Sequence record: PQ338057.1
Source of the DNA: a phage
Reading direction: 5' to 3' (one strand)
Length of the DNA: 64,000 nt
How positions within the stretch are numbered: position 1 is the stretch's first letter; the number at the start of each line of letters is the position of its first letter. The translations under genes and the position numbers were made by a program. Shown here one piece after another: positions 1-64,000 of this stretch. The notes beneath the pieces are model-generated. The model searched no databases. It was not told where the DNA came from and worked only from the letters and a program-made list of their open reading frames with translations.

Positions 1-28
1 GGGCTGCCCGCAGGGCGAGCGAAGCGAG

Positions 29-49
29 TCAATCCCCCCCTCACCGCCA
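29..49 (+). other. tRNA-Ser-like 3' terminal fragment (acceptor 3' strand + CCA) without a foldable T-arm; possible att remnant
   Basis: aatccccccctcaccgcca matches the 3' end of enterobacterial tRNA-Ser as I recall it; upstream bases do not form a T-stem. Confidence 0.35.
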
Positions 50-62
50 TATTTAAAGAAGA

Positions 63-90
63 GCTCGTACGAAAGTGCGAGCTTTTTTTT
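63..90 (+). terminator. Rho-independent terminator
   Basis: 8-bp stem gctcgtac/gtgcgagc, GAAA loop, run of 8 T. Confidence 0.6.
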
Positions 91-391
91 CGCATTTTAT
101 CTGTCTGTACGGCAGTGAACATGGTGGGCGGGTGGAGTATGTTACCTGTGAATTTCTAAGCTGCCTGTACGGCAGTGAACTCAAATACTACACGTTTAGC
201 CCGTTGTTAATAAAGCAAAACCATCCCATTCTCCTGCAGCACCCTTTTTTATCCTTACCTTCCAGCAGCACTAATTATCAACAACTTACCTTCACCTCCA
301 AAAATAGGGTTTTCACCGTTCCACCCCATAAACAAAAAGTCCGTAACCTCTTTCGAGATTACGGACTTCACCAACCTACCTGACAATCAGA

Positions 392-2668
392 TTAATGCGC
401 TGCTTCCGCCTTGTGCTTTTGTGCACTCTGGAATCCGTAAGTCAGCTCATTTTTCTCTTTATCCAGCGCGACGGTGACCTGACCGCCGTCCACCAGCGAA
501 CCAAACAGCAGTTCGTTGGCGAGCGTTTTTTTCAGGTTGTCCTGGATGACACGCGCCATCGGACGTGCGCCCATTGCCCGGTCGTAACCTTTCTCGGCCA
601 GCCAGTTACGCGCTTCCTGGCTCACTTCCAGAGAAACACCTTTCTGATCCAGCTGAACCTGCAACTCGACGATGAATTTATCCACCACCTGATGGATCAC
701 GTCGGTTGACAGATGATCAAACCAGATAATGTTGTCGAGACGGTTACGGAATTCCGGTGTAAAGATCTTCTTAATCTCTTCCATCGCATCGGTGCTGTTA
801 TCCTGGTGGATAAGACCAATGGATTTACGCTCAGTTTCACGTACCCCGGCGTTGGTGGTCATCACCAGCACCACGTTACGGAAGTCCGCTTTGCGTCCGT
901 TGTTATCGGTCAGCGTACCGTTGTCCATCACCTGCAACAGAATATTGAACACGTCAGGGTGCGCTTTCTCGATTTCGTCCAGCAGCAGAACCGCATGTGG
1001 ATGCTTGATGACCGCATCAGTCAGCAAACCGCCCTGATCAAAACCAACGTATCCCGGAGGCGCACCAATCAGACGGCTGACGGTATGGCGTTCCATATAC
1101 TCGGACATATCAAAGCGCAGAAGCTCAATGCCCAACGCTTTCGAAAGCTGTACCGTCACCTCTGTTTTCCCGACCCCGGTAGGACCGGCAAACAGGAACG
1201 AACCGACCGGTTTATGTTCGTGACCTAAACCTGCACGCGCCATCTTAATGGCTTCAGTCAGCGCCTCAATGGCTTTATCCTGGCCGAAGACCAGCATTTT
1301 CAGGCGATCGCCGAGGTTTTTCAGGGTATCGCGGTCACTCTGAGAAACACTCTTCTCTGGAATGCGTGCAATACGGGCCACCACGGACTCAATATCCGCC
1401 ACATTAACGGTTTTCTTGCGTTTGCTTACCGGCATCAGACGTGCGCGAGCGCCCGCTTCGTCGATAACATCAATGGCTTTATCCGGCAGATGACGATCGT
1501 TAATGTATTTCACCGCCAGCTCTACCGCCGCACGCACCGCTTTTGCGGTATAACGCACGTCGTGGTGCGCTTCATACTTCGGTTTCAGGCCATTGATGAT
1601 TTGAACAGTTTCTTCGATCGACGGTTCAGTAATATCAATTTTCTGGAAGCGACGCGCCAGAGCACGGTCTTTCTCGAAAATGTTGCTGAACTCCTGATAG
1701 GTTGTCGAACCAATTACGCGAATTTTACCGCTGGAGAGCAACGGTTTGATCAGGTTAGCCGCATCGACCTGGCCACCAGACGCTGCACCCGCACCGATAA
1801 TGGTGTGGATCTCATCAATAAACAGGATGCTGTTAGTGTCCTGCTCCAGCTGCTTGAGCAACGCTTTAAAACGTTTTTCAAAGTCGCCGCGATATTTAGT
1901 GCCCGCTAACAGAGAACCGATATCGAGAGAGTAAATTGTACAGTCAGCCATCACTTCCGGCACATCGCCCTGAACAATTCGCCAGGCAAGACCTTCTGCA
2001 ATCGCGGTTTTACCGACACCAGATTCCCCCACCAGCAGCGGGTTGTTTTTACGGCGACGGCAGAGAACCTGAATAGCACGCTCAAGCTCCTTCTCACGAC
2101 CAATCAGTGGGTCGATTCCGCCCACGCGCGCAAGCTGATTCAGGTTCGTCGTGAAATTCTCCATACGTTCCTCCCCACCAGCTTGTTCTTCGCTGTTTGG
2201 CTGGCTGCCAGGATCAGAAGACTGTGTCGGCTCGTCTTTACGCGTGCCATGAGAGATAAAATTCACCACATCGAGACGGCTGACTTCATGTTTACGCAAC
2301 AGATATGCCGCCTGCGACTCCTGTTCGCTAAAGATAGCGACCAGAACGTTTGCACCGGTAACCTCATTGCGACCGGAGGACTGGACATGGAAGACCGCAC
2401 GTTGCAGTACACGCTGAAAACTCAGCGTCGGCTGTGTGTCGCGCTCCTCTTCACTGGCAGGCAGAACGGGTGTGGTTTGTTCAATAAAGGCTTCCAGTTC
2501 CTGACGGAGCGCAACCAAATCCACAGAACACGCTTCCAGCGCCTCCCGGGCAGATGGGTTACTGAGCAGCGCCAGTAACAAGTGCTCGACGGTCATAAAC
2601 TCATGACGGTGCTCGCGCGCTCTGGCGAAAGCCATATTTAAACTGAGTTCCAGTTCTTGATTGAGCAT
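392..2668 (-). CDS. clpA: ATP-dependent Clp protease ATP-binding subunit ClpA
   Basis: 758-aa product starting [17 protein letters not shown]; two AAA+ modules with Walker A GESGVGKT and GPTGVGKT. Confidence 0.97.
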
Positions 2669-2698
2669 AGGCACCTCCCCCAATTTTTATGCCTGCAT

Positions 2699-3019
2699 TC
2701 AGGCTTTTTCTAGCGTACACAGCAATGGATGCTCATTCTCCCTCGCGTACTTGTTCACCATCGCCACTTTGGTTTCTGCAACCTCGGCGGTAAAGACTCC
2801 GCAAATGGCCTTCCCCTGGTAGTGAACAGCGAGCATCAATTGCGTTGCACGTTCTACATCATAAGAAAAGAATTTTTGTAACACGTCAATAACAAACTCC
2901 ATCGGAGTGTAATCATCATTGACTAATATCACTTTATACATAGATGGCGGTTTTAGCGCGTCGCGAACTTTTTCTTCCGCCAGTTGATCAAAGTCCAGCC
3001 AGTCGTTCGTTTTACCCAT
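2699..3019 (-). CDS. clpS: ClpS adaptor protein
   Basis: 106 aa, directly upstream of clpA on same strand. Confidence 0.95.
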
Positions 3020-3341
3020 TGTCAGTTATCATCTTCGGTTACGGTTATCGGCAGAACGCCCTGCCGCTGACAAGAGCTTATTTGCCTGACCAATCTACTC
3101 CACATGATAGATAACTATCATCTATCGTTGGCATCAGCGACATCTGTCACATTCCTGTCAATAGCGTTAACTGCTTCAAATTTTTGATTCATACCTGCCC
3201 CCTGTCCCCTGTCAAATGCTTGACGGCTCGCCCTAATTCTCTAAATTGTATTTCTAGAGTTGGCGAGGTTTTGAACAGCCCCCTCTCTGACCCCGGTTTA
3301 TTCCATCTTACTTGTATAAGATTTGCGAAGGATGTCGAAGC

Positions 3342-3566
3342 ATGGAAAAGGGTACTGTTAAGTGGTTCAACAATGCCAAAGGGTTTGGTTTCATCTGCCC
3401 TGAAGGCGGCGGCGAAGATATTTTCGCTCATTATTCCACCATTCAGATGGATGGTTACAGAACGCTAAAAGCTGGACAATCCGTTCAGTTTGATGTCCAC
3501 CAGGGGCCAAAAGGCAATCACGCCAGTGTTATTGTGCCCGTCGAAGTAGAAGCGGCAGTCGCATAG
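3342..3566 (+). CDS. cspD: Cold-shock-domain protein CspD
   Basis: 74 aa from MEKGTVKWFN; cold-shock domain; ORF track start is upstream of the likely real start. Confidence 0.93.
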   Translation: MEKGTVKWFNNAKGFGFICPEGGGEDIFAHYSTIQMDGYRTLKAGQSVQFDVHQGPKGNHASVIVPVEVEAAVA

Positions 3567-3602
3567 CTCTTCTGTCTCATTGTGTACATCCTAAAGGCAA
3601 AA

Positions 3603-3630
3603 TGCCAGCCCGATCGGCTGGCATTTTTAT
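3603..3630. terminator. Hairpin terminator between convergent cspD and macB
   Basis: tgccagcc/ggctggca stem flanked by A-run and T-run. Confidence 0.5.
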
Positions 3631-3638
3631 CTCAAAAA

Positions 3639-5585
3639 TTACTCTCGTGCCAGAGCATCTACTGGATCCAGTCGTGCCGCATTTCGTGCGGGTAACCAGC
3701 CAAATAAAATCCCGGTGACCGTCGAGCAGAGAAACGCCAGCAGCAGCGCCAACGGTGAAAAACCAATCTCCCAGCCGGGTAAGAAAAGCTGCAAGGTGAA
3801 AGCAATTAACAGTGACAGTGTTATTCCCAACGCGCCACCGACCAGGCAAACCAGTACGGCTTCGATCAGGAACTGTTGCAAAACATCGCTTGCTCGCGCA
3901 CCTACAGCCATGCGAATGCCAATTTCCCGCGTCCGCTCGGTCACTGACACCAGCATAATATTCATTACACCAATACCGCCCACCACCAGCGAAATCACCG
4001 CCACCAGCGTCAGAAACAGTTGTAAAGTACGTGTGGTCTTTTCAACAGTTTTCAAGACGCCGTCCATGTTCCAGGTAAAGAAATCCTTCTTTCCGTGGCG
4101 CAGTGAAAGTAAACGCGTGAGTTGCTGTTCCGCCTCGGCGCTGTCAAATCCTTCTTTCACCCTGACAGTAATGGAGTTAAGCCACGACTGGCCCATAACT
4201 CGCCCGGACATCGTGCTGTAAGGTAGCCAGACACGCAGCACTTTACTGCTACCAAACATCGACTGTTTTTCTTCCGCCACACCAATGACTCTGGCGGGCA
4301 TATTGCCGACCAGAATCACCTCGCCAACCACATCTGCTTTATGGGGGAAAAGCTGGCGGCGAGTATTACTGTCGAGAACCACGACCTGCGCACGACCGTT
4401 CAGCTGCTCCTGATTAAAGGTGTTCCCTTCACTGAAGGTCATGCCATAGACATTAAAATAATCGCCGCTCACGCCATTGGCACTGGCAGCAACATCAACA
4501 TTGTTATAACGCAGGCGCAGGTTTTGCGAGACGGCAGGTGTGGCTGAGGCGACCCACGGTTGTTTTTGGATGGCGATTAAGTCGTCGTACTTCAGCGCCT
4601 GTTGATATTGCGGATCGTCATCGCCAAAATCTTTCCCGGGATAGACATCAATAGTATTCGTACCAATAGAACGAATATCCGCCAGCACCATTTGTTTGGC
4701 GGCGTCACCCACCACGACAATGGAAACCACCGACGCAATACCGATAATAATCCCCAGCATGGTCAGTAAAGTACGCATTTTATTCGCTGCCAGCGCCCGC
4801 CATGCCATCGTCAGCGCCTCGTTAAAACCGCTGACAAACTGCCGCCAGCCAGACACCGTGTTGACAACAGGCTCCGTCCCGCCAGCAACATTCACTTTTT
4901 CAATGGCGGGAGGATTGCGCACAATTTCGCCGTCGCGAATTTCGATCACCCGCTCGGCCTGAGCAGCGACCTGCGGATCGTGGGTGACGATAATCACCGT
5001 ATGCCCGCGATCGCGCAGCTGATGCAGGATCGCCATCACCTCTTCGCCAGAATGGCTGTCCAGTGCGCCGGTTGGTTCATCGGCAAGAATTACCTGACCG
5101 CCGTTCATCAATGCCCGCGCGATGCTGACGCGCTGTTGCTGACCACCCGAAAGCTGTGCCGGATAATACTCTGTACGGTCTTCCAGCCCCAGCCGTTGCA
5201 GCAACTCCTGGGCGCGAAGCAGCCGCTGTTTCCGCTCAAGACCAGCATAGACGGCGGGAACTTCAACGTTCTGCTCGGCGGTTAAATGCGAAAGCAAATG
5301 GTAACGCTGGAAAATAAAGCCGAAATGCTCGCGGCGCAGTTGCGCCAGCGCATCGGCGTCCAGCGTGGCAACATCCTGACCGGCGACGCGATAGGTGCCG
5401 CTGGTGGCCTTATCCAGACAGCCGAGAATATTCATCAGGGTCGATTTACCGGAACCCGAAGCGCCAACAATCGCCACCATCTCACCAGCATAAATATCGA
5501 GGGTGATGCCCTTCAGCACCTCAACCTGCTCATCACCGGCAGGATAGCTGCGACGAATATCCTTTAATTCGAGCAAAGGCGTCAT
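3639..5585 (-). CDS. macB: Macrolide export ABC transporter ATPase/permease MacB
   Basis: 648 aa; N-terminal ABC domain ([17 protein letters not shown]) plus C-terminal permease. Confidence 0.95.
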
Positions 5586-6697
5586 TGTGCAGCTCCTGGT
5601 TTGGCCTCACCAATCACCACTTCATCGCCCGCTTCAAGCCCTTTGACAATCTCAACATCGGTATCGTTACGTGCGCCAATCGTCACTTCACGCTCGCGTG
5701 TTTCACCATTACGCAACAATTTGACTTTATAACGATTATCGCCAACCGGATCGCCTAACGCCGACAGAGGGATCGTCAGCACATTTTTCACATCGGTGAG
5801 CTGAATATGCACTTGCGCAGTCATATCCAGCCGCAGCAAACCATTGGGGTTGGGGACTTCAAAACGGGCGTAATAGAAAATAGCGTCGTTAACCTTTTCC
5901 GGCGTCGGTAGTACATCCTTGATTTGCCCCTCGTAGCGCGTCAGTGGATCGCCAAGCACCGTAAACCAGGCTTTTTGCCCCGGCTTCAGGTGGATTACAT
6001 CCGCTTCAGAAACCTGCGCTTTTACCAGCATGGTGCTCATATCTGCCAGCGTCAGAATGTTCGGTGCTTGTTGTGCGGCAATCACCGTCTGGCCTTGCAG
6101 AGTGGTGATTTGCGTGACTTCCCCGGCCATCGGGGCAACGATGCGAGTGTAATCGAGATTGGTTTTAGCCGTATCGAGAGAAGCCTGATTGCGCTTGATT
6201 TGCGCGTCAATGGTGCCAATTTGCGCCTGTTTCACAGCCATCTCCGTCGCGGCGGTGTCGAGATCCTGCTGTGAAACAGCCTTCGTTTGTGCCAGACGTT
6301 GCTGACGGGAATACGTCACCCGCGCCAGTTTCAGCTCCGCTTCCGCCTGCTGCCGCTGCGCGCGTAGCTCCATCAGCGTTGCTTCGACCTCCTTGATCTG
6401 GTTTTCAGCCTGTTCAGGATCAATGACCCCTAAAAGCTGGTCTTTTTTTACTTTATCGCCAATCGCCACCGACAGCGTTTTCAACTGACCGCTGACCTGC
6501 GCGCCCACGTCAACCTTACGCAGCGCGTCCAGCTTTCCGGTCGCCAGCACGCTTTGCTGTAAATCACCGGGGCGCACAATCAGTGTCTGATAAGTCGGCA
6601 CGGGTGCGTTAAGAATTCTCCATAACGTAATCAGTCCGGCGATGACTATCACCAGCGCAATAACGTAACGCTTCTTCACGGTTTTCCGCTTTTTCAT
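5582..6697 (-). CDS. macA: Macrolide efflux periplasmic adaptor MacA
   Basis: 371 aa from MKKRKTVKK; 4-bp overlap with macB. Confidence 0.92.
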
Positions 6698-6811
6698 AAA
6701 TATTCTGAATACTCCATATGCCAATCCGGGTCATTAACTTCAACGAAATATCAACAAACCCCTAAAATTTACGTTAGTAATCACACTATTGATGTTTGGT
6801 TAAGATACGCA

Positions 6812-7804
6812 ATGGTGAAATCGACGTCATGTATAACCATTGATTTCATGAATATGTCGCAGCTAACTGAACGGACCTTTACGCCATCTGAATCTCTCAG
6901 CAGCCTGTCACTTTTTCTTAGTCTGGCACGTGGACAGTGTCGGCCGGGTAAATTCTGGCATCGCCGTAGTTTTCGCCAGAAATTTTTGCTGCGCTCGTTG
7001 ATTATGCCGCGTTTAAGCGTTGAGTGGATGAACGAACTTTCCCACTGGCCTAATCTCAATGTATTGTTAACGCGCCAGCCGCGACTGCCTGTGCGTCTGC
7101 ATCGCCCTTACCTTGCGGCGAATCTTAGCCGTAAGCAATTGCTGGAGGCGTTACGTTACCATTATGCGTTACTCCGCGGATGTATGTCGGCGGAAGAATT
7201 CAGCTTATATTTGAATACCCCCGGGCTGCAACTGGCGAAGCTGGAAGGCAAAAACGGCGAGCAGTTCACGCTTGAGCTGACCATGATGATCTCAATGGAT
7301 AAAGAAGGTGACAGCACAATCCTGTTCCGCAACAGCGAAGGTATTCCTCTGGCAGAGATCACGTTTACCCTGTGTGAATATCAGGGGAAAAGAACGATGT
7401 TTATTGGCGGACTGCAAGGCGCAAAATGGGAAATTCCACATCAGGAAATCCAGAATGCGACGAAAGCCTGCCACGGGCTATTTCCCAAACGCCTCGTGAT
7501 GGAAGCGGCCTGTCTGTTTGCCCAACGTTTGCAGGTAGAGCAGATTATTGCCGTCAGCAATGAAACGCATATTTACCGCAGCCTGCGTTATCGCGATAAA
7601 GAAGGCAAGATCCACGCTGATTACAACGCTTTCTGGGAATCGGTTGGCGGCGTATGTGATGCTGAACGCCATTACCGCCTTCCAGCACAGATAGCACGAA
7701 AAGAGATTGCCGAAATCGCCAGTAAAAAACGGGCTGAATACCGTCGGCGCTATGAGATGCTCGACGCTATTCAGCCACAAATGGCCACGATGTTTCGCGG
7801 TTAA
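6812..7804 (+). CDS. ybjX: YbjX (VirK-like, DUF535) protein
   Basis: 330-aa ORF at the position expected from synteny; start not verified. Confidence 0.8.
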   Translation: MVKSTSCITIDFMNMSQLTERTFTPSESLSSLSLFLSLARGQCRPGKFWHRRSFRQKFLLRSLIMPRLSVEWMNELSHWPNLNVLLTRQPRLPVRLHRPYLAANLSRKQLLEALRYHYALLRGCMSAEEFSLYLNTPGLQLAKLEGKNGEQFTLELTMMISMDKEGDSTILFRNSEGIPLAEITFTLCEYQGKRTMFIGGLQGAKWEIPHQEIQNATKACHGLFPKRLVMEAACLFAQRLQVEQIIAVSNETHIYRSLRYRDKEGKIHADYNAFWESVGGVCDAERHYRLPAQIARKEIAEIASKKRAEYRRRYEMLDAIQPQMATMFRG

Positions 7805-9459
7805 TCCGCGCGACCGCGCGCCAGCCACAGCACGCGTGAGAACATTTTTTTCAGCAGCGTCGGTACGGAGTCCACACCACGACGTCCTGCCTCCATTGCC
7901 ACTTCAATGGCAAGATCGGGTTTGGAAGAGCGATGGATCGCTTTCGAGATAATTTTGCGTAGATTCATCGGTACATTTTCCGGGATTTGCGCCATGCGGT
8001 GGAACACATCGGAAAATCCCTGGCGATACATAAAATGTTCCATATCCAGCGCCGGTAACGCCGTTAAATGTTCTCGTTCGGCTTCCCGATCGTTATTCAA
8101 CAGGCTGCGTACCGTAGCGGCATATTTCTTCCCTGCTTCATCGCCATCGACCAGTACATGCCATTCAATCCCCATTCGGCGGGCAAATTTAACCAGTGGC
8201 TTTAGCCCGGACTGGGCAAACTCAATGACCTTGATCCCTTCGGCATCAAAATGATGTCCGCACTGACGCGCCAGTTCATTGATAACCCAGGTTTCCGTTT
8301 CCCCTTCCACCAGCAACCAGCAGCGTGCAAACAGCGATGACGGACGGTTAAAACGAATGTGAAAGGATATGCGTCGGCTATCTTCGGTACTCAAGCCACT
8401 CGGCCCCAGACGCCAGGCGGCAACGCGCGAGGACTCACGTACCAGTCGGCAAACATGCTCTACCGGCGTTAACGAAAGCAACTCACCCGAGTTGGTGGTG
8501 GCAATGCGCTGCAATGGCAGAAGATTCAACAGATGCCAGGCAACTGAAAGCATAATGGGGTGTAAACGGGTTTCTGGATCTTCGATCAGCAACAATGGAC
8601 GGGCGTCTTTATCCAGTCGCAATGTGCCTTTTGCCTGCAACAAAGTAGCAAACAGGCCGAGCAAAATAACCCGATACGAGCGCCCACCAGGTCGGTCAAT
8701 CATCCGGTTGATGATATCCAGATAGCGCCAGCTTCGTTGCTCATTGCTGGCTCGCCGCCGCATTAAACGATATCGCGCCTGTCCGGCCCCCTGCTCAGAG
8801 AAATAATGCTCAAGCAGCTGTACCATTGCGGAAAGTCCCTGACGAATCTGCCCATCAGAGAGATTTTGCGGATGTGAGGATAACTCACGGGCGAGGAAAT
8901 CGAGCTGGCGCGCGGTGACTTCCACATTAGGGACATTTGGCACCGTGCCGTTACGAATACGGCGCATAAAACGGGCATCACGCAAGCGCAGCACCGGCAT
9001 TAAACGCACCAGATGGCGTGCCTGATCGTTAATATCCTCGACATCAATCGGATGTCCGTCTTTATCGAGAAAACTGCGCAGTGTCATCACGCTGCCGTCT
9101 TCCGCACTCTCCCCTTCCAGACGATAAAAAATACGGTGATAGCCATCGGTGCATGGCGTCCAGCACGCTTCCAGCGGCCGATAACGGCGAACCCGATGTC
9201 GGCCTGGCAGCGATTCGCGGAAGGTCAAAATAATATGCAGATGATGTTCTCGCCCGTTGATATCTCCCGGCGGGAACCAGAAATCGTCGCGCTCAAAATG
9301 GTAGAGATCTGATTCTGGCGATAGCAGCAGAGTTAAGGCGTCCAGCAAGCTGGATTTACCCCACGCGTTCTCCCCAATCAGGACGTTGTTTTGTTCCAGC
9401 ATCAACGACAAACGGTTGATACCGCGAAAACCCACAATTTCAACGCGCTCAAGAATCAT
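7801..9459 (-). CDS. ybjD: OLD-family-like ATPase/nuclease YbjD
   Basis: 552 aa; N-terminal P-loop GENAWGKSS; conserved synteny. Confidence 0.88.
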   Translation of the reverse strand: MILERVEIVGFRGINRLSLMLEQNNVLIGENAWGKSSLLDALTLLLSPESDLYHFERDDFWFPPGDINGREHHLHIILTFRESLPGRHRVRRYRPLEACWTPCTDGYHRIFYRLEGESAEDGSVMTLRSFLDKDGHPIDVEDINDQARHLVRLMPVLRLRDARFMRRIRNGTVPNVPNVEVTARQLDFLARELSSHPQNLSDGQIRQGLSAMVQLLEHYFSEQGAGQARYRLMRRRASNEQRSWRYLDIINRMIDRPGGRSYRVILLGLFATLLQAKGTLRLDKDARPLLLIEDPETRLHPIMLSVAWHLLNLLPLQRIATTNSGELLSLTPVEHVCRLVRESSRVAAWRLGPSGLSTEDSRRISFHIRFNRPSSLFARCWLLVEGETETWVINELARQCGHHFDAEGIKVIEFAQSGLKPLVKFARRMGIEWHVLVDGDEAGKKYAATVRSLLNNDREAEREHLTALPALDMEHFMYRQGFSDVFHRMAQIPENVPMNLRKIISKAIHRSSKPDLAIEVAMEAGRRGVDSVPTLLKKMFSRVLWLARGRAD

Positions 9460-9883
9460 ATCCCCTCCAGAAATATGTGACTTATCCTTTACGCTGGCAG
9501 TATAACGGGAAAGGCCTTGCTAATACGTGATGACATCACATTTAAGCATGGCAAATGTCTGAAAAATGAGCGAATAATCGCGTTATACTCCCTCTTGCTG
9601 ATAAGTCTGCAAAAACAACAAAATCAAATAATTAGCATGATAAATTATTTTTTATTACGCCTAAAGGATTAAATCTTTTGCTTGCACTACACTGTCAATC
9701 AGACAAACGACTATATGGGGCAACCCGCTGTTGCCCTAAATCAAATTTACTGGATTTATTTATCTGGTGAATGACTCGCCTTCGTTTTTAAAATAGCCGC
9801 GCATTATTTCCGTCGTCACTTTTTACGACGGCCCTATAAAACGACCATATTTTTCACAGGGTCAATTTTTAATTGAGGTGGAT

Positions 9884-10579
9884 ATGTTCAGAAAATTAGC
9901 AGCTGAATGTTTTGGTACTTTCTGGCTTGTTTTTGGTGGCTGTGGTAGTGCTGTACTGGCCGCAGGCTTCCCGGAATTAGGCATTGGTTTTGCCGGCGTG
10001 GCGTTGGCGTTCGGTCTGACCGTTCTGACGATGGCCTTTGCTGTTGGTCATATTTCTGGTGGTCATTTTAACCCGGCGGTCACTATTGGTTTATGGGCTG
10101 GCGGACGTTTTCCGGCAAAAGAAGTCGTTGGCTACGTAATTGCCCAGGTTGTCGGCGGTATTGTTGCGGCAGCGCTGCTGTATTTAATTGCCAGTGGTAA
10201 AACGGGTTTTGACGCGGCAGCCAGCGGTTTTGCTTCTAACGGTTATGGCGAGCATTCACCAGGCGGTTATTCCATGCTTTCCGCGCTGGTAGTTGAACTG
10301 GTATTGAGTGCAGGTTTCCTGTTGGTGATCCACGGCGCAACCGACAAATTCGCGCCGGCAGGTTTTGCGCCGATCGCTATTGGTCTGGCCTTAACCCTGA
10401 TTCACTTAATTAGTATTCCGGTGACTAACACTTCTGTTAACCCGGCGCGCAGCACCGCGGTTGCTATCTTCCAGGGCGGCTGGGCATTAGAACAACTGTG
10501 GTTCTTCTGGGTGGTGCCAATTGTCGGCGGCATTATCGGTGGTCTGATTTACCGGACCCTGCTGGAAAAGCGTGATTAA
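9884..10579 (+). CDS. aqpZ: Aquaporin Z
   Basis: 231 aa from MFRKLAAE; two NPA motifs ([14 protein letters not shown]). Confidence 0.96.
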
Positions 10580-10588
10580 TTAACGCAG

Positions 10589-10618
10589 AAGGCCTGGCGT
10601 AATGTCAGGCCTTTTTTT
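10589..10618 (+). terminator. aqpZ intrinsic terminator
   Basis: aggcctg/caggcct stem followed by T-run. Confidence 0.55.
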
Positions 10619-10679
10619 AAGATGTTGTTATATGTTGATTCATCATCTTGTTGCGCTCCTTTCATGAGCTAAGCAACAT

Positions 10680-10910
10680 ATTGCCACTGGCGCAAGGAGC
10701 GCGCAGGGGGCGGCCAATCGCCGCCGCCCCCTGCACCCCCGGGCTCTGGCGAACAAAATCGCCGCTGCGCGGTGCCCTCGACTTATCCCTTACGGCTACC
10801 GGGTCGGGCGCGAGGTAACATCCCTGTAAAACGCGCCCTCAGCCCACATCCATGTGGGCTGCCCCGGCCTTCAGGGAACGCCTCGGCGATTTTGACGCCA
10901 CCAACATCGG
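10680..10910. repeat. GC-rich intergenic element with nested palindromes
   Basis: hairpins gcagggggcggc...gccgccgccccctgc and cagcccacat-c-catgtgggctg; GC far above the flanking AT-rich DNA. Confidence 0.4.
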
Positions 10911-11073
10911 TGCAGTTTGTAATTAAAGCGCAAGAATATCTTTAAATGAAAACGAATACTCTACTGCTCCTTATGCATAACATTTCCTTTTAATTGCAAC
11001 TTTACTCGTCCTTCCGCTTTCAGTAGTGTGTCATCGCGCATTTCGACTTCATCTTTGCAAGGACTGGGTTTTC

Positions 11074-11973
11074 ATGTTTTCTGGGCTGTTAATCATTCTG
11101 GTTCCCCTGATTGTGGGTTACCTCATTCCGCTTCGCCAACAAGCTGCGTTAAAAGTTATTAATCAGCTATTAAGCTGGATGGTTTACCTTATTCTCTTTT
11201 TTATGGGTATCAGTCTGGCGTTTCTCGATAACCTCGCCAGTAACCTGTTGGCGATTCTGCATTATTCTGCCGTCAGTATTACCGTTATTTTACTGTGTAA
11301 TATTGCCGCCCTGATGTGGCTGGAGCGAGGCCTGCCGTGGCGCAACCACCATCAGCAAGAAAAACTCCCGTCGCGTATTGCGATGGCGCTGGAGTCGCTA
11401 AAACTGTGCGGCGTAGTAGTGATTGGTTTTGCCATTGGTCTGAGTGGACTGGCTTTCTTACAACACGCGACCGAAGCCAGTGAATACACGTTAATTTTGC
11501 TACTTTTCCTCGTTGGTATTCAGTTGCGCAATAATGGCATGACCTTAAAGCAGATTGTCCTTAATCGCCGGGGAATGATTGTCGCCGTGGTGGTGGTTGT
11601 CAGTTCATTAATTGGTGGTTTAATTAACGCCTTTATTCTTGATCTCCCCATCAATACCGCGCTGGCAATGGCCTCCGGTTTCGGCTGGTATTCTCTTTCC
11701 GGTATTTTATTGACCGAATCTTTTGGTCCGGTAATCGGGAGCGCGGCGTTTTTTAATGATCTGGCCCGTGAACTGATTGCTATTATGTTGATCCCTGGGC
11801 TGATTCGCCGCAGCCGCTCTACTGCACTGGGCTTATGCGGTGCCACATCAATGGATTTCACCCTGCCCGTTCTTCAACGTACTGGCGGGCTGGATATGGT
11901 CCCGGCGGCAATTGTTCACGGTTTTATTCTTAGCCTGTTAGTGCCGATCCTCATCGCCTTTTTCTCTGCGTAA
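11074..11973 (+). CDS. ybjE: Inner-membrane lysine exporter YbjE (LysO)
   Basis: 299 aa from MFSGLLIILVPL; polytopic membrane protein. Confidence 0.85.
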   Translation: MFSGLLIILVPLIVGYLIPLRQQAALKVINQLLSWMVYLILFFMGISLAFLDNLASNLLAILHYSAVSITVILLCNIAALMWLERGLPWRNHHQQEKLPSRIAMALESLKLCGVVVIGFAIGLSGLAFLQHATEASEYTLILLLFLVGIQLRNNGMTLKQIVLNRRGMIVAVVVVVSSLIGGLINAFILDLPINTALAMASGFGWYSLSGILLTESFGPVIGSAAFFNDLARELIAIMLIPGLIRRSRSTALGLCGATSMDFTLPVLQRTGGLDMVPAAIVHGFILSLLVPILIAFFSA

Positions 11974-12116
11974 TACCTCTCTGGCGGTAGAGCCCTGCCG
12001 CCAAAATTGCGCTAAATCAATCTCCCTTAAAGTTGCATGAAAAATCCCTTTTATCCCCGCGTTAAGCGTCTTAACCTTAAACATGTATATTAAATATAAC
12101 TTTAAAAGGTGTGATC

Positions 12117-13769
12117 ATGTTTTGTGTGCAATGTGAACAAACTATCCGTACTCCGGCAGGAAACGGCTGCTCATACGCGCAGGGGATGTGTGGTAAAACG
12201 GCGGAAACTTCTGACCTTCAGGATTTACTCATCGCGGCGCTGCAAGGGCTTTCTGCCTGGGCGGTAAAAGCGCGTGAATACGGCATCATCAACCACGATG
12301 TTGACAGCTTCGCGCCACGTGCCTTTTTCTCAACCCTGACCAACGTTAACTTCGATTCTCCGCGTATTGTCGGCTACGCTCGTGAAGCGATTGCCTTGCG
12401 CGAGGCGCTGAAAGCACAATGCCTGGCTGTAGATGCCAACGCGCGCGTCGATAACCCGATGGCTGACCTGCAACTGGTGAGCGATGATCTCGGCGAGCTG
12501 CAACGTCAGGCAGCAGAATTTACCCCTAACAAAGATAAAGCGGCGATTGGCGAAAACATTCTCGGCCTGCGTCTGCTGTGCCTGTATGGCCTGAAAGGTG
12601 CGGCGGCCTATATGGAACACGCGCATGTTCTCGGTCAATACGACAACGATATTTATGCCCAGTACCATAAAATCATGGCGTGGCTGGGGACCTGGCCTGC
12701 CGATATGAACGCGCTTCTTGAGTGTTCAATGGAAATCGGCCAGATGAACTTCAAAGTGATGAGCATTCTGGATGCAGGCGAAACCGGTAAATACGGTCAC
12801 CCGACGCCAACCCAGGTCAACGTCAAAGCGACGGCGGGTAAATGCATCCTGATTTCCGGTCACGATCTCAAAGATCTCTACAACCTGCTGGAACAGACCG
12901 AAGGCACGGGCGTTAATGTTTACACCCACGGCGAAATGCTGCCTGCGCATGGCTACCCGGAGCTGCGTAAATTCAAGCATCTGGTCGGTAACTACGGCAG
13001 CGGCTGGCAGAATCAGCAAGTGGAGTTCGCTCGTTTCCCTGGCCCCATCGTGATGACCTCGAACTGCATCATCGACCCAACCGTAGGCGCTTATGACGAT
13101 CGTATCTGGACCCGCAGCATTGTTGGCTGGCCTGGCGTGCGTCATCTGGACGGTGATGATTTCTCTGCGGTTATCACCCAGGCGCAACAGATGGCAGGCT
13201 TCCCGTACAGCGAAATTCCGCACCTTATCACCGTGGGTTTTGGTCGCCAGACGCTGCTTGGCGCTGCTGATACGCTGATTGATCTGGTGAGCCGTGAAAA
13301 ACTGCGTCATATCTTCCTGCTTGGTGGCTGTGACGGCGCACGCGGCGAGCGCCACTACTTCACCGATTTCGCCACCAGCGTGCCGGATGACTGCCTGATC
13401 CTGACCCTCGCCTGTGGTAAATATCGCTTTAACAAACTTGAGTTTGGCGATATCGAAGGTCTGCCGCGTCTGGTAGATGCAGGTCAATGTAACGATGCTT
13501 ACTCAGCGATTATTCTGGCTGTCACTCTGGCAGAGAAACTGGGCTGTGGTGTGAACGATCTGCCGCTGTCGCTGGTGCTCTCCTGGTTTGAACAGAAAGC
13601 GATCGTCATTCTGCTGACGCTGCTTTCTCTGGGCGTGAAAAATATCGTCACCGGCCCGACTGCACCTGGTTTCCTGACACCAGACCTGCTGGCGGTGCTG
13701 AACGAGAAATTCGGCCTGCGTTCTATCACCACTGTTGAAGAAGACATGAAGCAACTGTTGAGCGCGTAA
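12117..13769 (+). CDS. hcp: Hybrid-cluster protein (hydroxylamine reductase)
   Basis: 550 aa from MFCVQCEQT; N-terminal Cys cluster. Confidence 0.95.
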
Positions 13770-13780
13770 GGAGTTTGTCG

Positions 13781-14749
13781 ATGACGATGCCAACGAATCA
13801 ATGCCCGTGGCGGATGCAGGTTCATCACATTACGCAAGAAACGCCGGATGTGTGGACGATTTCCCTGATTTGCCACGATTACTACCCATATCGCGCCGGG
13901 CAATATGCACTGGTCAGCGTGCGTAACTCAGCGGAAACGCTGCGTGCTTACACCATTTCCTCCACGCCAGGAGTGAGTGAATACATCACCCTGACCGTGC
14001 GGCGGATTGATGACGGTGTCGGCTCCCAGTGGCTGACGCGCGATGTAAAACGCGGTGATTATCTCTGGCTTTCGGACGCGATGGGGGAATTTACCTGCGA
14101 CGATAAAGCAGAAGATAAATTCCTGTTGCTGGCGGCAGGCTGCGGCGTCACGCCGATTATGTCGATGCGTCGCTGGCTTGCGAAGAACCGTCCACAGGCC
14201 GATGTGCGGGTGATCTACAACGTGCGTACGCCGCAGGATGTTATTTTCGCCGATGAGTGGCGTAACTATCCGGTAACGCTGGTGGCAGAAAATAACGTTA
14301 CCGAAGGCTTTATCGCTGGTCGTCTCACTCGCGAACTGCTGGCAGGTGTACCTGACTTAGCTTCACGTACCGTGATGACCTGCGGCCCGGCTCCGTATAT
14401 GGATTGGGTAGAGCAGGAAGTGAAAGCGCTCGGCGTGACGCGTTTCTTTAAAGAGAAATTCTTCACCCCAGTAGCAGAAGCGGCGACCAGCGGTCTGAAA
14501 TTCACCAAACTGCAACCGGCACGAGAATTTTACGCCCCGGTTGGCACCACGCTACTGGAGGCGCTGGAAAGCAATAACGTTCCGGTTGTCGCTGCCTGCC
14601 GTGCGGGTGTTTGCGGCTGCTGTAAGACAAAAGTGGTTTCCGGTGAATATACGGTGAGCAGCACAATGACGCTGACCGACGCCGAAATCGCTGAAGGTTA
14701 CGTACTGGCCTGCTCCTGCCATCCGCAGGGGGATTTGGTTCTCGCATAA
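13781..14749 (+). CDS. hcr: NADH oxidoreductase for Hcp
   Basis: 322 aa; C-terminal 2Fe-2S ferredoxin Cys motif CRAGVCGCCK; immediately downstream of hcp. Confidence 0.94.
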   Translation: MTMPTNQCPWRMQVHHITQETPDVWTISLICHDYYPYRAGQYALVSVRNSAETLRAYTISSTPGVSEYITLTVRRIDDGVGSQWLTRDVKRGDYLWLSDAMGEFTCDDKAEDKFLLLAAGCGVTPIMSMRRWLAKNRPQADVRVIYNVRTPQDVIFADEWRNYPVTLVAENNVTEGFIAGRLTRELLAGVPDLASRTVMTCGPAPYMDWVEQEVKALGVTRFFKEKFFTPVAEAATSGLKFTKLQPAREFYAPVGTTLLEALESNNVPVVAACRAGVCGCCKTKVVSGEYTVSSTMTLTDAEIAEGYVLACSCHPQGDLVLA

Positions 14750-14881
14750 TCGCCTTATGCCCGATGATATTCCTTTCATCGGGCTATTTAACCGTTAGTG
14801 CCTCCTTTCTCTCCCATCCCTTCCCCCTCCGTCAGATGAACTAAACTTGTTACCGTTATCACATTCAGGAGATGGAGAACC

Positions 14882-16600
14882 ATGAAACAAACGGTTGCAG
14901 CTTATATCGCCAAAACACTCGAATCGGCAGGGGTGAAACGCATCTGGGGAGTCACAGGCGACTCTCTGAACGGTCTTAGTGACAGTCTTAATCGCATGGG
15001 CACCATCGAGTGGATGTCCACCCGCCACGAAGAAGTGGCGGCCTTTGCCGCTGGCGCTGAAGCACAACTTAGCGGAGAACTGGCGGTCTGTGCCGGATCG
15101 TGCGGCCCCGGCAACCTGCACTTAATCAACGGCCTGTTCGATTGCCACCGCAATCACGTTCCGGTACTGGCGATTGCCGCTCATATTCCCTCCAGCGAAA
15201 TTGGCAGCGGCTATTTCCAGGAAACCCACCCACAAGAGCTATTCCGCGAATGTAGTCACTATTGCGAGCTGGTTTCCAGCCCGGAGCAGATCCCACAAGT
15301 ACTGGCGATTGCCATGCGCAAAGCGGTGCTTAACCGTGGCGTTTCGATTGTCGTGTTACCAGGCGACGTGGCGTTAAAACCTGCGCCAGAAGGGGCAACC
15401 ATGCACTGGTATCATGCGCCACAACCAGTCGTGACGCCGGAAGAAGAAGAGTTACGCAAACTGGCGCAACTGCTGCGTTATTCCAGCAATATCGCCCTGA
15501 TGTGTGGCAGCGGCTGCGCGGGGGCGCATAAAGAGTTAGTTGAGTTTGCCGGGAAAATTAAAGCGCCTATTGTTCATGCCCTGCGCGGTAAAGAACATGT
15601 CGAATACGATAATCCGTATGATGTTGGAATGACCGGGTTAATCGGCTTCTCGTCAGGTTTCCATACCATGATGAACGCCGACACGTTAGTGCTACTCGGC
15701 ACGCAATTTCCCTACCGCGCCTTCTACCCGACCGATGCCAAAATCATTCAGATTGATATCAACCCAGCCAGCATCGGCGCTCACAGCAAGGTGGATATGG
15801 CACTGGTCGGCGATATCAAGTCGACTCTGCGTGCATTGCTTCCATTGGTGGAAGAAAAAGCCGATCGCAAGTTTCTGGATAAAGCGCTGGAAGATTACCG
15901 CGACGCCCGCAAAGGGCTGGACGATTTAGCTAAACCGAGCGAGAAAGCCATTCACCCGCAATATCTGGCGCAGCAAATTAGTCATTTTGCCGCCGATGAC
16001 GCTATTTTCACCTGTGACGTTGGTACGCCAACGGTGTGGGCGGCACGTTATCTAAAAATGAACGGCAAGCGTCGCCTGTTAGGTTCGTTTAACCACGGTT
16101 CGATGGCTAACGCCATGCCGCAGGCGCTGGGTGCGCAGGCGACAGAGCCAGAACGTCAGGTGGTCGCCATGTGCGGCGATGGCGGTTTTAGCATGTTGAT
16201 GGGCGATTTCCTCTCAGTAGTGCAGATGAAACTGCCAGTGAAAATTGTCGTCTTTAACAACAGCGTGCTGGGCTTTGTGGCGATGGAGATGAAAGCTGGT
16301 GGCTATTTGACTGACGGCACCGAACTACACGACACAAACTTTGCCCGCATTGCCGAAGCGTGCGGCATTACGGGTATCCGTGTAGAAAAAGCGTCTGAAG
16401 TTGATGAAGCCCTGCAACGCGCCTTCTCCATCGACGGTCCGGTGCTGGTGGATGTGGTGGTCGCCAAAGAAGAGTTAGCCATTCCACCGCAGATCAAACT
16501 CGAACAGGCCAAAGGATTTAGCTTGTATATGTTGCGCGCAATCATCAGCGGACGCGGCGATGAAGTGATCGAACTGGCGAAAACGAACTGGCTAAGGTAA
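14882..16600 (+). CDS. poxB: Pyruvate oxidase (ubiquinone-dependent)
   Basis: 572 aa; thiamine-diphosphate enzyme motif [11 protein letters not shown]. Confidence 0.95.
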
Positions 16601-16636
16601 AAAGGGTGGCATTTCCCGTCATAATAAGGACATGCC

Positions 16637-17638
16637 ATGATTGATTTACGCAGTGATACCGTTACCCGACCGAGCCGCGCCATGCTCGAAGCAATGATGG
16701 CCGCCCCGGTTGGGGACGACGTTTACGGAGACGACCCTACCGTTAATGCTCTGCAGGACTACGCCGCAGAGCTTTCCGGTAAAGAAGCCGCCATTTTTCT
16801 GCCGACCGGCACTCAGGCCAACCTGGTCGCTCTGCTCAGTCACTGCGAACGTGGCGAAGAGTATATTGTCGGTCAGGCCGCGCATAACTATCTGTTTGAA
16901 GCCGGTGGCGCAGCGGTGCTGGGCAGTATTCAGCCGCAACCCATCGACGCGGCTGCCGACGGCACGCTACCGCTGGATAAAGTGGCGATGAAAATCAAAC
17001 CCGACGATATCCATTTCGCCCGCACCAAATTACTCAGTCTGGAAAACACCCACAACGGCAAAATGCTGCCGCGTGAATACCTGAAAGAAGCATGGGAATT
17101 TACCCGCGAGCGCAATCTGGCGCTGCATGTTGACGGTGCGCGCATCTTTAATGCCGTGGTGGCTTACGGCTGCGAACTGAAAGAGATCACGCAATATTGT
17201 GATTCGTTCACCATTTGCCTGTCGAAAGGTCTTGGGACGCCAGTCGGTTCATTACTCGTCGGTAATCGTGATTACATTAAACGTGCCATCCGCTGGCGGA
17301 AAATGGCCGGTGGCGGGATGCGTCAGTCCGGGATTCTGGCTGCCGCCGGGATGTATGCCCTGAAAAATAACGTCGCACGGTTGCAGGAAGATCACGACAA
17401 CGCCGCCTGGATGGCGGAGCAACTGCGTGAAGCAGGCGCGGATGTGATGCGTCAGGACACTAATATGCTGTTTGTTCGCGTCGGGGAAGAAAATGCTGCC
17501 GCGTTAGGCGAATACATGAAAGCGAGAAACGTGCTGATTAACGCCTCGCCGATTGTCCGCCTGGTGACGCATCTTGACGTCTCGCGCGAACAACTGGCGG
17601 AAGTCGCCGCCCACTGGCGCGCATTCCTGGCGCGTTAA
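16637..17638 (+). CDS. ltaE: Low-specificity L-threonine aldolase
   Basis: 333 aa from [13 protein letters not shown]. Confidence 0.95.
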
Positions 17639-17648
17639 GGAGAGAGAC

Positions 17649-19079
17649 GTGCCGCAACGCATTTTAGTTCTCGGTGCCAGTGGCTACATTGGTCAGCATC
17701 TGGTGCGCACACTCAGCCGGCAAGGGCATCAGATCCTGGCGGCGGCACGTCATGTCGACAGGCTTGCAAAGCTGCAACTGGCAAACGTCAGTTGCCATAA
17801 AGTCGATCTCAGCTGGCCGGATAACCTTCCGGCCCTGTTGCAGGATATCGATACCGTCTATTTTCTGGTGCACAGCATGGGCGAAGGCGGCGATTTTATC
17901 GCTCAGGAGCGCCAGGTGGCTCTCAACGTCCGCGATGCGCTACGTGAAGTACCAGTTAAGCAATTAATCTTTCTCAGTTCGTTGCAGGCCCCGCCACATG
18001 AGCAGTCGGATCATCTGCGTGCTCGTCAGGCTACGGCGGACATTCTTCGTGAAGCGAATGTACCTGTGACCGAACTTCGGGCCGGAATTATCGTTGGCGC
18101 AGGTTCAGCGGCGTTCGAAGTCATGCGCGATATGGTCTACAACCTGCCAGTGTTAACGCCGCCACGCTGGGTACGTTCACGCACCACGCCCATCGCGCTG
18201 GAAAACTTGCTGCACTATCTGGTGGCGTTGTTAGATCATCCGGCCAGCGAACACCGCATCTTCGAAGCCGCCGGACCAGAGGTGCTCAGTTATCAGCAAC
18301 AGTTTGAACATTTTATGGCGGTGAGCGGTAAGCGCCGCTGGTTGATCCCCATCCCCCTCCCCACCCGCTGGATTTCGGTGTGGTTTCTCAATGTGATTAC
18401 TTCCGTACCGCCCACCACCGCCAGGGCGTTGATTCAGGGGCTGAAACACGATCTGCTGGCGGATGATACCGCGCTACGTGCACTCATCCCACAACGGCTG
18501 ATCGCTTTCGATGACGCGGTACGTAGCACGTTGAAAGAGGAGGAAAAACTGGTCAACTCCAGCGACTGGGGCTACGACGCTCAGGCCTTTGCCCGCTGGC
18601 GACCGGAGTACGGTTATTTTGCCAAACAGGCGGGGTTTACCGTTAAAACGTCCGCCAGCCTTGCTGCTTTATGGCAGGTAGTGAACCAAATCGGCGGTAA
18701 AGAGCGTTATTTCTTTGGCAATATTTTGTGGCAGACACGGGCGTTGATGGACCGCGCGATCGGTCATAAGCTGGCGAAAGGCCGCCCGGAGCGCGAATAT
18801 TTACAGACTGGCGATGCGGTGGATAGCTGGAAAGTGATTGTCGTTGAACCGGAAAAACAACTTACGTTGTTATTTGGCATGAAAGCGCCGGGGCTGGGAC
18901 GACTGTGTTTTAGCCTGGAAGATAAAGGCGACTATCGTACTATCGATGTCCGCGCTTTCTGGCATCCGCACGGTATGCCGGGGCTGTTTTACTGGTTATT
19001 GATGATCCCCGCGCATCTGTTTATTTTTCGCGGAATGGCAAAACAAATCGCCAGACTGGCAGAACAAAGCACAGATTAA
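17649..19079 (+). CDS. ybjT: NAD(P)-binding Rossmann-fold protein YbjT
   Basis: GTG start gives 476 aa from [16 protein letters not shown]; ORF-track ATG start lies inside ltaE. Confidence 0.82.
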
Positions 19080-19177
19080 TCGACAAAACCTGCGTTATTC
19101 TTTCATGTTTCCCATTGCATCATGGGGGAAATCACGGAAGAATGCGCACGTTATTTTCTCAACAACAGTGGATTGAT

Positions 19178-20191
19178 ATGAAGGTACTGGTTACCGGCGC
19201 CACCAGCGGCTTAGGTCGAAACGCGGTAGAGTTTTTATGCCAGAAAGGCATCAGCGTGCGAGCGACCGGTCGCAACGAGGCAATGGGCAAATTGCTGGAA
19301 AAAATGGGCGCAGAGTTTGTTCCGGCGGATCTGACCGAGCTGGTTTCATCACAAGCTAAAGTGATGCTCGCGGGCATTGATACGCTGTGGCACTGCTCCA
19401 GCTTTACCTCACCCTGGGGGACACAACAGGCTTTCGATCTGGCTAACGTTCGCGCCACTCGCCGCCTGGGTGAATGGGCTGTCGCCTGGGGTGTGCGTAA
19501 CTTTATTCATATCTCTTCCCCCTCCCTGTACTTCGATTATCACCACCATCGCGATATTAAAGAAGATTTTCGCCCTCACCGCTTCGCCAACGAGTTTGCC
19601 CGCAGCAAAGCAGCCAGCGAAGAAGTGATCAATATGCTTTCGCAGGCGAATCCACAAACGCGCTTTACTATTCTGCGCCCACAAAGTCTGTTCGGACCGC
19701 ACGATAAAGTCTTTATTCCCCGTCTGGCGCATATGATGCACCACTACGGCAGTATTCTGTTACCGCATGGCGGCAGTGCGCTGGTCGATATGACCTACTA
19801 TGAAAATGCCGTGCACGCAATGTGGCTGGCAAGCCAGGAAGCCTGCGATAAGCTACCTTCCGGGCGTGTGTACAACATCACCAACGGCGAGCATCGCACA
19901 CTGCGCAGCATCGTGCAGAAGCTGATCGACGAGTTGAATATTGACTGTCGTATTCGTTCCGTCCCCTACCCGATGCTGGATATGATCGCCCGCAGCATGG
20001 AGCGTTTAGGCCGCAAGTCAGCAAAAGAGCCGCCGCTGACCCACTACGGCGTCTCCAAGTTGAATTTTGACTTTACGCTGGATATTACGCGTGCGCAGGA
20101 AGAGTTAGGTTATCAGCCGGTCATCACCCTGGATGAAGGTATCGAGAAAACTGCCGCCTGGCTACGCGACCACGGAAAACTGCCGCGCTAA
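19178..20191 (+). CDS. ybjS: NAD-dependent epimerase/dehydratase-family protein YbjS
   Basis: 337 aa from [13 protein letters not shown]. Confidence 0.85.
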
Positions 20192-21018
20192 TCCTGCCCG
20201 TATTTCTCCAGCAATGCTTCGGCAATCGCCTGAGTTTCTGCATCCGCTTCGCCGTTATATAACGTCGGGCGGAAATGCATCTGGAATGCCATAATCACGC
20301 GCCGCTGCTCGCGCGGTATCATATCAGGTTTAACGTCATAACCGTAGCGCGCCAAAAGCTCCAGCAATGACGTAGTATCTACAGGAGTGTGCGGCGCGCG
20401 CCCGGCAAGGTAAAAGTTAACCCGCTGCGCATCCGGCCAGGCACCAATCCCCTGCTGCGCCAGTTGCTGCCAGGGAAATAATGGCCCCGGATCGTCTTTG
20501 CGCTGCGGTGCGATATCCGCATGTGCCACTACGTTTTCCGGCTTGATGTGATAACGGGCAATAATATCTTTCGCCAGTGGAATAAGCGCCTGAATCTGTG
20601 CCGGTTCAAACGGGGCAAAATATTTCACTCCGGCCGATTTTTGCCAGCCACGGTTTTCCAGCTCAATGCCAATAGAGGTGTCGTTAAGGCGCGTTGCCCC
20701 GCGCCAGGCGCTAATCCCCGCATGCCAGGCCAGTTCTTGTTCCGGCACCAGTTGCCAGATGCGCGGTTTACCGTTGTATCGCGGTGGTACCGCAGGGACC
20801 AGATAATGCGAGCTGACCTGCTTATCGGTCAGTGTCGCCAGCGAGCTATCAAAATCATCTGCGGTGTAGTGGATCACCAGCACTTTAATGCGCGGATACG
20901 CCGCCTGCGCCTGGCGTCGGGTATCAAGCTGATATCCCTCTTTCTCGACAATGCCTTTTTCGCCTGCACACCCTGCCAATAACAGAGCGGCAGCGACCAG
21001 CCAGAAGACTCTTCTCAT
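20188..21018 (-). CDS. amiD: N-acetylmuramoyl-L-alanine amidase lipoprotein AmiD
   Basis: 276 aa; lipobox LLLAGCAG. Confidence 0.9.
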
Positions 21019-21338
21019 CGACGCGTTTTCACCGCCGTACCGCTGACGCTAACCATCAGCATACTGCCGTTTTGCCCGACCGTTTCGTAGTCGATATCAA
21101 TACCGACGACGGCATCGGCCCCCAGCGCCCGCGCCTGGGAGCCTAATTCCTCAAAGGCGATCTCCCGTGCTTTACGCAGTTCTTTTTCATACGCACCGGA
21201 ACGTCCGCCAACGATATCGCGGATACCGGCAAAGAAATCACGGAAAATATTGGCACCTAAAATCGCTTCGCCGGTCACCACACCGCAATATTCAACGATG
21301 GTCTGGCCTTCCAGAGTTGGGGTTGTAGAAAATTGCAT
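21015..21338 (-). CDS. ybjQ: YbjQ (UPF0145) protein
   Basis: 107 aa; overlaps amiD start by 4 bp. Confidence 0.88.
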
Positions 21339-21463
21339 GATCGATCTCCTTGTTTGCTAAGCCTTCGATCTCAAAAGCATTATCAGACTGATACGCTATT
21401 ATTGAAAGGATATCATTATTATCGTAGAACGCTTTCAGAGCGATCGCTTATAAGGAAATCATT

Positions 21464-21979
21464 ATGCGCTACAGCAAATTGACAATGCTTATCCCCTGCG
21501 CACTGCTCCTCAGTGCCTGCACCACAGTCACTCCAGCTTATAAAGATAACGGCACACGCAGTGGTCCTTGCGTTGAAGGAGGCCCGGATAACGTGGCCCA
21601 GCAATTTTATGACTACCGCATTTTGCACCGCAGCAACGACATCACCGCCTTGCGCCCTTATCTGAGCGACAAACTGGCGACACTGCTTAGCGATGCCTCC
21701 CGGGATAATAACCATCGGGAACTACTGACCAACGATCCATTCTCCAGTCGAACCACCTTGCCAGATAGCGCCCACGTTGCCAGTGCATCGACTATCCCTA
21801 ATCGTGATGCCCGTAACATTCCATTGCGCGTGGATCTCAAACAGGGTGACCAGGGTTGGCAGGATGAAGTGTTAATGATTCAGGAAGGCCAGTGTTGGGT
21901 CATCGACGATGTGCGTTACTTAGGCGGTAGCGTTCATGCCACGGCGGGTACGCTCCGTCAGTCCATCGAGAATCGCTAA
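21464..21979 (+). CDS. ybjP: Lipoprotein YbjP
   Basis: 171 aa; lipobox LLLSAC. Confidence 0.85.
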   Translation: MRYSKLTMLIPCALLLSACTTVTPAYKDNGTRSGPCVEGGPDNVAQQFYDYRILHRSNDITALRPYLSDKLATLLSDASRDNNHRELLTNDPFSSRTTLPDSAHVASASTIPNRDARNIPLRVDLKQGDQGWQDEVLMIQEGQCWVIDDVRYLGGSVHATAGTLRQSIENR

Positions 21980-22196
21980 CGCCTTGATCAACCAATAAAC
22001 CCCGTAAATTGTCCGGCATTTCGTGAGGAATGCCGACATTTATGCTCGCCGACCACCGCCCCCGTTATTTTGTGCTATGTTTATTGAATAATGCGCTTTG
22101 CTTTTAACTTTTAAAGCAGAAATATTGCATAATTATTCTGTCAAAGGTACTATCTTCGACCTCAATAGCTATCAGACTGCCAGTATACGAGTGTCA

Positions 22197-22925
22197 ATGA
22201 GTATTCAATTAAACGGCATTAATTGCTTCTACGGCGCGCATCAGGCGCTGTTCGATATCACGCTGGATTGCCCACAGGGCGAAACGCTGGTGTTACTTGG
22301 CCCCAGCGGCGCGGGTAAAAGCTCGCTGCTGCGTGTACTCAATCTGCTTGAGATGCCGCGCTCCGGTACGCTCAACATTGCAGGCAACCATTTCGATTTC
22401 ACCAAAACACCCTCTGACAAAGCGATTCGCGATTTGCGTCGTAACGTTGGCATGGTGTTTCAGCAATACAACCTGTGGCCGCATCTGACCGTGCAGCAAA
22501 ACCTGATTGAAGCGCCCTGCCGTGTACTGGGGTTGAGTAAAGATCAGGCGCTGGCCCGTGCAGAAAAACTGCTGGAACGTCTGCGTCTCAAACCTTATAG
22601 CGATCGTTACCCGCTGCATCTTTCTGGTGGTCAGCAGCAGCGTGTTGCTATTGCCCGTGCGTTGATGATGGAACCGCAGGTACTGCTGTTCGATGAACCG
22701 ACCGCCGCACTGGACCCGGAAATTACGGCACAAATCGTCAGCATCATTCGTGAGCTGGCAGAAACGAATATTACCCAGGTGATCGTCACCCACGAAGTTG
22801 AAGTGGCGCGTAAAACCGCCAGCCGAGTGGTGTATATGGAAAATGGTCATATCGTAGAACAAGGCGACGCGAGCTGCTTTACCGAGCCGCAAACCGAAGC
22901 ATTTAAAAACTATCTCTCTCACTAA
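22197..22925 (+). CDS. artP: Arginine ABC transporter ATP-binding protein ArtP
   Basis: 242 aa from [13 protein letters not shown]; Walker [10 protein letters not shown], signature LSGGQQQR. Confidence 0.95.
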
Positions 22926-22942
22926 GATTCGGGATAACAACA

Positions 22943-23674
22943 ATGAAAAAAGTTCTGATTGCCGCGTTAATTGCAGGTTTTAGTCTTTCCGCCACAGCTG
23001 CCGAAACCATTCGTTTTGCTACCGAAGCCTCCTATCCTCCGTTTGAATCGATTGATGCAAACAACCAGATCGTTGGTTTTGACGTCGACCTGGCACAAGC
23101 GCTGTGTAAAGAGATTGATGCAACCTGCACTTTCTCTAACCAGGCGTTTGACAGCCTGATCCCAAGCCTGAAATTCCGTCGCGTAGAAGCCGTGATGGCG
23201 GGCATGGATATCACTCCGGAGCGTGAAAAGCAGGTGCTGTTTACCACCCCGTACTATGACAACTCTGCCCTGTTTGTGGGTCAGCAAGGCAAATACACCA
23301 GTGTTGATCAGCTGAAAGGCAAAAAAGTCGGCGTACAGAACGGGACGACACACCAGAAATTCATTATGGATAAGCACCCGGAAATCACTACCGTTCCGTA
23401 TGACAGCTACCAGAACGCAAAACTGGATCTGCAAAACGGGCGTATCGACGGCGTCTTCGGTGACACCGCAGTGGTCACTGAGTGGCTGAAAGATAACCCG
23501 AAACTGGCGGCGGTGGGCGACAAAGTGACCGATAAAGATTACTTCGGCACTGGCCTCGGCATCGCGGTACGTCAGGGCAACACTGAGCTGCAGCAGAAAC
23601 TCAACACTGCGCTGGAAAAAGTGAAGAAAGATGGCACTTACGAAACCATCTACAACAAATGGTTCCAGAAGTAA
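22943..23674 (+). CDS. artI: Arginine-binding periplasmic protein ArtI
   Basis: 243 aa with signal peptide; paralogous to the artJ product. Confidence 0.95.
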   Translation: MKKVLIAALIAGFSLSATAAETIRFATEASYPPFESIDANNQIVGFDVDLAQALCKEIDATCTFSNQAFDSLIPSLKFRRVEAVMAGMDITPEREKQVLFTTPYYDNSALFVGQQGKYTSVDQLKGKKVGVQNGTTHQKFIMDKHPEITTVPYDSYQNAKLDLQNGRIDGVFGDTAVVTEWLKDNPKLAAVGDKVTDKDYFGTGLGIAVRQGNTELQQKLNTALEKVKKDGTYETIYNKWFQK

Positions 23675-23680
23675 TTCCTG

Positions 23681-24397
23681 ATGAATGAATTTTTTCCTTT
23701 AGCAAGCGCCGCCGGGATGACCGTCGGCCTTGCCGTTTGTGCATTGATTGTCGGGCTGGCGCTGGCGATGTTCTTTGCGGTATGGGAGTCGGCAAAATGG
23801 CGTCCTGTCGCGTGGGCAGGTTCAGCGCTGGTAACCATTCTGCGTGGCCTGCCAGAAATTCTGGTGGTGCTGTTTATCTATTTTGGCTCCTCGCAGCTGC
23901 TGCTGACGCTTTCGGATGGCTTCACTATCAATCTTGGGTTCGTGCAGATCCCAGTGCAGATGGACATTGAGAACTTCGACGTTAGCCCGTTCCTTTGTGG
24001 TGTCATCGCTCTGTCACTGCTGTATGCCGCCTATGCCTCGCAAACGCTTCGGGGCGCGTTGAAAGCGGTGCCGGTGGGTCAGTGGGAGTCTGGTCAGGCG
24101 CTGGGGCTGTCGAAATCGGCTATCTTTTTCCGTCTGGTGATGCCGCAGATGTGGCGTCATGCGCTGCCTGGCCTCGGTAACCAGTGGCTGGTGCTGCTGA
24201 AAGATACCGCGCTGGTCAGTTTGATTAGTGTGAATGATTTAATGCTGCAAACAAAAAGCATCGCTACTCGTACCCAGGAACCATTTACCTGGTACATTGT
24301 GGCGGCGGCGATTTACCTGGTGATCACCCTGCTCAGTCAGTACATTCTCAAACGCATTGACCTGCGCGCGACACGTTTTGAGCGGAGGCCCAGCTAA
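23681..24397 (+). CDS. artQ: Arginine ABC transporter permease ArtQ
   Basis: 238-aa polytopic permease. Confidence 0.95.
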
Positions 24398-25065
24398 TGT
24401 TTGAGTATTTACCCGAACTGATGAAAGGGCTACACACCAGCCTGACGCTAACCGTTGCCTCGCTGATTGTGGCACTGATTCTGGCATTGATTTTTACCAT
24501 CATCCTGACGCTGAAAACGCCGGTGCTGGTGTGGCTGGTGCGGGGTTATATCACGCTGTTTACCGGTACGCCGCTGCTGGTGCAGATCTTCCTGATTTAT
24601 TACGGGCCGGGCCAGTTTCCGACTTTGCAGGAGTATCCGGCACTGTGGCATTTGTTGTCAGAACCGTGGTTATGTGCGCTGATTGCGTTGTCGCTGAATA
24701 GTGCGGCGTATACCACGCAGCTGTTTTACGGTGCAATTCGTGCGATCCCGGAAGGTCAGTGGCAGTCCTGTAGCGCCCTGGGAATGAGCAAAAAAGATAC
24801 GCTGGCGATCCTGCTGCCGTATGCCTTTAAACGCTCGCTCTCTTCTTATTCCAACGAAGTGGTGCTGGTATTCAAAAGTACCTCTCTGGCATACACCATT
24901 ACGCTGATGGAAGTGATGGGATACAGCCAGTTGTTGTACGGACGCACCTACGATGTAATGGTGTTCGGTGCGGCAGGGATTATTTACCTGGTCGTTAACG
25001 GCCTGCTGACGCTGATGATGCGTCTGATCGAGCGCAAAGCGCTGGCATTCGAACGGCGAAATTAA
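24397..25065 (+). CDS. artM: Arginine ABC transporter permease ArtM
   Basis: 222-aa permease; start overlaps artQ stop. Confidence 0.95.
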   Translation: MFEYLPELMKGLHTSLTLTVASLIVALILALIFTIILTLKTPVLVWLVRGYITLFTGTPLLVQIFLIYYGPGQFPTLQEYPALWHLLSEPWLCALIALSLNSAAYTTQLFYGAIRAIPEGQWQSCSALGMSKKDTLAILLPYAFKRSLSSYSNEVVLVFKSTSLAYTITLMEVMGYSQLLYGRTYDVMVFGAAGIIYLVVNGLLTLMMRLIERKALAFERRN

Positions 25066-25084
25066 TGTGGCTGCGTACATTCGC

Positions 25085-25195
25085 CGGGGGGTTTTGTAGG
25101 TCTGATAAGACGCGCCAGCGTCGCATCAGACATCAGCACGGTGCCTGTGCCGGATGCGGCGGGGACGCCTTATCCGGCCTACATAGTGCATAAAT
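25085..25195. repeat. REP/BIME palindromic units
   Basis: gccggatgcggcg ... cgccttatccggcctaca REP-type palindromes. Confidence 0.6.
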
Positions 25196-25355
25196 TCTTA
25201 TAATGAAGACGGACAACCCACTAAGTTGTCCGTCTTTTTTATTTCATTTAAATTATTTAATCATGTTTATTGCATATAAATTCACTTGATGGCATTGTTA
25301 TCCCATGCCGCAGACACGGCCAAAAATCATAAGATTGACAGACGGGAGTTCCATC

Positions 25356-36111: not shown

Positions 36112-37797
36112 GTGAATATAAACGTCGCCGAATTGTTAAATGGGAATTACATTCTGTTATTATTTGTGGTCCTCGCGCTTGGGCTATGTCTCGGAAAGTT
36201 ACGACTTGGTTCGATCCAACTGGGTAATTCCATTGGCGTTTTAGTCGTATCGCTGTTATTAGGCCAACAACATTTCAGCATTAACACCGATGCGCTTAAT
36301 CTTGGCTTTATGCTGTTTATTTTCTGCGTCGGGGTCGAAGCCGGACCGAACTTTTTTTCCATTTTTTTTCGCGATGGGAAAAATTACCTAATGTTAGCAC
36401 TGGTGATGGTTGGCAGTGCGCTGGTGATCGCCTTAGGGTTAGGTAAGCTGTTTGGCTGGGATATTGGCCTGACGGCCGGTATGTTAGCAGGCTCTATGAC
36501 GTCGACACCGGTTCTGGTCGGTGCTGGCGATACACTGCGTCATTCCGGCATGGAAAGCAGGCAGCTCTCACTGGCACTGGATAATCTGAGCCTCGGGTAT
36601 GCCTTAACCTATTTAATCGGTCTGGTGAGTTTGATTGTTGGTGCGCGTTACTTGCCGAAATTGCAGCATCAGGACTTACAGACCAGCGCCCAGCAAATCG
36701 CCCGCGAACGTGGCCTGGACACTGATGCCAACCGTAAGGTTTATTTACCGGTGATCCGCGCCTATCGCGTCGGCCCGGAACTGGTGGCCTGGACCGACGG
36801 CAAAAATCTGCGTGAACTGGGTATTTATCGACAAACCGGCTGCTACATTGAACGTATTCGACGTAACGGGATTCTGGCAAATCCAGACGGTGATGCCGTG
36901 CTACAAATGGGCGATGAAATAGCGTTGGTAGGCTATCCCGACGCCCATGCCCGACTCGATCCCAGCTTCCGTAACGGTAAAGAAGTTTTCGATCGTGACC
37001 TTCTCGACATGCGTATCGTCACTGAAGAAGTGGTCGTTAAAAACCATAACGCTGTAGGTAAACGTCTCGCACAACTGAAGTTGACCGATCACGGTTGCTT
37101 CCTTAACCGCGTCATTCGTAGCCAGATTGAGATGCCGATAGATGACAACGTCGTGCTTAACAAAGGTGACGTTTTACAAGTCAGCGGCGATGCCCGCCGC
37201 GTAAAAACCATCGCCGATCGCATCGGCTTTATCTCGATTCACAGCCAGGTCACTGACCTGCTGGCATTCTGCGCCTTCTTTGTTATTGGGCTGATGATCG
37301 GGATGATCACCTTCCAGTTCAGCACATTCAGTTTCGGCATGGGGAACGCTGCCGGGTTGTTATTCGCCGGAATTATGCTGGGCTTTATGCGTGCTAACCA
37401 CCCGACCTTCGGTTACATTCCGCAGGGTGCATTAAGCATGGTGAAAGAGTTCGGCTTGATGGTGTTTATGGCAGGCGTTGGTCTGAGCGCCGGTAGCGGT
37501 ATTAATAACGGCCTGGGCGCGATTGGCGGTCAGATGTTGATTGCCGGATTGATTGTCAGTCTGGTGCCCGTGGTTATCTGTTTCTTGTTCGGTGCTTATG
37601 TATTGCGAATGAACCGCGCGCTGTTGTTCGGCGCAATGATGGGCGCACGTACCTGCGCGCCGGCAATGGAGATCATCAGTGATACAGCTCGCAGTAACAT
37701 CCCGGCGCTGGGCTATGCGGGCACCTATGCAATCGCCAACGTCCTGCTGACGCTGGCAGGGACAATCATCGTCATGGTATGGCCAGGATTAGGATAA
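36112..37797 (+). CDS. ybjL: Putative transporter YbjL (duplicated membrane domains plus cytoplasmic domain)
   Basis: 561 aa; conserved synteny. Confidence 0.9.
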
Positions 37798-37918
37798 AAC
37801 TGAAGTTGCCCTGAAAATGAAATTTTTTTGCACAACCGCAGAACTTTTCCGCAGGGCATCAGTCTTAATTAGTGCCACTGCTTTTCTTTGATGTCCCCAT
37901 TTTGTGGAGCCCATCAAC

Positions 37919-37961
37919 CCCGCCATTTCGGTTCAAGGTTGATGGGTTTTTTGTTGCCTGA
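37919..37961 (+). terminator. ybjL intrinsic terminator
   Basis: 10-bp stem cccatcaacc/ggttgatggg followed by T-run. Confidence 0.55.
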
Positions 37962-38009
37962 AATTTATGCTCTTTAAAATCATGATGTTAGAAGCACTGT
38001 TTTTTAACG

Positions 38010-38032
38010 ATGGCGACAAAATGGCGGCAGCG
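38010..38032. repeat. Prophage att core repeat (ogr-proximal end)
   Basis: atggcgacaaaatggcggcagcg; 22/23 identical to 61982-62004; abuts ogr stop codon. Confidence 0.6.
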
Positions 38033-38284
38033 TCAAAGAGAGAGCGCCACCTGTCCTGATTTCATTGGATGCGGCTGAACCGGATTTGACTCTTTTGGCG
38101 TTGCAATCGAACGAACAAAAGTTTCATGAGTAACAAAAGTATGGCTGCAGTTAATGTTCTGGCACTGGTTGTAACGCTCTTTGGTCAATGAAGATACCTG
38201 AAAACTGCTGCGAGTATGGGCGGCACTTCCACACAGTGGGCAAATCATCATTTTTCGAGTTCTCCCCATTTTTGCTAAATTCAC
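38033..38284 (-). CDS. ogr: Ogr/Delta-type zinc-finger late-gene activator
   Basis: 83 aa; CPLCGSAAH...CQNINCSHTF four-Cys motif as in P2 Ogr. Confidence 0.85.
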   Translation of the reverse strand: MNLAKMGRTRKMMICPLCGSAAHTRSSFQVSSLTKERYNQCQNINCSHTFVTHETFVRSIATPKESNPVQPHPMKSGQVALSL

Positions 38285-38341
38285 AATAATGATACCGCAT
38301 TATTCCATTTTGAGAACTTAAAAGTTCTCCATTGCGAAGAA

Positions 38342-38710
38342 TCATTCCATTTCGAAATCATCAATCTTCACTTCAAGCTCCAGACTGGTCGTAAAACCGT
38401 TATCCGGGCTGACAGTATGCGTCAGGGTGGTAATAGTCCATTCCGCATCATCTATCGGCTGTTTAAAGCCACTGACTTTCACTGGCATTTCCGTGTAGAG
38501 ATCTGCCCGCCCTTCCGCCAGTTGTAGCGAGAATGACGCAACGCCGCGTTGCAGGCGTTCCCACTGCATTTTCGCCGCTCGTTCGGCGTTGCTCCGGTTG
38601 GCATAAGTGCGATTAAGTACCAGCACGTTTTCATCCGTACCCACCAGGTAATCGCCCTGCTTCGCTTCCGGCTCTTTCTTCTGCTTCTTAGTTCTGCGCT
38701 TACGCTTCAC
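38342..38710 (-). pseudogene. C-terminal remnant of P2 gpD-like late tail protein
   Basis: 122-aa ORF immediately upstream of ogr as in P2 (U-D-ogr); far shorter than gpD (~390 aa); fused to the invertase remnant. Confidence 0.55.
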
Positions 38711-38988
38711 CGTGGTGCTTTCTTTCTTCGCAGGTTCGCGGGTAACTCTTCTATCAGCGTAACAAGATGCCGCATACTGCGCCCCAACCTGTCCAGCTTC
38801 CAGACAACCAGCGTGTCTCCTGCCGATAGTGTCCTGAGCAGTTTTTTCAGCCCCGGTCTGTCGGACTTAGTGCCGCTGATTTTATCCTCAAAAATCCGCT
38901 CACATCCCGCGCAGTTCAGCGCACTACGTTGCAAATCGGTGTTCTGGTCATTTGTTGACACGCGTACATAGCCAATAAGCATGATCAT
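38707..38988 (-). pseudogene. Truncated Gin/Pin/Hin-family serine DNA invertase (N-terminal ~80 aa only)
   Basis: MLIGYVRVSTNDQNTDLQ...DTLVVWKLDRLGRS matches the invertase catalytic domain; C-terminal HTH domain absent. Confidence 0.75.
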
Positions 38989-39009
38989 CTCCTTGAATAA
39001 AAATCGGGG

Positions 39010-39552
39010 ATGATGCCAGTTAGTCGTAATCGCTGCATTTTCTTAAACGTTGGTTTGGGAGAAGACTCTGCATTACCTGTTGGGGTGCCTGTTCCGTGGC
39101 CTTCAGCCACTCCGCCTACAGGCTGGCTGAAATGCAATGGTGCAGCTTTTTCTGCTGAAGAATACCCGGAACTGGCAAAGGCTTATCCGACAAATAAATT
39201 GCCTGATTTACGTGGTGAGTTTATTCGTGGCTGGGATGATGGGCGTGGTATTGATGCTGGACGTGCCTTGCTAAGTCTTCAGAATGGAGGAGTGGAATCA
39301 CACACCCACCAGGGACAGCTCTTCAGAGTCAGTGATTATCGTACAAAAGAAATACCAGCATCAGAAGTTATGGGAAGAGGATATATTGCAAGCCTGACGC
39401 CGGGTGCTGATAGCCCACTTGATTTTGATGATTATTCTGTATCCTCTAATCCAAATGGATATTTTGTCGGGAATCAGAGAACAACAGCATATGGGGTAAA
39501 TGAAACCCGCCCACGGAATATTGCATTTAACTATATCGTGAGGGCTGCATAA
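39010..39552 (+). CDS. Alternative tail-fibre C-terminal cassette (promoterless) in invertible segment
   Basis: Opposite orientation to H; shares the GLG junction with H at the crossover repeat; followed by its own tfa gene. Confidence 0.7.
   Translation: MMPVSRNRCIFLNVGLGEDSALPVGVPVPWPSATPPTGWLKCNGAAFSAEEYPELAKAYPTNKLPDLRGEFIRGWDDGRGIDAGRALLSLQNGGVESHTHQGQLFRVSDYRTKEIPASEVMGRGYIASLTPGADSPLDFDDYSVSSNPNGYFVGNQRTTAYGVNETRPRNIAFNYIVRAA
39041..39064. repeat. gix/hix-like invertase crossover site (invertase-proximal)
   Basis: ttcttaaacgttggtttgggagaa; 13-bp core ttggtttgggaga is a perfect inverted copy of 41127-41139. Confidence 0.55.
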
Positions 39553-40154
39553 TGGATAACGCTGTATTAAATAGCGAGCTTATTGCCACGAAGGCGGGAA
39601 ATATTCCTGTCTATAACTATGATGGTGAAACACGGGAATATATTTCCACTTCAAATGAATATCTTTCCGTTGGTGTCGGCATTCCGGCATGTTCCTGTTT
39701 AGATGCCCCTGGCACACATAAGGCTGATTATGCAATCTGCCGTTCTACAGATTTTAACTCATGGGAATATGTGCCAGATCATCGCGGTGAAATCGTCTAT
39801 AACACCGAAACGGGAGATGCCAAAGAAATCACAGCTCCGGGTGATTACCCTGAAAATACAACCACTATCGCACCGTTAACGCCATACGATAAATGGGATG
39901 GTGAGAAATGGGTGACAGATACTGAGGCACAACACGGTGCCGCAGTAGAAGTGGCAGAAGCACAACGCCAGTCACTGATTGATGCAGCAATGGCTTCCAT
40001 TAGTCTGATTCAGCTGAAATTGCAGGCCGGGCGGAAGCTGATGCAGGCAGAAACCACCCGACTTAACATTGTGCTGGATTACATTGACGCGGTGACGGCA
40101 ACAGATACCAGCACCGCGCCGGATGTCATCTGGCCTGAACTGCCGGAGGCGTAG
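39552..40154 (+). CDS. Tail-fibre assembly chaperone (alternative Tfa)
   Basis: 200 aa; convergent with the prophage G-like tfa; typical Mu-G-segment-like layout. Confidence 0.75.
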   Translation: MDNAVLNSELIATKAGNIPVYNYDGETREYISTSNEYLSVGVGIPACSCLDAPGTHKADYAICRSTDFNSWEYVPDHRGEIVYNTETGDAKEITAPGDYPENTTTIAPLTPYDKWDGEKWVTDTEAQHGAAVEVAEAQRQSLIDAAMASISLIQLKLQAGRKLMQAETTRLNIVLDYIDAVTATDTSTAPDVIWPELPEA

Positions 40155-40563
40155 GCCATTCAATATCTGGCACACTGGAGGTATCAACCAGCTCCAGTGC
40201 GTCCAGATAATCCAGCCACGAATTATATTGCGCCAGTTCCTCGCCTTTCAGACGACCAATAGCGGCTTTACCGGGCCATTGTTTACTGTTCATGTATTCG
40301 TTGGCCTGATTAATTAATAGCTGTCTTTTTGACTCAGAAATTTCAATAAGTTCTTCATGCGTGGGTGAAGGAATATCTGCCCACGCAGGCATTCCGTCTG
40401 CACCTGCAATACGTCGCTTACCCTGCGGAGGTGTCGCCATAAACGACTCGGCACGTCGGGTTTCAATATCTTTTGCATCATCAGGCCATGTGCCGGAATC
40501 GCGGTATACGGCCTCATTACCAGCCAGATAAAACGCATTTTTTTTAGCACTGTATTTGTACAT
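40126..40563 (-). CDS. Tail-fibre assembly protein (P2 gpG-like)
   Basis: 145 aa directly downstream of H. Confidence 0.8.
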   Translation of the reverse strand: MYKYSAKKNAFYLAGNEAVYRDSGTWPDDAKDIETRRAESFMATPPQGKRRIAGADGMPAWADIPSPTHEELIEISESKRQLLINQANEYMNSKQWPGKAAIGRLKGEELAQYNSWLDYLDALELVDTSSVPDIEWPTPPAVQAR

Positions 40564-40564
40564 A

Positions 40565-42187
40565 TTATTTCCCTACCGCAATCCAGAAAAATGAACTCAT
40601 GCTGGCTACTGGTGCTCCGCCCGCTGTTGGAATCATCAGATTTCGGACGCCGCATCCTAAATTAGTTATCGTTGGCGCTGAAATTACTGGCGACTGAACT
40701 ACGTTAGGAAGCGATGCCTGCTGAGGACCAAATCCCACATACATCGGGTATGCAGAGAACGCGACAGGAAACGTAATAAAGATCTCTCCAGTTGATGATG
40801 GATTGGCTGCCCCCCACTGAATAATCAGACCTGACGGTAATTTTTGCCAGCCAGGGCTGGTCAGGCTGGATGTGAAGTCATTCATATCCGGAATCTGATT
40901 TGCCCCTGAGCCAACATCCCTTTGAGCCGCACTTTTCAGATCAAGATAAGTTCTTAGTTCAGCCTTATCCTTACCGCTTAAATCTGTCAGTGTCTGGTCT
41001 TTTGGTTGCGCATAGTCTTTTGTTGCCAGACGAACTACTGTATTTGTTCTGGCGAATCGCATATACGGGGCATTGACGTTACTACTGTCAAACCCTGCAA
41101 TTTTACATTCATCACCAATTAATGCATCTCCCAAACCAAGGTATGCGAGAAGACCAGCTACATCCTTTCCACTCAAATTAGTCAGCGTATTGTCCAACGG
41201 TTGTTTACCTGCCAGCGCATTAAGCATTGTCGTGGCAAAGTTCGGGTCATTCCCCAGCGCCGCAGCCAGTTCGTTCAGTGTATCCAGTGCAGCAGGTGCA
41301 GACCCCACCATTGCCGCAATTGCCGATTTCACAAAAGCCGTGGTGGCAATCTGTGTATTGTTAACCGACTGTGCGGCAGTGGGGGCTGTTGGCGTTCCGG
41401 TGAATGCCGGACTTAACAGCGGCGCTTTCAGTGCCAGCGCATTGTTAATGGTGGTACTGAATTTCGGGTCATTATTAATGGCAGCGGCAATTTCTTTCAT
41501 CGTATCCAGTGTGGCTGGCGCACCATTAATAAGGGCCATCAGTGCCGCCTGAACAAACGCGGTGGTCGCAATCTGCGTGGTGTTATTCCCCTCCGCTGGC
41601 GTTGGCGCTTTGGGTGTTCCGGTCAATGTCGGGCTTTCTTTGGGTGCATACTGTGAATGCGGGTCCGGTGCGGCAAGATGTTTTGCCATCTTATCATCCA
41701 CGAACACCTTCAGCTCCAGTACCTTGTCATCCACATACTTGCGGGTTGCCAGCACGACGGCAGGGTCGATTTTCAGGGTGATATTGTCCGTGCTGCTGGT
41801 AATCAGCACCATGCGCACGGTCTGGGTACGCCCACTGCCTTCAGCCAGTTGCGGCTTATAGCTTTCCGGGCAGTTTCCCACGGCAATCAATGCCCCGGAC
41901 TCATCAAACAGGCCCACTTCACGTATCCACCAACCGCCCTCATTTTCAGGGATTACCTGTTCAGCAATAATCTGGCTACTGTTCTGCGGGTCGATATAGA
42001 GCATATTCAGCGCAGCCCGGCGTTTCTCATTCACCAGTGCAGTCTGCTTTGCATCCGGCGTTGGCAATACTCCGCCGCCATCGCCGACCGCCATATGGGT
42101 AATTTTTAAAGGCACACCGAGCGCGGCGGCGCTGGCAAGTTTCGCCGCGCCAATATCCGTCAGCAGGGTATAAAATTTTGTGCTCAT
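40565..42187 (-). CDS. Tail fibre protein (P2 gpH-like)
   Basis: 540 aa; N-terminus MSTKFYTLLTDIGAAKLA...MAVGDGGG resembles P2 H. Confidence 0.88.
   Translation of the reverse strand: MSTKFYTLLTDIGAAKLASAAALGVPLKITHMAVGDGGGVLPTPDAKQTALVNEKRRAALNMLYIDPQNSSQIIAEQVIPENEGGWWIREVGLFDESGALIAVGNCPESYKPQLAEGSGRTQTVRMVLITSSTDNITLKIDPAVVLATRKYVDDKVLELKVFVDDKMAKHLAAPDPHSQYAPKESPTLTGTPKAPTPAEGNNTTQIATTAFVQAALMALINGAPATLDTMKEIAAAINNDPKFSTTINNALALKAPLLSPAFTGTPTAPTAAQSVNNTQIATTAFVKSAIAAMVGSAPAALDTLNELAAALGNDPNFATTMLNALAGKQPLDNTLTNLSGKDVAGLLAYLGLGDALIGDECKIAGFDSSNVNAPYMRFARTNTVVRLATKDYAQPKDQTLTDLSGKDKAELRTYLDLKSAAQRDVGSGANQIPDMNDFTSSLTSPGWQKLPSGLIIQWGAANPSSTGEIFITFPVAFSAYPMYVGFGPQQASLPNVVQSPVISAPTITNLGCGVRNLMIPTAGGAPVASMSSFFWIAVGK
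41127..41152. repeat. gix/hix-like invertase crossover site inside H
   Basis: tctcccaaaccaa is the reverse complement of the 39050-39062 core; sits at the GLG codons of H. Confidence 0.55.
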
Positions 42188-42789
42188 GGATTCACTCTCA
42201 TTGTGTCAATAACATGGACCGCCCCGCCTTCATGCGCGGTGCCACCGGAAATAATTGTTTCGTTGATATACGGATAGATCGTGATTTCTTCGCCAAGATA
42301 GCTGGCGGCTCCCACCCAATGCGGGCCGCTGGTCTGCAGGTTGATGGACATGCCGATCATGTGACGGCTGCATGGTTTGGCATCGCTTATCAGTCGCTCA
42401 AGTTCCAGATAGGTATCTTCAGTGATGCCCTGGTCCTGCACGCCGATATCCAGACGAAACGTGCCCGGTGTCTCTCCGGTCTGCCACCACTCAATAATGC
42501 GGATCAGAAAGCCGAACGGCTCCACCACCCGCCGCACGGCACTGGTGGTCCCTTTATGCTGATGAATATAAAAAGCATCCTTCACCACCTGGCGCTTGAC
42601 ACTTTCTGTCCAGTCCTCGTCCCAGCGATCCACAGAGAACGCCCAGGCGAGATAAGGCAGGAAACTGACCGGACAGGTTGCCGGATTCCACAAGTCACGA
42701 AGCGGCACCTGCAGATCAGAAATCCCGCTGCAGGTTTGCGCCAGTCGGCGCTCCAGTGGTGTTGAACCCGGTGGCAGCAGACTATTCAT
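42184..42789 (-). CDS. Baseplate assembly protein (P2 gpI-like)
   Basis: 201 aa; position between J and H. Confidence 0.85.
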   Translation of the reverse strand: MNSLLPPGSTPLERRLAQTCSGISDLQVPLRDLWNPATCPVSFLPYLAWAFSVDRWDEDWTESVKRQVVKDAFYIHQHKGTTSAVRRVVEPFGFLIRIIEWWQTGETPGTFRLDIGVQDQGITEDTYLELERLISDAKPCSRHMIGMSINLQTSGPHWVGAASYLGEEITIYPYINETIISGGTAHEGGAVHVIDTMRVNP

Positions 42790-43690
42790 CCGTTCCTCCG
42801 TTGGTTACGCTCCACTGCGTACATGATGCCGCCTGTGTTTTGTTCAGGACCACATCCGCCAGAGGAGAAGCCAGCTCCACACGCTGCACACCCTCAACAT
42901 GCAAGGCGGCAAAGATGGCGCTACGGCGAATATCCCGACCAAGACGCGTCTGACTGGCGATGTACTTCTGCAGGCTGGCTTTTGCCGCTGCCATTACCGG
43001 CTCTGCTTCCGGTCCCGGATAGAGAAAAATGGTGGCTTCCACGCGATACGGGATGATTTCTGCGCTGCGAACCGTCAGACGGTCAGCCACCGGGCGGACG
43101 TTCTCACTGTTCAGGGCTTTTTCCACCACATCCAGCAGGTCTTTTTCTGCTGTTCCGTCGCCTTCACGGCTAAGGACAGTCAGTACCACCTCTGCAGGTG
43201 CCGGACTGGTTGCACTGGCATCCGCCACCCGACCGTCGGCGCTTCGGGCATGAAATTCATAGGCTGCAGTTGGCCCCGCAACTGAAAGCCCTTCAAAGGC
43301 TGCAGGCACACGCAGGCGTAACGCTTCATCGCTTTCCATCACAGCCGCAACGGGCGGCACAGCGTCATTATCAGCAGGCGTCACCGTCAGGCGTTTCACG
43401 TTGTAGTTGGCAGCGAGCTGGTCAAGATCGCCGCCCATCGCGTAAGCCACCATCACCGCCTGCGCGGCTTCGTTAATGCGCTGGCGCAGAAGCAACTCAC
43501 GGTAAGCATTCTCCTGCAGCAATTTGGTGACGGGTTCAGATTCCAGTTCCAGCGTGCGGATCACGGCTTCCTGCTCATCTTTCGGATGAAGCGCAACAAA
43601 TTCGGCCTTGCGTTCGGCAAGCAACGTCTCAAAGTCCGGCACATCGACAATCTGCGGCGCAGGCAACTGCGAAAGGTCAATCACTGCCAT
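42782..43690 (-). CDS. Baseplate assembly protein J (P2 gpJ-like)
   Basis: 302 aa from MAVIDLSQLPAP; closely resembles P2 gpJ as recalled. Confidence 0.88.
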   Translation of the reverse strand: MAVIDLSQLPAPQIVDVPDFETLLAERKAEFVALHPKDEQEAVIRTLELESEPVTKLLQENAYRELLLRQRINEAAQAVMVAYAMGGDLDQLAANYNVKRLTVTPADNDAVPPVAAVMESDEALRLRVPAAFEGLSVAGPTAAYEFHARSADGRVADASATSPAPAEVVLTVLSREGDGTAEKDLLDVVEKALNSENVRPVADRLTVRSAEIIPYRVEATIFLYPGPEAEPVMAAAKASLQKYIASQTRLGRDIRRSAIFAALHVEGVQRVELASPLADVVLNKTQAASCTQWSVTNGGTDE

Positions 43691-44036
43691 TCTCTGCTCC
43701 TGTTGATACGGAAAGGGAAACAGGCACACCGTTATTACGCCGCCCGGTCAGTCCCACCACCATTGAACCGTCAAAATTGCTGTTAATGGTGATGGAATCC
43801 AGCGTCAGCCGTGGCTCCCAGCGACTCAGCGCCACATACACTGCCGACATGACCTGCAGGCGTAACGCCGGATTTTGTGGCTGGTCTATCAGTGCCGACA
43901 GCAGGGAACCATATTCACGGCGAGCAATGCGGCTACCCTGCGGCGTCAGCAGAATGTCCCGCACCGACTGGCGCAGATGGTCAATATCAGTAATGACTTT
44001 GCCGCTGGTATTGTTCATCCCGCTATAAAGCGTCAT
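43677..44036 (-). CDS. Baseplate protein W (P2 gpW-like)
   Basis: 119 aa between V and J. Confidence 0.8.
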   Translation of the reverse strand: MTLYSGMNNTSGKVITDIDHLRQSVRDILLTPQGSRIARREYGSLLSALIDQPQNPALRLQVMSAVYVALSRWEPRLTLDSITINSNFDGSMVVGLTGRRNNGVPVSLSVSTGAENGSD

Positions 44037-44611
44037 ACCGGGCCTCCGGTTGTATCGCCGCCTTTCAGGACGCCAGTATGCTGATGCGCATCAACCACGA
44101 TCCCGTTAGAACTCATCGCTCCGCCGCCCTGGGTAACGCCACCATTGATCACCACTTCGCTGTTAATGCGCGTGCGGTCAGCCTCCAGTACAAACTCACT
44201 GGTTTTCATGGTGATGTTATCAGCGGCCTCAATGACCATTGATTTGATGCCCCTGACATACCAGCGCCCGGTGGCGGGTTCGTATTCAAACCAGCCACCG
44301 TCAGGATGTTCTGTCACGCAGGCGTCCGCCGACGTCGACGGTGGTGCGAACTGATTCGAATAGACAGCGGGCAGCGCAAAGGCAGTCTCCAGATTGCCGC
44401 CCAGACTCAGCAGCACCACCTGCTCACCTTCCGATGGTCGCCACCATGTGCGGGCATTACCCGCGCGCAGCGTCAGCCAGCTGATCCAGTTGGTTTCAAG
44501 GTCGCCCGTTTTCACCCGACAAAGCCAGTTTTCCCGGTCCACTTCGGTGACTACACCTATGCGGATCAGATTGGTGATAAGGCGCATGATTTCGGTTAGT
44601 TGTGCGTTCAT
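44033..44611 (-). CDS. Baseplate spike/hub protein V (P2 gpV-like)
   Basis: 192 aa from MNAQLTEIMRLI; ORF-track start is upstream in AT-rich DNA. Confidence 0.8.
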   Translation of the reverse strand: MNAQLTEIMRLITNLIRIGVVTEVDRENWLCRVKTGDLETNWISWLTLRAGNARTWWRPSEGEQVVLLSLGGNLETAFALPAVYSNQFAPPSTSADACVTEHPDGGWFEYEPATGRWYVRGIKSMVIEAADNITMKTSEFVLEADRTRINSEVVINGGVTQGGGAMSSNGIVVDAHQHTGVLKGGDTTGGPV

Positions 44612-44657
44612 AGATATATGATGACAGCTGAAAACTTGTTTATAACTTCTTGCAAAT

Positions 44658-44675
44658 TGTGGTATCGATGGTACA
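44658..44675 (-). promoter_or_regulatory. Putative Ogr-dependent late promoter element upstream of V
   Basis: TGT-N12-ACA dyad (tgtggtatcgatggtaca) about 50 bp upstream of the V start. Confidence 0.4.
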
Positions 44676-44714
44676 AATTGATAAAAGGATAAAAAACAAC
44701 CAATAGGTGGATAA

Positions 44715-45521
44715 ATGAGTGTTATGAATCCAATAAGTTCTAATATATTTAATGCTGAATTTTTAAACACCCCGGCAGCGGCACTTGCCGCATGGATTTC
44801 CATTATTGGAGCTGTTATAACTTTGGTGACGATAGTTATAAGAGCACTATTCAAATATAGAAAATCTCATGATGTAATTTTGAAAAAATCAGGAATACCT
44901 GCGTTTATATTAAATTTTTTTCTTATACGAATATCATTAAAAAGGCTGCCTACTATCACATGGGCTGAAAAATCAATCACGGTTCTCTTTTCACTTCTTT
45001 TTTTGTGTGCAATTTATATTTTTGGTCCAGTTTTCATCCAAGCCATTAGAACCCCACCAAATAGCACATTGCTTTATTGGATAAAGTCCGGTGAATCATT
45101 TTATATGTCAAAAAAACTGGCGACTGCAGCTACAATATTAACCACTCCTGATTGGGAAATATCAAAAGATGATTGCGAAGAGTCATCCTCTGCCAGTACA
45201 GAGAAGTACAAATCATTAACTATCGAACATAAAGAAATTCTTTGTAAACTACTAACCACTGATGAAGGGAATACTTACATTGATGAAGAAGTCAAGAATT
45301 TCGTTAAAGACAAATTCTTTATCTATTCCTTTGCCCCAACAACCATATTTATTCTATTATGGATTTCTTTGGGTTTTATACTGACCATTCACTATTCTAA
45401 AAAAGTTAGGAAATATATTCTGACTGAACAAAAAAATGCAATTCATTGGGCATATGGTGAATTCAAGACAGAAGGAATCTATTCAATATATCACGAGTTA
45501 GAACGTAAGACTCACCATTAA
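44715..45521 (+). CDS. AT-rich cargo gene encoding a polytopic membrane protein
   Basis: 268 aa with several hydrophobic helices; SD aggtgg; anti-oriented between S and V where P2 has no gene. Confidence 0.6.
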   Translation: MSVMNPISSNIFNAEFLNTPAAALAAWISIIGAVITLVTIVIRALFKYRKSHDVILKKSGIPAFILNFFLIRISLKRLPTITWAEKSITVLFSLLFLCAIYIFGPVFIQAIRTPPNSTLLYWIKSGESFYMSKKLATAATILTTPDWEISKDDCEESSSASTEKYKSLTIEHKEILCKLLTTDEGNTYIDEEVKNFVKDKFFIYSFAPTTIFILLWISLGFILTIHYSKKVRKYILTEQKNAIHWAYGEFKTEGIYSIYHELERKTHH

Positions 45522-45909
45522 GACCCAACAAACGACGCTCTGCGTAACGCACTTCCGGTCCTTTGCGGCTGACGCGATCGCGCAGGCCATAATGGTGAAC
45601 GCGGGCAATGCGCTGCACCTTACTTTCAAACTGTACGCTGGCAGAGTCGGCGCTGGCGGCGGTTTTCAGGTATTTGGTGGTGCGCAGCTTTGCAAACATC
45701 TGACGTTTGATGCGGCCTTTTTTACTGCGCGCCGTGACCTTGCGCGGTTCATAACTGCTGCCATCTGGATTGCGCTGCATCCTGATATTCTGCTGCTGTG
45801 TCCGGCGCAGTTCCTGCGCCAGCTGGCGCATCATGCGGCTTCTTGCGACTGGTTCCAGATTCGCCAGTAAGGCACTAAGCCAGTCGTCCACCTTCTGCAG
45901 TTCAGCCAC
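45463..45909 (-). CDS. Tail completion/virion morphogenesis protein (P2 gpS-like)
   Basis: 148 aa, position between R and V. Confidence 0.55.
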   Translation of the reverse strand: MAELQKVDDWLSALLANLEPVARSRMMRQLAQELRRTQQQNIRMQRNPDGSSYEPRKVTARSKKGRIKRQMFAKLRTTKYLKTAASADSASVQFESKVQRIARVHHYGLRDRVSRKGPEVRYAERRLLGLNGESYVLTRDILNRFLLS

Positions 45910-46354
45910 GTTTCACCGTCCACATTTCTTCAGGTTCATCGGGTTCTGCTACAGCTTCAACGCTCGACACACTGCCGTCAGTGCTGACCAGCACACGTTC
46001 CGTCAGATGCAGGTTAAGGCTGATATCACAGACATCGTTGCGCAGAATATCCACCTCAAAGGTAAATAGTTTTTCCCGTAACGCCGGGTTATTGATGGCA
46101 TCGGGCTGGTTATCCCGCAGCCACAGCAAAACCGGGGCCATCAGCAGATTCTGGTCGCCGCTGAAATCCTCAATCACCGCGTTCAGGGTGTAACGGTACT
46201 CCCACGACATGGAGCTGGCCCCCGTGGCAACCAGCGAACCGTTATCCACAAACAGATGCAGTTTGTCCGGGTTATTGCGGACATAAGGCACCGCTTTATT
46301 GAGGGCGTGGCGCAGGGATTGTGGTTTGTTCACTGTTTCGCTCCTGACACGCAA
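45902..46354 (-). CDS. Tail completion protein (P2 gpR-like)
   Basis: 150 aa, position after the lysB/lysC pair. Confidence 0.55.
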   Translation of the reverse strand: MRVRSETVNKPQSLRHALNKAVPYVRNNPDKLHLFVDNGSLVATGASSMSWEYRYTLNAVIEDFSGDQNLLMAPVLLWLRDNQPDAINNPALREKLFTFEVDILRNDVCDISLNLHLTERVLVSTDGSVSSVEAVAEPDEPEEMWTVKRG

Positions 46355-46586
46355 TAATCATGTCCACTTTGTCTGCACAGACCGCCCAGGCGGCCTCCGT
46401 TTCATCCAGCAACGCGTTCAGATCACCGTTAGTGCGCGGCGTTGCCTGATCCAGCCGACACGGCGTCACTCGCGGACAACCACTGACGGTAAGCTGTACC
46501 TCCGGTGAGTGCCGGACGTTCCCGCAGCCGGATAATGTCAGCAGGCAAAGGAGTATCAGCCCAGCGGCGTAAATCCTCGTTCTCAC
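46296..46586 (-). CDS. Outer-membrane lipoprotein o-spanin (LysC/Rz1-like)
   Basis: 96 aa; lipobox LLTLSGC; embedded in a different frame across the lysB 3' region. Confidence 0.6.
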   Translation of the reverse strand: MRTRIYAAGLILLCLLTLSGCGNVRHSPEVQLTVSGCPRVTPCRLDQATPRTNGDLNALLDETEAAWAVCADKVDMIIACQERNSEQTTIPAPRPQ

Positions 46587-46857
46587 GTTTCAGTTCCTCG
46601 ATCCGGTGTTGTCGTTGTCTCAGCAGTGCACTGGTCTGTTCTGCTTCGGCATAGAGCCGCGCCTGCTCCCGGTTATTGGTTTCAGTCAGAATGGACAGGC
46701 TGATAAGCTGGCTGTTTTTCTTCGTCAGTTCCTGCGCTTTACTTTTCAGCGCCGCGCGCTGCGTTTCGATGGTGTGGCTGGCGCTGTTAAGCCGCCACGA
46801 CTGCCAGCCCAGCGCAACGAGTGCCAGCGCCACCACTACTGCCAGCGCACGCGTCAT
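46429..46857 (-). CDS. i-spanin (LysB/Rz-like)
   Basis: 142 aa; N-terminal TM then coiled-coil-rich periplasmic region. Confidence 0.65.
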   Translation of the reverse strand: MTRALAVVVALALVALGWQSWRLNSASHTIETQRAALKSKAQELTKKNSQLISLSILTETNNREQARLYAEAEQTSALLRQRQHRIEELKRENEDLRRWADTPLPADIIRLRERPALTGGTAYRQWLSASDAVSAGSGNAAH

Positions 46858-46993
46858 AGTCCAGCTCCTTTAAGGCACCAGGCCATCTCCCGCGCACGGC
46901 GGTTATCCAGCCCCTGATTAAACACACCTTTTACATAAACCCAGCGCGGCAACTGTCGGCACGCATCTGCCCAGCGCCGCTGATTGAGCAATT

Positions 46994-47746
46994 TCACCAG
47001 TGTGGAACTACAGGCATTGCCCGTTGCTGCTTCTGCAGAGCAGACTCCAGTTCAGACAGGCGTTCTTCCTGCTCAGACAGAGATTTTTCGGTTCGCGCGC
47101 TCAGGTTTTGCTGCTCAGTGGCGACCAGCTCCACGGCCTTATGCACATCAGAGAACCGGGCGTCATCGGACTGCTCTTTTTTGGTGAACAGCGCCGTGAC
47201 GCGGGAAAACAGGGACGGTTTGTCGTCCTGGACTTCCTCCAGTTCGATCACCGTTTCCTCTGCAGCGGTAAAGAGATTGGCAGGATTCTGCTTGCGGTTT
47301 GCCAGCGGGTTATGGGCTGCACTGGCGCTGAATGTCAGCATTTCAGTGCCCAGACTGGCAGGGTCATCAGTGGCAGCCAGGCCGACCAGGTAGGCTTTGC
47401 CCGTATCAGCGAACTTCGGGCTGACTTCCATAGAGGTGAATAATTTCTGGCCTTTTTTCACCAGTTCCACCAGGGACTCCGTTGGCTCAACGTCGGCATA
47501 CAGCGCCATCTTGCCTGCCAGCGGACCTTCCGTGATTTCCTCAGCAAACAGCGCCGTCACCTTGCCGTAGCGGTTAAAGGTGCTGTCCGGCAGATAAGAC
47601 TTGATGTGCTCAAGGTTAATCAGCGCGGTATACACCGCCGGGTTGTAGCTGGCTGCCATCTGTTCCAGCCATTCACGCTGGATTTCGCGTCCGTCGGTGG
47701 TGGCACCTTCCACCCCGATGCGAAAACGCTTTGCTTTCACTGTCAT
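46994..47746 (-). pseudogene. Capsid scaffold protein (P2 gpO-like), C-terminally truncated
   Basis: 250 aa, resembles P2 gpO; divergent from P; the downstream N-M-L-X-Y-K-lysA block is missing. Confidence 0.7.
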
Positions 47747-47824
47747 GAGCCGTGCTCCGTTAAAAAAAACTTACTGGAGCCTTATGGTTGCGGTGATGGG
47801 GGTAGTGAAACAATGCGCGGTATT

Positions 47825-47842
47825 TGTACCGACAACCACACA
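47825..47842 (+). promoter_or_regulatory. Putative Ogr-box in the divergent P/O late promoter region
   Basis: tgt-accgacaaccac-aca (TGT-N12-ACA) about 50 bp upstream of the P start. Confidence 0.4.
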
Positions 47843-47888
47843 AACCGCAGGCGGGGAAAGCCTTCATTCAAGGCTGTAGGTTTGTGCC

Positions 47889-49655
47889 ATGAACACCACA
47901 CTGACACCCGCAGATCTCGATCCCCGTCGGCAGGCCATGCTGCTGTACTTTCAGGGATACCGCGTAGCCCGCATTGCTGAAATGCTGGGCGAGAAAGTTG
48001 CAACCGTTCACAGCTGGAAAAAACGCGACAAGTGGGGTGACTATGGGCCGCTGGATCAGATGCAGCTCACCACCGCCGCACGCTACTGCCAGCTCATTAT
48101 GAAGGAGCACAAAGAAGGGAAAGATTTCAAAGAGATTGACCTGCTGGCGCGCCAGTCGGAGCGCCATGCGCGGATCGGCAAGTTTAACAATGGCGGCAAC
48201 GAAGCCGACTTAAACCCTAACGTCGCCAACCGCAACAAAGGCCCGCGTCGTCAGCCGGAAAAGAACGTTTTCACCGATGAACAGATTGAGAAGCTGGAAG
48301 AAATCTTCCATTCCTCCATGTTCAACTACCAGCGCCACTGGTGGGAAGCCGGAAAAACCAACCGCATCCGCAACCTGCTGAAGTCACGCCAGATCGGCGC
48401 GACCTTCTATTTTGCCCGTGAAGCCCTGATTGACGCCCTGCTAACCGGGCGTAACCAGATTTTCCTTTCCGCCAGCAAGGCACAGGCCCACGTCTTTAAG
48501 CAGTACATCATCGACTTCGCCAAAGAAGTGGAGGTGGAGCTGAAAGGCGATCCGATAGTGCTTCCTAACGGGGCCACGCTGTACTTCCTCGGCACCAATG
48601 CCCGCACGGCCCAGAGTTACCACGGCAACCTGTATCTGGATGAATATTTCTGGATACCGAAATTCCAAGAGCTGCGCAAAGTGGCTTCCGGTATGGCTAT
48701 TCACAAAAAATGGCGACAAACCTATTTTTCCACGCCATCCAGCCTGACACACAGTGCTTATCCGTTCTGGTCCGGTGCGCTGTTCAACCGTGGGCGCAAC
48801 AAAGCCGACAAGGTGGACATCGACCTGTCCCACAGCAATCTGGCCCCCGGCCTGCTGTGCACAGACGGGCAATACCGCCAGATAGTCACCGTGGAAGATG
48901 CGGTGCGCGGCGGCTGTAACCTGTTCGACCTCGACCAGCTACGCATGGAGTACAGCCCGGACGAATACCAGAACCTGCTGATGTGCGAGTTCGTGGACGA
49001 TCTCGCGTCCGTGTTCCCGCTCAGCGAGCTGCAAGCGTGCATGGTGGACAGTTGGGAAATCTGGACCGACTTTCATGCACTGGCCCTGCGCCCGTTTGGC
49101 TGGCGCGAAGTGTGGATCGGTTATGACCCGGCAAAAGGTACGCAGAACGGCGACAGTGCCGGATGCGTGGTGGTGGCACCGCCAGCCGTGCCGGGTGGTA
49201 AGTTCCGCATTCTTGAGCGTCACCAGTGGCGCGGGATGGACTTCCGCGCCCAGGCTGACGCCATCAAAAAACTGACCGAGCAGTACAACGTGACCTACAT
49301 CGGCATCGACTCGACAGGTGTCGGCCACGGGGTTTACGAGAACGTGAAAGCGTTTTTTCCAGCCGTCCGGGAGTTTGTCTACAACCCCAACGTTAAAAAC
49401 GCCCTGGTACTCAAGGCCTACGACATTATCAGTCACCGTCGTCTGGAGTTTGACGCCGGACACACCGACATAGCGCAGTCATTTATGGCAATCCGTCGCG
49501 CCACCACCGCCAGCGGCAACCGCCCAACCTATGAAGCCAGCCGCAGCGAAGAAGCCAGCCATGCCGATCTGGCCTGGGCAACAATGCACGCACTGTTTAA
49601 CGAACCGCTGCAGGGCGAGTCCGCCAATACCAGCAATATTGTGGAGATTTTTTGA
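47889..49655 (+). CDS. Terminase large (ATPase) subunit, P2 gpP-like
   Basis: 588 aa. Confidence 0.9.
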   Translation: MNTTLTPADLDPRRQAMLLYFQGYRVARIAEMLGEKVATVHSWKKRDKWGDYGPLDQMQLTTAARYCQLIMKEHKEGKDFKEIDLLARQSERHARIGKFNNGGNEADLNPNVANRNKGPRRQPEKNVFTDEQIEKLEEIFHSSMFNYQRHWWEAGKTNRIRNLLKSRQIGATFYFAREALIDALLTGRNQIFLSASKAQAHVFKQYIIDFAKEVEVELKGDPIVLPNGATLYFLGTNARTAQSYHGNLYLDEYFWIPKFQELRKVASGMAIHKKWRQTYFSTPSSLTHSAYPFWSGALFNRGRNKADKVDIDLSHSNLAPGLLCTDGQYRQIVTVEDAVRGGCNLFDLDQLRMEYSPDEYQNLLMCEFVDDLASVFPLSELQACMVDSWEIWTDFHALALRPFGWREVWIGYDPAKGTQNGDSAGCVVVAPPAVPGGKFRILERHQWRGMDFRAQADAIKKLTEQYNVTYIGIDSTGVGHGVYENVKAFFPAVREFVYNPNVKNALVLKAYDIISHRRLEFDAGHTDIAQSFMAIRRATTASGNRPTYEASRSEEASHADLAWATMHALFNEPLQGESANTSNIVEIF

Positions 49656-50680
49656 TGGGAAAGAGTAAGAAAAACCGCGCTGCGGCGACGAACCAGATCC
49701 AGCATAAAAACCAAACTTCAGCCGAAGCATTCAGCTTCGGTGATCCCGTTCCTGTTCTGGACCGCCGCGAATTACTGGACTATGTGGAATGCGTAAAGAT
49801 GGACCGCTGGTATGAGCCACCCGTAAGTTTTGACGGACTGGCGCGAACATTCCGCGCCGCCGTACACCACAGTTCACCGATTGCAGTAAAGTGCAACATT
49901 CTGACCAGCACCTACATCCCTCACCCGCTGCTCAGCCAGCAGGCGTTTTCACGTTTTGTGCAGGACTATCTGGTTTTTGGTAACGCCTACCTGGAGAAAC
50001 GCACGAACCGATTCGGTGAAGTTATCGCCCTTGAGCCTGCGCTGGCAAAATACACCCGACGCGGATTAGACCTAGATACCTACTGGTTTGTGCAATACGG
50101 CATGACCACGCAGCCGTATCAGTTCACGAAAGGCAGCATTTTTCATCTGATGGAACCGGACATCAACCAGGAGATCTACGGCCTGCCCGGCTATCTTTCT
50201 GCCATCCCATCCGCCCTGCTCAACGAGTCCGCCACGCTGTTCCGCCGAAAGTATTACATTAACGGTAGTCATGCAGGCTTCATCATGTACATGACCGATG
50301 CCGCGCAGAACCAGGAAGATGTGAACAACCTCCGCAATGCGATGAAAAGTGCCAAAGGCCCTGGCAACTTCCGCAACCTGTTTATGTACTCGCCTAATGG
50401 TAAAAAAGACGGACTTCAGATTATCCCGTTGTCAGAAGTCACAGCGAAGGATGAGTTTCTGAATATCAAGAACGTGAGCCGTGATGACATGATGGCGGCA
50501 CACCGCGTGCCGCCGCAAATGATGGGAATTATGCCTAATAATGTCGGGGGGTTTGGGGATGTGGAGAAGGCTAGCAAGGTATTCGTAAGAAACGAATTGA
50601 TGCCCCTGCAGAAACGATTGCAGGAACTAAATAACTGGTTGGACGAAGAAGTGCTCAATTTTTCAACCTATGAGCTTTAG
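49652..50680 (+). CDS. Portal protein, P2 gpQ-like
   Basis: 342 aa; overlaps P stop. Confidence 0.9.
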   Translation: MMGKSKKNRAAATNQIQHKNQTSAEAFSFGDPVPVLDRRELLDYVECVKMDRWYEPPVSFDGLARTFRAAVHHSSPIAVKCNILTSTYIPHPLLSQQAFSRFVQDYLVFGNAYLEKRTNRFGEVIALEPALAKYTRRGLDLDTYWFVQYGMTTQPYQFTKGSIFHLMEPDINQEIYGLPGYLSAIPSALLNESATLFRRKYYINGSHAGFIMYMTDAAQNQEDVNNLRNAMKSAKGPGNFRNLFMYSPNGKKDGLQIIPLSEVTAKDEFLNIKNVSRDDMMAAHRVPPQMMGIMPNNVGGFGDVEKASKVFVRNELMPLQKRLQELNNWLDEEVLNFSTYEL

Positions 50681-50688
50681 TTTTAAAA

Positions 50689-50716
50689 CGAAGACCATTA
50701 GGTCTTCGCTTTATTT
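50689..50716. terminator. Hairpin between convergent portal and retron RT genes
   Basis: cgaagacc-atta-ggtcttcg followed by ctttattt. Confidence 0.45.
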
Positions 50717-51660
50717 AAAGGGTTCTTTCCATATTTTTTTTCTAATTTGCTAATATAAGTTATTAATCTCCTATGGCTTTTTGAATCCACACTTAAAATA
50801 AATGACAACCATCCCCTAACGTGTTCTATCTCAGAAGACTTACCGCAAAATATATGATGTATCTTTGCTCTAATTTCTTTATATTTTTCTCTACCTATCC
50901 CAACTTTCTCTTGTGAAATAACTAAACCTGTAACTTTCCTCTGACTACGAGGCCCACTAATACAAGTTTTTTTTGAGTTAATAACCAATCCTTCACTTGG
51001 GATTATAGAAAATAAAAAATCACGTGCTTTAACAACCTTTTTCATAGACTGTGCAGATAAGGTGAGATCATCGGCATATCTCGTATATATCAAGCCCCGA
51101 CTACCTGCATAACCCTGAATACGATAATCAAGTTTAGAACATATTAGATTAGCTAATTTAGGTGATGATGGAGCACCTTGTGGTAGCAGATTTTTATAAC
51201 AACATATTTTTGTCAAAACTGAAGATATTAGTCGATTATAACCAAGAGAATGGAACACTCCAAAAACTTTGTTAGCAGTTAAACTTGGGAAAAAATCCTC
51301 CAAATCAATATTCAGTATAAAGTTTGCCCCAATATGCGGGGTAGCATTATTCAAAATAGATTGGTGCTTTTCAAATCCAATAGAAAAAGGAGATGACGAC
51401 AGTTTATCTAAAATGTTACGTAGAACCCATCCTTGTAAGGCTTTAAGTTCTCGAGAAGGTTGGTAAATGGTTCTCATTCTCTTCTCTGGGCCTTTCTTTT
51501 CTACAGTGTAGATCCTATAGCGAAAATCAGCTGTATAGATTAACAACCGAAGTGTTTCAACAGATATGCGAGTCGCCTTAGACATGTCATGCAAATTGTT
51601 CATGACAGGTAGGCCGAGATTTCTCAATCTAAAAGTGTTCAAATATTCAGCGGATTTCAT
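50698..51660 (-). CDS. ret: Retron-type reverse transcriptase
   Basis: 320 aa; motifs NATPH (NAxxH), YADD, VTG; AT-rich; ncRNA immediately upstream; from memory matches the Ec86/Eco1 RT. Confidence 0.95.
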   Translation of the reverse strand: MKSAEYLNTFRLRNLGLPVMNNLHDMSKATRISVETLRLLIYTADFRYRIYTVEKKGPEKRMRTIYQPSRELKALQGWVLRNILDKLSSSPFSIGFEKHQSILNNATPHIGANFILNIDLEDFFPSLTANKVFGVFHSLGYNRLISSVLTKICCYKNLLPQGAPSSPKLANLICSKLDYRIQGYAGSRGLIYTRYADDLTLSAQSMKKVVKARDFLFSIIPSEGLVINSKKTCISGPRSQRKVTGLVISQEKVGIGREKYKEIRAKIHHIFCGKSSEIEHVRGWLSFILSVDSKSHRRLITYISKLEKKYGKNPLNKAKT

Positions 51661-51666
51661 GAAAGT

Positions 51667-51836
51667 TGCGCACCCTTACGTCAGAAAAAACGGGTTTCCT
51701 GGTTGGCTCGGAGAGCATCAGGCGATGCTCTCCGTTCCAACAAGGAAAACAGACAGTAACTCAGATTCAATGCAGGATGCCGAAACAACATCCAGAGGTT
51801 GACCTTAATGATAAACCTCTCGCTAAGGGTGCGCAT
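51667..51836 (-). ncRNA. msr-msd: Retron msr-msd non-coding RNA
   Basis: 12-nt terminal inverted repeats tgcgcaccctta (51667-51678) and taagggtgcgca (51824-51835); long internal hairpin; ends 7 nt before the RT start. Confidence 0.85.
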
Positions 51837-52746
51837 ACGGAATCTTATCATAGTTAAATGTTGATTTTCTACGGTTTTCAAAATTCATAATCTCAAGCCG
51901 CAATCGGTCAAGTGTCTTTCTATCAAAGACGCTCCTAACATAGCTAGCCCCCAAAGCAGTGACCTGATAACCATCAGTCATTTGAAGTATTTTTCGTTCA
52001 TTTATTAGACGAGAAACAACGGATCTAACAATAATTTTAGATAAAACATCATCTTGCTTTATCGCTTTAAAAGCTAGTTCACACAGTGTGCGGTAGTTGA
52101 CACTATCCAGTAAATAGATACAAGGCAATAGAAACCGCTCTGCGTATAATATATTTCCAATATCTTTTGATACTTTATTTTCTTTCCTAACCTTCTTAAT
52201 AGATGCCATTAATTTTTTATATAATCGTAATTTTCTGGCAACATCAATAGATGAATCACACATTTCTTTTAGTTCATTTGAACTACAACGCAAAACAGAT
52301 TTTGAATTAAACTTACGCAACAGGCGAACAGGACCATAGTTAATAAAGCTACGTTTTGATTTAAATTTTGCATCTTGAATGCAAATCAACTTTCTCCTTA
52401 AGTTTTCATTATTAGAGAACGCACCAAGCTCTGTGAAAGACCCCGGACTTTCAGGAAATAAAATTATTACATCGACAGCTTCAGCCAGAATATTTTCTAA
52501 ACTTAAAAGGCTATGCTGCCCTTGACCAGCCAAAAGATCATCAAATAGATCTTCTGGATAAAATATATCAACATCACTGAACTTTGCTAAAAATTGTGAT
52601 AATTGATGACGCCAAGATTGATGATTAGCAACGTCACCACCACATAGAAAAATGGTTATTTTAATATTAGCTCCTCGATAGAAGCCTTTCTTTGTGAGAT
52701 GTCCTATAAGCTGTTGTTGCTGCTCATCGGTAAATTTTTTATTCAT
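51823..52746 (-). CDS. Retron effector (predicted nucleoside-deoxyribosyltransferase-like N-glycosidase with C-terminal DNA-binding region)
   Basis: 307 aa, AT-rich; first gene of the retron operon with its 3' end overlapping the msr start; Rossmann-like N-terminus KITIFLCGG. Confidence 0.75.
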   Translation of the reverse strand: MNKKFTDEQQQQLIGHLTKKGFYRGANIKITIFLCGGDVANHQSWRHQLSQFLAKFSDVDIFYPEDLFDDLLAGQGQHSLLSLENILAEAVDVIILFPESPGSFTELGAFSNNENLRRKLICIQDAKFKSKRSFINYGPVRLLRKFNSKSVLRCSSNELKEMCDSSIDVARKLRLYKKLMASIKKVRKENKVSKDIGNILYAERFLLPCIYLLDSVNYRTLCELAFKAIKQDDVLSKIIVRSVVSRLINERKILQMTDGYQVTALGASYVRSVFDRKTLDRLRLEIMNFENRRKSTFNYDKIPYAHP

Positions 52747-52821
52747 AATCTCCCCGCTTTTTTTTCTACTTTATACATCAAGTTATGAATAGATCCAATC
52801 TCCATACCACATGGCGCGCGC

Positions 52822-52840
52822 TCGTATCCCCGCCACGCCT
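52822..52840. other. Possible cos (cohesive-end) remnant
   Basis: Reverse strand reads GGCGTGGCGGGGA, matching the first 13 nt of the 186/P2 19-nt cos as I recall it. Confidence 0.3.
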
Positions 52841-53218
52841 GCCCGCTTTATGCAGTGGTTTTCATGCACATGCATAACATGAGCAAAAGCCCGCCAGTTC
52901 TGGCGGATCTGAGCAAAGACGATCCTCAATCGATCATGCGATTTCATGCAGCATAGTCATGCACTGTCAAGGAAGTGAAAATCCGTATCTGAATGGCCAC
53001 TTGAAAAACGGATCATACGGGTTTACAAAGATGAATGTTCGCTGTGAACGGGAAGCGGAAGTTAACTTTCAGATAACATAATCCATATGCACGAGAACCT
53101 CTAAAATAGAATGGGACACCTAAGCGGGGTACTTACAACGATTCTTTCCATATTCACAGTTAACACTCTGTTTGGCGTATTTTTATTCAAATAGCAAACA
53201 CCAATAAAAGGAGTTTCC

Positions 53219-53554
53219 ATGAACAATATTCCCCCTATACCACAGTTAGGAATTTATGTCTCAAAAATCGATCCCACCCTACGTATCACTGTAACCGATG
53301 TTGATATTGTTGATGGTGAGGATGATTCTCCTGATGATGAATTGTTTTATTTAGTCCACTGGATCGAGGGGGAAGATGAAAGTGATATGACAGCAATGGG
53401 ATTTGAGCTAGACCCAGTAGAGTGGCAGGCTTTCGTTGAATCTGAGCAATTAGTGTTTGAGCGTGATCCGTACATGGATTCAATCCCCGAAAATTCAAAC
53501 TTGGCAAAGATTCGGGATTTTCTCATGAAGACTAAACAGAATGATCATTCGTAA
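53219..53554 (+). CDS. Small highly acidic protein of unknown function
   Basis: 111 aa; strong SD aaaaggag; D/E-rich runs DGEDDSPDDE and EGEDESD; accessory locus. Confidence 0.5.
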   Translation: MNNIPPIPQLGIYVSKIDPTLRITVTDVDIVDGEDDSPDDELFYLVHWIEGEDESDMTAMGFELDPVEWQAFVESEQLVFERDPYMDSIPENSNLAKIRDFLMKTKQNDHS

Positions 53555-53746
53555 GTGTAAGCATCCATCAGGAAAATGGTTTTGTAAGTGAATCATCAAC
53601 TTTTAGAGAGTCTCAGACACTCCCACTTCTGCTTCTGACACAAAGCGGACGATCACTTATCAAAATAACCGCCCACCTTACGCCTTATTTCACTCATTGC
53701 CCAAACTAGCCCCCATCAGAATGAATCCTCCTGGGGGCAACATTTC

Positions 53747-53981
53747 TTAATGCAGCCAGCTGTCGTCCTCCCACACCTTCTGCATAATTTTCATCACTTG
53801 TTTTCTTTCTTCATCCAGTTGCAGTCCGGTTAGTTCCACACCGTTAGAGCTACCTTTGCGAATGCGAATTACCGTTTTGGGATACAGGGGGCGCAGATTG
53901 CGGTAAAGCTCGGATTCAAGGGCGTCCAGGGTAGACTGGCTAATCTTCTGCTCTTTATCGATCATTATTTCAATGCGCATA
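53747..53981 (-). CDS. DinI-family protein (Tum C-terminal-domain-like)
   Basis: 78 aa from MRIEIMIDKE; DinI-like pattern ending WEDDSWL; SD gaggtgac; downstream of the SOS box. Confidence 0.7.
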
Positions 53982-53990
53982 AAAGTCACC

Positions 53991-54179
53991 TCAGCTGATG
54001 ACATCCATTGAGCGGTTGTATTCGTGGCTTCTGATTTTTGCCATGAGTTCATCAGTCAATTCAGAAACCCACTGCAGAGCCAGCCCCTTCTCTTCATCAC
54101 TACACTCACTAGCCGCTACAAGCTTAAGAAAAAAATCAATGCGCTGGAGCTTCAAAGACTCCAAAAAATAGTCCTGCAT
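53991..54179 (-). CDS. Small protein, first gene after the SOS box (Tum N-terminal-like?)
   Basis: 62-aa ORF; function unknown. Confidence 0.4.
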   Translation of the reverse strand: MQDYFLESLKLQRIDFFLKLVAASECSDEEKGLALQWVSELTDELMAKIRSHEYNRSMDVIS

Positions 54180-54221
54180 CTTTCCTCCTATGACACCAAA
54201 ACAATACTGTATACATAACCA

Positions 54222-54237
54222 CTGTTTATATTTACAG
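54222..54237. promoter_or_regulatory. LexA (SOS) box
   Basis: ctgtttatatttacag = CTGT-(AT-rich)8-ACAG consensus, about 45 bp upstream of the 54179 start. Confidence 0.6.
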
Positions 54238-54331
54238 TATATAATAATCTTACTGATGTAAAACGTTTTTTTACGTTCATCGGCCTGATATGCCTGGTAT
54301 TATTAAGAGCACGAATTGTCAACCCGCGTAA

Positions 54332-56752
54332 TTAATACAGGTTCCGCCACTTATCATCTTCCTTCAGACGCTGGTTCCGATAGAAGATACGCAGGCCTGC
54401 TCCTGACGGAATACTGCCGCCGCGAAGGAGCAAATCGACTTCTTTCTCGCTGCCATCAAATCCCCTGGACTTCAGTTCATAGACGAGCTGCTGTCGCTGA
54501 TGGTCTGTAATTCGCTGTTTGTAGTCTTTACGCCGTTTCGGTTTCACCTGGCGTAACCTTGCAGCCAGTTCCCGGCGCTCTTTTTTGCTCATACTGTGCA
54601 GGTAATTGTGCAACTCCTTGTCATTCATACGGGTAATATCCGTTCTGGAGTCCCCATCAGCTGATTTGTCTTTCCCTTGTTGGTTCAAATTTTCAGCAAG
54701 GGGACAGTTATTGCCACGAGTCCAAGGGGCGCAAGCGCCCTGGTCGGCTGCCGCCTCCTGAACGTCAACGGCCTTACGAACCATTTTCCACTTCACCGCA
54801 TGAGTGCAGATCTTGCCCTCTGCAATGGGTGACCAGATGCCATAAATACGAATACCGTGATCGCCATATGCGGTCGGTTCTTCGTTGATTTCATAAGCAG
54901 TTCTGATGAGGTGATATTTGCGGGGAACCAGTACGCCGCCCTGCTTCATGATGTAGGTGGCAAAACAACCAGCATCAGCAGCAGCCAGGATTGCATCAAG
55001 ACGCGGGTTATCCAGTACCGGCGCACCTGCTTTTTTGTCACCCTGTTGCCTTGCCGCCTGACCAGCCAGCAATCGCAGTTCACGGTAAGCCTGACGCCCC
55101 GGAATGCCAAAGAAGCGGAATTGCTGAACACGATGCAGAGACGCCCAGGCATTAACGTATTCAGCGTTATCACGCAGGGATTTACCCGTTTCCTTGCTGA
55201 TCTCCCCAGCCAGACCACGCCCGTCAATGTTCTTACTGATGTATTTCGCGATATAGCTTGTTGGCGTACCTTTGCGCGGGTTTATCAGCTCAGACTTAAA
55301 GCGTGGTCCCGTGTTATTGCCCAGCTCCTCGCGGTCTTCACGGATGGCAAACTTACGCAGTAATGCAGTGATGGCGCGGCGGTCTTTTTTACGCATGAAA
55401 CACATGAGATGCCAGTGCACAGTACCGTCATGATGCGGCTCAGCTACCCGCACGCCATACCAGCGCAACTCGGCTTTATGCATAGCCTTACGAAATGCAG
55501 CAAACATGCCGACCAGATAATCGCTACTTTGTCTTACCGTCGCGTTTGTCCAGGTCGGGTTTGGTCTGCCGTTATTGAGCGTGGAATGGAAACGCGACGG
55601 ACAGGTGATAGTGTAGAAAACGGCACAGTCACTGCGCATTTCCGCGATAAGCTCCAGACCTTTAACACAGGCCATCATCTCATTGCGGCGATGCGCCGGG
55701 TTGCTGCTGCTGGCGTTTACCACATCTTCCATATCCAGCGTGTCGCCGTCTTCGTTCACCAGTTCATGAGAACGAAAAAACTCCAGCGACTTACGGCGCT
55801 GCTCACGTTTATGCATCACGGCTTCATAGCTGACATAGGGGGATGCTTTTTTGCTGACCAGGCAGACAGCACGCAACTGCTCTTCCCGCCATTCGCAACG
55901 CATCTTCCATAATTTCCGATACCACCAGTCGGCACACAACATACGCGCCAGCGAACCCGGGATGAGTTCATAGAGCACTGGTTTGCGGCGGTTTATTTTC
56001 CGACGAAGTTTCTCAAACGCAGGCGGGATAACATCCAGACGCAGGGTTTCCGCTGCCACCTTTTCCCATGTCTTGCGGATTTCTTCTGGCTTAACGTCAT
56101 CGGTGGCATACAAATCACCACAAGCGTCCTCAAGACACATGCTCATATGCGCTGCTACCAGGGTGGACAGGCGTTTCACCTGATCCTGGCTCATTTCAGG
56201 CAGGATCAGCAGACCCTCCAGCCCTTGATGGCTTGCCATAAAACGGAAAGAAACAGATAGCTGACTGTCACGTACACAATCCAGTCGCTCCAGACATGGC
56301 TTAATCGTCTCACGCAAATAGCGGGAATAAGCCTTTGGCCTGCCCAGGCTGCTGAAGTATTCAATACGTTGCATCAGCGGCTTGCTGATATGGGAAGGCT
56401 GGGCGTTTACGTCCGCCAGAATGACCATGTCCGGATTAAAACGCTGCTGCTCATGCGCCAGCTTTGCCCGGCTAATGAGCTTATCCTGCTCCATTTCGCG
56501 CTGGACAGGATCACGGGATTCATTAAAGAAATAACGCTCCCAGACCTGCTCACTCAGTGCCTCGCGGCGCAGTTGTTCCTGCTCGTTATCGGCAGCGTAC
56601 AGAGTGATCAGGTTTGAAAGTGCAGACTCCGGCGCAACTTCCGCCGGGTCCAGATAAGGGTTAATGGCCTTTTTCGAGCCGTTCCATGAAAATGCTGCGG
56701 CGGCCTCGTTAAAGCCGCTGCAATAGTTCATATCGTCATGACTCATACACAC
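54332..56752 (-). CDS. Rolling-circle replication initiator (P2 gpA-like HUH endonuclease)
   Basis: 806 aa; HWH motif (TVHWHLM) and paired Tyr (SYIAKYISK). Confidence 0.88.
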
Positions 56753-57600
56753 ACTCCGTACACGGCAGAACTATCCACGCCACGCGAAGGATCAAATCCC
56801 AACCAGCAGCTCGGCCCGGAAACAGCAATGATTTCTGTTGCAGATTTACCCTCGCCAGCTGACACGCCGATGCTGCGTTTTGCCTTGATATAGTGGTGAG
56901 TAAAATTGCGATACAGCGAACGAATCAGGGATGTGTCATTGTTAGAAACAATGACCGGATGTCCTTCTGATGACCGATGTTCAAGAATGGATGCCAGGTG
57001 ATACTGGTCATCTTCAGTGAAACCATCAGTGTGATAGCCGGAAAACGTACCGTCATACGGCGGATCGCAATACACCACATCCCCCACCTGCAGCATCGCC
57101 AGCGTTTCATCAAAGCTCGCGCAGATAAACGTTGCCCGCTGGGCTTTCTCTGCAAATGCGCGAATTTCTTTTTCAGGGAAATACGGATTTTTATAATTAC
57201 CGTAGGGAATGTTGAAATACCCGCTCTTGTTATAGCGACATAAACCACGGTAACCGTGACGATTGAGATACAGGAAATATATCGCCTTCATGAAATCAGT
57301 AATTTCAGTTGAGTAATTAAACTCCTGTCTTATGTTGTAATAAGCCAGCTCACTGTTTGCTTCCTCAAATAAAACTTTGGCACGAGATATAAACGCTTCG
57401 CAATCAGCGGCAATCTTTTTATAGAGGTTGATTAAATCAGGATTAATATCCGCAACCAGATAGCTGGGGTAATCCGTCGCCATCATCACAGCACAAGAAC
57501 CCGCGAAAGGTTCAACCAGTCGCGGGCCAGCAGGAAGGTATTTTTTCAGTTCGGACATAATGGCGGTTTTATTACCCGCCCATTTCAGGATGGTGCTCAT
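56743..57600 (-). CDS. dam: DNA adenine methyltransferase (Dam-like)
   Basis: LKWAGNK and DPPY motifs; start taken at [11 protein letters not shown]. Confidence 0.85.
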
Positions 57601-57824
57601 ACAGCACCTCCGTTGTAATGTTTGCCTTTCAGCTCTGCGATTTCCTGGCAGGTAATGCAAAGCTGCACTCCAGGAATGGCACGGCGGCGTGCTGGCGGAA
57701 TTGGCGCTTCACACTCAACGCAAAGCACGCGGGACACGCCCGGCGTTTTGGCACGGGCAGCACGGATATGGCGTTGGCGTTCTTCTTCAACGCGCTGCTG
57801 TACGAGATCCATTGCATCAGCCAT
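57597..57824 (-). CDS. TraR/DksA-family C4 zinc-finger protein
   Basis: 75 aa; CxxC...CxxC (CVECEAP...CITCQ). Confidence 0.7.
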   Translation of the reverse strand: MADAMDLVQQRVEEERQRHIRAARAKTPGVSRVLCVECEAPIPPARRRAIPGVQLCITCQEIAELKGKHYNGGAV

Positions 57825-58063
57825 CAGTGGATCTCCTGCGCTTCGTTCTGGATTGCTTCAGCAGTCACACGCAGCAGTTCTGCCGCTTCGACGTGGTTTA
57901 GCTGGCGGGAGGTGATATGACACGCCAGGCTATCGAGGCGAGCAGCCATTGCTTCAGCCCTTGCCCGGCGTTCTTCCAGACGAGCCTCTGTCAGTAAAAG
58001 ATTAAGACCTGCATCATCCGGTCCGGTTTTGGTCGTGAGGGTTTCAATATTACGCATAAGCAA
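57824..58063 (-). CDS. Hypothetical phage early protein
   Basis: 79-aa ORF in the early operon. Confidence 0.4.
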   Translation of the reverse strand: MLMRNIETLTTKTGPDDAGLNLLLTEARLEERRARAEAMAARLDSLACHITSRQLNHVEAAELLRVTAEAIQNEAQEIH

Positions 58064-58124
58064 TTCTCCTGAATTTAGATAAAGGGATGCCCGGCGGGTT
58101 TACGCCATTAATTTCATTAGTTGG

Positions 58125-58466
58125 TTAATTCGGCATGGTTAGCCGTCTGGGAAATAAGCTCACCACTGCACGAAAATGATTCATTGCTTTAATCAACTCC
58201 CGCTTTTCGTCAGTGGTCAGCTCATTAATGCTGATGCTATGACGTTCAGCTGGAATTTTTGCCATAAAGAATATGGCAGCCAGTGCCCGTTTATTTTGTT
58301 CATTATTGATATCCCGTGGATCACGCATATCTTTAATAAACCGCTCAAGCTCTGACTCAATATTCAAACCAAAAACTTTCGCCCTTAACTCCGCAATATG
58401 ATTAAGTCCATTCAGGCGTTCACCGGGTCTTAATGGAACAGTCGCCGCAGCGCCTTCAATAGCCAT
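58125..58466 (-). CDS. Hypothetical phage early protein
   Basis: 113-aa ORF in the early operon. Confidence 0.4.
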   Translation of the reverse strand: MAIEGAAATVPLRPGERLNGLNHIAELRAKVFGLNIESELERFIKDMRDPRDINNEQNKRALAAIFFMAKIPAERHSISINELTTDEKRELIKAMNHFRAVVSLFPRRLTMPN

Positions 58467-58637
58467 TTGTTCCCCCGTTTTTTCGTAGATAGTTCTGCCA
58501 GCAATTCATCTTGTGAACGGCACGGATGCCAGCGTTTTCCATCCTCACCCATGATCCAGCCGTGACCGTAGTGCATTGCCGGGCTTTGCTTTACCAGCAG
58601 CGATGCAAATGATGGTTCTTTCGTCAGCATAAGCACC

Positions 58638-59153
58638 TCACAGCAAACCGAATGAAGCACCGAGGCCAGTCACGGTATCAACTGCACTCGCCATCGCAGG
58701 GTTAGCCTGTAAACGGGCCTGCAATGAAACAGCAGCCAACGCCATCAGTCGTGTTACAGAGTTAATGCTGCTGATAGCATCACGACGACCTGCACTGGTT
58801 TTTACATCGCCAGATACCGCACCTGCAGCAACACGCCCGATCTCTGCGGTTGCACTCATGACGTAATGTGGCAGTTTCTCTTTTGCCACCTCATTAATCG
58901 GTACGCATGGCAGGCAGTGAATCTGAGCCAGAAAACCATCTACCAGCGTTGAATCTTCAGTCAGATCGGTAAGCAGCCAGATTTCTGGTGCGGTTAATAA
59001 ATGAGGTTGCGCTGGGTTCAACTTGTTCCGCAGAATCTGCACATTCATGCCAGCACGTTCTGCCAGTTGCACCAGGTTGTGGCGCAATGCGAATGCACGA
59101 CAGGCTTCATCAAAATGTGGATGTTTGGAAACTTGGTAATCAAACATGGTCAA
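58638..59153 (-). CDS. CII-like (186-type) HTH lysogeny-establishment activator; alternatively P2 B-like
   Basis: 171 aa; HTH-like [19 protein letters not shown]; second gene of the early operon after apl/cox. Confidence 0.55.
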
Positions 59154-59179
59154 TGCCTCTGATGTATTTCAGAATCGAA

Positions 59180-59401
59180 CTAATTAAGGTTTAGATTGCA
59201 TTCTGAAAGCGCATCAACGGTCATTGCTGCTATGTTGATCATCACTTTTTCGCGTTTTTTATCTTTGCGCAGTCGGTGACGGATAAGGCGTCCATCAGCC
59301 AACATGTCATTGATGGTATCGATGGATAGCCCTGTCAGCTCGCTATAGCGTTCAATAGTCACATGAGGGGTGGTAAGAGTGATTGAAATGTTAGGTCTCA
59401 T
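59180..59401 (-). CDS. Cox/Apl-like excisionase and switch regulator
   Basis: 73 aa, first gene divergent from the repressor. Confidence 0.6.
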
Positions 59402-59520
59402 GATGCAACATTCCTCGTTTAATGATGATTAATCAGGACGAATACGGATCGTTTGTATTTTGTGAACACCATAAACATACGATCGCACAGTGAAATCGTC
59501 AAGATAAAAGTTCACTTGGA
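59402..59520. promoter_or_regulatory. Divergent lysis-lysogeny switch promoter/operator region
   Basis: 119-bp AT-rich gap between the divergent apl-like and cI-like genes. Confidence 0.4.
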
Positions 59521-60096
59521 GTGACCATGAATTTGGAGAAAGGCGGACGAGGCGCTATAGAGCGCATGGTAGAAGCTTATGGATTCAAGACTCGACAGGC
59601 GTTGTGCGATCATTTAGGAATCTCTAAAAGTACACTCGCCACACGCTACATGCGTGACTCATTCCCAGCAGAATGGGTAATCCAGTGCGCCCTTGAAACA
59701 GGCACCTCGCTTAATTGGCTCACAACCGGGCATGGTTCAAAGCAAACTTCAGGTAATACAAATACTATGGAAGTTGCTAAATATGTATTATCTGATGGGG
59801 CCTTGTGTGAAGACGGTTTTTATATTTTCGATAGAGAATTTCTACCGTCGGCATTCAAGAATCTTTTTGTAATCACAGATAATAATTCTGAATTTATTTG
59901 TGATAAGGAATTTGATGATATACGTGATGGTAAATGGGTAATAAGTATTGATGGCGAAATAACGATCCGTGACATTACTCGTTTACCCGGTGGAAGAATC
60001 TTCGTCGAGGGTGGAAATAGAGCCTTCGAGTGCAAGATAGAAGATGTTGAAATAATTGGGAAAATTATAAGTTTAACAATTAAGTACGTTAGGTAA
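59521..60096 (+). CDS. Immunity repressor (186 CI-like size and layout)
   Basis: 191 aa; N-terminal HTH TRQALCDHLGISKSTLATRY; upstream of int. Confidence 0.7.
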   Translation: MTMNLEKGGRGAIERMVEAYGFKTRQALCDHLGISKSTLATRYMRDSFPAEWVIQCALETGTSLNWLTTGHGSKQTSGNTNTMEVAKYVLSDGALCEDGFYIFDREFLPSAFKNLFVITDNNSEFICDKEFDDIRDGKWVISIDGEITIRDITRLPGGRIFVEGGNRAFECKIEDVEIIGKIISLTIKYVR

Positions 60097-60111
60097 TACC
60101 GGGAGGAAACT

Positions 60112-60303
60112 ATGCTTGGTAAGGTATTTTTTGTGGTTTTATCATGCTCTTTGTTATTAAACCCACTAACTACCTATGCTAAAAATTATCCTTGTTCTGG
60201 GAAAAAGGGAGGTGTCTCTCACTGTACCTCCGATGGAAAGTTCGTTTGCAATGATGGAACTATTAGTAAATCAAAAAAAATCTGTACTAAAAACTCGCGA
60301 TAA
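60112..60303 (+). CDS. Small Cys-rich secreted or lipoprotein-like protein
   Basis: 63 aa; signal peptide [23 protein letters not shown]; 5 Cys in mature part; AT-rich. Confidence 0.45.
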
Positions 60304-60489
60304 ATTTTGCTTTTATATCTGCGCCTAATATAACAATGAGCCGCAGGCTAACCGCAAAAGTCACATACTCACATAGCAAAAAATAGCTAACTTCATTATG
60401 GCTTCAGTGAGATGTATGGTCGCAGGATTTCATACATTGACACTGGTTATACATACAGTAAAAATGCTCTCTACTGGAGGGCATTTTTT

Positions 60490-61506
60490 ATGGCAGTACG
60501 AAAACTCACCACAGGAAAATGGCTTTGCGAATGTTACCCCGCCGGACGTAGTGGACGTCGTGTGCGTAAACAATTCGCCACCAAAGGCGAAGCTCTGGCT
60601 TTTGAGCGTCACACGATGGAAGAAACCGAAGCAAAGCCCTGGCTGGGCGAATCAGTGGATCGTCGGACATTGAAAGACGTGATTGAGCTATGGTTCAAAC
60701 TACATGGTAAATCTCTGACAGCTGGGCAGCATGTCTATGACAAACTGCTGTTGATGGTTGACGCTCTGGGCAATCCCCTTGCAACTGATCTAACCTCTAA
60801 AATGTTTGCCCACTATCGAGATAAACGCCTGACAGGTGAGATCTACTTCAGCGAGAAATGGAAGAAAGGAGCAAGCCCGGTCACCATTAACCTGGAGCAA
60901 AGCTATCTAAGTAGTGTTTTTAGCGAACTATCCCGCCTGGGCGAATGGTCGTATCCGAACCCACTGGAGAACATGCGAAAATTCACCATCGCAGAAAAAG
61001 AGATGGCATGGCTTACCCATGAGCAGATTGTTGAACTGCTGGCTGATTGCAAACGTCAGGACCCAATTCTGGCACTGGTAGTCAAGATATGCCTAAGCAC
61101 AGGCGCACGCTGGCGAGAAGCAATAAATCTTACCCGCTCGCAAGTGACCAAATACCGAATTACCTTTGTAAGAACGAAGGGGAAGAAAAACAGAAGCATC
61201 CCTATCAGTAAAGAGCTTTACGAAGAGATCATGGCGCTTGATGGGTTCAATTTCTTTACAGACTGCTATTTTCAATTTTTATCCGTGATGGAAAAAACGT
61301 CTATCGTGCTCCCTCGCGGTCAACTGACACACGTTCTGCGCCATACGTTTGCGGCGCACTTCATGATGTCGGGTGGAAATATCCTTGCTTTGCAAAAAAT
61401 CCTCGGACATCACGATATAAAAATGACTATGCGCTATGCCCATTTAGCACCCGATCATCTTGAGACGGCTCTGAGATTCAACCCCCTCGCAACGCTAGAA
61501 GTGTGA
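60490..61506 (+). CDS. int: Tyrosine integrase (P2/186 Int-like)
   Basis: 338 aa from MAVRKLTTGKW; motifs R...HxxR...Y (LSTGARWREA, HVLRHTFAAH, MRYAHL). Confidence 0.92.
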   Translation: MAVRKLTTGKWLCECYPAGRSGRRVRKQFATKGEALAFERHTMEETEAKPWLGESVDRRTLKDVIELWFKLHGKSLTAGQHVYDKLLLMVDALGNPLATDLTSKMFAHYRDKRLTGEIYFSEKWKKGASPVTINLEQSYLSSVFSELSRLGEWSYPNPLENMRKFTIAEKEMAWLTHEQIVELLADCKRQDPILALVVKICLSTGARWREAINLTRSQVTKYRITFVRTKGKKNRSIPISKELYEEIMALDGFNFFTDCYFQFLSVMEKTSIVLPRGQLTHVLRHTFAAHFMMSGGNILALQKILGHHDIKMTMRYAHLAPDHLETALRFNPLATLEV

Positions 61507-61614
61507 TCTACTGGTGCAAAAATAACATCATCCCCCACTAGCTGAGTTAATTGCGTCAGAGTAAACTTTTATCAGTATATAAGTTCACTTTTATTCAATA
61601 TATTAAGAGATTAC

Positions 61615-61947
61615 ATGGCTATCATTACCGTAAAAAAACATACTGTCAAAAAAGCATTATCGATGGGATTTGAAAAAGTACTTGACGATCGTGGTTATGA
61701 TTCTGGGGCGTACTACGTTAAAGATGGCAAAAAGTGGATTTTTGATATTGTTGCGCTTAAGCAAAAACAAGGAGCAACCTCAGATGATGAGTTAAAAATC
61801 CTTGGGTATGATGTTGATACATATAATCTTGTAAAAAATGAATCTAATGAACTGGCTGAACTTTATCAAGATATTGCAGTTGAAGATGGTGAGCCAATGT
61901 ATCTAGAGGGTGGCGTGTACTTATATCCTGATGGTTCTATCCGTTAG
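61615..61947 (+). CDS. Hypothetical protein between int and the att repeat
   Basis: 110-aa AT-rich ORF. Confidence 0.5.
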   Translation: MAIITVKKHTVKKALSMGFEKVLDDRGYDSGAYYVKDGKKWIFDIVALKQKQGATSDDELKILGYDVDTYNLVKNESNELAELYQDIAVEDGEPMYLEGGVYLYPDGSIR

Positions 61948-61981
61948 CATGCAAATTGGCAGCACAACCGGGTTGTTCCAA

Positions 61982-62004
61982 ATGGCGACAAAGTGGCGGC
62001 AGCG
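61982..62004. repeat. Prophage att core repeat (int-proximal end)
   Basis: atggcgacaaagtggcggcagcg; 22/23 identical to 38010-38032. Confidence 0.6.
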
Positions 62005-62126
62005 GTTGGCATTACCCCGTAATAACCACCACTGACCACCAACCCAACTTATTGTTTTTACTATAACTTATTGTTTTCATTAACCCGTTTACATAAATGG
62101 GTTTTTTGTTATCTAAAACTTATCTA

Positions 62127-62663
62127 CTACCCTGCAACCCTCTCAACCATCCTCAAAATCTCCTCGCGCGATAGCGGCTTACGGTCGGTGACAAAATGCA
62201 GCGTCATCCCCTCAATAAACGCATCAAGCGCGCGGGCGGTTCCGGGTTCAAACCATTGTTCGAGCGTTTGCTGACTGCGCTGCATCCAGTTTTGCATTAC
62301 CGTTTTTAATAGCGGTTTTCGGCTAGCCAGCGCGTAGAGCTGGTACATCAGCTCCATGTTATCCGGCGTTGCAACCTGTGAGCTGTAGATCATATCGGTG
62401 ATAGCCTGGCATGCGCCCGGAGCATCACTAACATCGCTAAAAAATGCCTGATATTGCCGGGACATGATCTCAGTAAAACTGCTGAACGCCTCCAGTAACA
62501 ACTCATCAATTCCTGAAAAATAGTAGGTCATCGATCCCAACGGTACCCCGGCAAGGGTAGCAATTTTGCGGTGCGTAACAGCATGTATTCCGTAAAGTTT
62601 CACCGCCTCCAGCGTGGCCTGGATAATTTTTTCTCGCCGTTGCGGATCGTTAGCGCGACGCAT
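62127..62663 (-). CDS. rcdA: TetR-family transcriptional regulator RcdA (YbjK)
   Basis: 178 aa from [21 protein letters not shown]; N-terminal TetR HTH. Confidence 0.9.
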
Positions 62664-62746
62664 GTCATTTCCTCTCTCTGCAATTGTGTACAAATGTACA
62701 CAACCTTGCTAATGTTGTCTTCCCTCTTCTTATTTTGACGTGATCT

Positions 62747-63955
62747 ATGACCGTAAATTCTTCACGTAATGCATTGAAACGCCGAACCTGGGCGCTGTTT
62801 ATGTTCTTCTTTTTGCCAGGCCTGTTAATGGCGTCCTGGGCAACCCGTACGCCTGCTATCCGCGATATTCTCTCTGTCTCGATCGCTGAAATGGGCGGTG
62901 TTCTCTTTGGTCTGTCGATCGGTTCGATGAGCGGTATTCTCTGCTCGGCGTGGTTAGTGAAACGCTTTGGGACACGTAATGTCATCCTGGTCACGATGTC
63001 CTGCGCATTGATCGGGATGATGATATTAAGTCTGGCACTCTGGCTGACATCGCCCCTGCTCTTTGCCGTTGGTCTCGGCGTCTTTGGGGCAAGTTTTGGT
63101 TCTGCGGAAGTGGCGATAAACGTTGAAGGTGCTGCCGTTGAGCGAGAAATGAATAAGACGGTTTTGCCGATGATGCACGGTTTTTATAGCCTGGGCACGC
63201 TGGCAGGCGCAGGTGTCGGGATGGCACTGACGGCCTTTGGCGTTCCGGCAACGGTGCACATTTTATTGGCGGCGCTGGTAGGTATCGCACCTATTTATAT
63301 CGCCATTCAGGCAATCCCTGACGGTACGGGCAAAAATGCTGCCGATGGCACCCAGCATGGCGAAAAAGGCGTACCTTTTTATCGCGATATCCAGTTGCTG
63401 CTGATAGGTGTTGTGGTGCTGGCGATGGCCTTTGCCGAAGGTTCTGCCAACGACTGGTTACCCTTATTAATGGTTGACGGTCACGGTTTTAGCCCTACTT
63501 CCGGCTCGCTGATTTATGCCGGTTTTACCCTGGGGATGACCGTTGGACGCTTCACCGGCGGTTGGTTCATCGACCGTTACAGTCGCGTTGCCGTGGTTCG
63601 GGCCAGTGCACTAATGGGGGCGTTGGGTATTGGGCTGATTATTTTTGTCGATAGCGCCTGGGTCGCTGGGGTGTCTGTTGTACTCTGGGGACTGGGTGCC
63701 TCGCTGGGCTTCCCGCTGACCATTTCTGCCGCCAGCGATACCGGCCCCGATGCACCAACCCGCGTCAGTGTGGTAGCAACGACCGGTTATCTGGCTTTCC
63801 TCGTCGGGCCGCCGCTGCTGGGCTATCTCGGCGAACATTATGGATTACGTAGTGCAATGCTGGTTGTACTGGCGCTGGTTATTCTCGCGGCTATTGTCGC
63901 GAAAGCCGTCGCCAAACCCGATACCAAAACGCAGACGGCGATGGAGAATAGTTGA
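62747..63955 (+). CDS. ybjJ: MFS transporter YbjJ
   Basis: 402 aa, about 12 TM helices; divergent from rcdA. Confidence 0.9.
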
Positions 63956-64000
63956 TGAGCATTAAATTAATTGCGGTAGACATGGATGGTACTTTCTTAA
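63955..64000 (+). CDS. ybjI: HAD-family phosphatase YbjI (5' end only; truncated by window)
   Basis: [18 protein letters not shown] motif I (DxDGT). Confidence 0.6.
   Translation, partial: MSIKLIAVDMDGTFL

Follow-up and report, generated by a model that had tools for sequence, protein, structure and literature searches.

The 23-bp direct repeats of the rybB prophage of Escherichia coli B lie inside phage DNA and are most likely paired integrase arm-type sites

The stretch of DNA analysed here (the window; 64,000 nucleotides of record PQ338057.1) matches E. coli B REL606 at 100% identity and carries the known defective P2/186-like prophage of that strain. The initial annotation had placed a P2-like prophage between ybjL and rcdA, with its ogr end to the left and its int end to the right, and this was borne out: the RefSeq annotation of REL606, Pfam and PHROG matches and DNA comparison with Klebsiella phage 4LV2017 gave the order typical of P2-like phages (Peduoviridae), namely ogr, baseplate and fibre genes, lysis genes, terminase and portal genes, replicase A, cII/apl/cI and int. 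In the blocks shared with 4LV2017 the DNA identity is about 95% (blastn). That E. coli B has a prophage at rybB has been published before, and its arrangement is ordinary. Archer et al. 2011 list a P2-like element of E. coli B, Rybb*B, with 'rybB ncRNA' as insertion site and with retron Ec86 as cargo (PMC3032704); the rybB site together with the retron identifies Rybb*B, as described there, with the prophage of the window. In Table 2 and the mobile-element text of that paper, the listing gives the insertion site only, without an att core or arm sites. The genes and rearrangements of the locus are as follows.

36112-37797, plus strand: ybjL, left host flank; 561-aa ORF, aspartate:alanine antiporter YbjL in the RefSeq annotation of REL606
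37874-37952, plus strand: rybB small RNA gene, intact; mapped from the MG1655 annotation
38033-38251, minus strand: ogr/B-type late-gene activator (Pfam Ogr_Delta, 6.7e-22; RefSeq)
38342-38982, minus strand: deletion scar where the C-terminal remainder of tail gene D is joined to a truncated DNA invertase (RefSeq pseudogenes)
46854-47025, minus strand: second deletion scar, joining an endolysin fragment to truncated scaffold gene O (annotation and comparison with 4LV2017)
59180-59401, minus strand: apl/cox-like excisionase-repressor, recombination directionality factor (PHROG phrog_575, 'Cox-like excisionase and repressor', 6e-31)
60490-61506, plus strand: tyrosine integrase of 186 type (Pfam Int_N and Phage_integrase)
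61497-61977, plus strand: 481-bp insertion with a 110-aa ORF at 61615-61947; precise relative to 4LV2017 (positions 33393/33395)
62127-62663, minus strand: rcdA, right host flank (RefSeq annotation)

Comparison with 4LV2017 revealed how the element has decayed. Homology breaks at 38744 of the window (4LV2017 position 903) and restarts at 41127 (4LV2017 position 8323), a deletion that removed the N-terminal part of gpD together with U, T, E, FII and FI, while a second deletion, in which 4LV2017 positions 13815-16958 are absent, removed the holin, X, L, M and the capsid gene N. The set of virion genes thus lacks sheath, tube, tape measure, U, the N-terminal part of D, capsid gene N, M, L, X and holin, and the prophage is defective. 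The 481-bp insertion, found in 71 of 5,426 complete E. coli genomes, separates int from the repeats described below; its 110-aa ORF had no match in Pfam or PADLOC.

To locate the host/phage junctions we compared the window with the unoccupied site of K-12 MG1655, which reads ...ggttgATGGGTTTTTTGTTatctaaaac... and in which rybB lies 19 bp from rcdA. The window matches K-12 up to 37955 and again from 62097 onwards; the two matching parts overlap by 14 bp, and the insert measures 24,155 bp. The overlap is an exact direct repeat, ATGGGTTTTTTGTT, consisting of the last 11 nucleotides of rybB plus 3 bp, and it is flanked on its inner sides by two phage spacers.

37942-37955, plus strand: attR common core ATGGGTTTTTTGTT, left host/phage junction; K-12 identity stops at 37955; this sequence is given as attR/attL in the 4LV2017 record
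37956-38009, no strand: phage spacer in the arm next to ogr (called P in P2), 54 bp, absent from K-12
62005-62096, no strand: phage spacer in the arm next to int (called P' in P2), 92 bp, contiguous in phages KP12, ev040 and ev129
62097-62110, plus strand: attL common core ATGGGTTTTTTGTT, right junction, duplicate of 37942-37955; K-12 identity starts at 62097

Empty and occupied sites have only ATGGGTTTTTTGTT in common, at the 3' end of rybB, which the initial annotation had missed, and the unoccupied K-12 site carries it in one copy, as is expected of attB. The contiguous ybjL-rybB-rcdA empty junction was found in 4,295 of the 5,426 complete E. coli genomes, and empty-site genomes align to an attL query only from 62097 onwards; the same attL and attR as in the window occur in 1,114 and 1,110 E. 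coli genomes, respectively. The region from 37732 through 37955 is identical to K-12, and the segment 37877-37955 matches Rfam RF00110 with 105 bits. Since the core comprises the T-run and the 3' stem half of the rybB terminator plus 3 bp, insertion rebuilds the overlapped 3' end and leaves rybB intact, as in integration into the 3' end of a small stable RNA gene. At the other junction, a terminator-like hairpin (62082-62103) with a T-run behind it draws its 5' half from the end of the 92-bp phage spacer. Between the phage core and attB, 19 bp are matched in Klebsiella and only 14 bp in E. coli. The use of rybB as an insertion site agrees with its listing as such in PMC3032704.

Inside these junctions lie the two 23-bp repeats on which the initial annotation had focused. 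Their coordinates and their single difference (A/G at position 12) were exact when the window was searched again.

38010-38032, plus strand: left 23-mer, ATGGCGACAAAATGGCGGCAGCG, predicted tandem pair of 186-type arm-type Int sites (search; match to the 186-type consensus)
38011-38018 and 38022-38029: left half-sites TGGCGACA and TGGCGGCA, 11-bp period
61982-62004, plus strand: right 23-mer, predicted tandem pair of 186-type arm-type Int sites (search; consensus match)
61983-61990 and 61994-62001: right half-sites TGGCGACA and TGGCGGCA, 11-bp period

Each 23-mer is built of two 8-bp TGGCGRCA half-sites spaced 11 bp apart, that is, by one helical turn. No further match occurs in the 64 kb when as many as 3 mismatches are allowed, and none arose in 100 dinucleotide-shuffled versions of the window. 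The 9-mer RTGGCGRCA, on the other hand, has 10 matches in the window, six of them singles elsewhere, against 3.2 expected by chance; it is only the tandem arrangement and the position that are specific.

The initial annotation had read the 23-mers as attL/attR crossover cores, duplicates of attB marking the exact ends of the prophage, and had proposed an empty-site strain as the comparison that would decide. This reading could appeal to a highly significant direct repeat close to both prophage ends, one copy of which adjoins ogr while the other lies past int. Indeed, the left copy directly abuts the ogr stop codon, and the right copy does lie beyond int, although 475 bp away from it and with the 110-aa ORF in between. 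The claim that host DNA begins immediately outside the repeats was wrong, however: the adjoining segments, 37956-38009 on the left (54 bp) and 62005-62096 on the right (92 bp), are non-host, phage DNA, and the 23-mers lie that far inside the phage rather than at the host/phage boundary. The 23-mer is missing from the unoccupied ybjL-rybB-rcdA site of K-12 MG1655, and the same junction is contiguous in the 4,295 genomes mentioned above. The 4LV2017 record, in turn, annotates attL and attR as ATGGGTTTTTTGTTGCCTG at the rybB terminator, with the 23-mers inside. The empty-site comparison thus refutes the crossover-core reading, for which we see practically no remaining chance. What survives of the assignment to attR and attL is that the repeats fall within the functional attR and attL regions; they are not the repeats at which crossover occurs.

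The arrangement in related phages pointed in the same direction. A crossover core is expected just once in attP. The attP reconstructed from the window matched Klebsiella phage KP12 in one piece, at 98%, between int and ogr, and the same contiguous attP is present in Escherichia phages ev040 and ev129; in all three, two copies of the 23-mer surround one core. Two concentric pairs of direct repeats, an outer one of 14 bp and an inner one of 23 bp, could also be taken as the trace of nested elements, in which the 54- and 92-bp segments would be an older insertion at rybB offering a 23-bp secondary attB that was later hit by a P2-like phage. Yet the records of KP12, ev040 and ev129, which are phage records and not prophage excerpts, show the 23-mers enclosing an unbroken run of 92-bp segment, core and 54-bp segment; the exact composite junctions recur in about 1,110 E. 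coli genomes, and no junction with the outer segments only was seen. We regard such a two-step history as very nearly ruled out.

The position of the 23-mers relative to the core is conserved as well. The rybB-end core and the 23-mers at equal offsets are shared with the Klebsiella phages 4LV2017 (Elveevirus) and KP12 and with the Escherichia phages ESSI2_ev040 and ev129 (Quadragintavirus), and the half-sites lie at -114, -103, +56 and +67 from the core, identically in four phages. KP12 has 2 differences from the 54-bp spacer, which is contiguous with its core, and the ogr-side spacers (54-55 bp) of E. coli B/KP12, ev040 and ev129 are unrelated to one another in sequence while their length is kept; the 92-bp spacer holds the conserved blocks AACTTATTG and ATTGTTTT. 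The half-sites are thus invariant and in register while the ogr-side flanks diverge, a pattern of conservation by selection rather than descent. As in arm-type sites, the motif is repeated in both arms of attP at a distance from the core, and both 23-mers consist of two direct repeats about one helical turn apart, in keeping with the rule stated in PMC3448106 of at least two direct repeats per arm with about that spacing.

Comparison with known integrase sites suggested which protein the repeats may serve. The arm-site consensus of 186-type integrases is tgccGCCActt (PMC3448106), and AAGTGGCGGCA at 61991-62001 is its exact reverse complement; the remaining half-sites deviate from it at 1-3 positions, all outside the TGGCG core. 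Against the consensus in the phage 186 record, which annotates 'predicted Int arm-type recognition sequences; consensus YAYCGCCAYTY', the half-sites agree at 10 of 11 positions, with C for T (RARTGGCGRCA versus RARTGGCGRTR). Phage 186 itself has tandem 11-bp pairs on either side of its core, GAATGGCGATA with AAGTGGCGGTA and GAGTGGCGATA with GAATGGCGGTG, and the P2 record annotates Int arm sites in the same layout (TGTGGACActgTGTGGACA), the int-side pair lying inside the 3' end of int as in KP12. The integrase of the window is about 99% identical to that of KP12 and 56% identical to that of 186, and it keeps the catalytic tyrosine in MRYAHL. Its N-terminus aligns with that of 186 Int, and W11/E14/Y16 are as in 186, where P2 has Y/D/R; the arm-site discriminator positions of the N-domain are those described in PMC3448106, and W11/E14/Y16 would be their counterparts when the alignment numbering of that paper is mapped onto the window Int. 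By alignment, then, the integrase carries an N-terminal domain for arm binding that fits the type of the sites.

The resemblance to 186 (Eganvirus) extends beyond the shared consensus RARTGGCGR(Y)R and the tandem 11-bp pairs on both sides of the core, and includes the location of the core within the 3' end of a small RNA gene, an excisionase of Apl type together with a CI/CII/Fil regulatory module, and an extra small ORF between int and attP (orf69 in 186). The two differ in that the target of 186 is a tRNA gene, tRNA-Ile gene ileY, whereas the prophage of the window uses the sRNA gene rybB, in the common core with E. coli (36 bp in 186, only 14 bp here), in a third arm site of 186, inverted and located on its B/ogr side, that is not seen in the window prophage, and in unequal arm-to-core distances. 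With P2 it shares the order ogr, arm-repeat pair, short arm, core, long arm with RDF sites, arm-repeat pair and int, the construction of each pair from two 8-bp repeats with an 11-bp period, and, in KP12 and 4LV2017, the overlap of the int-side pair with the 3' end of int; P2 differs in its arm motif (TGTGGACA versus TGGCGRCA), in the Y/D/R residues of its Int N-domain (W/E/Y here) and in using intergenic loc sites instead of an RNA gene.

Direct repeats one helical turn apart are also bound by the excisionase/RDF (Apl/Cox), so the tandem repeats might be its operators. Apl operators of 186, however, are 6 bp long, adjoin one another in at least 3 copies, are confined to one arm and reappear between pR and pL (PMC7498355), whereas the 23-mers offer only two copies per arm, on both arms, and the apl-cI intergenic region (59402-59520) contains no RTGGCGRCA; moreover, the motif fits the Int arm consensus and not Apl sites. 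Differing from the operator array in copy number, arm distribution and pR-pL recurrence, the 23-mers are very unlikely to have this role. We hold it to be similarly improbable that they bind another phage regulator, for instance as CI flanking operators or Ogr/B sites, or are conserved for coding only. The latter suggests itself because the int-side 23-mer encodes the Int C-terminal tail in relatives, lying inside the int ORF in KP12, 4LV2017 and most E. coli relatives. But the ogr-side 23-mer is non-coding in all the phages and keeps a fixed distance within unrelated flanks, the int-side copy of E. coli B is no longer coding and still intact, and an equal layout is annotated as Int sites in 186 and P2.

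In summary, we conclude, with a probability of roughly 0.88, that a P2/186-like prophage sits in the 3' end of rybB by way of the 14-bp core and that the 23-mers are most likely the arm-type sites of its integrase, paired just inside each prophage end. The element entered the 3' end of rybB by site-specific recombination, with crossover inside ATGGGTTTTTTGTT; the arm pairs of attP stand off from the core by 54 bp (ogr side) and 92 bp (int side). The N-terminal domain of Int is predicted to bind the 23-mers, and Int, on arm and core together and with a host bending protein, would bridge the two into a recombination complex that the Apl excisionase (59180-59401) would join for excision. The sequences directly show the junctions, the location of the 23-mers within phage DNA, their occurrence to either side of a single core in contiguous attP, their constant spacing in diverged phages and their agreement with the 186-type consensus; physical binding of Int to the 23-mers, and roles for IHF and Apl, are what we infer.

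In E. coli B, this attachment system belongs to an element that, unlike 4LV2017, KP12, ev040 and ev129, is defective, carries retron Ec86 and has the 481-bp insertion between int and the arm sites. In about 1,000 E. coli relatives, as in P2, the arm sites normally lie inside the 3' coding end of int. Since the prophage has kept both att sites in complete form, the genes for terminase, portal and replicase A, apl, and int minus its 14-aa tail, a complete 186/P2-like helper could mobilise it or recombine with it. As a tentative suggestion from these features, one we consider possible but on balance doubtful, the prophage may have stayed competent for excision and mobilisable by a helper, and arm sites embedded in int may feed back on int expression, a coupling that the 481-bp insertion may have undone in E. 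coli B.

The two 23-bp repeats that the initial annotation took as the ends of the prophage, ATGGCGACAAAATGGCGGCAGCG (38010-38032) and ATGGCGACAAAGTGGCGGCAGCG (61982-62004), are present on the + strand and differ by one mismatch. A search tolerating up to 3 mismatches finds no further match in the 64-kb window, and none turned up in 100 dinucleotide-preserving shuffles; the repeat is real and far above chance. As had been described, the left copy abuts the ogr stop codon, ending one base short of it (ogr CDS 38033-38251, - strand), and ybjL (36112-37797) and rcdA (62127-62663) flank a P2-like prophage. The right copy does lie past int (60490-61506), but at a distance of 475 bp and with a 110-aa ORF in between. 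The repeats are, however, not the prophage ends, a claim that was to be given up if the junction of an empty-site strain did not contain the sequence. K-12 MG1655 is such a strain, with neither version present in its empty junction. Nor does host DNA begin right outside the repeats, since phage DNA extends 54 bp beyond the left copy and 92 bp beyond the right one.

The ybjL-rcdA interval of K-12 MG1655 contains the sRNA gene rybB, whose 3' end is separated by 19 bp from the rcdA stop codon, and its junction reads ...ggttcaaggttgATGGGTTTTTTGTTatctaaaacttatcta.... A base-by-base walk showed window and K-12 to be identical up to 37955, starting no later than 37732, with identity resuming at 62097. 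These K-12-identical stretches overlap by 14 bp, ATGGGTTTTTTGTT, of which K-12 has one copy and the window two (37942-37955 and 62097-62110), and the DNA inserted relative to K-12 amounts to 24,155 bp. The 14-mer is the longest exact repeat common to both prophage ends, and none of 300 mononucleotide shuffles gave an exact end repeat reaching 14 bp. The comparison places the crossover inside ATGGGTTTTTTGTT, because E. coli attB and attP share nothing more exactly. The contiguous empty junction was found in 4,295 of the 5,426 complete E. coli genomes, while attL as here (int-side arm, core and rcdA) was found in 1,114 and attR as here (rybB, core, ogr-side arm and ogr) in 1,110 of the same set; this phage family thus resides at rybB in about 21% of complete E. 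coli genomes, or roughly one in five. Against empty-site genomes, the match of the attL query begins only at 62097. Two occupancy classes, with BLAST breaks at query positions 384 and 397, were considered and rejected, as they reflect extension of the match through 9 of the 13 bases past the core and no second element. The bases in question are 37956-37968, compared with 2976-2964 of the K-12 record L003 (GCCTGAAATTTAT versus ATCTAAAACTTAT), and the Klebsiella host equals the phage for 5 more bases beyond the 14-bp core. Such a partial match could stem from a core-type Int site, or it could indicate a phage better adapted to Klebsiella.

The integration target, which had gone unnoticed in the initial annotation, is rybB, a gene of the sigma-E regulon. 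The RybB gene is intact and ends at the core (Rfam RF00110, 105 bits). A tRNA or tmRNA gene as the target was ruled out, as ARAGORN found none in the window; an sRNA gene is used instead. The core consists of the 3' half of the rybB terminator stem and the T-run, and the left junction therefore restores rybB unchanged. At the right junction the phage brings its own 5' stem half, resulting in a terminator-like hairpin (62082-62103) downstream of the int operon. Between phage attP and Klebsiella attB the match is 19 bp long.

Features of the attachment region (window coordinates)
37874-37952: rybB sRNA gene, between ybjL and the prophage; the integration target
59180-59401, - strand: Cox/Apl-type excisionase
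61497-61977: 481-bp insertion, placed precisely between int codon 336 and the int-side arm sites
61615-61947, + strand: 110-aa ORF within the insertion

We rebuilt attP from the right end, core included, followed by the left end without its core copy, and the product aligned with Klebsiella phage KP12 in one unbroken match of 98% identity, located between int and ogr. In the Escherichia phages ESSI2_ev040 and ev129 the same contiguous order is found: int, 23-mer, arm, core, arm, 23-mer. A crossover core is present as a single copy per attP; the 23-mers number two per attP, one on each side of the core. In the record of Klebsiella phage 4LV2017, attR and attL are annotated as the 19-20 bp ATGGGTTTTTTGTTGCCTG, the end of Klebsiella rybB, and the 23-mers lie inside. 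The empty-site comparison and the contiguous attP in phage records together rule out the 23-mers as the crossover core. That an older insertion at rybB lies nested beneath the present prophage is likewise improbable in the extreme, given that attP is contiguous in the phage records and that no intermediate junction appeared among the 5,426 genomes.

Each 23-mer is made up of two 8-bp half-sites, TGGCGACA and TGGCGGCA, with an 11-bp period, and the A/G mismatch between the two copies falls at a degenerate position occupied by A, G or T across four phages. In all four attP sequences compared (E. coli B as reconstructed, KP12, ev040 and ev129) the half-sites start at exactly -114, -103, +56 and +67 relative to the core, although the 55-bp ogr-side spacer has three unrelated sequences, one for E. 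coli B/KP12, one for ev040 and one for ev129. Fixed offsets amid unrelated spacers are the pattern that would be expected for geometry-constrained protein-binding sites, and conservation for coding alone is excluded by the ogr-side 23-mer, which is non-coding. Judged from their sequence and placement, the 23-mers are most likely arm-type binding sites for Int. The 186 record carries 'predicted' Int arm-type recognition sequences with the consensus YAYCGCCAYTY, three left of attP and two right; in the int-to-B direction these read GAATGGCGATA followed by AAGTGGCGGTA on the int side and GAGTGGCGATA followed by GAATGGCGGTG on the side of B, the ogr homologue, and the 186 arm pairs are tandem with an 11-bp spacing, like the 23-mers in the window. 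Nilsson et al. distinguish a P2-type arm consensus, tgTGGaCa, from a 186-type one, tgccGCCActt (PMC3448106), and the latter is matched exactly, in reverse complement, by AAGTGGCGGCA (61991-62001). The P2 record has the same layout with a motif of its own, TGTGGTCAatgTGTGGACG beside ogr and TGTGGACActgTGTGGACA within the 3' end of int, and P2 and the window prophage are alike in having a short ogr-side arm and a long int-side arm. A search by eye for IHF and core-type Int sites gave only a conserved AACTTATTG / ATTGTTTT block and the inverted repeat CATAAAT...ATTTATG, the latter not conserved in ev129.

The 23-mers could alternatively be operators of the recombination directionality factor (Apl/Cox), which are likewise direct repeats spaced one helical turn. 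We consider this very unlikely, as the 186 Apl operators are 6 bp long, are needed in at least 3 adjacent copies, are confined to a single arm and occur again between pR and pL (PMC7498355), whereas the 23-mer half-sites come two per arm and on both arms, and their motif is missing from the apl-cI intergenic region (pR-pL). Returning to the arm-site reading, Int itself, 338 aa long, has the Pfam domains Int_N and Phage_integrase and keeps the catalytic tyrosine (MRYAHL); its identity is 99% with KP12 Int and 56% with 186 Int. Its N-terminal arm-binding segment has W11, E14 and Y16 as in 186 Int; the corresponding residues of P2 Int are Y, D and R. Positions discriminating between the two arm-site types have been proposed (PMC3448106), and W11, E14 and Y16 would correspond to them if the alignment numbering is transferred. 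By analogy with P2, 186 and lambda, the N-domain of Int would occupy the four arm half-sites and its C-terminal domains the core, a host bending protein would fold the arms, and Apl bound to the long int-side arm would steer excision.

Int lacks the last 14 residues of its relatives because of the 481-bp insertion, which takes the place of a 14-aa tail encoded across the arm sites in those relatives. The insertion occurs in 71 of the 5,426 E. coli genomes, always next to phage int. Its 110-aa ORF had no match in Pfam or PADLOC and a marginal one in PHROG, and tblastn returned one match, of 52% identity, in a Salmonella Infantis record. Just past the arm sites on the ogr side, the related free phages differ in their cargo: ev040 carries an abortive-infection family protein (933-1555 of record L006) and ev129 a serine acetyltransferase (997-1542 of L007). 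The att-proximal region therefore resembles a hot spot for cargo genes.

Over the 25 kb surrounding the 23-mers, identity with strains of E. coli B (REL606, ATCC 11303 and B among them) is 100%, and the nearest phage relatives are the P2-like Klebsiella phages 4LV2017 and KP12, at about 95% identity over shared blocks. In the REL606 annotation the genes follow a P2-type order: ogr, a gpD remnant, fibre/baseplate, lysis and scaffold genes, then terminase, portal, retron, replicase A, the cII/apl/cI switch and int.

Features of the prophage interior (window coordinates)
38342-40563: tail deletion scar; C-terminal gpD remnant (38342-38743) fused to a truncated DNA invertase (38743-38982)
44715-45521, + strand: DUF6216 ORF, 268 aa, between baseplate gene V and tail-completion gene S
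46854-47746: second deletion scar; endolysin fragment fused to a shortened scaffold gpO (250 aa)
50698-52746, - strand: type II-A retron, equal to Ec86/Eco1; PADLOC RT_II-A 7e-128 (reverse transcriptase) and NDT_II-A 3e-94 (effector)

By comparison with 4LV2017 two blocks are missing, which makes the prophage defective. The first block holds the N-terminal part of gpD, U, T, E, FII and FI; the second, lost at the 46854-47746 scar, holds X, L, M, N (major capsid) and the holin, together with part of the endolysin and the end of O. Beside the invertase scar lie alternative fibre-tip and tail-fibre-assembly cassettes (39010-39552, 39552-40154 and 40126-40563); they resemble an invertible fibre segment that has become frozen. 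The DUF6216 ORF is on the opposite strand to its neighbours, in a low-GC patch, and is absent from 4LV2017; it had no PADLOC match. At the retron, Rfam reported no msr/msd RNA at the gathering threshold. BL21, BL21(DE3), C41, C43 and other BL21-lineage strains match only 87% of 37510-62500, in two pieces, so that about 3.4 kb of the prophage still present in REL606 and B is gone from them.

Archer et al. 2011 list the E. coli B prophage at rybB as Rybb*B, with retron Ec86 (PMC3032704). A prophage at rybB, the att core at the rybB end (4LV2017 annotation) and the arm-site architecture and consensus are thus already known; our sole local addition is the base-exact anatomy in strain B, and the result is an ordinary one that implies no new biology. 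Its main value lies in correcting a method: the ends of a prophage ought to be drawn against an empty site rather than from whichever direct repeat near them stands out most. In P2/186-like phages the arm-site repeat (23 bp here) is longer and more eye-catching than the core (14 bp here), so that repeat-based ends fall 50-100 bp too far in, and calling boundaries in this way also overlooks the sRNA gene rybB as the target. The Ec86-carrying prophage of E. coli B, BL21 and REL606 now has junctions exact to the base and an att anatomy with its parts labelled.

Follow-up and report, generated by a model that had tools for sequence, protein, structure and literature searches.

A 6,905-bp deletion joins invertase and gene D remnants in the retron-Ec86 P2-like prophage of Escherichia coli B

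Introduction

The late genes of phage P2 follow the order H-G-Z/fun-FI-FII-E-T-U-D-ogr, and to our knowledge P2 carries no invertase. The P2-like lineage examined here shares this late-gene order, with ogr at the end, and differs from P2 in what stands between the fibre-assembly genes and FI, namely Z/fun in P2 and an invertase gene in this lineage. A prophage of this lineage is already known from E. coli B. The genome paper on E. coli W records a prophage of B at rybB, 'Rybb*B (P2)', together with retron Ec86 (PMC3032704), and retron-Eco1/Ec86 has been placed in a P2-like prophage of BL21 (bioRxiv 10.1101/2020.06.22.160242). Decayed relatives have also been recorded, as K-12 carries an 'ogr-D'' remnant at cyaR, the site at which B harbours its other P2-like remnant, 'P2*B' (PMC3032704, Table 2).

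Here, we examine one scar within the rybB prophage, contained in a stretch of 64,000 nucleotides (PQ338057.1; hereafter, the window). The original prediction, made from the letters of the window, held that a deletion had fused an invertase remnant to a gpD remnant just upstream of ogr. We mapped the scar against intact relatives, followed it through complete genomes and weighed alternative explanations of its origin. The junction was not described in the papers covered on P2 Hy dis and on P2-like phylogeny, and its exact breakpoints and size were not found stated in the literature covered, a set without the two B-genome papers of 2009 in J Mol Biol.

Results

Identity, site and extent of the prophage

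The window corresponds to the chromosome of E. coli B (REL606/BL21), with the 1.8 kb around the junction showing 100% identity to REL606, BL21(DE3), ATCC 11303 and other B strains. The scar is located at the ybjL/rybB end of the retron-Ec86 P2-like prophage (Table 1), and we found no difference between this element and the 'Rybb*B' of E. coli B that carries retron Ec86/Eco1. The last 14 nt of rybB (ATGGGTTTTTTGTT, 37942-37955) occur again at 62097-62110, as shown by a repeat search and alignment, and this second copy likely marks the other prophage end and the att core. Measured from repeat to repeat, the element spans ~24.2 kb; adding the two gaps described below (6,905 and 3,146 bp) brings it to ~34 kb, the expected size of a P2-like genome. 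The late genes follow the P2-type order, with D and ogr last beside the attachment site, according to the REL606 annotation and colinearity with intact relatives. Ogr does not differ in protein sequence from its counterparts in those relatives (WP_000972391.1), and it matches Pfam Ogr_Delta with 78 bits.

Table 1 Features at and around the deletion junction (positions in the window).
Feature	Position	Strand	Description	Evidence
ybjL	36112-37797		junction region lies just past ybjL and rybB	
rybB sRNA gene	37877-37955	+	prophage attachment end (attR side)	Rfam, 105 bits
ogr	38033..38251 (coding 38251-38036)	-	intact, 72 aa; late-gene activator, Ogr/Delta zinc finger	tblastn, Pfam
Gene D remnant	38342..38743	-	baseplate hub, Phage_GPD / VgrG-Pvc8 family; codons 234-366 of 366 plus stop	tblastn, Pfam, RefSeq pseudogene
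Out-of-frame end of invertase ORF	38707..38743	-	11 codons of D DNA (PANLRRKKAPR) plus TGA	three-frame translation
Deletion junction	38744..38744		one A common to both parental sequences	blastn, three-way alignments
Serine invertase remnant	38744..38982	-	Din family (Hin/Gin/Cin/Pin-type); codons 1-80 of 188	tblastn, Pfam, alignment, RefSeq pseudogene
Invertible tail-fibre segment	39038..41151		2.1 kb; hix/gix-like inverted sites 39038-39062 and 41127-41151	
Second flush deletion	47024/47025 (remnants 46863-47027 and 47015-47746)	-	3,146 bp missing versus JNE082640 (L005 19065-22210)	

Two further features of the prophage were noticed. The retron Ec86/Eco1 reverse transcriptase and effector, annotated as 'retron St85 family', lie at ~50698-52746 (REL606 889892-891940) and adjoin the portal gene, a cos-proximal location that is a cargo hotspot in P2-like phages. 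An Rfam search of positions 37000-64000 at the gathering threshold returned no RNA family besides RybB, the retron locus included. A gene for a DUF6216 membrane protein (44715-45521, +) separates baseplate gene V from gene S and is read from the other strand; it is present in one of the two intact relatives compared below (JNE082640) and not in the other (Z226-7), pointing to a second small cargo slot.

A single flush joint with 6,905 bp missing

Undeleted versions of the prophage were found in E. coli Z226-7 (contig L003), at another site, and in E. coli JNE082640 (contig L005), at the same ybjL/rybB site. In both, the order is ogr-D-U-T-E'-E-FII-FI-invertase, which in Z226-7 is followed by the same invertible tail-fibre module; JNE082640 further carries a retron belonging to the family found in B (annotation: St85 family) and, as in B, DUF6216 between V and S. 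Both relatives share the gene order of the B prophage and 94-99% DNA identity on either side of the joint, apart from the tail-fibre/tfa segment, whereas unlike B they have kept a full invertase (188 aa), FI, FII, E, E', T, U, D (366 aa) and the head genes. Over its length, the B prophage is colinear with that of JNE082640 at 95-99% identity, except for a diverged tail-fibre/tfa stretch (89.9% identity, with 39240-39497 and 40445-41123 unaligned) and two cleanly bounded gaps (6,905 and 3,146 bp).

Against either relative, the window aligns to D up to 38744 and to the invertase gene from 38744 onward, and mapping against these complete P2-like genomes thus yielded a single joint with 6,905 bp missing (L003 7095-13999; L005 4096-11000; blastn and three-way alignments), the gap being the same for both. 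The joint is flush with an overlap of 1 nt, and therefore looks like the product of illegitimate recombination. No IS element or repeat was present at the joint in the alignments with the two relatives, which led us to reject an IS-mediated deletion.

The gap comprises the C-terminal 108 codons of the invertase, the spacer upstream of FI, the genes FI, FII, E/E', T and U, and codons 1-233 of D. The predicted absence of FI, FII, E, T, U and most of D was borne out. With queries from an intact relative, tblastn detected no homologue of gpU, T, E', E, FII or FI in any part of the window (64 kb), so that the full set FI, FII, E/E', T, U and D of a functional phage is lacking and no sheath or tube gene lies elsewhere in the window. 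These missing genes agree with the earlier proposal that the prophage would be unable to build a tail.

The proposal that a Z/fun accessory locus had been lost in the same event did not hold. In Z226-7 and JNE082640, the interval contains only the invertase gene and a 142-bp spacer, and with no gene between the invertase and FI in either intact relative, a lost cargo gene is not supported. The spacer, as seen in the intact relatives, holds a TGT-N12-ACA dyad ~75 nt upstream of FI, which we take to be the Ogr-responsive motif of P2 late promoters.

Two truncated genes in different frames

Searches with tblastn and Pfam, together with RefSeq pseudogene annotation, confirmed that an invertase remnant and a gpD remnant lie side by side just upstream of ogr. 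Together they occupy 38342-38982, corresponding to REL606 903656-904296. Over residues 1-80, the invertase remnant is 97.5% identical to the intact 188-aa protein of Z226-7. Its true start is the ATG at 38982, the start at 38988 in the list of open reading frames adding two extra residues. Although the catalytic Ser9 is retained, the remnant spans only positions 2-89 of the 145 in Pfam Resolvase, compared with 2-144 in the intact relative, and lacks the C-terminal HTH_7 domain that occupies residues 138-181 there (Pfam). With the HTH and half of the catalytic domain gone, the remnant would be inactive. In REL606, RefSeq already lists the recombinase piece as a pseudogene 'missing C-terminus'.

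On the other side of the joint, the D remnant (38743-38345) is 99.2% identical to residues 234-366 of the 366-aa gpD, with homology extending over 133 codons up to 38743/38744. It is likewise a RefSeq pseudogene in REL606 ('missing N-terminus'). The Pfam Phage_GPD model is matched only at positions 215-302 of 305, with a score of 29.9 that falls just below the Pfam cut-off of 30.1, whereas intact D covers positions 25-302 with 95 bits. The 122-aa frame described in the original prediction (38342-38710, GTG at 38710) is a mechanical ORF nested within the D remnant, and it aligned only to the C-terminal third of gpD, not full-length to an intact family.

The reading frame of the invertase had been said to run into the D fragment. 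This is right insofar as the ORF enters D DNA, but three-frame translation shows that the invertase and D frames differ at the joint and that the ORF stops at 38709-38707, 11 codons beyond it. Because the two frames differ, no fusion protein is made. The TGA of the invertase ORF overlaps the D-frame GTG at 38710 as GTGA (38710-38707), a layout typical of translational coupling; the overlap is probably a coincidence made by the deletion.

The adjacent invertible segment

Beside the invertase remnant lies the invertible segment, flanked by a 25-nt inverted repeat with an AAACC..GGTTT-type core, in keeping with the inverted crossover sites of ~26 bp expected next to an invertase; we take these sites to resemble hixL. 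The segment encodes an alternative fibre C-terminus and two tfa genes, and no cognate invertase is left in cis. In many other genomes, homology breaks at 39045-39047. K-12 genomes with an intact pinE contain the homologous e14 segment in both orientations, breaking at window position 39045 inside the crossover site, whereas the B-lineage segment was in one orientation in 44/44 genomes.

An invertase without its DNA-binding domain and half of its catalytic domain suggests that the tail-fibre switch is frozen, and a single orientation in B versus both in K-12 would fit such a switch. As the 44 genomes represent one lineage, however, their uniform orientation constitutes weak evidence for it.

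A second deletion in the same prophage

The other gap relative to JNE082640 is also flush, with an overlap of 2 nt, and places residues 115-169 of lysozyme K next to residues 1-244 of scaffold O. Lost with it are the holin Y, X, L, M (small terminase) and N (major capsid), along with portions of K and O. The original prediction dealt with the loss of the tail. The tail genes are indeed gone, but this second deletion also took head and lysis genes. Taken together, the 6,905-bp deletion and the 3,146-bp head/lysis deletion would account for the 24-kb defective prophage.

Distribution of the junction and other ogr-D' remnants

A 300-bp probe across the joint, searched in complete genomes, was contiguous and 100% identical in 44 of them, all identical over 8 kb. 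By strain name, nearly all are laboratory strains of the B lineage (REL606, several BL21 lines, ATCC 11303, NCTC10537 and 'B'), and the B-type junction was absent from the remaining complete genomes searched. One record, NZ_CP029371.1 (1206598-1215598; 'Escherichia coli strain C, cow's milk'), shows 100% identity to B across 8 kb, the joint included, and probably represents a B-lineage strain with a misleading name.

A different deletion, with ~6.3 kb gone, was found at the rybB prophage site of the wastewater isolate WWCOL-315 (NZ_CP155523.1; L004 9585-9645). Its joint brings together invertase codon ~125 and a D' of 293 codons, with imperfect microhomology over a few nt. The baseplate and fibre genes are likewise gone from that prophage but its head genes remain, a pattern of decay opposite to that in B.

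The other P2-like remnant of B, P2*B at yegQ/cyaR (L006 10410-12692; REL606 2100409-2102691), is located outside the window. It contains ogrK, an intact sheath gene and remnants of D (D', 164 codons) and FII (80 codons), the FII remnant lying ~48 bp from D' with nothing annotated between them. A cargo region that includes a glycosyltransferase lies between its H and FI. We considered P2*B as a source of tail genes for Rybb*B and rejected it, since P2*B has a truncated tube gene and seems to lack E/E', T and U, leaving no complementation. The K-12 ogr-D' remnant, P2*B and WWCOL-315 all resemble Rybb*B in that an internal deletion has spared ogr and the C-terminal part of D, but their breakpoints and partners are independent.

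Discussion

The anatomy of the junction is best explained by one 6,905-bp deletion through illegitimate recombination in an ancestor of all E. coli B laboratory lines, which left dead remnants on both sides; we put the probability of this reading at about 95%, and nothing that contradicts a single deletion turned up. Under this reading, the event would have taken place inside the ~34-kb P2-like prophage Rybb*B at rybB/ybjL, joining invertase codon 80 to gene D codon 234 and removing FI (sheath), FII (tube), E/E', T (tape measure), U and the 5' two-thirds of D at once. The remnants would persist as dead pseudogenes in different frames, with ogr surviving intact. As judged from gene content, the prophage would be unable to make a tail on its own, and its tail-fibre switch would be frozen in cis.

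Because a serine invertase and its crossover sites directly adjoin the deletion, one might ask whether the enzyme itself made it, by recombining a crossover site with a pseudo-site in D. We regard this as hardly credible. The left breakpoint falls at codon 80 of the invertase gene itself, with the nearest site (39038-39062) ~300 bp away, and the joint shares a single nucleotide whereas such enzymes require a 2-nt core within a 26-bp site. Alignments with the intact relatives revealed no hix/gix-like sequence at both parental breakpoints, and the second deletion of the prophage, which sits far from any crossover site, is equally flush. The idea that the joint is an artefact of assembly, or arose recently in the laboratory within a single strain, for which we found no supporting point, is refuted by the 100% identity of the 300-bp probe in 44 complete genomes that come from different groups and platforms.

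The two remnants could also be read as something retained for its function, either a chimeric invertase-gpD protein or a deliberately coupled pair of small proteins. The GTGA overlap can permit translational re-initiation, which would suit such a pair. Nevertheless, we consider this very improbable, as an in-frame fusion is ruled out by three-frame translation, with the invertase ORF ending 11 codons past the joint. The invertase piece has lost its HTH and half of its catalytic domain, and the D piece amounts to a third of the hub domain under the Pfam cut-off. A scan of 37800-39200 gave no ribosome-binding or promoter signal above chance, and the independent deletion in WWCOL-315 uses other breakpoints, showing that no particular fusion is conserved.

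A different kind of consequence may be imagined on top of the single deletion, namely that it rewired expression: once the late promoter of the FI operon was gone, the invertase promoter could read through the invertase remnant and the D' ORF, possibly re-initiated at GTGA, into ogr. We hold this to be a long shot. Promoter and terminator scans of 37800-39200 gave matches at chance level and are uninformative. If the idea is true, low constitutive Ogr in E. coli B could activate whichever late operons remain or influence P2/P4-type elements that enter the cell, and the repeated ogr-D' remnants (K-12, B twice and WWCOL-315) would reflect selection for keeping ogr. Yet no other target between the tail genes and the prophage end is as large as D, so random internal deletions would be expected to leave recurrent ogr-D' remnants without selection.

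Returning to the single deletion, the scar is ordinary prophage decay in a long-known defective prophage whose truncated genes were already annotated; the present analysis worked out where exactly the breakpoints lie and that 6,905 bp are missing by comparison with intact relatives. Beyond such book-keeping, the scar is of little importance. It nonetheless offers a clean case of prophage decay through flush internal deletions, and no intact tube, tape-measure or hub gene is present in either P2-like remnant of B considered here. For the biology of E. coli B, the junction provides a base-pair account of why the retron-Ec86 prophage of BL21 and REL606 is defective and of why its tail-fibre switch should be fixed.

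Follow-up and report, generated by a model that had tools for sequence, protein, structure and literature searches.

A probable Pin/Gin/Cin-type tail-fibre switch with a truncated invertase in the P2-like prophage of Escherichia coli B

We investigated a candidate host-range switch in a 64,000-nt stretch of record PQ338057.1 (the window, that is, the whole stretch of DNA analysed), which corresponds to E. coli B (REL606/BL21). The locus is very probably an invertible tail-fibre segment of the Pin/Gin/Cin type that has lost its own invertase by deletion, leaving a gp53-like cassette expressed and a tail-collar cassette silent. Its crossover cores, at 39050/51 and 41138/39, are ~2.09 kb apart, and it lies within a defective P2-like prophage adjoining rybB. 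The B segment is an ordinary decayed case of a well-known tail-fibre switch, involving no new mechanism; our limited literature search found no paper describing the B locus as a locked switch.

The prophage and its two tail-fibre cassettes

The element carrying the segment is a defective member of the P2-like prophages, and the prophage at the rybB locus of E. coli B has been named Rybb*B (PMC3032704). Prophages of this type have the late genes V W J I H G, then FI FII E T U D ogr, beside an attachment site; in B, V, W, J, I, H, tfa and ogr remain and keep that order. The P2-like rybB prophage of E. coli B also carries retron Ec86, and a second deletion has removed its capsid-to-lysozyme genes. 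The features of the locus are as follows.

37877–37955, plus strand: rybB, an sRNA gene that marks where the prophage meets the chromosome on the attachment-site side (Rfam RybB, 105 bits)
38033–38251, minus strand: ogr/Delta-like late-gene activator, the final prophage gene (Pfam Ogr_Delta, E = 6.7e-22; RefSeq annotation)
38342–38743, minus strand: C-terminal fragment of the gpD tail/baseplate hub, a pseudogene (weak Pfam Phage_GPD match, 29.0 bits against a gathering threshold of 30.1)
38742–38744, no strand: junction of the ~6.9 kb deletion, with GTA microhomology (junction sequences directly compared with E. coli strain 1008S19)
38743–38982, minus strand: invertase stub, codons 1–80 of a 188-aa serine recombinase of the Gin/Pin/Cin class (Pfam Resolvase, E = 1.7e-28)
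38893–38964, minus strand: recombinational enhancer homologue, nt 19–90 of the invertase gene, kept in the stub (homology to the P1 Cin enhancer)
39038–39063, no strand: left 26-bp crossover site, core TT at 39050–39051, 1 nt off K-12 e14 pixL
39052–39552, plus strand: alternative H C-terminal cassette of tail-collar type, 166 aa, silent (Pfam Collar, E = 6.5e-16)
39552–40154, plus strand: TfaE-like assembly gene of the silent cassette, 200 aa (Pfam Caudo_TAP, E = 3.6e-30)
40126–40563, minus strand: assembly gene of the expressed cassette, 145 aa (Pfam Caudo_TAP, E = 2.2e-29)
40565–41137, minus strand: variable H C-terminal cassette, gp53-like, the one expressed at present (Pfam Gp53-like_C, E = 4.5e-12)
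41126–41151, no strand: right 26-bp crossover site, located in H where GLG is encoded, with its AA core at 41138–41139
41140–42187, minus strand: constant N-terminal part of tail-fibre gene H (Pfam Phage_tail_fib, E = 1.4e-64)

The original prediction of an opposed alternative cassette with its own tfa gene agrees with this arrangement, which is that of Din-family cassettes: two opposed C-termini, each with a tfa gene and both in frame with the constant part. When the segment was inverted in silico, the constant part of H was joined in frame to the silent cassette, yielding a product of 516 aa as against the 540 aa found, in line with the anticipated swap of the C-terminus and its chaperone.

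The gp53-like cassette is 98.9% identical to that of E. coli PF9285 but shares 33.7% identity with the variable region of K-12 YcfK; it had no match above 60% identity among sequenced phages, and its matches to PDB sequences were weak only. The product of its tfa gene, WP_000280166.1, is also annotated in the e14-like element of PF9285. The collar cassette, annotated as part of a 180-aa ORF from 39010, shares 70.7% identity with the variable region of K-12 StfE; its PDB sequence matches comprised a T4 gp37 fragment (2xgf) and short tail fibres, and tblastn returned similar fibre ends in HK97, HK106 and P2-like phages. Its TfaE-like partner is 89% identical to K-12 TfaE, and neither of the two Tfa proteins matched a PDB sequence. 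A scan of 38700–39300 found no promoter or terminator, so that expression of the small ORF beginning at 39010 is unsupported.

Loss of the invertase and the state of the switch

In recombinases of the Din family (Gin/Cin/Pin/Hin), which are ~185–190 aa long, the catalytic domain is joined by an oligomerisation helix and, at the C-terminus, by a DNA-binding domain of the helix-turn-helix type. The invertase gene of B is a remnant: the adjacent enzyme is neither of that length nor in possession of all the domains, while its homology to the family is clear. Exactly 80 invertase codons remain, where some 80 N-terminal residues had been predicted, and these run into 11 out-of-frame codons and a stop at 38707, the Resolvase match spanning residues 5–82 only of the 93-aa stub ORF. 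The 80 residues of the stub share 94% identity with PinE and 81% with Cin of P1, and all 240 of its 240 nt are identical to the intact invertase gene of 1008S19. RefSeq already labels the B gene a partial pseudogene.

Sequence comparison with 1008S19 shows the truncation to be one end of a ~6.9 kb deletion: window positions 37800–38744 correspond to 1150–2094 of the 1008S19 locus (L003), and 38737–39255 to 8991–9511. Lost relative to 1008S19 are invertase codons 81–188, FI, FII, E, T, U and most of D; the surviving gpD fragment, 97.8% identical to the 3' part of the intact 1008S19 D gene, matches positions 220–302 of the 305 in the Phage_GPD profile and is listed as partial in RefSeq. One illegitimate event at the GTA microhomology fused codon 80 of the invertase to the final third of gpD, costing the invertase its oligomerisation helix and DNA-binding domain and removing all tail sheath, tube and tape-measure genes. 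With the helix and DNA-binding domain deleted, the element's own enzyme cannot drive the switch, and, with the sheath, tube, tape-measure and hub genes deleted, the prophage is unable to make a tail whichever way the segment lies.

The two crossover sites and the stretch homologous to the enhancer survived this deletion. In the P1 record, nt 19–90 of cin are annotated as the Cin enhancer, and the putative enhancer of B is 76% identical to that of P1, 87.5% to pinE and 100% to the intact relative. It lies ~85–160 bp from the left site; a 65-bp enhancer has been described ~100 bp from hix (PMC3798978). In an intact element, the serine invertase, together with Fis bound at the enhancer in the 5' end of the invertase's own gene, would carry out strand exchange at the 26-bp sites, and inversion would swap the last ~170–190 residues of H plus the matching assembly chaperone. 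In B, the switch sits in the position that expresses the gp53-like cassette and leaves the collar cassette silent. The crossover sites and enhancer homologue of B are probably still functional, and, because they are intact, an invertase supplied in trans should act on the segment.

All 44 B-lineage assemblies examined have the orientation of the window and none has the inverted junction, a count taken from consensus assemblies, which are blind to a minority orientation, and weaker than it appears in that many BL21 assemblies are close clones or possibly reference-guided. We infer that the segment does not invert in B cultures. Its frozen state is certain only as regards the element's own invertase. 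In a blastn search (word size 11), no second Gin/Pin-class gene matching the invertase 5' end was found in B chromosomes. A chimeric query identified two pinQ-like places per B chromosome, then confirmed as pinR and pinQ; REL606 has a full-length pinR, with a protein 99.5% identical to K-12 PinQ, and a full-length annotated pinQ. The original prediction, that the segment is locked unless a related invertase acts in trans, was upheld, and its proviso acquired a concrete candidate in the pinR and pinQ of REL606.

These two genes underlie the alternative that the segment is not frozen and that the distantly related serine recombinases PinR (Rac prophage) and PinQ (Qin prophage) flip it in trans, if only after induction such as that by T-even infection. 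We consider this unlikely. Both genes are full-length, inversion of the e14 P segment by PinQ/PinR at TTGGTTTGGGAGAAGG, and their induction by T2, have been reported (PMC12529663), the left and right sites of B retain 15/16 and 13/16 bases of that sequence, respectively, and the enhancer homologue is kept; however, PinR is just 38.9% identical to the Pin/Gin/Cin-type class to which the B stub belongs, the right site of B departs from pixR in its outer half, and the B assemblies show a single orientation. Quite improbable, in our estimation, is the further proposal that E. coli B is a natural pinE-null host with a P-like segment flippable by PinR/PinQ alone, for example during T-even infection. 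Were this true, flipping would give a 204-aa StfE2-like product (a 17-residue leader from 39010 plus the gp53-like cassette) along with the 516-aa H, which could alter phage adsorption, as claimed for K-12 StfE2, and the locked collar-proximal state might help the classical T-even permissiveness of B.

Crossover sites and inversion in relatives

The reading we favor, an invertible segment deprived of its own enzyme, draws further on the crossover sites and on related genomes. The perfect 13-bp repeat was found where predicted, with TTGGTTTGGGAGA at 39050–39062 and its reverse complement at 41127–41139, one occurrence each in the window and one copy at the GLG codons of tail-fibre gene H, as proposed; the extended arms (39038–39062 and 41127–41151) are 25 nt long and 80% complementary. 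As proof of a switch, the 13-bp repeat alone was rejected: perfect 13-bp inverted pairs averaged 0.74 in shuffles of the 6 kb region, with at least one in 40% of shuffles, placing it within chance, and a second perfect inverted repeat, of 15 bp, lies nearby by chance. Because the repeat by itself is not significant, we based the case on the motif of the sites, their alignment and the homology breakpoints.

The gix/hix-like sites that had been postulated proved to be two inverted 26-bp sites with imperfect 12-bp half-sites and an identical 2-bp core, matching e14 pix and P1 cix. In an alignment with e14 pixL/pixR and P1 cixL/cixR, 13 of the 26 columns are invariant, and the cores (left TT, right AA) are the same as in P1. 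Within the window, the core motif AAACSWWGGTWT has two occurrences in all, both at the repeat positions, against an expectation of 0.17.

Homology breakpoints relative to relatives coincide with these sites. An inverted-junction search of 5,426 E. coli genomes yielded PF9285 as the sole non-B match over at least 80% of the query. There, a block equivalent to window positions 39879–41142 and 97.5% identical lies in the reverse direction with respect to an intact pinE. It comprises the gp53-like cassette with its tfa partner and the 3' portion of the second tfa gene, and the homology breakpoints are at 39062 and 41142, that is, at the crossover sites. Likewise, homology to 1008S19 in constant H sets in at 41124, beside the right site. 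Among K-12 assemblies with intact pinE, both orientations occur at 100% identity, so that relatives of the B segment, which itself was seen in one orientation, are found in the opposite one (PF9285) or in both (K-12 e14). The e14 P segment is reported as inverted in 33% of 562 genomes (PMC12529663), and inversion has been experimentally shown in P2-like prophages other than that of B, and in e14 (PMC4272514).

The notion that the repeat is a coincidental coding similarity, arising from GLG codons in two fibre genes in a segment that never inverted, gains something from the chance occurrence of such 13-bp and 15-bp repeats in 6 kb, but it is scarcely credible and, although set beforehand as the outcome that would overturn the prediction, is effectively refuted by the match of the full 26-bp sites and cores to experimentally defined pix and cix, the confinement of the core motif to those two places, the invertase stub directly adjoining one site, the inverted cassette block of PF9285 with its breakpoints at the sites, and the inversion of the homologous K-12 segment.

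For general biology, the import of these findings is small, invertible fibre switches, including those of P2-like prophages, being textbook matter. Their value, a modest one, lies in the precise anatomy (deletion map, intact cis sites, dead enzyme) of a prophage present in every BL21/REL606 culture. In contrast to e14 in K-12, the B locus is expected to keep a constant structure across B-lineage assemblies and so to be usable as a marker, and B offers a clean background, without a Pin-class invertase, for examining the recently claimed action of PinQ/PinR on pix-type sites.

Comparison with known systems

The e14 P segment of K-12 has the same order as B, namely, invertase, collar cassette, tfaE, opposed tfa and gp53-like cassette, represented there by pinE, stfE, tfaE, tfaP and stfP/ycfK, and TTGGTTTGGGAGA is the inverted repeat reported for P inversion (PMC12529663). 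Compared with e14, B has its module in a P2-like prophage, set into a long H gene of the P2 type (540 aa), its invertase is without residues 81–188, and no orientation polymorphism was seen in B assemblies.

The P1 C segment, served by Cin, resembles B in its 26-bp sites with a 2-bp core, the enhancer (putative in B) at nt 19–90 of the invertase gene, and the alternative cassette and chaperone pairs in the style of Sv/U and Sv'/U'. The Mu G segment and Gin follow the same scheme of sites, enhancer and cassette-chaperone pairs as P1. In P1, however, the 3' end of cin abuts cixL, whereas in B the invertase gene has its 5' end towards the site, and the P1 segment is 4.2 kb long compared to 2.1 kb in B.

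The intact P2-like prophage of 1008S19 occupies the same ybjL/rybB position as that of B, with the same gene order. The RefSeq protein accessions of its I, J, W and Ogr are identical to those of REL606, and it is 99.85% identical at the DNA level across window positions 41124–43800 (constant H and the genes beyond). In 1008S19, a 188-aa invertase is followed by FI, FII, E, T, U, D and ogr; both 1008S19 and A41 have a full invertase of 182–188 aa and a complete FI–D tail operon, whereas B has neither. A P2-like prophage with an invertible H C-terminus is likewise carried by EPEC E2348/69 (PMC4272514).

The invertible segment and its crossover sites

The locus lies in the P2-like prophage of E. 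coli B at rybB, named Rybb*B (PMC3032704), in a region that is 100% identical in 44 B-lineage chromosomes, including REL606, BL21(DE3), C41/C43, ATCC 11303 and NCTC 10537. The original prediction described an invertible tail-fibre switch of the Gin/Pin type, with one repeat copy at the GLG codons of the tail-fibre gene H and the other at an opposed cassette with its own tail-fibre assembly (tfa) gene, and the gene layout is as claimed.

Features of the locus
36112-37797, + strand: ybjL
37877-37955, + strand: rybB
38033-38251, - strand: ogr
38342-38743, - strand: gpD C-terminal fragment (RefSeq: partial pseudogene)
38743-38982, - strand: invertase stub (RefSeq: partial pseudogene)
39038-39063: site L, left crossover site, 26 bp, TTTTCTTAAACG-TT-GGTTTGGGAGAA
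39052-39552, + strand: silent collar-type fibre cassette
39552-40154, + strand: 200-aa tfa gene
40126-40563, - strand: 145-aa tfa gene
40565-42187, - strand: H, 540 aa
41126-41151: site R, right crossover site, 26 bp, ATCTCCCAAACC-AA-GGTATGCGAGAA, within H at its GLG codons
Beyond 42184, - strand: I, J, W, V

The 13-mer TTGGTTTGGGAGA (39050-39062) and its reverse complement (41127-41139) each occur once in the window, and a repeat finder extended the arms to 25 nt at 80% complementarity. Taken alone, a perfect inverted repeat of 13 bp is no surprise in 6 kb (shuffles held a mean of 0.74 such pairs); its weight comes from context. The predicted gix/hix-like character holds: when the 26-bp B sites are aligned with pixL/pixR of the K-12 element e14, cixL/cixR of P1 and those of three related prophages, 13 of the 26 columns are invariant, and only one base separates site L from K-12 pixL. 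The core motif AAACSWWGGTWT occurs twice in 64 kb (0.17 expected), at sites L and R only. Between H and J, another perfect inverted repeat, of 15 bp (41476-41490/42982-42996), lacks site-like features and is taken as a chance match, repeat length alone being weak evidence.

Recombination in silico at both cores yielded an in-frame H of 516 aa, reading ...AYLGLG and then EDSALPVGVPVPW.... The expressed cassette carries a gp53-like C-terminal domain; its closest relatives are short fibres of Sf phages, and no sequenced phage matched it at >60% identity. The silent cassette encodes a tail-collar domain; its sequence is similar to a T4 gp37 fragment, to short tail fibres and to fibre ends from HK97 and P2-like phages, and shares 70.7% identity with the variable part of K-12 StfE. 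The constant part of H also contains a 94-nt direct repeat (41321-41414/41543-41636, 71% identity, 222 nt apart) that encodes a repeated ...TGTPTAPT...NTQIATTAFV... motif and resembles repeated elements annotated in P1 S.

Loss of the invertase and decay of the prophage

At this ybjL/rybB position, E. coli 1008S19 carries a nearly identical prophage, whose I, J, W and Ogr proteins share their RefSeq accessions with those of REL606 and which has 99.85% DNA identity to window 41124-43800 (the constant part of H onward). Its invertase is 188 aa long, followed by FI, FII, E, E', T, U, D and ogr. Pairwise BLAST matched window 37800-38744 to 1150-2094 of the 1008S19 locus and window 38737-39255 to 8991-9511; these endpoints imply that B lacks positions ~2095-8990, about 6.9 kb, with GTA microhomology at the junction (38742-38744). 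The invertase, predicted to keep only ~80 N-terminal residues, retains exactly codons 1-80 (MLIGYVRVST...LVTLIEEL, including the conserved N-terminal YVRVST motif), followed by 11 out-of-frame codons and a stop. In Gin and Hin, the part that the stub lacks carries both the oligomerisation helix and the helix-turn-helix DNA-binding domain, and without them the stub product is unable to recombine DNA. At 240/240 nt the stub matches the intact 1008S19 gene, which suggests a recent deletion.

A second internal deletion (46854-47746) joins the gpO scaffold gene (46994-47746) to a lysozyme C-terminal fragment (46854-47024), without the capsid, small terminase, head-completion, tail protein X and holin genes of 1008S19. 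Lacking sheath, tube, tape-measure, capsid and holin genes, the prophage can build no particle to carry either fibre. A DUF6216 gene (44715-45521, +) separates the virion-morphogenesis gene from baseplate gene V and runs on the opposite strand; strain A41 has a DUF6602 gene at this position and 1008S19 has nothing, marking a variable cargo slot of these prophages. Rybb*B also carries retron Ec86, the known retron of E. coli B, as a St85-family reverse transcriptase (50698-51585) and effector (51823-52746; RefSeq; 50698-52746, - strand); msr/msd gave no Rfam match at the gathering threshold. Elsewhere in the window, a lone Rfam CRISPR-DR4 repeat match (153-180, - strand, 50 bits) at its extreme start may be the edge of a small orphan CRISPR array, one of those that PMC3032704 lists for E. 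coli B, and the Rfam small-RNA matches naRNA4 (CssrE, 25099-25179) and ES036 (CssrF, 26159-26201), both on the - strand, are distant from the switch.

Orientation and candidate trans-acting invertases

In the P1 GenBank record, the Cin enhancer is assigned to nt 19-90 of cin. Its homologue in B (38893-38964) falls entirely within the stub, is 76% identical to P1, 87.5% to pinE of e14 and 100% to 1008S19, and is ~85-160 bp from site L, compatible with the ~100 bp spacing of hin (PMC3798978). Both crossover sites and this presumptive enhancer thus survive in B and, judging from their sequences, would still be functional.

Strain PF9285 has an e14-like element at icd (5526-8492 of its locus) with mcrA and an intact pinE. 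A block of it, 97.5% DNA-identical to window 39879-41142, comprises the gp53-like cassette (98.9% protein identity), the tfa gene of that cassette (with one RefSeq protein accession for both) and, from the other tfa gene, the 3' part. With respect to the invertase, this block has the opposite orientation to that in B; the alignments stop at the sites, at 39062 and 41142, and constant-H homology with 1008S19 begins at 41124. Near-identical cassettes in an e14-like element and a P2-like prophage indicate that the module moves between unrelated backbones.

The window's arrangement was found in 44/44 B-lineage assemblies, which are non-independent and, being consensus assemblies, hide minority orientations; no B-lineage genome matched the inverted left junction over >64% of query length. 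As a positive control, queries for both junctions of the e14 P segment showed that K-12 laboratory strains carry either orientation at 100% identity (C600 and J53 the one; MG1655, DH5alpha and DH1 the other). Over >=80% of the query, 913 genomes matched in one orientation and 113 in the other. This is in line with reported inversion in 33% of 562 genomes (PMC12529663) and with mixed-orientation populations in single colonies (PMC4272514).

The expectation that the segment is locked unless a related invertase acts in trans stands for its own truncated enzyme, and candidates for trans action exist. The invertase 5' end (blastn, word size 11) found one place in each B chromosome and no detectable second Gin/Pin-class gene; a chimeric query found two pinQ-like places in most. 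REL606 encodes full-length pinR in Rac (protein 99.5% identical to K-12 PinQ) and full-length annotated pinQ in Qin (29690-30280 and 11387-11977 of the respective REL606 loci), each adjoining what is left of truncated tail-fibre and tfa genes; neither has an obvious invertible segment. PinQ and PinR, 38% identical to PinE, are claimed to invert the e14 P segment at TTGGTTTGGGAGAAGG and to be induced by T2 (PMC12529663); site L has 15/16 of these bases. "Frozen" is therefore certain for the element's own invertase only and likely under ordinary growth, and conditional flipping of the B segment by PinR or PinQ has a low probability.

The original observation and its interpretation are correct, and RefSeq had already marked invertase and gpD as partial pseudogenes. 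The B locus is a decayed example of a class that is thoroughly known, and the strain itself is thoroughly studied; the sites share the 2-bp cores of P1, TT on the left and AA on the right.

Follow-up and report, generated by a model that had tools for sequence, protein, structure and literature searches.

A DUF6216 membrane-protein gene in the orf30 slot of the P2-like prophage of E. coli B: slot fidelity, retention in decayed prophages and a possible role in superinfection exclusion

The window, i.e. the whole stretch of 64,000 nucleotides from sequence record PQ338057.1 that was analysed, holds the defective P2-like prophage of E. coli B (REL606/BL21), and between the tail genes V and S of this prophage lies a real, horizontally acquired, AT-rich gene for a membrane protein of the DUF6216 family. 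DUF6216 proteins down to ~20% identity are tied to the V/S slot of P2-like prophages, an association that is new here, and their gene outlives decayed prophages under purifying selection, so that it probably benefits the cell. Based on these findings we propose that the protein would serve the cell rather than the virion, most likely by blocking the entry of DNA from superinfecting phages at the level of the envelope. The account as a whole combines a module in the orf30 slot, a promoter of its own, occlusion of this promoter by Ogr, a protein with three transmembrane (TM) helices and superinfection exclusion, and in this complete form we hold it tentatively, somewhat short of an even chance.

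The slot and its immediate surroundings are composed as follows (positions in the window):

44612-45521, no strand assigned: AT-rich cargo module in the S/V ('orf30') slot, delimited by low GC and by similarity breakpoints vs phage KP12
44033-44611, minus strand: baseplate spike gene V, 192 aa (Pfam Phage_base_V and Apex; RefSeq CDS of 579 bp)
44658-44675, minus strand: Ogr/Delta-type activator box TGT-N12-ACA of the late promoter pV, exact match TGTGGTATCGATGGTACA
44650-44677, plus strand: putative sigma-70 promoter of the DUF6216 gene, with bases invariant in 8 loci
44650-44655, plus strand: its -35 element TTGCAA, followed by a 16-nt spacer to the extended -10 element
44669-44677, plus strand: its extended -10 element TGgTACAAA, with a predicted start near 44684
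44705-44710, plus strand: Shine-Dalgarno-like AGGTGG, 4 nt before the ATG (GGAGG at this position in most homologues)
44715-45521, plus strand: DUF6216 family gene, 268 aa, WP_000115390.1, predicted inner-membrane protein
45463-45909, minus strand: tail completion gene S (Pfam Phage_tail_S, 2e-38)

The product of the reading frame at 44715-45521 is labelled "DUF6216 family protein" in RefSeq, and at the base composition of this frame the chance of 268 stop-free codons is ~1.3e-9. GC content is 0.31-0.36 across 44650-45549 vs 0.53-0.59 on both flanks, the gene itself having 33%. An initial annotation, made from the sequence of the window, had described a polytopic membrane protein of 268 aa that is encoded in strongly AT-rich DNA, runs opposite to the flanking tail genes and overlaps the 3' end of S by about 59 bp. 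This description is borne out: the frame is on the plus strand and V and S are both on the minus strand, the convergent overlap spans 45463-45521, i.e. 59 bp, and three hydrophobic segments in the hydropathy profile back the membrane assignment. Positions 44560-45560 are 100% identical to genomes of the E. coli B lineage and of related laboratory strains (REL606, BL21(DE3), C41, C43 and others), and at least 80% of this region is present in 111 of 5426 complete E. coli genomes (~2%). A longer V frame of 273 aa, starting from a TTG at 44854, was rejected as a mechanical over-extension on the basis of the 579-bp RefSeq CDS and the alignment of V starts, and a non-coding RNA in the 44612-45521 module was dismissed, as there were zero Rfam matches.

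In REL606 a defective P2-like prophage is annotated between ybjL and rcdA. Its genes are arranged in the order ogr, gpD fragment, truncated invertase, tail-fibre cassettes, H, I, J, W and V, then the DUF6216 gene, S, R, lysC/lysB, lysozyme fragment and truncated O, and finally P, Q, the retron, the replication genes, CI and int. At 46854-47746 a 3' fragment of the lysozyme gene (K), whose RefSeq CDS is partial, abuts the scaffold gene O, which is truncated to 250 aa. The prophage has lost L, X, the holin gene, most of K and, for capsid and terminase, N and M. A second deletion or rearrangement is located at 38342-40563, where a C-terminal gpD fragment (38342-38743) is joined to a truncated recombinase/invertase (38743-38982); next to the latter lie oppositely oriented tail-fibre and tail-fibre-assembly cassettes that resemble an invertible host-range segment minus its invertase. 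The prophage also lacks the genes for sheath and tube as well as E, T and U. The old/tin hotspot, which extends from the portal gene Q to the replication gene A, is occupied at 50698-52746 by a retron composed of an St85-family reverse transcriptase and an effector, which we take to be the retron of E. coli B. Both prophage ends carry an imperfect 23-bp direct repeat (38010-38032 and 61982-62004; 22/23 identical; ATGGCGACAAA[A/G]TGGCGGCAGCG) that is probably the attachment core, and the same sequence also adjoins ybjL in two orphan loci (L016 and L018).

The slot is occupied in P2 as well. NC_001895 annotates Orf30 there (NP_046770), a nonessential gene of 261 aa and 34% GC in antisense orientation between S and V, and the statement of the initial annotation that P2 has no gene between S and V is therefore false. 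Neither is an insertion 'inside the late operon', as the position had been characterised, anything unusual, for this is a known variable slot between the O and V operons. According to the literature, the three sites at which P2-like phages harbour horizontally acquired genes are Z/fun, tin-old and the orf30 position (PMC3091744). The nearest sequenced phages are P2-like phages of Klebsiella and Escherichia, which are ~95% identical in V, S and R and in which the insert is absent. The slot is empty in KP12, where only 68 bp separate S from V, and in Cartapus it holds an unrelated ORF for a soluble protein of 176 aa. From the empty slot of KP12 and the annotation 'nonessential' in P2 we infer that the DUF6216 gene is dispensable for phage growth.

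In the alignment with KP12 similarity breaks at the ATG of V, the activator box excepted, and returns at ~45521, i.e. at the stop codon of the ORF. The module thus delimited comprises a pV region of its own, the DUF6216 gene and the final ~18-19 codons of S. Flanking direct or inverted repeats were not found around 44612-45521; a transposon-like insertion was dismissed for this reason, and the exchange looks like recombination rather than transposition. The module may have been gained as a self-contained unit through recombination inside the two flanking genes, at the 5' edge of V and at the 3' end of S. S codons ~130-148 (45463-45520) belong to the AT-rich module, where the same DNA also encodes the C-terminal tail of the DUF6216 protein, and in this overlap of 19 codons the synonymous divergence of the DUF6216 gene is 0.39 vs ~0.65 elsewhere. 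The C-termini of S vary with the type of cargo, those of the window, KP12, Cartapus and P2 all being different. As the ~18 C-terminal residues change with the cargo, every exchange of cargo gives an essential tail gene a new end. The three closest sequences share a loose xxTRDxxxxxL pattern in the S C-terminus.

The location between a tail completion and a baseplate gene and close to R and the lysis genes, the overlap with S and the supply of the last ~18 residues of S by the module are what might suggest an accessory of the phage cycle that modulates lysis timing or the assembly of tail or baseplate. We consider such a role extremely improbable, however, as the gene runs opposite to both late operons, the occupant of this slot in P2, Orf30, is annotated as nonessential, close relatives do without any gene in the slot, and orphan copies persist where the phage genes are gone.

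The module comprises two sets of promoter elements. The initial annotation had assigned a putative Ogr box at 44658-44675 to V, and TGTGGTATCGATGGTACA is found exactly there, its centre being 55.5 bp upstream of the V ATG. In the P2 annotation the start of pV transcription coincides with the first nucleotide of the V start codon, and the centre of the activator site is at about -55, so that the geometry in the window is the same as in P2 pV. A TTGT...ACAA box is present at the equivalent position in KP12 and Cartapus. The bare TGT-N12-ACA motif is not enriched in the window (11 matches vs 15 ± 4 expected), and 3 of the 11 matches, those at 44658, 47825 and 47883, are at expected positions of late promoters. 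The latter two boxes (47825-47842 and 47883-47900) lie in the divergent O-P intergenic region, at positions that fit pP and pO.

The putative promoter of the DUF6216 gene is arranged back-to-back with pV, and the Ogr box overlaps its spacer and its -10 element. TCTTG.AA and TGGTACAA.TT are invariant in eight aligned loci, including three orphan loci without V, and in all three of these the TGT half-site of the Ogr box reads TAT. A consensus promoter scanner made no call for the proposed promoter, position 6 of its -10 hexamer not being T. Judged by this pattern of conservation the DUF6216 gene appears to have its own sigma-70-type promoter, from which it would be transcribed in the lysogen and which would be occluded once Ogr and RNA polymerase occupy the overlapping pV during late lytic growth. 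AT-rich DNA is usually silenced by H-NS in E. coli, and expression of the gene in the lysogen may therefore be low.

The protein matches Pfam DUF6216 (PF19723) with 44.5 bits (E 1.5e-11), i.e. above the gathering threshold of 27.3, and every homologue found has a precomputed PF19723 match. It represents a divergent subfamily, as its residues 72-237 align only to profile positions 114-265 of 270 and as it has a C-terminal extension of ~22 aa, encoded in the overlap with S, that most of the members of ~235-246 aa lack. The family traits, i.e. a length of ~235-296 aa and a pair of cysteines in the loop that precedes the last TM helix, are found in the window protein. Its three hydrophobic segments (hydropathy window centres 25-39, 93-104 and 210-220) correspond to TM helices predicted at about 22-45, 86-109 and 200-226. 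Along the four non-membrane regions the number of Lys and Arg residues is 0, 8, 11 (with 16 acidic residues) and 8, i.e. basic residues are concentrated in loop 46-85 and the C-terminal tail and are missing from the N-terminus, and in loop 110-199 acidic residues outnumber them. According to the positive-inside rule this charge distribution puts the N-terminus outside, loop 46-85 in the cytoplasm, loop 110-199 in the periplasm and the C-terminus inside. Topology prediction, to which the initial annotation had pointed, thus gives an inner-membrane protein with three TM helices in N-out/C-in orientation and a periplasmic domain at 110-199.

In a family alignment of 53 sequences, whose identity to the window protein is 14-93%, invariance is restricted to C154 and C177, and P114, F129, A136 and W147 are conserved to at least 90%. 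All these residues belong to the periplasmic domain or border on it, as would suit a disulphide, and this domain of ~90 aa is probably disulphide-held. AlphaFold2, run with the 53-sequence alignment, yields a model (pLDDT 84.8, pTM 0.70) with three long helices, a four-stranded sheet (118-150) and short helices. In this arrangement the conserved N-terminal peptide and the ~90-aa domain would face the periplasm, and the conserved basic loop and the C-terminal helix would face the cytoplasm. A structure search among solved (PDB) and viral (BFVD) structures returned nothing that resembles the model, a profile sequence search of the PDB gave zero matches, and PHROGs and NCBIfam yielded nothing meaningful. 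Likewise, zero families of the PADLOC-DB v2 defence-protein HMMs matched at E <= 1. Holin profiles gave matches below threshold, i.e. Phage holins PF16080 with 14.5 bits vs a cut-off of 28.8 (E 0.037), covering one TM helix (TM1), and phrog_4237 with E 0.26.

Some single-gene membrane proteins of the abortive-infection type depolarise or lyse the cell on sensing infection. An abortive-infection or membrane-permeabilising effector of this kind, which would sense infection and then depolarise or lyse the cell, is compatible with a prophage accessory gene, given that the AT-rich morons old, tin and Z/fun of P2 are described as exclusion genes, and with a membrane protein whose TM1 is weakly, though sub-threshold, holin-like (PF16080, E 0.037; phrog_4237, E 0.26). 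Nevertheless, we regard it as distinctly unlikely: the holin-like matches involve a single TM helix and remain below threshold, PADLOC is negative, the unit retained in orphan loci comprises no partner, sensor or antitoxin gene, and a constitutively promoted toxic protein would hardly be the sole survivor of a prophage.

The family is small and comprises 32 clusters at ≥50% identity plus one truncated match, all named ones being from Enterobacterales. A profile search retrieved 50 representatives (of 50%-identity clusters) among 1.84 billion, and tblastn against 50,697 phage records gave zero relatives. A 93%-identical allele is present in a complete-looking P2-like prophage of E. coli (L026, GCA_017758465.1), a 47%-identical copy occupies the V/S slot of a Buttiauxella prophage, where S is overlapped, and a copy of ~20% identity (P0061) is also found between V and S with an S overlap. 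The complete-looking prophages have the 104-bp spacing from V and the S overlap that are seen in the window, and the antisense low-GC arrangement between S and the pV activator site recurs in L019, L024 and L026. It is only from such intact-looking prophages that we infer carriage by viable phages. In L026 the Z/fun slot is occupied by an Acyl_transf_3 gene and the old/tin slot by a KAP NTPase gene (4672-5739 and 19436-20807); together with the 93% DUF6216 allele all three of its cargo slots are therefore filled.

At other loci the gene is found among the remains of a prophage. In C. youngae the DUF6216 ORF is intact beside a V stub of 33 aa and frameshifted S and R genes, in S. rubidaea and K. 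aerogenes it is kept with prophage remnants at a second site, dnaG-rpoD-mug, in C. sedlakii and in an Enterobacteriaceae MAG it is the sole gene left between ybjL and rcdA or ybjJ, and in Scandinavium it is kept with a CI gene and few other genes. The copies of C. sedlakii, the MAG and Scandinavium are oriented as in E. coli B and adjoin the attachment core. The ybjL-rcdA site also harbours homologues of 32-35% identity, one of which directly adjoins an integrase fragment. In coordinates equivalent to those of the window, the retained segments start at 44639, 44642, 44560 or 44523 (~75 bp of upstream DNA being kept) and end at 45511, 45522, 45552 or 45762, i.e. the retained unit is essentially promoter plus ORF, with junctions that differ between loci. 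The ybjL-rcdA copies could partly share one ancient integration, which makes the number of independent retention events uncertain. The reverse route, i.e. capture of a resident chromosomal ybjL-rcdA gene by a phage, is less likely than decay, as the slot is mid-genome; it is further weakened by the V, S, R and integrase stubs that flank several copies and by the presence of highly divergent members in the slot of intact prophages.

Some of these loci hold additional genes. The Scandinavium sp. locus at ybjL-rcdA (L018, the same as L008; 6836-11800) contains, besides the DUF6216 gene, genes for a GIY-YIG protein and a CI-type repressor, a 662-aa ATPase (AAA_15/AAA_21, OLD/ABC-like) and an integrase stub, and this decayed prophage may be a small domesticated defence islet. 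On an enterobacterial metagenome contig, again at ybjL-rcdA (L021/L022, 3885-5891), two unannotated genes of 130 and 289 aa and an integrase fragment of 34 aa lie directly upstream of a 32%-identical DUF6216 gene.

Pairwise dN/dS values of DUF6216 genes are 0.12-0.33, orphan-orphan pairs included, and dS reaches values above 1. Constraint is strongest in the N-terminal peptide, the cytoplasmic loop and the C-terminal tail, and the TM helices and the periplasmic domain evolve faster. Moreover, none of the examined loci has a disrupted DUF6216 ORF, while the adjacent V, S and R genes have suffered truncations or frameshifts. The strongly AT-rich composition, the consensus promoter scan without a call and the absence of a recognisable function would also be expected of neutral, H-NS-silenced passenger DNA with a functionless ORF that is intact by chance. 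This is very unlikely in view of dN/dS ratios of 0.12-0.33 over dS values up to >1, of ORFs that are intact at every examined locus beside truncated or frameshifted V, S and R, and of the conservation of promoter-like elements, of the Cys pair and of aromatic residues. The survival of orphan copies under purifying selection and with a conserved putative promoter speaks against two of the rival readings, the phage-cycle accessory and neutral junk.

A benefit for the host, as suggested by intact orphans and purifying selection, fits a defence role such as the superinfection exclusion or abortive infection raised in the initial annotation, without proving one, and orphan survival with purifying selection cannot separate phage exclusion from other cell benefits. 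The gene might thus be a host fitness factor unrelated to phages, e.g. one involved in envelope homeostasis, in immunity to a bacteriocin or a contact-dependent toxin, or in a colonisation trait (lysogenic conversion). The benefit implied by orphan retention and purifying selection is of unspecified kind, the polytopic inner-membrane layout with a small periplasmic domain also fits immunity proteins, and an O-antigen-type acyltransferase in a cargo slot of a sister prophage indicates that conversion genes are carried, too. We nevertheless judge this reading somewhat unlikely, since a cognate toxin or partner gene never travels along, since the family, with 50 clusters at 50% identity in a set of 1.84 billion representatives, is very small, and since all examined contexts trace to the P2-like prophage slot or to the attachment site of such phages.

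We favour superinfection exclusion at the level of the envelope because the gene is a single, self-promoted prophage moron, because its product is predicted to be an inner-membrane protein with a periplasm-facing, faster-evolving domain, because the retained unit has no partner gene, and because the other characterised AT-rich morons of P2, i.e. old, tin and Z/fun, are described as phage-exclusion genes (PMC9122126; 10.1101/2024.10.15.618418). On these grounds exclusion is a possible function of the DUF6216 protein, one that we put forward with reserve. The broader idea that DUF6216, possibly together with the remote P2 Orf30, constitutes a new, S/V-slot-specific family of single-gene exclusion systems that acts at the envelope, is Ogr-occluded and has repeatedly been kept as the last prophage gene at ybjL-rcdA in Citrobacter, Scandinavium and other Enterobacterales would, at present, have to be called doubtful.

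Several elements of this picture are already known: the gene is annotated (DUF6216), the orf30 slot has been described, and the strain is among the best studied. New here are the slot fidelity of DUF6216, the orphan retention at ybjL-rcdA, the sigma-70-like orphan promoter without the TGT half-site and the predicted architecture of the protein, together with the negative searches among structures, defence systems and phage families. To our knowledge, P2 orf30 has been without an assigned function since the annotation of the P2 genome, and the DUF6216 family has none either. A preprint of September 2026 on H-NS silencing of antiviral immunity (10.64898/2026.09.05.749240) may already cover the DUF6216 gene; it mentions 'BL21' 29 times and 'P2-like prophage' 4 times, and the words 'transmembrane' and 'DUF6216' each occur once. 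Recent surveys of defence hotspots in P2-like phages, as far as their text is searchable, centre on the old/tin and Z/fun loci, and the orf30 or S/V slot is absent from these searchable parts.

The analysis connects a gene of E. coli B with a small family whose members keep to the orf30 slot and stay under purifying selection after prophage decay. As the module of ~0.9 kb is already resident in BL21 and REL606, any effect on phages could be tested cheaply and concretely. If the module excludes phages, the third cargo slot of P2 would join the defence repertoire, there would be one more reason for the differing phage sensitivity of B strains, and the gene would be a clear case of a host-domesticated prophage gene. 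If the module does nothing, it would be an ordinary annotated DUF gene. The interest of the gene comes mainly from the pattern of orphan retention and from the ease of the test.

P2 orf30 is one of the known systems that come closest. Both genes occupy the slot from S to the pV activator site on the antisense strand and are alike in size (261 vs 268 aa) and GC content (34% vs 33%), and both proteins share a predicted layout of TM1, cytoplasmic loop, TM2, a loop of ~90 aa with two cysteines, TM3 and a basic tail. BLASTP of the DUF6216 protein vs P2 Orf30 gives E 0.043, and hhalign gives a probability of 12.5% with the single sequence and of 44.7% (E 2e-4) with the family profile, the latter over 68 columns only, with the cysteines in register. 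P2 Orf30 has only five close relatives and zero Pfam matches, DUF6216 included. Given these alignments, DUF6216 proteins and P2 Orf30 are possibly remote relatives. The two loci differ at the end of S, as P2 has a terminator after S and S is not overlapped, whereas in the window the overlap is 59 bp and the sequence scanner predicted no terminator between S and V.

P22 SieA, T4 Imm and HK97 gp15, which we take to be superinfection-exclusion membrane proteins, have zero sequence or structure similarity to the DUF6216 protein in the libraries searched. The likeness lies in the general design: a prophage moron, transcribed from its own (here putative) promoter, codes for one small inner-membrane protein, part of which faces the periplasm and could meet components of the incoming phage. 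Finally, the old/tin (between A and Q) and Z/fun (after G) loci are likewise AT-rich and horizontally exchanged at fixed positions, and acquired genes are listed for the orf30 site along with them (PMC3091744, PMC13586616), but whereas these two hold multi-gene systems, the S/V slot holds one small gene.

Follow-up and report, generated by a model that had tools for sequence, protein, structure and literature searches.

The window analysed here, a stretch of 64 kb, is part of the E. coli B chromosome and matches REL606 and BL21. It contains a P2/186-like (Peduoviridae) defective prophage at rybB, "Rybb*B", with the retron Ec86/Eco1. The element is entered as 'Rybb*B (P2)', the carrier of retron Ec86, in PMC3032704 (Table 2), and another study placed retron Eco1 inside a P2-like prophage of BL21. 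The prophage comprises 24,155 bp between two att-like repeats. Scanning the entire element for repeats revealed none besides these att cores. For the coordinates of the individual features see Table 1.

Collinear late genes, a divergent Q-P operon beside O, R and S downstream of the lysis cassette and an activator of the Ogr/Delta type identify the element as P2-like. We made this assignment from the PGAP annotation of REL606, from Pfam matches to GPO, GpR and Phage_tail_S, and from DNA identity, which amounts to 95–100% over the late region for phage Cartapus and intact E. coli prophages. A tblastn search of the window did not find the full set of head and lysis genes (N, M, L, X, holin and endolysin) that a functional phage would have. 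The retron RT, the NDT effector, CI, the integrase and the replication genes are all full length according to PGAP and PADLOC. A cos-adjacent sequence is also present; the packaging site has probably survived, the small terminase gene has not. Far from the prophage, at positions 101–180 of the window, two CRISPR-type repeats 60 bp apart match the Rfam family CRISPR-DR4. This pair appears to be a vestigial mini-array.

An apparently complete prophage of the same kind, free of pseudogene flags, is found in E. coli 20A24 from wastewater (NZ_CP147044.1, ~2816000–2851300). Its chromosomal site is the same, with ybjL/rybB on one side and rcdA on the other, and so are its gene order and retron cargo, but it differs in the mosaic of immunity and integrase genes. 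Including 20A24, four genomes outside the B group (the others being the natural isolates VG1046-3E9, JNE082640 and FDAARGOS_433) carry the same retron cargo beside a P2-like portal gene. Phage Cartapus (Elveevirus, Peduoviridae) likewise shows this gene order and is ~95–96% identical over the late genes. In P2 itself the O operon runs O N M L X Y K lysA lysB lysC R S, and the homologous genes follow the same order here. The divergent P-Q operon and the overlapped LysB/LysC spanins are also common to both. The lysozyme of this lineage is of the PF00959 type and is paired with a holin annotated as HP1-family.

Table 1. Coordinates of the features of the prophage and its borders in the window.
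Feature	Position	Strand	Basis and remarks
RybB sRNA gene	37877–37955		Abuts the prophage; its 3' end overlaps the left att-like repeat
att-like cores	37942–37968 and 62097–62123		27-nt imperfect direct repeat, 85% identity
Late-gene activator, Ogr/Delta zinc-finger family	38033–38251	-	PGAP WP_000972391.1, as in 20A24
Tail-deletion junction	38737–38744 (context 38342–38982)		blastn against 20A24
S (tail completion/virion morphogenesis)	45463–45909	-	Intact; PF05069 Phage_tail_S, E = 2e-38; WP_000829156.1 in REL606 and 20A24
R (tail completion)	45902–46333	-	Intact; PF06891 GpR, E = 1e-45; WP_001039932.1 in REL606 and 20A24
lysC (o-spanin, 96 aa)	46296–46586	-	PF23793 LysC, E = 6e-16
lysB (i-spanin, 142 aa)	46429–46857	-	Intact; PGAP 'Rz-like lysis system protein LysB' WP_000196203.1
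'K (3' lysozyme remnant)	46854–47024	-	171 bp; codons 116–171 and stop
Deletion junction	47024/47025		Base-by-base comparison with the E. coli 20A24 prophage
O' (truncated capsid scaffold/protease)	46994–47746	-	Pfam PF05929 Phage_GPO, tblastn, comparison with O of 20A24
Divergent P/O late-promoter region	47747–47888		Alignment; identical to 20A24
P (large terminase)	47889–49655	+	PGAP; full length, as in 20A24
Q (portal)	~49655–50680	+	PGAP; full length, as in 20A24
Retron RT	50698–51660		PADLOC-confirmed
Retron NDT effector	51823–52746		PADLOC-confirmed
cos-adjacent sequence	52814–52867		98% identical to the Cartapus cos end; just past the retron effector gene

Truncated genes between the late promoter and lysB

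The scaffold gene is present as an open reading frame of 250 codons, in agreement with an earlier note on this DNA, which had described O as cut short at about 250 aa. It matches PF05929 with E = 2e-105 over model positions 2–236 of 268. Authentic O sequence extends over codons 1–241 (47746–47024). The remaining nine codons, RAMPVVPHW, and the stop codon (47023–46994) are an out-of-frame read-through of the lysozyme remnant. Compared with the intact protein of 277 residues, the C-terminal 36 residues are thus replaced in O' by nine unrelated ones. In gpO of P2 the protease comprises the N-terminal 141 residues, while residues 195–284 form an internal scaffold that is absolutely required for procapsid assembly (PMC7552001). 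O' keeps the protease and middle regions and lacks the end of the scaffolding domain. We infer that its scaffolding function is lost. A capsid protein on which O' could act is no longer encoded in the window.

Between the O' and lysB reading frames lie exactly 136 bp (46858–46993), the length given in the earlier note. This interval is not an intergenic, empty spacer but part of the 3' end of the lysozyme gene. The remnant 'K is 100% identical to residues 116–171 of the 20A24 lysozyme (171 aa), and its translation covers positions 81–125 of the 125 positions of Pfam PF00959 Phage_lysozyme, i.e. the last 45. With 115 of the 171 codons deleted, a full-length catalytic domain with the N-terminal catalytic residues is absent, and what survives of the endolysin should be a non-catalytic C-terminal stub. 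RefSeq/PGAP already lists the fragment as pseudogene ECB_RS04425 ('glycoside hydrolase family protein, incomplete, missing N-terminus'); in the REL606 annotation it shares 31 nt with the 3' end of the 'GPO family capsid scaffolding protein' reading frame. An endolysin gene in the interval had been named beforehand as the observation that would speak against a deletion. The fragment found there contains the C-terminal part only and confirms the deletion.

Relative to 20A24 the missing block contains the final 36 codons of O, lysozyme codons 1–115 and, between them, the complete genes N (major capsid), M (small terminase/endonuclease subunit), L (head completion), X (a tail gene) and the holin gene. 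We searched the 64-kb window by tblastn with the intact N, M, L, X and holin proteins of 20A24 and obtained no match anywhere; among all six 20A24 proteins used as queries, residues 116–171 of the lysozyme gave the only match. The earlier claim that N, M, L, X, Y, K and lysA are missing therefore holds for N, M, L, X and the holin gene. It has to be amended for K, of which the 3' remnant stays, and for lysA, which is absent from the closest relatives and was not to be expected. Unlike P2, this lineage lacks a lysA gene between K and lysB: the lysozyme stop codon overlaps the lysB start in 20A24, Cartapus, JX21CE8 and WP4-S18, and lysA is absent from all four. A gene in the lysA slot is present in P2 and in the prophage of E. 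coli MIN9, where the extra gene (10307–10684 of the MIN9 sequence compared) lies between the lysozyme gene and lysB. On this comparison lysA was probably never part of the lineage seen here.

Deletion junction and its distribution

A base-by-base comparison with the intact 20A24 prophage showed a loss of exactly 3,148 bp. The junction falls 31 bp inside the O' reading frame and not at its stop codon (46994), which the earlier note had taken as the breakpoint. To the left of it, positions 41127–47025 have a single mismatch to 20A24 over 5,899 bp; the first 1,500 bp to the right have none. Over the late region the two copies are 99.98% identical. The left parental flank reads ...GCATTGCCCGTT/CCCACG (the slash marking the breakpoint) and matches the window up to 47025. 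The right parental flank reads ...AAAGGCGGTTT/GCTGCTTCTG and matches the window down to 47024. The window itself reads ...GCATTGCCCGTTGCTGCTTCTG across the junction. Only the dinucleotide TT is common to both parental flanks at the crossover, i.e. a microhomology of 2 nt. We also looked for an IS element or a long repeat at the junction and found neither, the TT overlap being the only shared sequence.

The same breakpoint was obtained on both flanks by comparison with Cartapus, JX21CE8 and WP4-S18, and on the O side also with MIN9. In a megablast search against phage genomes, homology is unbroken from S through lysB into the endolysin gene and ends at position 47025 of the window. These flanks mark the junction as a product of illegitimate recombination at microhomology. 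A single such recombination joined two points sharing only TT and removed the 3,148 bp, so that codon 241 of O is now followed, out of frame, by lysozyme codon 116.

The deletion reading of the earlier note is supported, and nothing contradicts the deletion itself. We put the probability at about 95% that an ordinary deletion in the late O operon of a known defective prophage produced this scar. The opposite arrangement of events would make the present gene order ancestral, in a satellite or tailocin-like derivative that never had head and lysis genes. The combination of cos-adjacent sequence, large terminase, portal, integrase and replication genes does superficially recall a helper-dependent element. 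However, both genes flanking the junction are cut in mid-domain, the tail of O' is out-of-frame read-through, and a collinear, nearly identical prophage contains the missing block. Furthermore, the annotated genes are all collinear with a P2-like prophage save for cargo in known variable slots. No gene is annotated with a P4-type or other satellite-specific function, as far as the annotation goes, and a tailocin is contradicted by the tail sheath and tube genes, which are missing too. An ancestral origin of the arrangement is effectively refuted.

The distribution of the junction was examined in 5,426 complete E. coli genomes. About 1,050 of them match both halves of the junction query, typically at two separate places, which corresponds to the intact arrangement. 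The halves are contiguous, i.e. the junction is present, in 44 genomes. Of these, 43 are laboratory strains by name, and those that could be recognised are derivatives of E. coli B. The remaining genome, CP029371 ('strain C'), comes from cow's milk, and its sequence is 100% identical in the two segments that were compared. The junction region is likewise 100% identical in REL606, BL21(DE3), ATCC 11303, NCTC10537 and other laboratory strains. Among the phage genome records searched by megablast, none has the junction. An error of sequencing or assembly can be given practically no weight, since 44 complete genomes, each sequenced independently, have the same junction at 100% identity.

The deletion is a single event, older than the divergence of the laboratory B strains. 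It is unlikely to have been present already in the incoming phage DNA, rather than arising in the B lineage after lysogeny, because a phage genome of this kind would be unable to form a particle alone.

Retained genes of the O operon

The reading frames downstream of the interval are the spanin pair lysB/lysC, as had been noted earlier, followed by R and S, the last gene of the operon. The N-terminus of LysB (MTRALAVVVALALVALGW) contains a hydrophobic segment. The lysB gene has its own Shine-Dalgarno sequence, AAGGAG, 7 nt upstream of the ATG, and this ATG overlaps the stop codon of 'K (ATGA). lysC begins inside lysB in another frame, overlaps it by 158 nt and continues for 133 nt past the lysB stop codon. 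Its product has a signal peptide with the lipobox LSGC (MRTRIYAAGLILLCLLTLSGC). This is the overlapped i-spanin/o-spanin architecture of the P2 LysB/LysC type, as PMC6139136 defines it. The lysC start annotated by PGAP (46544, 82 aa) would cut into the lipoprotein signal peptide, whereas the upstream GTG (96 aa) gives a complete one; the annotated gene is probably too short.

The slot between S and V is occupied on the opposite strand by a DUF6216 gene (44715–45521, + strand), which encodes 268 aa with hydrophobic segments. In P2 the corresponding slot contains the nonessential orf30, and in the WP4-S18 prophage it contains genes for an AAA ATPase and an HNH endonuclease. It looks like a variable cargo position.

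In the P2 record a single transcript from pO covers the genes from O to S, and the activator site is common to pO and pP. In the prophage of E. coli B we observed a TGT-N12-ACA dyad within the P/O region at 47825–47842 and a second one upstream of V at 44658–44675. The motif is not enriched over the window (11 found, ~15 expected), and since its count is not above chance, it is the position of the P/O dyad that suggests its putative role. The P/O intergenic control region is too divergent from that of P2 to be aligned, and the mapped activator site of P2 could not be transferred. A scan of positions 44500–48000 for sigma-70 promoters and terminators gave nothing above the shuffled expectation. 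Because the late promoter, the activator gene and the downstream genes are unchanged, an O'-'K-lysB-lysC-R-S transcript is plausible, and this chimeric mRNA could still be made on induction.

Spanins perform the final step of lysis, after holin and endolysin (PMC6139136). Since their action comes only after peptidoglycan degradation, LysB and LysC would be inert passengers in this prophage and harmless on their own. The LysB, LysC, R and S proteins are the same as in the intact 20A24 prophage by their RefSeq accessions, which are also shared for DUF6216, V, J, I, Ogr, the RT and the effector. Aside from the two deletions, every other shared gene is equal in length to its 20A24 counterpart. That accessory genes persist, as the earlier note had stated, is correct as far as their retention is concerned. 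There is no evidence of selection, however, because the late genes that remain show practically no difference from those of the intact relative, and the persistence of lysB, lysC, R and S would reflect a recent deletion rather than demonstrable selection.

A role of the retained genes for the host is conceivable. The spanins, the O' protease or both might have been co-opted, either for outer-membrane vesiculation or for completing lysis that starts from the endolysin of another prophage or from abortive infection. The intact lysB and lysC genes, the strong Shine-Dalgarno sequence of lysB and the presence of late promoter and activator gene would fit such a role. The same proteins are found in 20A24, however, so that there is no distinguishing sequence signature, and PADLOC gave no defence-family match for LysB, as was the case for DUF6216 and a 111-aa reading frame. 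As the recent deletion fully explains the retention, we regard co-option of this kind as extremely unlikely. In a further reading the element would be helper-dependent or satellite-like, with a superinfecting P2-like phage packaging or rescuing it, or an Ogr-inducible O'-lysB-lysC-R-S unit would be co-opted, in which the spanins could for instance complete lysis begun by another prophage or by the abortive response of the retron. The gene basis for this is provided by att sites, integrase, replication endonuclease, cos-adjacent sequence, large terminase, portal, late promoter and activator. The sequence offers these intact genes and nothing further in its support, and we judge it very unlikely.

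A third alternative concerns the deletion itself, which may have been positively selected as a step of domestication: loss of the lysis and head genes would spare the host on SOS induction and keep the cargo (retron Eco1 and repressor). The deletion removes Y and K, both essential for lysis in P2 according to the P2 annotation, while the retron RT, the NDT effector, CI, the integrase and the replication genes remain full length, and the junction is identical in every carrier genome. This uniformity has no statistical weight, however, because the B strains are one clone. The breakpoints lie inside genes and share a microhomology of only 2 nt, as expected of a random event, and the late genes are almost undiverged from the intact phage, so that a signal of purifying selection is not measurable. 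Moreover, the replication endonuclease gene is intact, and induction could still harm the cell. On balance we consider positive selection for the loss of the lysis module rather unlikely and retain the ordinary deletion scar as the preferred reading.

Tail deletion and the state of the prophage

A second, separate deletion has affected the tail genes. Here 6,904 bp are missing compared with 20A24, with a junction near 38743 and a microhomology of only ~3 nt (GTA). The C-terminus of the invertase, the genes FI, FII, E, E', T and U, and the N-terminal part of D are lost. The invertase keeps residues 1–80 of 188 and is fused to a D fragment that lacks the N-terminal part; PGAP annotates truncated pseudogenes of the VgrG/Pvc8 family and of a recombinase at this position. 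The invertible tail-fibre segment at ~39050–40300, with alternative fibre C-termini and assembly genes, is in the opposite orientation compared with 20A24. It must be frozen, because the adjacent invertase gene is truncated.

20A24 and Cartapus keep all of the genes concerned, namely O (277 aa), N, M, L, X, holin, lysozyme (171 aa) and the tail genes from FI to D. Through the first deletion the prophage of E. coli B would be unable to build heads, to cut cos or to lyse the cell, and with the tail deletion added no particles are expected. The description of the element in the earlier note as a cryptic P2-like prophage with an internal head and lysis deletion and a tail deletion is borne out by the truncation of both flanking genes, by the presence of the 3,148 bp in 20A24 and by the loss of 6,904 bp at the tail junction.

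Erosion of P2-like prophages by internal deletion is also represented by the K-12 remnant 'ogr-D'' and by P2*B at cyaR (PMC3032704, Table 2). Both are far more reduced than the element at rybB, which has lost only ~10 kb in two events. E. coli BE2-5 shows a far more extensive erosion that arose independently, in which a lysozyme fragment is joined to the CII and D genes.

The scar is thus already known in kind. It represents ordinary erosion of a cryptic prophage, and its key remnant is annotated in RefSeq. The exact junction of the 3,148-bp deletion and its TT microhomology were derived from the present comparison. The published accounts consulted, which name the prophage, give no breakpoints; Studier et al. 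2009 (J Mol Biol) reportedly describe the B prophages in more detail. The significance beyond bookkeeping is small. The case also advises caution, as the persistence of genes cannot be read as selection while a remnant is essentially identical to a live phage. With the two junctions, a base-level record is available of how the retron-Ec86 prophage of BL21 and its relatives, the most used protein-expression strains, was inactivated, namely by two microhomology-level deletions. In 20A24 there is a natural isolate with the apparently intact parent phage, which could be useful as a source of an inducible, retron-carrying P2-like phage or for an isogenic comparison.

Follow-up and report, generated by a model that had tools for sequence, protein, structure and literature searches.

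A defective P2-like prophage with retron Ec86 (Retron-Eco1) of E. coli B in its cos-proximal accessory hotspot

Retron Ec86 (Retron-Eco1) is the reference retron for retron genome editing and was the first retron with a cryo-EM structure of the complex with its effector. It was classed as type II-A3, with an effector that combines an NDT-like and a DNA-binding domain (Mestre et al. 2020). The retrons Sen2 (St85), Eco3 (Ec73) and Vch2 of type II-A1 are likewise three-part systems with an NDT-like and DNA-binding effector, and both Ec86 proteins carry the NCBI label 'retron St85 family'; the reverse transcriptases (RTs) of the two types, however, belong to different clades, clade 9 for II-A3 and clade 1 for II-A1 (Mestre et al. 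2020). BL21(DE3) and BL21-AI are named as native hosts of the Ec86/Eco1 operon (Wang et al., bioRxiv 10.1101/2023.08.16.553469; PMC11754653), and msDNA in wild-type B strains was reported by Lim & Maas 1989, as related in a paper that cites them. Branched, RNA-linked msDNA is further documented for this sequence by the cryo-EM structures of RT-msDNA.

The Dcm trigger, the requirement for a CCTGG motif and the inactive filament of Ec86 were described by Wang et al. (bioRxiv 10.1101/2023.08.16.553469). In that work defence was abolished when the CCTGG motif was mutated, and activated Ec86 depleted adenine, adenosine and deoxyadenosine. The host Dcm of MG1655 does not set the system off, a point on which the preprint is silent. 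The NAD(P)+-hydrolysing filament and the Dcm trigger of type II-A3 are summarised in PMC12673091, according to which Carabias et al. 2024 (Mol Cell) identified the effector as an N-glycosidase hydrolysing NAD(P)+; ADP-ribose was seen bound within the filament. The same source calls the detailed effector mechanism still unclear, and its chemistry is described in two ways that do not yet fully agree, one with NAD(P)+ hydrolysis and an ADP-ribose adduct, the other with loss of adenine, adenosine and deoxyadenosine.

Retrons are among the systems found in the gpA-gpQ cos-proximal region of P2-like phages, a defence hotspot in which P2 itself carries old and tin; many P2 hotspots hold more than one system (Rousset et al. 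2022, PMC9122126, with ~18,000 P2-like loci). In the Klebsiella P2-like phages 4LV2017 and Kp4860-7, a retron-type RT gene and a partner gene follow directly after the portal gene, in the slot that Ec86 occupies and with its orientation, but the RT of the 4LV2017 type is ~32% identical to the Ec86 RT and the partner protein has 350 aa. The P2-like prophage of E. coli B was named Rybb*B and stated to carry retron Ec86 (PMC3032704).

The window analysed here is a stretch of 64,000 nucleotides (sequence record PQ338057.1), numbered from its first letter. Its locus 50698-52746 is almost certainly retron Ec86 (Retron-Eco1, type II-A3) of E. coli B, which a defective P2-like prophage carries in its accessory hotspot near cos. 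The 2.15-kb DNA of the locus was 100% identical to that of E. coli B REL606, BL21(DE3), BL21-AI and other B derivatives, and window positions 30650-64000 aligned to REL606 with 0 mismatches over 33,351 bp. Agreement with Ec86/Eco1 (PDB 7v9u, 7v9x, 7xjg, 8qbk-8qbm, 9jm0) extended to the proteins, the locus DNA including the ncRNA and the flanking prophage genes. On the minus strand the operon starts just inside cos with the effector, continues with msr-msd and ends with the RT, toward the portal gene (Table 1). The features common to retrons (RT motifs, an ncRNA bounded by a1 and a2, a priming guanosine) were present, as were all the sequence features of type II-A3, namely the effector architecture, identity to Ec86, CCWGG in the msDNA stem and E106 of the effector.

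A preliminary description, made from the letters of the window alone, had read the locus as a complete three-component retron with a 320-aa RT, a ~170-nt msr-msd region and, upstream of it, a 307-aa ORF; all three parts were found at the positions it gave. It had also called the block markedly AT-rich, which was confirmed by a GC content of 0.355 for the retron compared with 0.548 for terminase and portal and 0.526 for gpA (~0.53-0.55 in the flanking phage genes). The match to Ec86/Eco1 of E. coli B that it had given for the RT and the ncRNA proved right, at full length for the PDB chains and at 100% identity for the DNA. It was equally correct in expecting a known rather than a new anti-phage system: the Ec86 locus is already known, and the published structure and anti-phage mechanism belong to the identical sequence. 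Since the locus is the reference Ec86 itself, we class it as already known.

Table 1. Positions of the retron parts and of neighbouring features in the 64,000-nucleotide window
Feature	Position	Strand	Basis
GC-rich 8-bp hairpin between the convergent portal and RT genes	50689-50708	both	terminator-like site on the + strand
Ec86/Eco1 reverse transcriptase, 320 aa	50698-51660	-	ORF; PDB, Pfam, PADLOC and NCBIfam matches
msr-msd ncRNA gene, ~170 nt, between the a1 and a2 repeats	51667-51836	-	inverted repeat, hairpin, RNA fold; 5' end approximate
a2 inverted repeat (3' arm of the ncRNA), ending 6 nt ahead of the RT start codon	51667-51678	-	repeat search
msDNA sequence, 86 nt (msd template on the minus strand)	51680-51765	+	match to the 86-nt Ec86 msDNA sequence; published residue names
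Long msd hairpin, the DNA stem-loop (DSL) of msDNA	51695-51748	both	complementarity of the arms, folds
CCTGG Dcm site in the msDNA stem (msDNA positions 19-23)	51698-51702	+	motif search
Priming (branching) guanosine, in the UAGC motif directly after a1	51823	-	assigned by position
Ec86/Eco1 effector, 307 aa, N-terminal NDT-like/N-glycosidase and C-terminal DNA-binding domain	51823-52746	-	ORF; database matches
a1 inverted repeat (5' arm of the ncRNA), over the last effector codons	51824-51835	-	repeat search
Putative homologue of the P2 19-nt cohesive end (cos)	52821-52839	both	alignment with the P2 cos junction and phage vB_EcoM-813R9
Acidic 111-aa ORF, pI 4.05, in the interval equivalent to old/tin (cos to DinI/gpA)	53219-53554	+	ORF; alignment to P2

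The ncRNA gene is delimited by a perfect 12-nt inverted repeat, in which TGCGCACCCTTA at a2 pairs with TAAGGGTGCGCA at a1. This 12-mer occurred at two sites only in the 64-kb window, with 0.00 expected from 100 shuffles. Within the repeat, the arms of the long msd hairpin (51695-51719 and 51724-51748) comprise 25 nt and are 88% complementary, so that both the terminal repeats and the hairpin noticed in the preliminary description stood. When the minus-strand RNA of 51665-51838 was folded, the minimum was -81.1 kcal/mol versus -46.4 +/- 4.2 for shuffled sequences (z = -8.3), and 0 of 200 shuffles folded as well. The predicted structure had the expected architecture, in which a1 pairs with a2, msr forms two small stem-loops and msd the long hairpin. 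In Ec86 this DSL of the msDNA contacts the effector (bioRxiv 10.1101/2023.08.16.553469).

Read on the minus strand, a1 (51835 down to 51824) is followed by G-C, forming a UAGC motif, in agreement with the conserved priming guanosine directly 3' of a1 in UAGC (PMC11754653). The G at 51823 doubles as the last base of the TAG stop codon of the effector gene, so the effector coding sequence includes the 5' part of the ncRNA. The 86-nt sequence of Ec86 msDNA had a single exact match, starting at 51680. The residue names in Wang et al. (dT25, dG55, dT56 and dT57) served as an independent check and agreed with a numbering of the msDNA from 51680. The classical count for Ec86 msDNA is 86 nt, one more than in the cryo-EM structures, which have 85 nt (PMC12673091). 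The msDNA itself folded as a hairpin (DNA fold z = -7.3). CCWGG was found once in the ncRNA region, as the CCTGG of the msDNA stem, and GATC was not found there; phage Dam has been reported as the trigger of other retrons (bioRxiv 10.1101/2023.08.16.553469). An Rfam scan of 50000-54500 at E<=1 matched no family to the ncRNA; Rfam has no matching family, so the scan speaks neither for nor against the retron call. A full-text literature search with the ncRNA sequence string matched no paper.

The RT carries NATPH at residues 105-109, YADD at 195-198 and VTG at 243-245, the three motifs by which it had been recognised. It aligned with PDB 7v9u_A ('RNA-directed DNA polymerase from retron EC86') over residues 1-320 of 320 without visible difference (E 4.5e-214). 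The annotation of the protein differs between sources, as RefSeq REL606 gives a shorter RT of 888 nt (295 aa) whereas structural work uses 320 aa. The RT might instead derive from a group II intron or a diversity-generating retroelement (DGR), with the inverted repeats being incidental. It does have the generic RVT_1 fold (Pfam, 2.9e-25) and is weakly similar to RTs of group II introns (PDB 6ar1 at 3.7e-05, 7uim at 1.4e-04). However, the group II intron RT model TIGR04416 reached 46.4 bits against a cut-off of 300, while the NCBIfam model retron_St85_RT reached 287.6 bits against a cut-off of 235, and no Rfam group II intron was found in 50000-54500. PADLOC gave RT_II-A as the best model (7.1e-128), and 25 of the 25 PADLOC models among the matches listed for this protein were retron RT classes. 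The protein has no maturase or endonuclease extension, and no direct repeat of at least 40 nt that could represent a template/variable (TR/VR) pair occurred within 49600-54400. With the full-length match to the Ec86 RT in addition, an origin from a group II intron or DGR is so improbable that it hardly needs to be entertained, and the profile-HMM classing as a retron RT agreed with the preliminary description.

The effector aligned with PDB 7v9x_C ('Retron Ec86 putative ribosyltransferase/DNA-binding protein') over residues 1-307 of 307, again without visible difference (E 1.2e-203), and the alignment of RT and effector to published Ec86 (PDB 7v9u, 7v9x, 8qbk) thus came out as anticipated. The best PADLOC model was NDT_II-A (2.7e-94, residues 8-293), and the NCBIfam model STM3845_fam was matched with 176.6 bits (cut-off 100). 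No matching model was found for the effector in Pfam or in PHROGs. D69 and E106, the active-site residues of the Ec86 effector (bioRxiv 10.1101/2023.08.16.553469), were both present.

Judged from the literature on the identical sequence, msDNA synthesis and defence would proceed from these parts as follows. The RT would recognise the folded ncRNA and prime DNA synthesis from the 2'-OH of the guanosine after a1 (window position 51823), copying the msd region into the 85/86-nt msDNA hairpin, which would remain joined to the msr RNA. The RT-msDNA would bind dimers of the NDT-like N-glycosidase effector to give a filament with the effector in a low-activity state; as the filament keeps activity low, the RT-msDNA would be the antitoxin and the effector the toxin. 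A Dcm-type cytosine methylase of an infecting phage would methylate CCTGG in the msDNA stem (window positions 51698-51702), and this methylation would activate the effector, with hydrolysis of NAD(P)+ and depletion of adenine derivatives. Activation of the effector would then halt phage replication by abortive infection.

According to its annotation in REL606, the surrounding P2-like prophage lies between ybjL and rcdA, is clearly defective, lacks much of the capsid and tail modules and contains several pseudogenes. The retron could accordingly be a decayed remnant as well, present as sequence but giving neither msDNA nor defence. Its three parts are intact, however, and its proteins match those used for cryo-EM. 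Furthermore, Wang et al. obtained defence with the unit and its native promoter amplified from BL21(DE3), and reported that transformation of BL21(DE3) with induced Dcm failed but that a delta-Ec86 derivative behaved differently. For msDNA experiments, laboratories that edit with Eco1 remove the endogenous operon from BL21-AI (PMC11754653). We therefore regard a non-functional remnant as highly improbable, and an intact Ec86 as the preferred reading, with no feature of the sequence speaking against it.

In a sigma-70 consensus scan, no convincing promoter was found, either in the stretch from cos to the effector ATG or ahead of msr. A weaker match seen by eye, TTGGAT-17 nt-TATAAA on the minus strand at ~52797-52769, was below the scan threshold and is not claimed as a promoter. 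At the other end of the operon, the GC-rich hairpin that separates the two convergent genes, portal and RT, extends over the RT stop codon; it probably acts as a bidirectional terminator.

Among 5,426 complete E. coli genomes, the Ec86 locus was found in 48, with one copy per genome, and only ~4 of these 48 carriers appeared to be isolates from outside the B lineage as judged by name and source. When the locus was compared by megablast with 50,697 phage records, no match was obtained, and tblastn with the Ec86 RT against phage records gave only relatives of <=33% identity; Eco1 is thus absent from the deposited phage genomes of this collection.

The retron is flanked by genes for a Phage_portal protein (49652-50680, + strand) and a Phage_GPA replication protein (54332-56752, - strand), as expected from the preliminary placement between the portal gene and replication gene A. 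That placement had been equated with the site where P2 carries old/tin, which holds for the gpA-gpQ hotspot but not for the side of cos. The putative cos homologue lies 75 bp upstream of the effector ATG and forms the boundary of the retron cargo slot; its 19-mer is common to REL606, vB_EcoM-813R9 and FDAARGOS_433. A search of the window for the P2 cos 19-mer with <=3 mismatches gave only a chance match at 12399, because the homologue differs at more positions, and it was found by alignment. With cos at this place, the retron fills the interval between the portal (Q) stop codon and cos.

In the P2 annotation, cosL occupies 1-19 and Q ends at 187, which leaves 168 bp between cos and the end of Q; old/tin follow on the far side of cos, toward gpA. 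The old/tin genes resemble the retron as AT-rich anti-phage cargo beside cos in a P2-like element, but their proteins are unrelated to it. A simple replacement of old/tin by the retron in the same cargo slot (the TO region) would be in keeping with Rousset et al., who treat the whole gpA-gpQ interval as one hotspot with old/tin within it. The P2 TO region, however, holds cargo between gene A/orf91 and cosR, and the retron was found in the interval from the Q stop codon to the cos homologue, with a separate 111-aa ORF on the cos-to-gpA side. In addition, the clinical isolate FDAARGOS_433 has kept the retron (99.7% identical, in the same portal-side slot) while its gpA-side cargo is a different three-gene block. 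We consider such a replacement unlikely, and the retron is better described as portal-side cargo.

From three comparisons (P2, vB_EcoM-813R9, whose portal-side slot holds a Hypoth_Ymh protein, and FDAARGOS_433), we tentatively suggest that the hotspot of this P2-like lineage may consist of two independently varying cargo slots, one on each side of cos and transcribed divergently away from it. This idea is a refinement of the known hotspot and not a new phenomenon. The gpA-side ORF of the window matched PHROG 17127 at 2e-70, yet tblastn of its product against phages gave no match, for which the low-complexity filter of BLAST is a possible cause. The very acidic 111-aa protein may represent a novel small factor for defence or counter-defence, e.g. 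a DNA mimic.

For a system as well described as Ec86, the present analysis adds modest detail: window coordinates for the Dcm site, the msDNA and the priming guanosine, the sharing of this guanosine with the effector stop codon, and the portal-side placement relative to cos, with a separate gene where P2 has old/tin. It also showed that a complete retron can be recognised and correctly named from its motifs and repeat architecture, without tools. We infer that the prophage carries the retron as cargo that may exclude competing phages, and if the hotspot does have one slot on each side of cos, the retron slot would be the extreme left end of the packaged genome.

The position of the Ec86/Eco1 retron relative to cos was determined by sequence comparison with P2. 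The diverged homologue of the P2 cohesive end reads CTCGTATCCCCGCCACGCC, while the P2 cohesive end reads GTGCTTTCCCCGCCTCGCC, and the ATG of the retron effector is found 75 bp downstream of this homologue. The location of the cos homologue therefore places the retron on the same side of cos as the portal gene, whereas the old/tin accessory genes of P2 are on the other side. The slot that truly corresponds in position to P2 old/tin is occupied by a 111-aa ORF. The product of this ORF is very acidic, with a pI of 4.05 and 26 D+E compared to 7 K+R residues. No match to it was found in Pfam or NCBIfam. It matched PHROG 17127 (function unknown) at 2e-70, although tblastn against the phage collection found nothing. 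In the clinical E. coli isolate FDAARGOS_433, which has a 99.7% identical retron in the portal-side slot, three different genes replace the 111-aa ORF in the gpA-side slot.

Features of the retron, its prophage and a related phage (L001, REL606 prophage region; L005, Klebsiella phage 4LV2017)
Feature	Window	Other record	Strand	Remarks
P2-like prophage	~38033-61506	L001 7384-30857		
DUF6216 protein gene	~44715-45521	L001 14066-14872	+	GC 0.33-0.36
RT, 320-aa form	50698-51660		-	
RT, RefSeq/PGAP form		L001 20049-20936		888 nt, 295 aa
Effector TAG stop codon	51823-51825		-	Last base is the ncRNA priming guanosine
Diverged homologue of P2 19-nt cohesive end (cos)	52821-52839			Sequence comparison with P2
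111-aa ORF	53219-53554		+	AT-rich stretch, gpA side of cos
DNA adenine methylase, prophage-encoded	~56743-57600	L001 26094-26951	-	Just upstream of gpA
Different RT and 350-aa hypothetical protein		L005 3217-5200		Portal-side slot

Klebsiella P2-like phages use the same portal-side slot as Ec86, but their RT is only about 32% identical to the Ec86 RT. The RT of 4LV2017 and its 350-aa companion may represent another retron type.

Within the retron, the effector's last residues, A-H-P, are encoded by the a1 repeat (the 5' inverted repeat of the ncRNA). As the stop codon also ends in the priming G, the effector and ncRNA genes overlap by 13-14 nt. The RefSeq/PGAP annotation of the REL606 RT starts at the internal Met26, while the RT of the solved structures is the 320-aa form, the N-terminal helix of which is reportedly required for Eco1 to dimerise (PMC12673091). 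The 295-aa form thus looks like an annotation with a truncated N-terminus. Since no GATC sites were found in the Ec86 ncRNA/msDNA region, the msDNA would be no substrate for a GATC-specific methylase.

The P2-like prophage is defective. A lysozyme fragment directly follows the scaffold gene O, and capsid N to holin Y are absent; from the tail sheath to the D region only a VgrG/gpD fragment is left, fused next to a recombinase fragment. The P2-like relative in FDAARGOS_433 is more complete. The AT-rich DUF6216 gene is an opposite-strand insertion between the baseplate V gene and a virion morphogenesis gene, a candidate second cargo slot; FDAARGOS_433 lacks the gene at this position.

Eco1 was present in 48 complete E. 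coli genomes. NZ_CP029371.1 ('Strain C, cow's milk') carries a B-type locus with 100% identity. Judging by strain name and source, only about four genomes (H115-H118), two of them from human isolates and the others from wastewater and a farm environment, appear to lie outside the laboratory B lineage, and the retron therefore seems to be rare in nature.

Follow-up and report, generated by a model that had tools for sequence, protein, structure and literature searches.

The window analysed here, a 64,000-nt stretch of a phage sequence record (PQ338057.1), carries on its minus strand an open reading frame of 307 aa, confirmed in the ORF list with an ATG start and a TAG stop at 51825-51823, whose 3' end runs into the structured RNA of a retron. 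The locus raises two questions, namely which protein this frame encodes and how its overlap with the RNA is to be understood. The ORF is the effector gene of Retron-Eco1 (Ec86) and encodes the toxic anti-phage effector of E. coli B, an already characterised protein, so that the assignment is correct but ordinary. Retron-Eco1 is the founding E. coli retron and a workhorse of retron genome editing. As cryo-EM structures of the Eco1 effector have been published and both its trigger and its catalytic residue are known, the identification in itself adds nothing; a small added value lies in the exact coincidence of the stop codon with the priming UAG and in its variation among relatives (8 of 39 loci). 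We place at roughly 0.97 the probability that the published mechanism accounts for the locus in full, that is, as a type II-A3 retron effector in a hotspot of a defective P2-like prophage, controlled by RT-msDNA, with the overlap as a matter of compaction. The coordinates of all features are collected in Table 1.

Table 1. Features of the retron locus, numbered from the first nucleotide of the window
Feature	Position	Strand	Basis or remark
Effector CDS of Retron-Eco1 (Ec86)	51823..52746	-	ORF list, PDB identity, PADLOC and NCBIfam
Shine-Dalgarno-like GGGGAG, 3 nt 5' of the ATG	52750..52755	-	read from the sequence; putative function
N-terminal NDT-like / N-glycosidase domain, about residues 29-165	52252..52662	-	approximate borders
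GAG codon of catalytic Glu106	52429..52431	-	codon and residue check; invariant in 29 homologues; named catalytic in the literature
C-terminal winged helix-turn-helix domain, about residues 200-290	51877..52149	-	approximate borders
Retron-Eco1 ncRNA (msr-msd), 170 nt, beginning at the A that precedes a1 and running through the end of a2	51667..51836	-	fold
a1 inverted repeat TGCGCACCCTTA, 5' end of msr	51824..51835	-	12-nt arm, 100% complementary to 51667-51678
Priming (branching) guanosine of UAGC, third base of the effector TAG stop	51823	-	TAGC at 51825-51822
Sole CCAGG (CCWGG) of the msd stem, Dcm target on msDNA	51698..51702	-	pattern search
a2 inverted repeat TAAGGGTGCGCA, with 6 nt between it and the RT start codon	51667..51678	-	
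Retron reverse transcriptase RT-Ec86, 320-aa ORF	50698..51660	-	Pfam RVT_1 2.9e-25; PADLOC RT_II-A 7.1e-128

Identity, fold and active site of the effector

The identification draws on several collections: 1) A phmmer search against the PDB sequences aligned 307 of 307 residues without a gap to the chains of 7v9x (7v9x_C), 7xjg, 8qbk, 8qbm and 9jm0 (E = 1.2e-203), which are named either 'Retron Ec86 putative ribosyltransferase/DNA-binding protein' or 'retron St85 family effector protein'. 2) PADLOC assigned the protein to NDT_II-A at 2.7e-94. 3) The NCBIfam model NF038232 ('retron St85 family effector protein') scored 176.6 bits against a cutoff of 100, and NF038233 likewise scored above its curated cutoff. 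4) RefSeq gives the effector of E. coli B strains the same label, 'retron St85 family effector protein' (WP_001034589.1). Cryo-EM structures of the Retron-Ec86/Eco1 effector are available as PDB 7v9x, 7xjg, 8qbk/l/m and 9jm0. A search for homologues recovered 385 at E <= 1e-5, with 57 invariant columns across the 29 that were aligned, and the effector gene is kept beside the RT and the ncRNA across dozens of genera. No evidence contradicting the identification was found in the analysis.

The initial annotation had read the frame as a retron effector standing first in an effector-ncRNA-RT unit, and the identity to the Ec86/Eco1 effector together with the gene order bears this out. Its further proposal of a type II retron whose effector joins a nucleoside deoxyribosyltransferase (NDT)-like N-glycosidase to a DNA-binding part agrees with the identity to the solved protein, the PADLOC call of NDT_II-A and the match to NF038232. 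The two sequence features that it had pointed to are likewise present, the string KITIFLCGG at residues 29-37 and a basic C-terminal half (residues 151-307, pI 9.74, 31 K+R against 18 D+E). It had also proposed a comparison with NDT folds, and the predicted effector does show an NDT-type flavodoxin-like fold. The AF2 model, built from the input of 29 homologues, has a mean pLDDT of 81 and a pTM of 0.76, and superposes with a TM-score of 0.87 on 8qbk_E, 8qbl_E and 7xjg_J, all of them self-matches. Beyond the self-matches Foldseek returned the putative NDT 4mcj and the enzymes MilB and BcmB as weak but high-probability hits, and TIR domains and CMP N-glycosidases, which are hydrolases, rank among its nearest structural neighbours other than itself. 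The last 17 residues of the model have a pLDDT of about 51 and are predicted to be disordered; the translation ends in ...KIPYAHP*.

All residues named in the study of the Ec86 filament are found at their stated positions in the translation (E65, D69, E84, S100, E106, N112, N113, F128, K131, S133, N136 and R141). That study gives E106 the catalytic role, assigns E65, S100, F128, K131, S133 and N136 to ligand binding, and places E84, N112, N113 and R141 at the dimer interface; the title of 8qbl reads 'inactive effector (E106A)' and that of 8qbk 'Retron-Eco1 filament with ADP-ribosylated Effector'. Over the 29 homologues, with identities down to 41%, there is no variation at E65, E84, S100, E106, S133 and N136, and hardly any at D69, N112, N113 and R141.

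Classical NDTs (Pfam PF05014 / PF15891) such as LlNDT (1F8Y) and the putative NDT 4mcj are, by contrast, out of reach by sequence. The effector scores 15.7 bits against PF15891, below the gathering cutoff of 30 (E = 0.02), the Pfam scan as a whole returned sub-threshold NDT-like and Stork_head winged-helix matches only, and the profile of 29 homologues run against the PDB sequences recovered only the effector itself. The family model PF28093 is precomputed in the homologue database and is absent from the results of the Pfam copy that was scanned. Since sequence similarity to classical NDTs is thus sub-threshold or undetectable, the label 'NDT-like' rests on the fold and the published structures. 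The active-site architecture of LlNDT also differs from that of the Eco1 effector. Relative to classical NDTs, CMP N-glycosidases (MilB, 4ohr/4jem; BcmB, 4jen) and TIR-domain NADases, the Eco1 effector adds a winged-helix domain and has its activity gated by RT-msDNA filaments. [quoted passage not shown] Retron-Sen2 is, however, of type II-A1 with a clade 1 RT, another type of ncRNA and another trigger, whereas Eco1 is classed as a type II-A3 retron with a clade 9 RT.

The ncRNA, the reverse transcriptase and the overlap with the effector gene

The arms a1 and a2 form a perfect 12-nt inverted repeat and lie 145 nt apart. A 175-nt stretch around them takes up the canonical retron ncRNA fold, in which a1 and a2 pair into a stem, msr forms two hairpins and msd a single long one, at -81.3 kcal/mol (z = -8.5), and none of 200 shuffles was as stable. 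The msd hairpin is an imperfect 25-nt one with arms at 51695-51719 and 51724-51748. Scanned against Rfam with a permissive cutoff, the segment 50500-53300 matched no retron family, and the assignment of the ncRNA therefore rests on its anatomy and its identity to the published ncRNA. The sole Rfam hit, a miRNA match on the msd hairpin, was dismissed as due to chance (20.6 bits against 60).

The RT ORF follows the effector stop on the same strand after a gap of 162 nt, and scores 287.6 bits against the NCBIfam model retron_St85_RT (cutoff 235). RefSeq annotates the retron RT of BL21(DE3) and REL606 as a CDS of 888 nt (295 aa), whereas the ORF in the window has 320 aa and an ATG 6 nt after a2. 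As the published length of RT-Ec86 is, we take it, 320 aa, the RefSeq start looks N-terminally truncated. A sigma-70 scan gave 7 sites against 9.0 expected by chance, none of them on the minus strand in the 470 nt upstream of the effector ATG, and it located no promoter. The published construct is described as an 'effector-ncRNA-rrt genetic unit with its native promoter', and from this unit we assume that effector and ncRNA are co-transcribed. A terminator-like hairpin precedes the effector ATG by some 150 nt on the minus strand (52890-52907; 7 pairs followed by CTTTTGCT), and such a hairpin would insulate the retron from prophage transcription upstream.

At the junction of effector gene and ncRNA, the T (51825) and A (51824) of the stop codon are the 3'-terminal bases of a1, and the G follows immediately 3' of it. 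The final three sense codons, GCG CAC CCT (A-H-P), also sit in a1, and the CDS, stop included, has 13 nt in common with a1 and the priming G together. The overlap of the effector 3' end with the ncRNA, as claimed in the initial annotation, is hence physically real; its placement of the stop inside the 5' inverted repeat holds for the T and the A and fails for the G, which is the priming guanosine just 3' of a1. In Retron-Eco1 this guanosine is described as lying 'immediately after the a1 region', within 'the UAGC sequence' (PMC11754653). Given the TAGC at this place in the window, the effector stop codon is the U-A-G of the published priming motif. Because these bases are shared, recoding or tagging the effector C-terminus in the native unit, or altering a1, affects both the protein and the RNA.

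A comparable overlap is found in Retron-Eco11 (type III-A3), which has the same gene order and a clade 9 RT, and in which the ncRNA overlaps the effector 3' end, the effector stop codon falling within the stretch where a1 pairs with a2. The two systems differ in that the Eco11 ncRNA also overlaps the RT start, whereas a2 of Eco1 ends 6 nt before the RT ATG. Unlike that of Eco1, the Eco11 effector combines a PRTase-like with a winged-helix domain and depletes PRPP, and its triggers are phage helicases.

The variation of the junction was followed in 80 loci of relatives, taken from one-genome-per-species contigs, in each of which a1/a2 and the putative priming G were located. The counts refer to the 39 loci, window included, in which a motif-anchored scan, restricted to Watson-Crick pairing, matched a1 to a2 at 8 or more positions; ten 'weak' loci and six without the motif were left out, and earlier repeat scans (perfect-only, or with G:U allowed) were discarded on account of spurious arms in several loci. 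The exact arrangement, with TA closing a1 and G as the priming base, occurs in 8 of the 39 loci, all of which end in A-H-P or A-H-L. The stop precedes the priming G by 14-53 nt in 30 loci and follows it by 5 nt in the remaining one. Loci L003 and L004 have the a1 sequence AGCGCACCCTTA in common and place their stops differently. The a1-G-CGA nucleotides are conserved, translated or not. With the exact arrangement in only 8 of 39 loci, the overlap looks like compaction and not like a conserved regulatory coupling. The coupling of effector translation to ncRNA structure, which the initial annotation drew from the overlap, would be a further step, and the comparison of loci lends no support to its being conserved. 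Many effector homologues at 41-53% identity end in A-H-P or A-H-L in the alignment, and since this tail appears exactly where the ORF crosses a1 it looks like an imprint of the RNA constraint on the protein. We read the RNA motif as the element that is probably constrained, with the effector ORF running into it in some lineages.

Three loci of Vibrio and Pseudoalteromonas (L012, L013 and L015) depart from these patterns. Their effector ORF continues to ...GSDSLSFN*, about 60 nt past the expected a1, and apparently crosses a1 into msr stem-loop sequence; the motif scan found no clean a1/a2 at any of the three. They could be frameshifted genes or have a different junction architecture.

Toxin mechanism and competing explanations

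In Ec86 the RT with its msDNA is the antitoxin and the effector the toxin. Effector, RT and msDNA assemble 4:4:4 into a unit that repeats along a helical filament, where the msDNA stem-loops sandwich effector dimers. A phage-encoded Dcm methylase is the trigger of Ec86 and methylates CCWGG in the msDNA stem-loop, as analysed by mutation of CCWGG (bioRxiv 10.1101/2023.08.16.553469). For the locus in the window the RT would accordingly prime from the 2'-OH of the guanosine right after a1 and copy msd into msDNA, and RT-msDNA would bind the effector one-to-one and polymerise into filaments, which would keep the N-glycosidase domain with its catalytic E106 at low activity. Modification of the CCWGG in the msDNA stem-loop by a phage Dcm would then activate the effector, and the infection would be aborted by NAD(P)+ hydrolysis, by depletion of adenine nucleosides or by both. 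The caging in filaments, the role of Dcm as trigger and the chemistry on NAD(P)+ or nucleosides come from the literature on the same sequence; identity, domain architecture, catalytic residues, ncRNA anatomy, overlap and genomic context were read in the present analysis.

The exact substrate of the activated effector is the one step of the published mechanism on which the reports differ. LC-MS after Dcm induction recorded a loss of adenine, adenosine and deoxyadenosine and a gain of guanine derivatives. Later papers have the N-glycosidase filament hydrolyse NAD(P)+, with possible ADP-ribosylation, and call the detailed mechanism unclear; the PDB titles fit this second account. Either chemistry, whether NAD(P)+ hydrolysis/ADP-ribosylation or adenine-nucleoside depletion, differs from classical deoxyribosyl transfer.

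Three other explanations may be set beside the published mechanism. The ORF might be a chance or decayed frame of a degraded prophage, left unexpressed, and it does lie in a defective P2-like prophage with several truncated genes. It is, however, intact and identical to a protein that was obtained by purification from this locus and whose structure is known in complex with RT-msDNA, and the homologues, invariant columns and conserved RT/ncRNA neighbourhood described above also speak against decay; on the identity to an expressed, structurally solved protein we rejected this explanation, whose probability is negligible. A second proposal concerns the chemistry and would make an NDT-type nucleoside or nucleobase exchange, with adenine, adenosine and deoxyadenosine going down and guanine derivatives up, the main activity in place of NAD+ hydrolysis. 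The LC-MS profile fits such an exchange, as do the thymine-like and ATP-like densities assigned in the effector active site and a dimer interface of the NDT-like domain similar to that of classical NDTs. The later deposition 8qbk is nevertheless titled after an ADP-ribosylated effector, later papers give NAD(P)+ hydrolysis by the N-glycosidase, membership in the classical NDTs fails on sequence, and the nearest non-self folds include hydrolases of the TIR and CMP N-glycosidase kinds. On this balance exchange as the main activity is unlikely; base exchange and NAD(P)+ hydrolysis need not be mutually exclusive.

The third explanation takes the overlap for a regulatory device. A ribosome terminating on the UAG would occupy a1 and the priming G, so that on any one transcript effector translation and ncRNA folding or priming would exclude each other, which would set the ratio of toxin to antitoxin, that is, of effector to msDNA. 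If this were true, toxin synthesis and msDNA priming would be exclusive per transcript and their stoichiometry tuned in Eco1 and a subset of its relatives. The exact overlap does hit the functionally most sensitive nucleotides of the ncRNA, its TA+G form is seen in 8 loci that belong to several genera, the effector gene of most relatives in the gammaproteobacteria and Bacteroidota ends no more than about 20 nt from the priming G, and effector and ncRNA were cloned and expressed as one native unit. Yet the stop stands upstream of the priming G in 30 of the 39 loci and downstream in one, near-identical a1 sequences in L003 and L004 go with different stop positions, and the A-H-P/L tail, for which disorder is predicted, is present only where the ORF extends across a1. 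Retron editing constructs, which are ncRNA-RT cassettes devoid of the effector gene, make msDNA efficiently, and this too counts against a regulatory role. The literature searched contained no description of an exclusion between stop and priming UAG for Eco1, and describes the Eco11 overlap anatomically only. We regard such a device, including the exclusion per transcript and the setting of the ratio, as very improbable. The 13-nt overlap instead looks to us like gene compaction, in which the stop codon happens to be provided by a branch-site motif that is under constraint as RNA.

The retron as cargo of a defective P2-like prophage

Effector, locus, flanks, ncRNA and RT are the same as in Retron-Eco1/Ec86 of E. 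coli B and BL21. The 2.4-kb retron region has 100% DNA identity to E. coli B (REL606, BL21(DE3), C41/C43 and ATCC 11303), and at least 80% of it is present in 48 of 5426 complete E. coli genomes. BL21(DE3), the source in the Ec86 papers, lacks 3.36 kb corresponding to 55454-58810 of the window, a deletion that cuts into the replication endonuclease and a CII-like gene; lost altogether are a DNA adenine methylase, a TraR/DksA-like gene and small ORFs. The window therefore carries the REL606-type version of the E. coli B prophage and not that of BL21(DE3); the effectors of the two are alike.

The retron belongs to a P2-like prophage, which the annotation of the identical REL606 region bounds by rcdA/integrase and ogr/ybjL; it has the portal gene (gpQ) on one side and, on the other, the DinI-like gene and that of the replication endonuclease (gpA). 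The RefSeq order in REL606 is portal, RT, effector, hypothetical, DinI-like, hypothetical and replication endonuclease. The cos-proximal gpA-gpQ hotspot of P2-like phages harbors many defence systems, with retrons among 169 curated ones (Rousset et al., PMC9122126), and Retron-Eco1 is cargo of this hotspot. At 34-35%, the GC content of effector and RT lies well under the 51% of the window, as expected for horizontally acquired cargo. P2 itself carries the old/tin locus in the same position, between the replication endonuclease and portal genes, whereas here the place is taken by the retron and an uncharacterised 111-aa ORF, and the prophage is defective. Its defects include a lysozyme remnant at about 46854-47746 that abuts the gpO scaffold gene, with no capsid, small terminase or holin gene between the two in the REL606 annotation, and remnants of recombinase and VgrG/gpD-like genes beside ogr at about 38342-38982.

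Some further genes of the window deserve mention. The acidic 111-aa ORF (53219-53554, plus strand) is divergent from the retron within the gpA-gpQ hotspot; it matches phrog_17127, of unknown function, over its full length and no Pfam family, and may be further cargo or act as a partner to the retron. A gene of the DUF6216 family (44715-45521, plus strand) stands on the opposite strand between the baseplate V and virion-morphogenesis genes and looks like a second cargo (moron) insertion. Finally, RefSeq marks clpA of REL606 as 'frameshifted' in its annotation, at a position matching about 393-2668 of the window.
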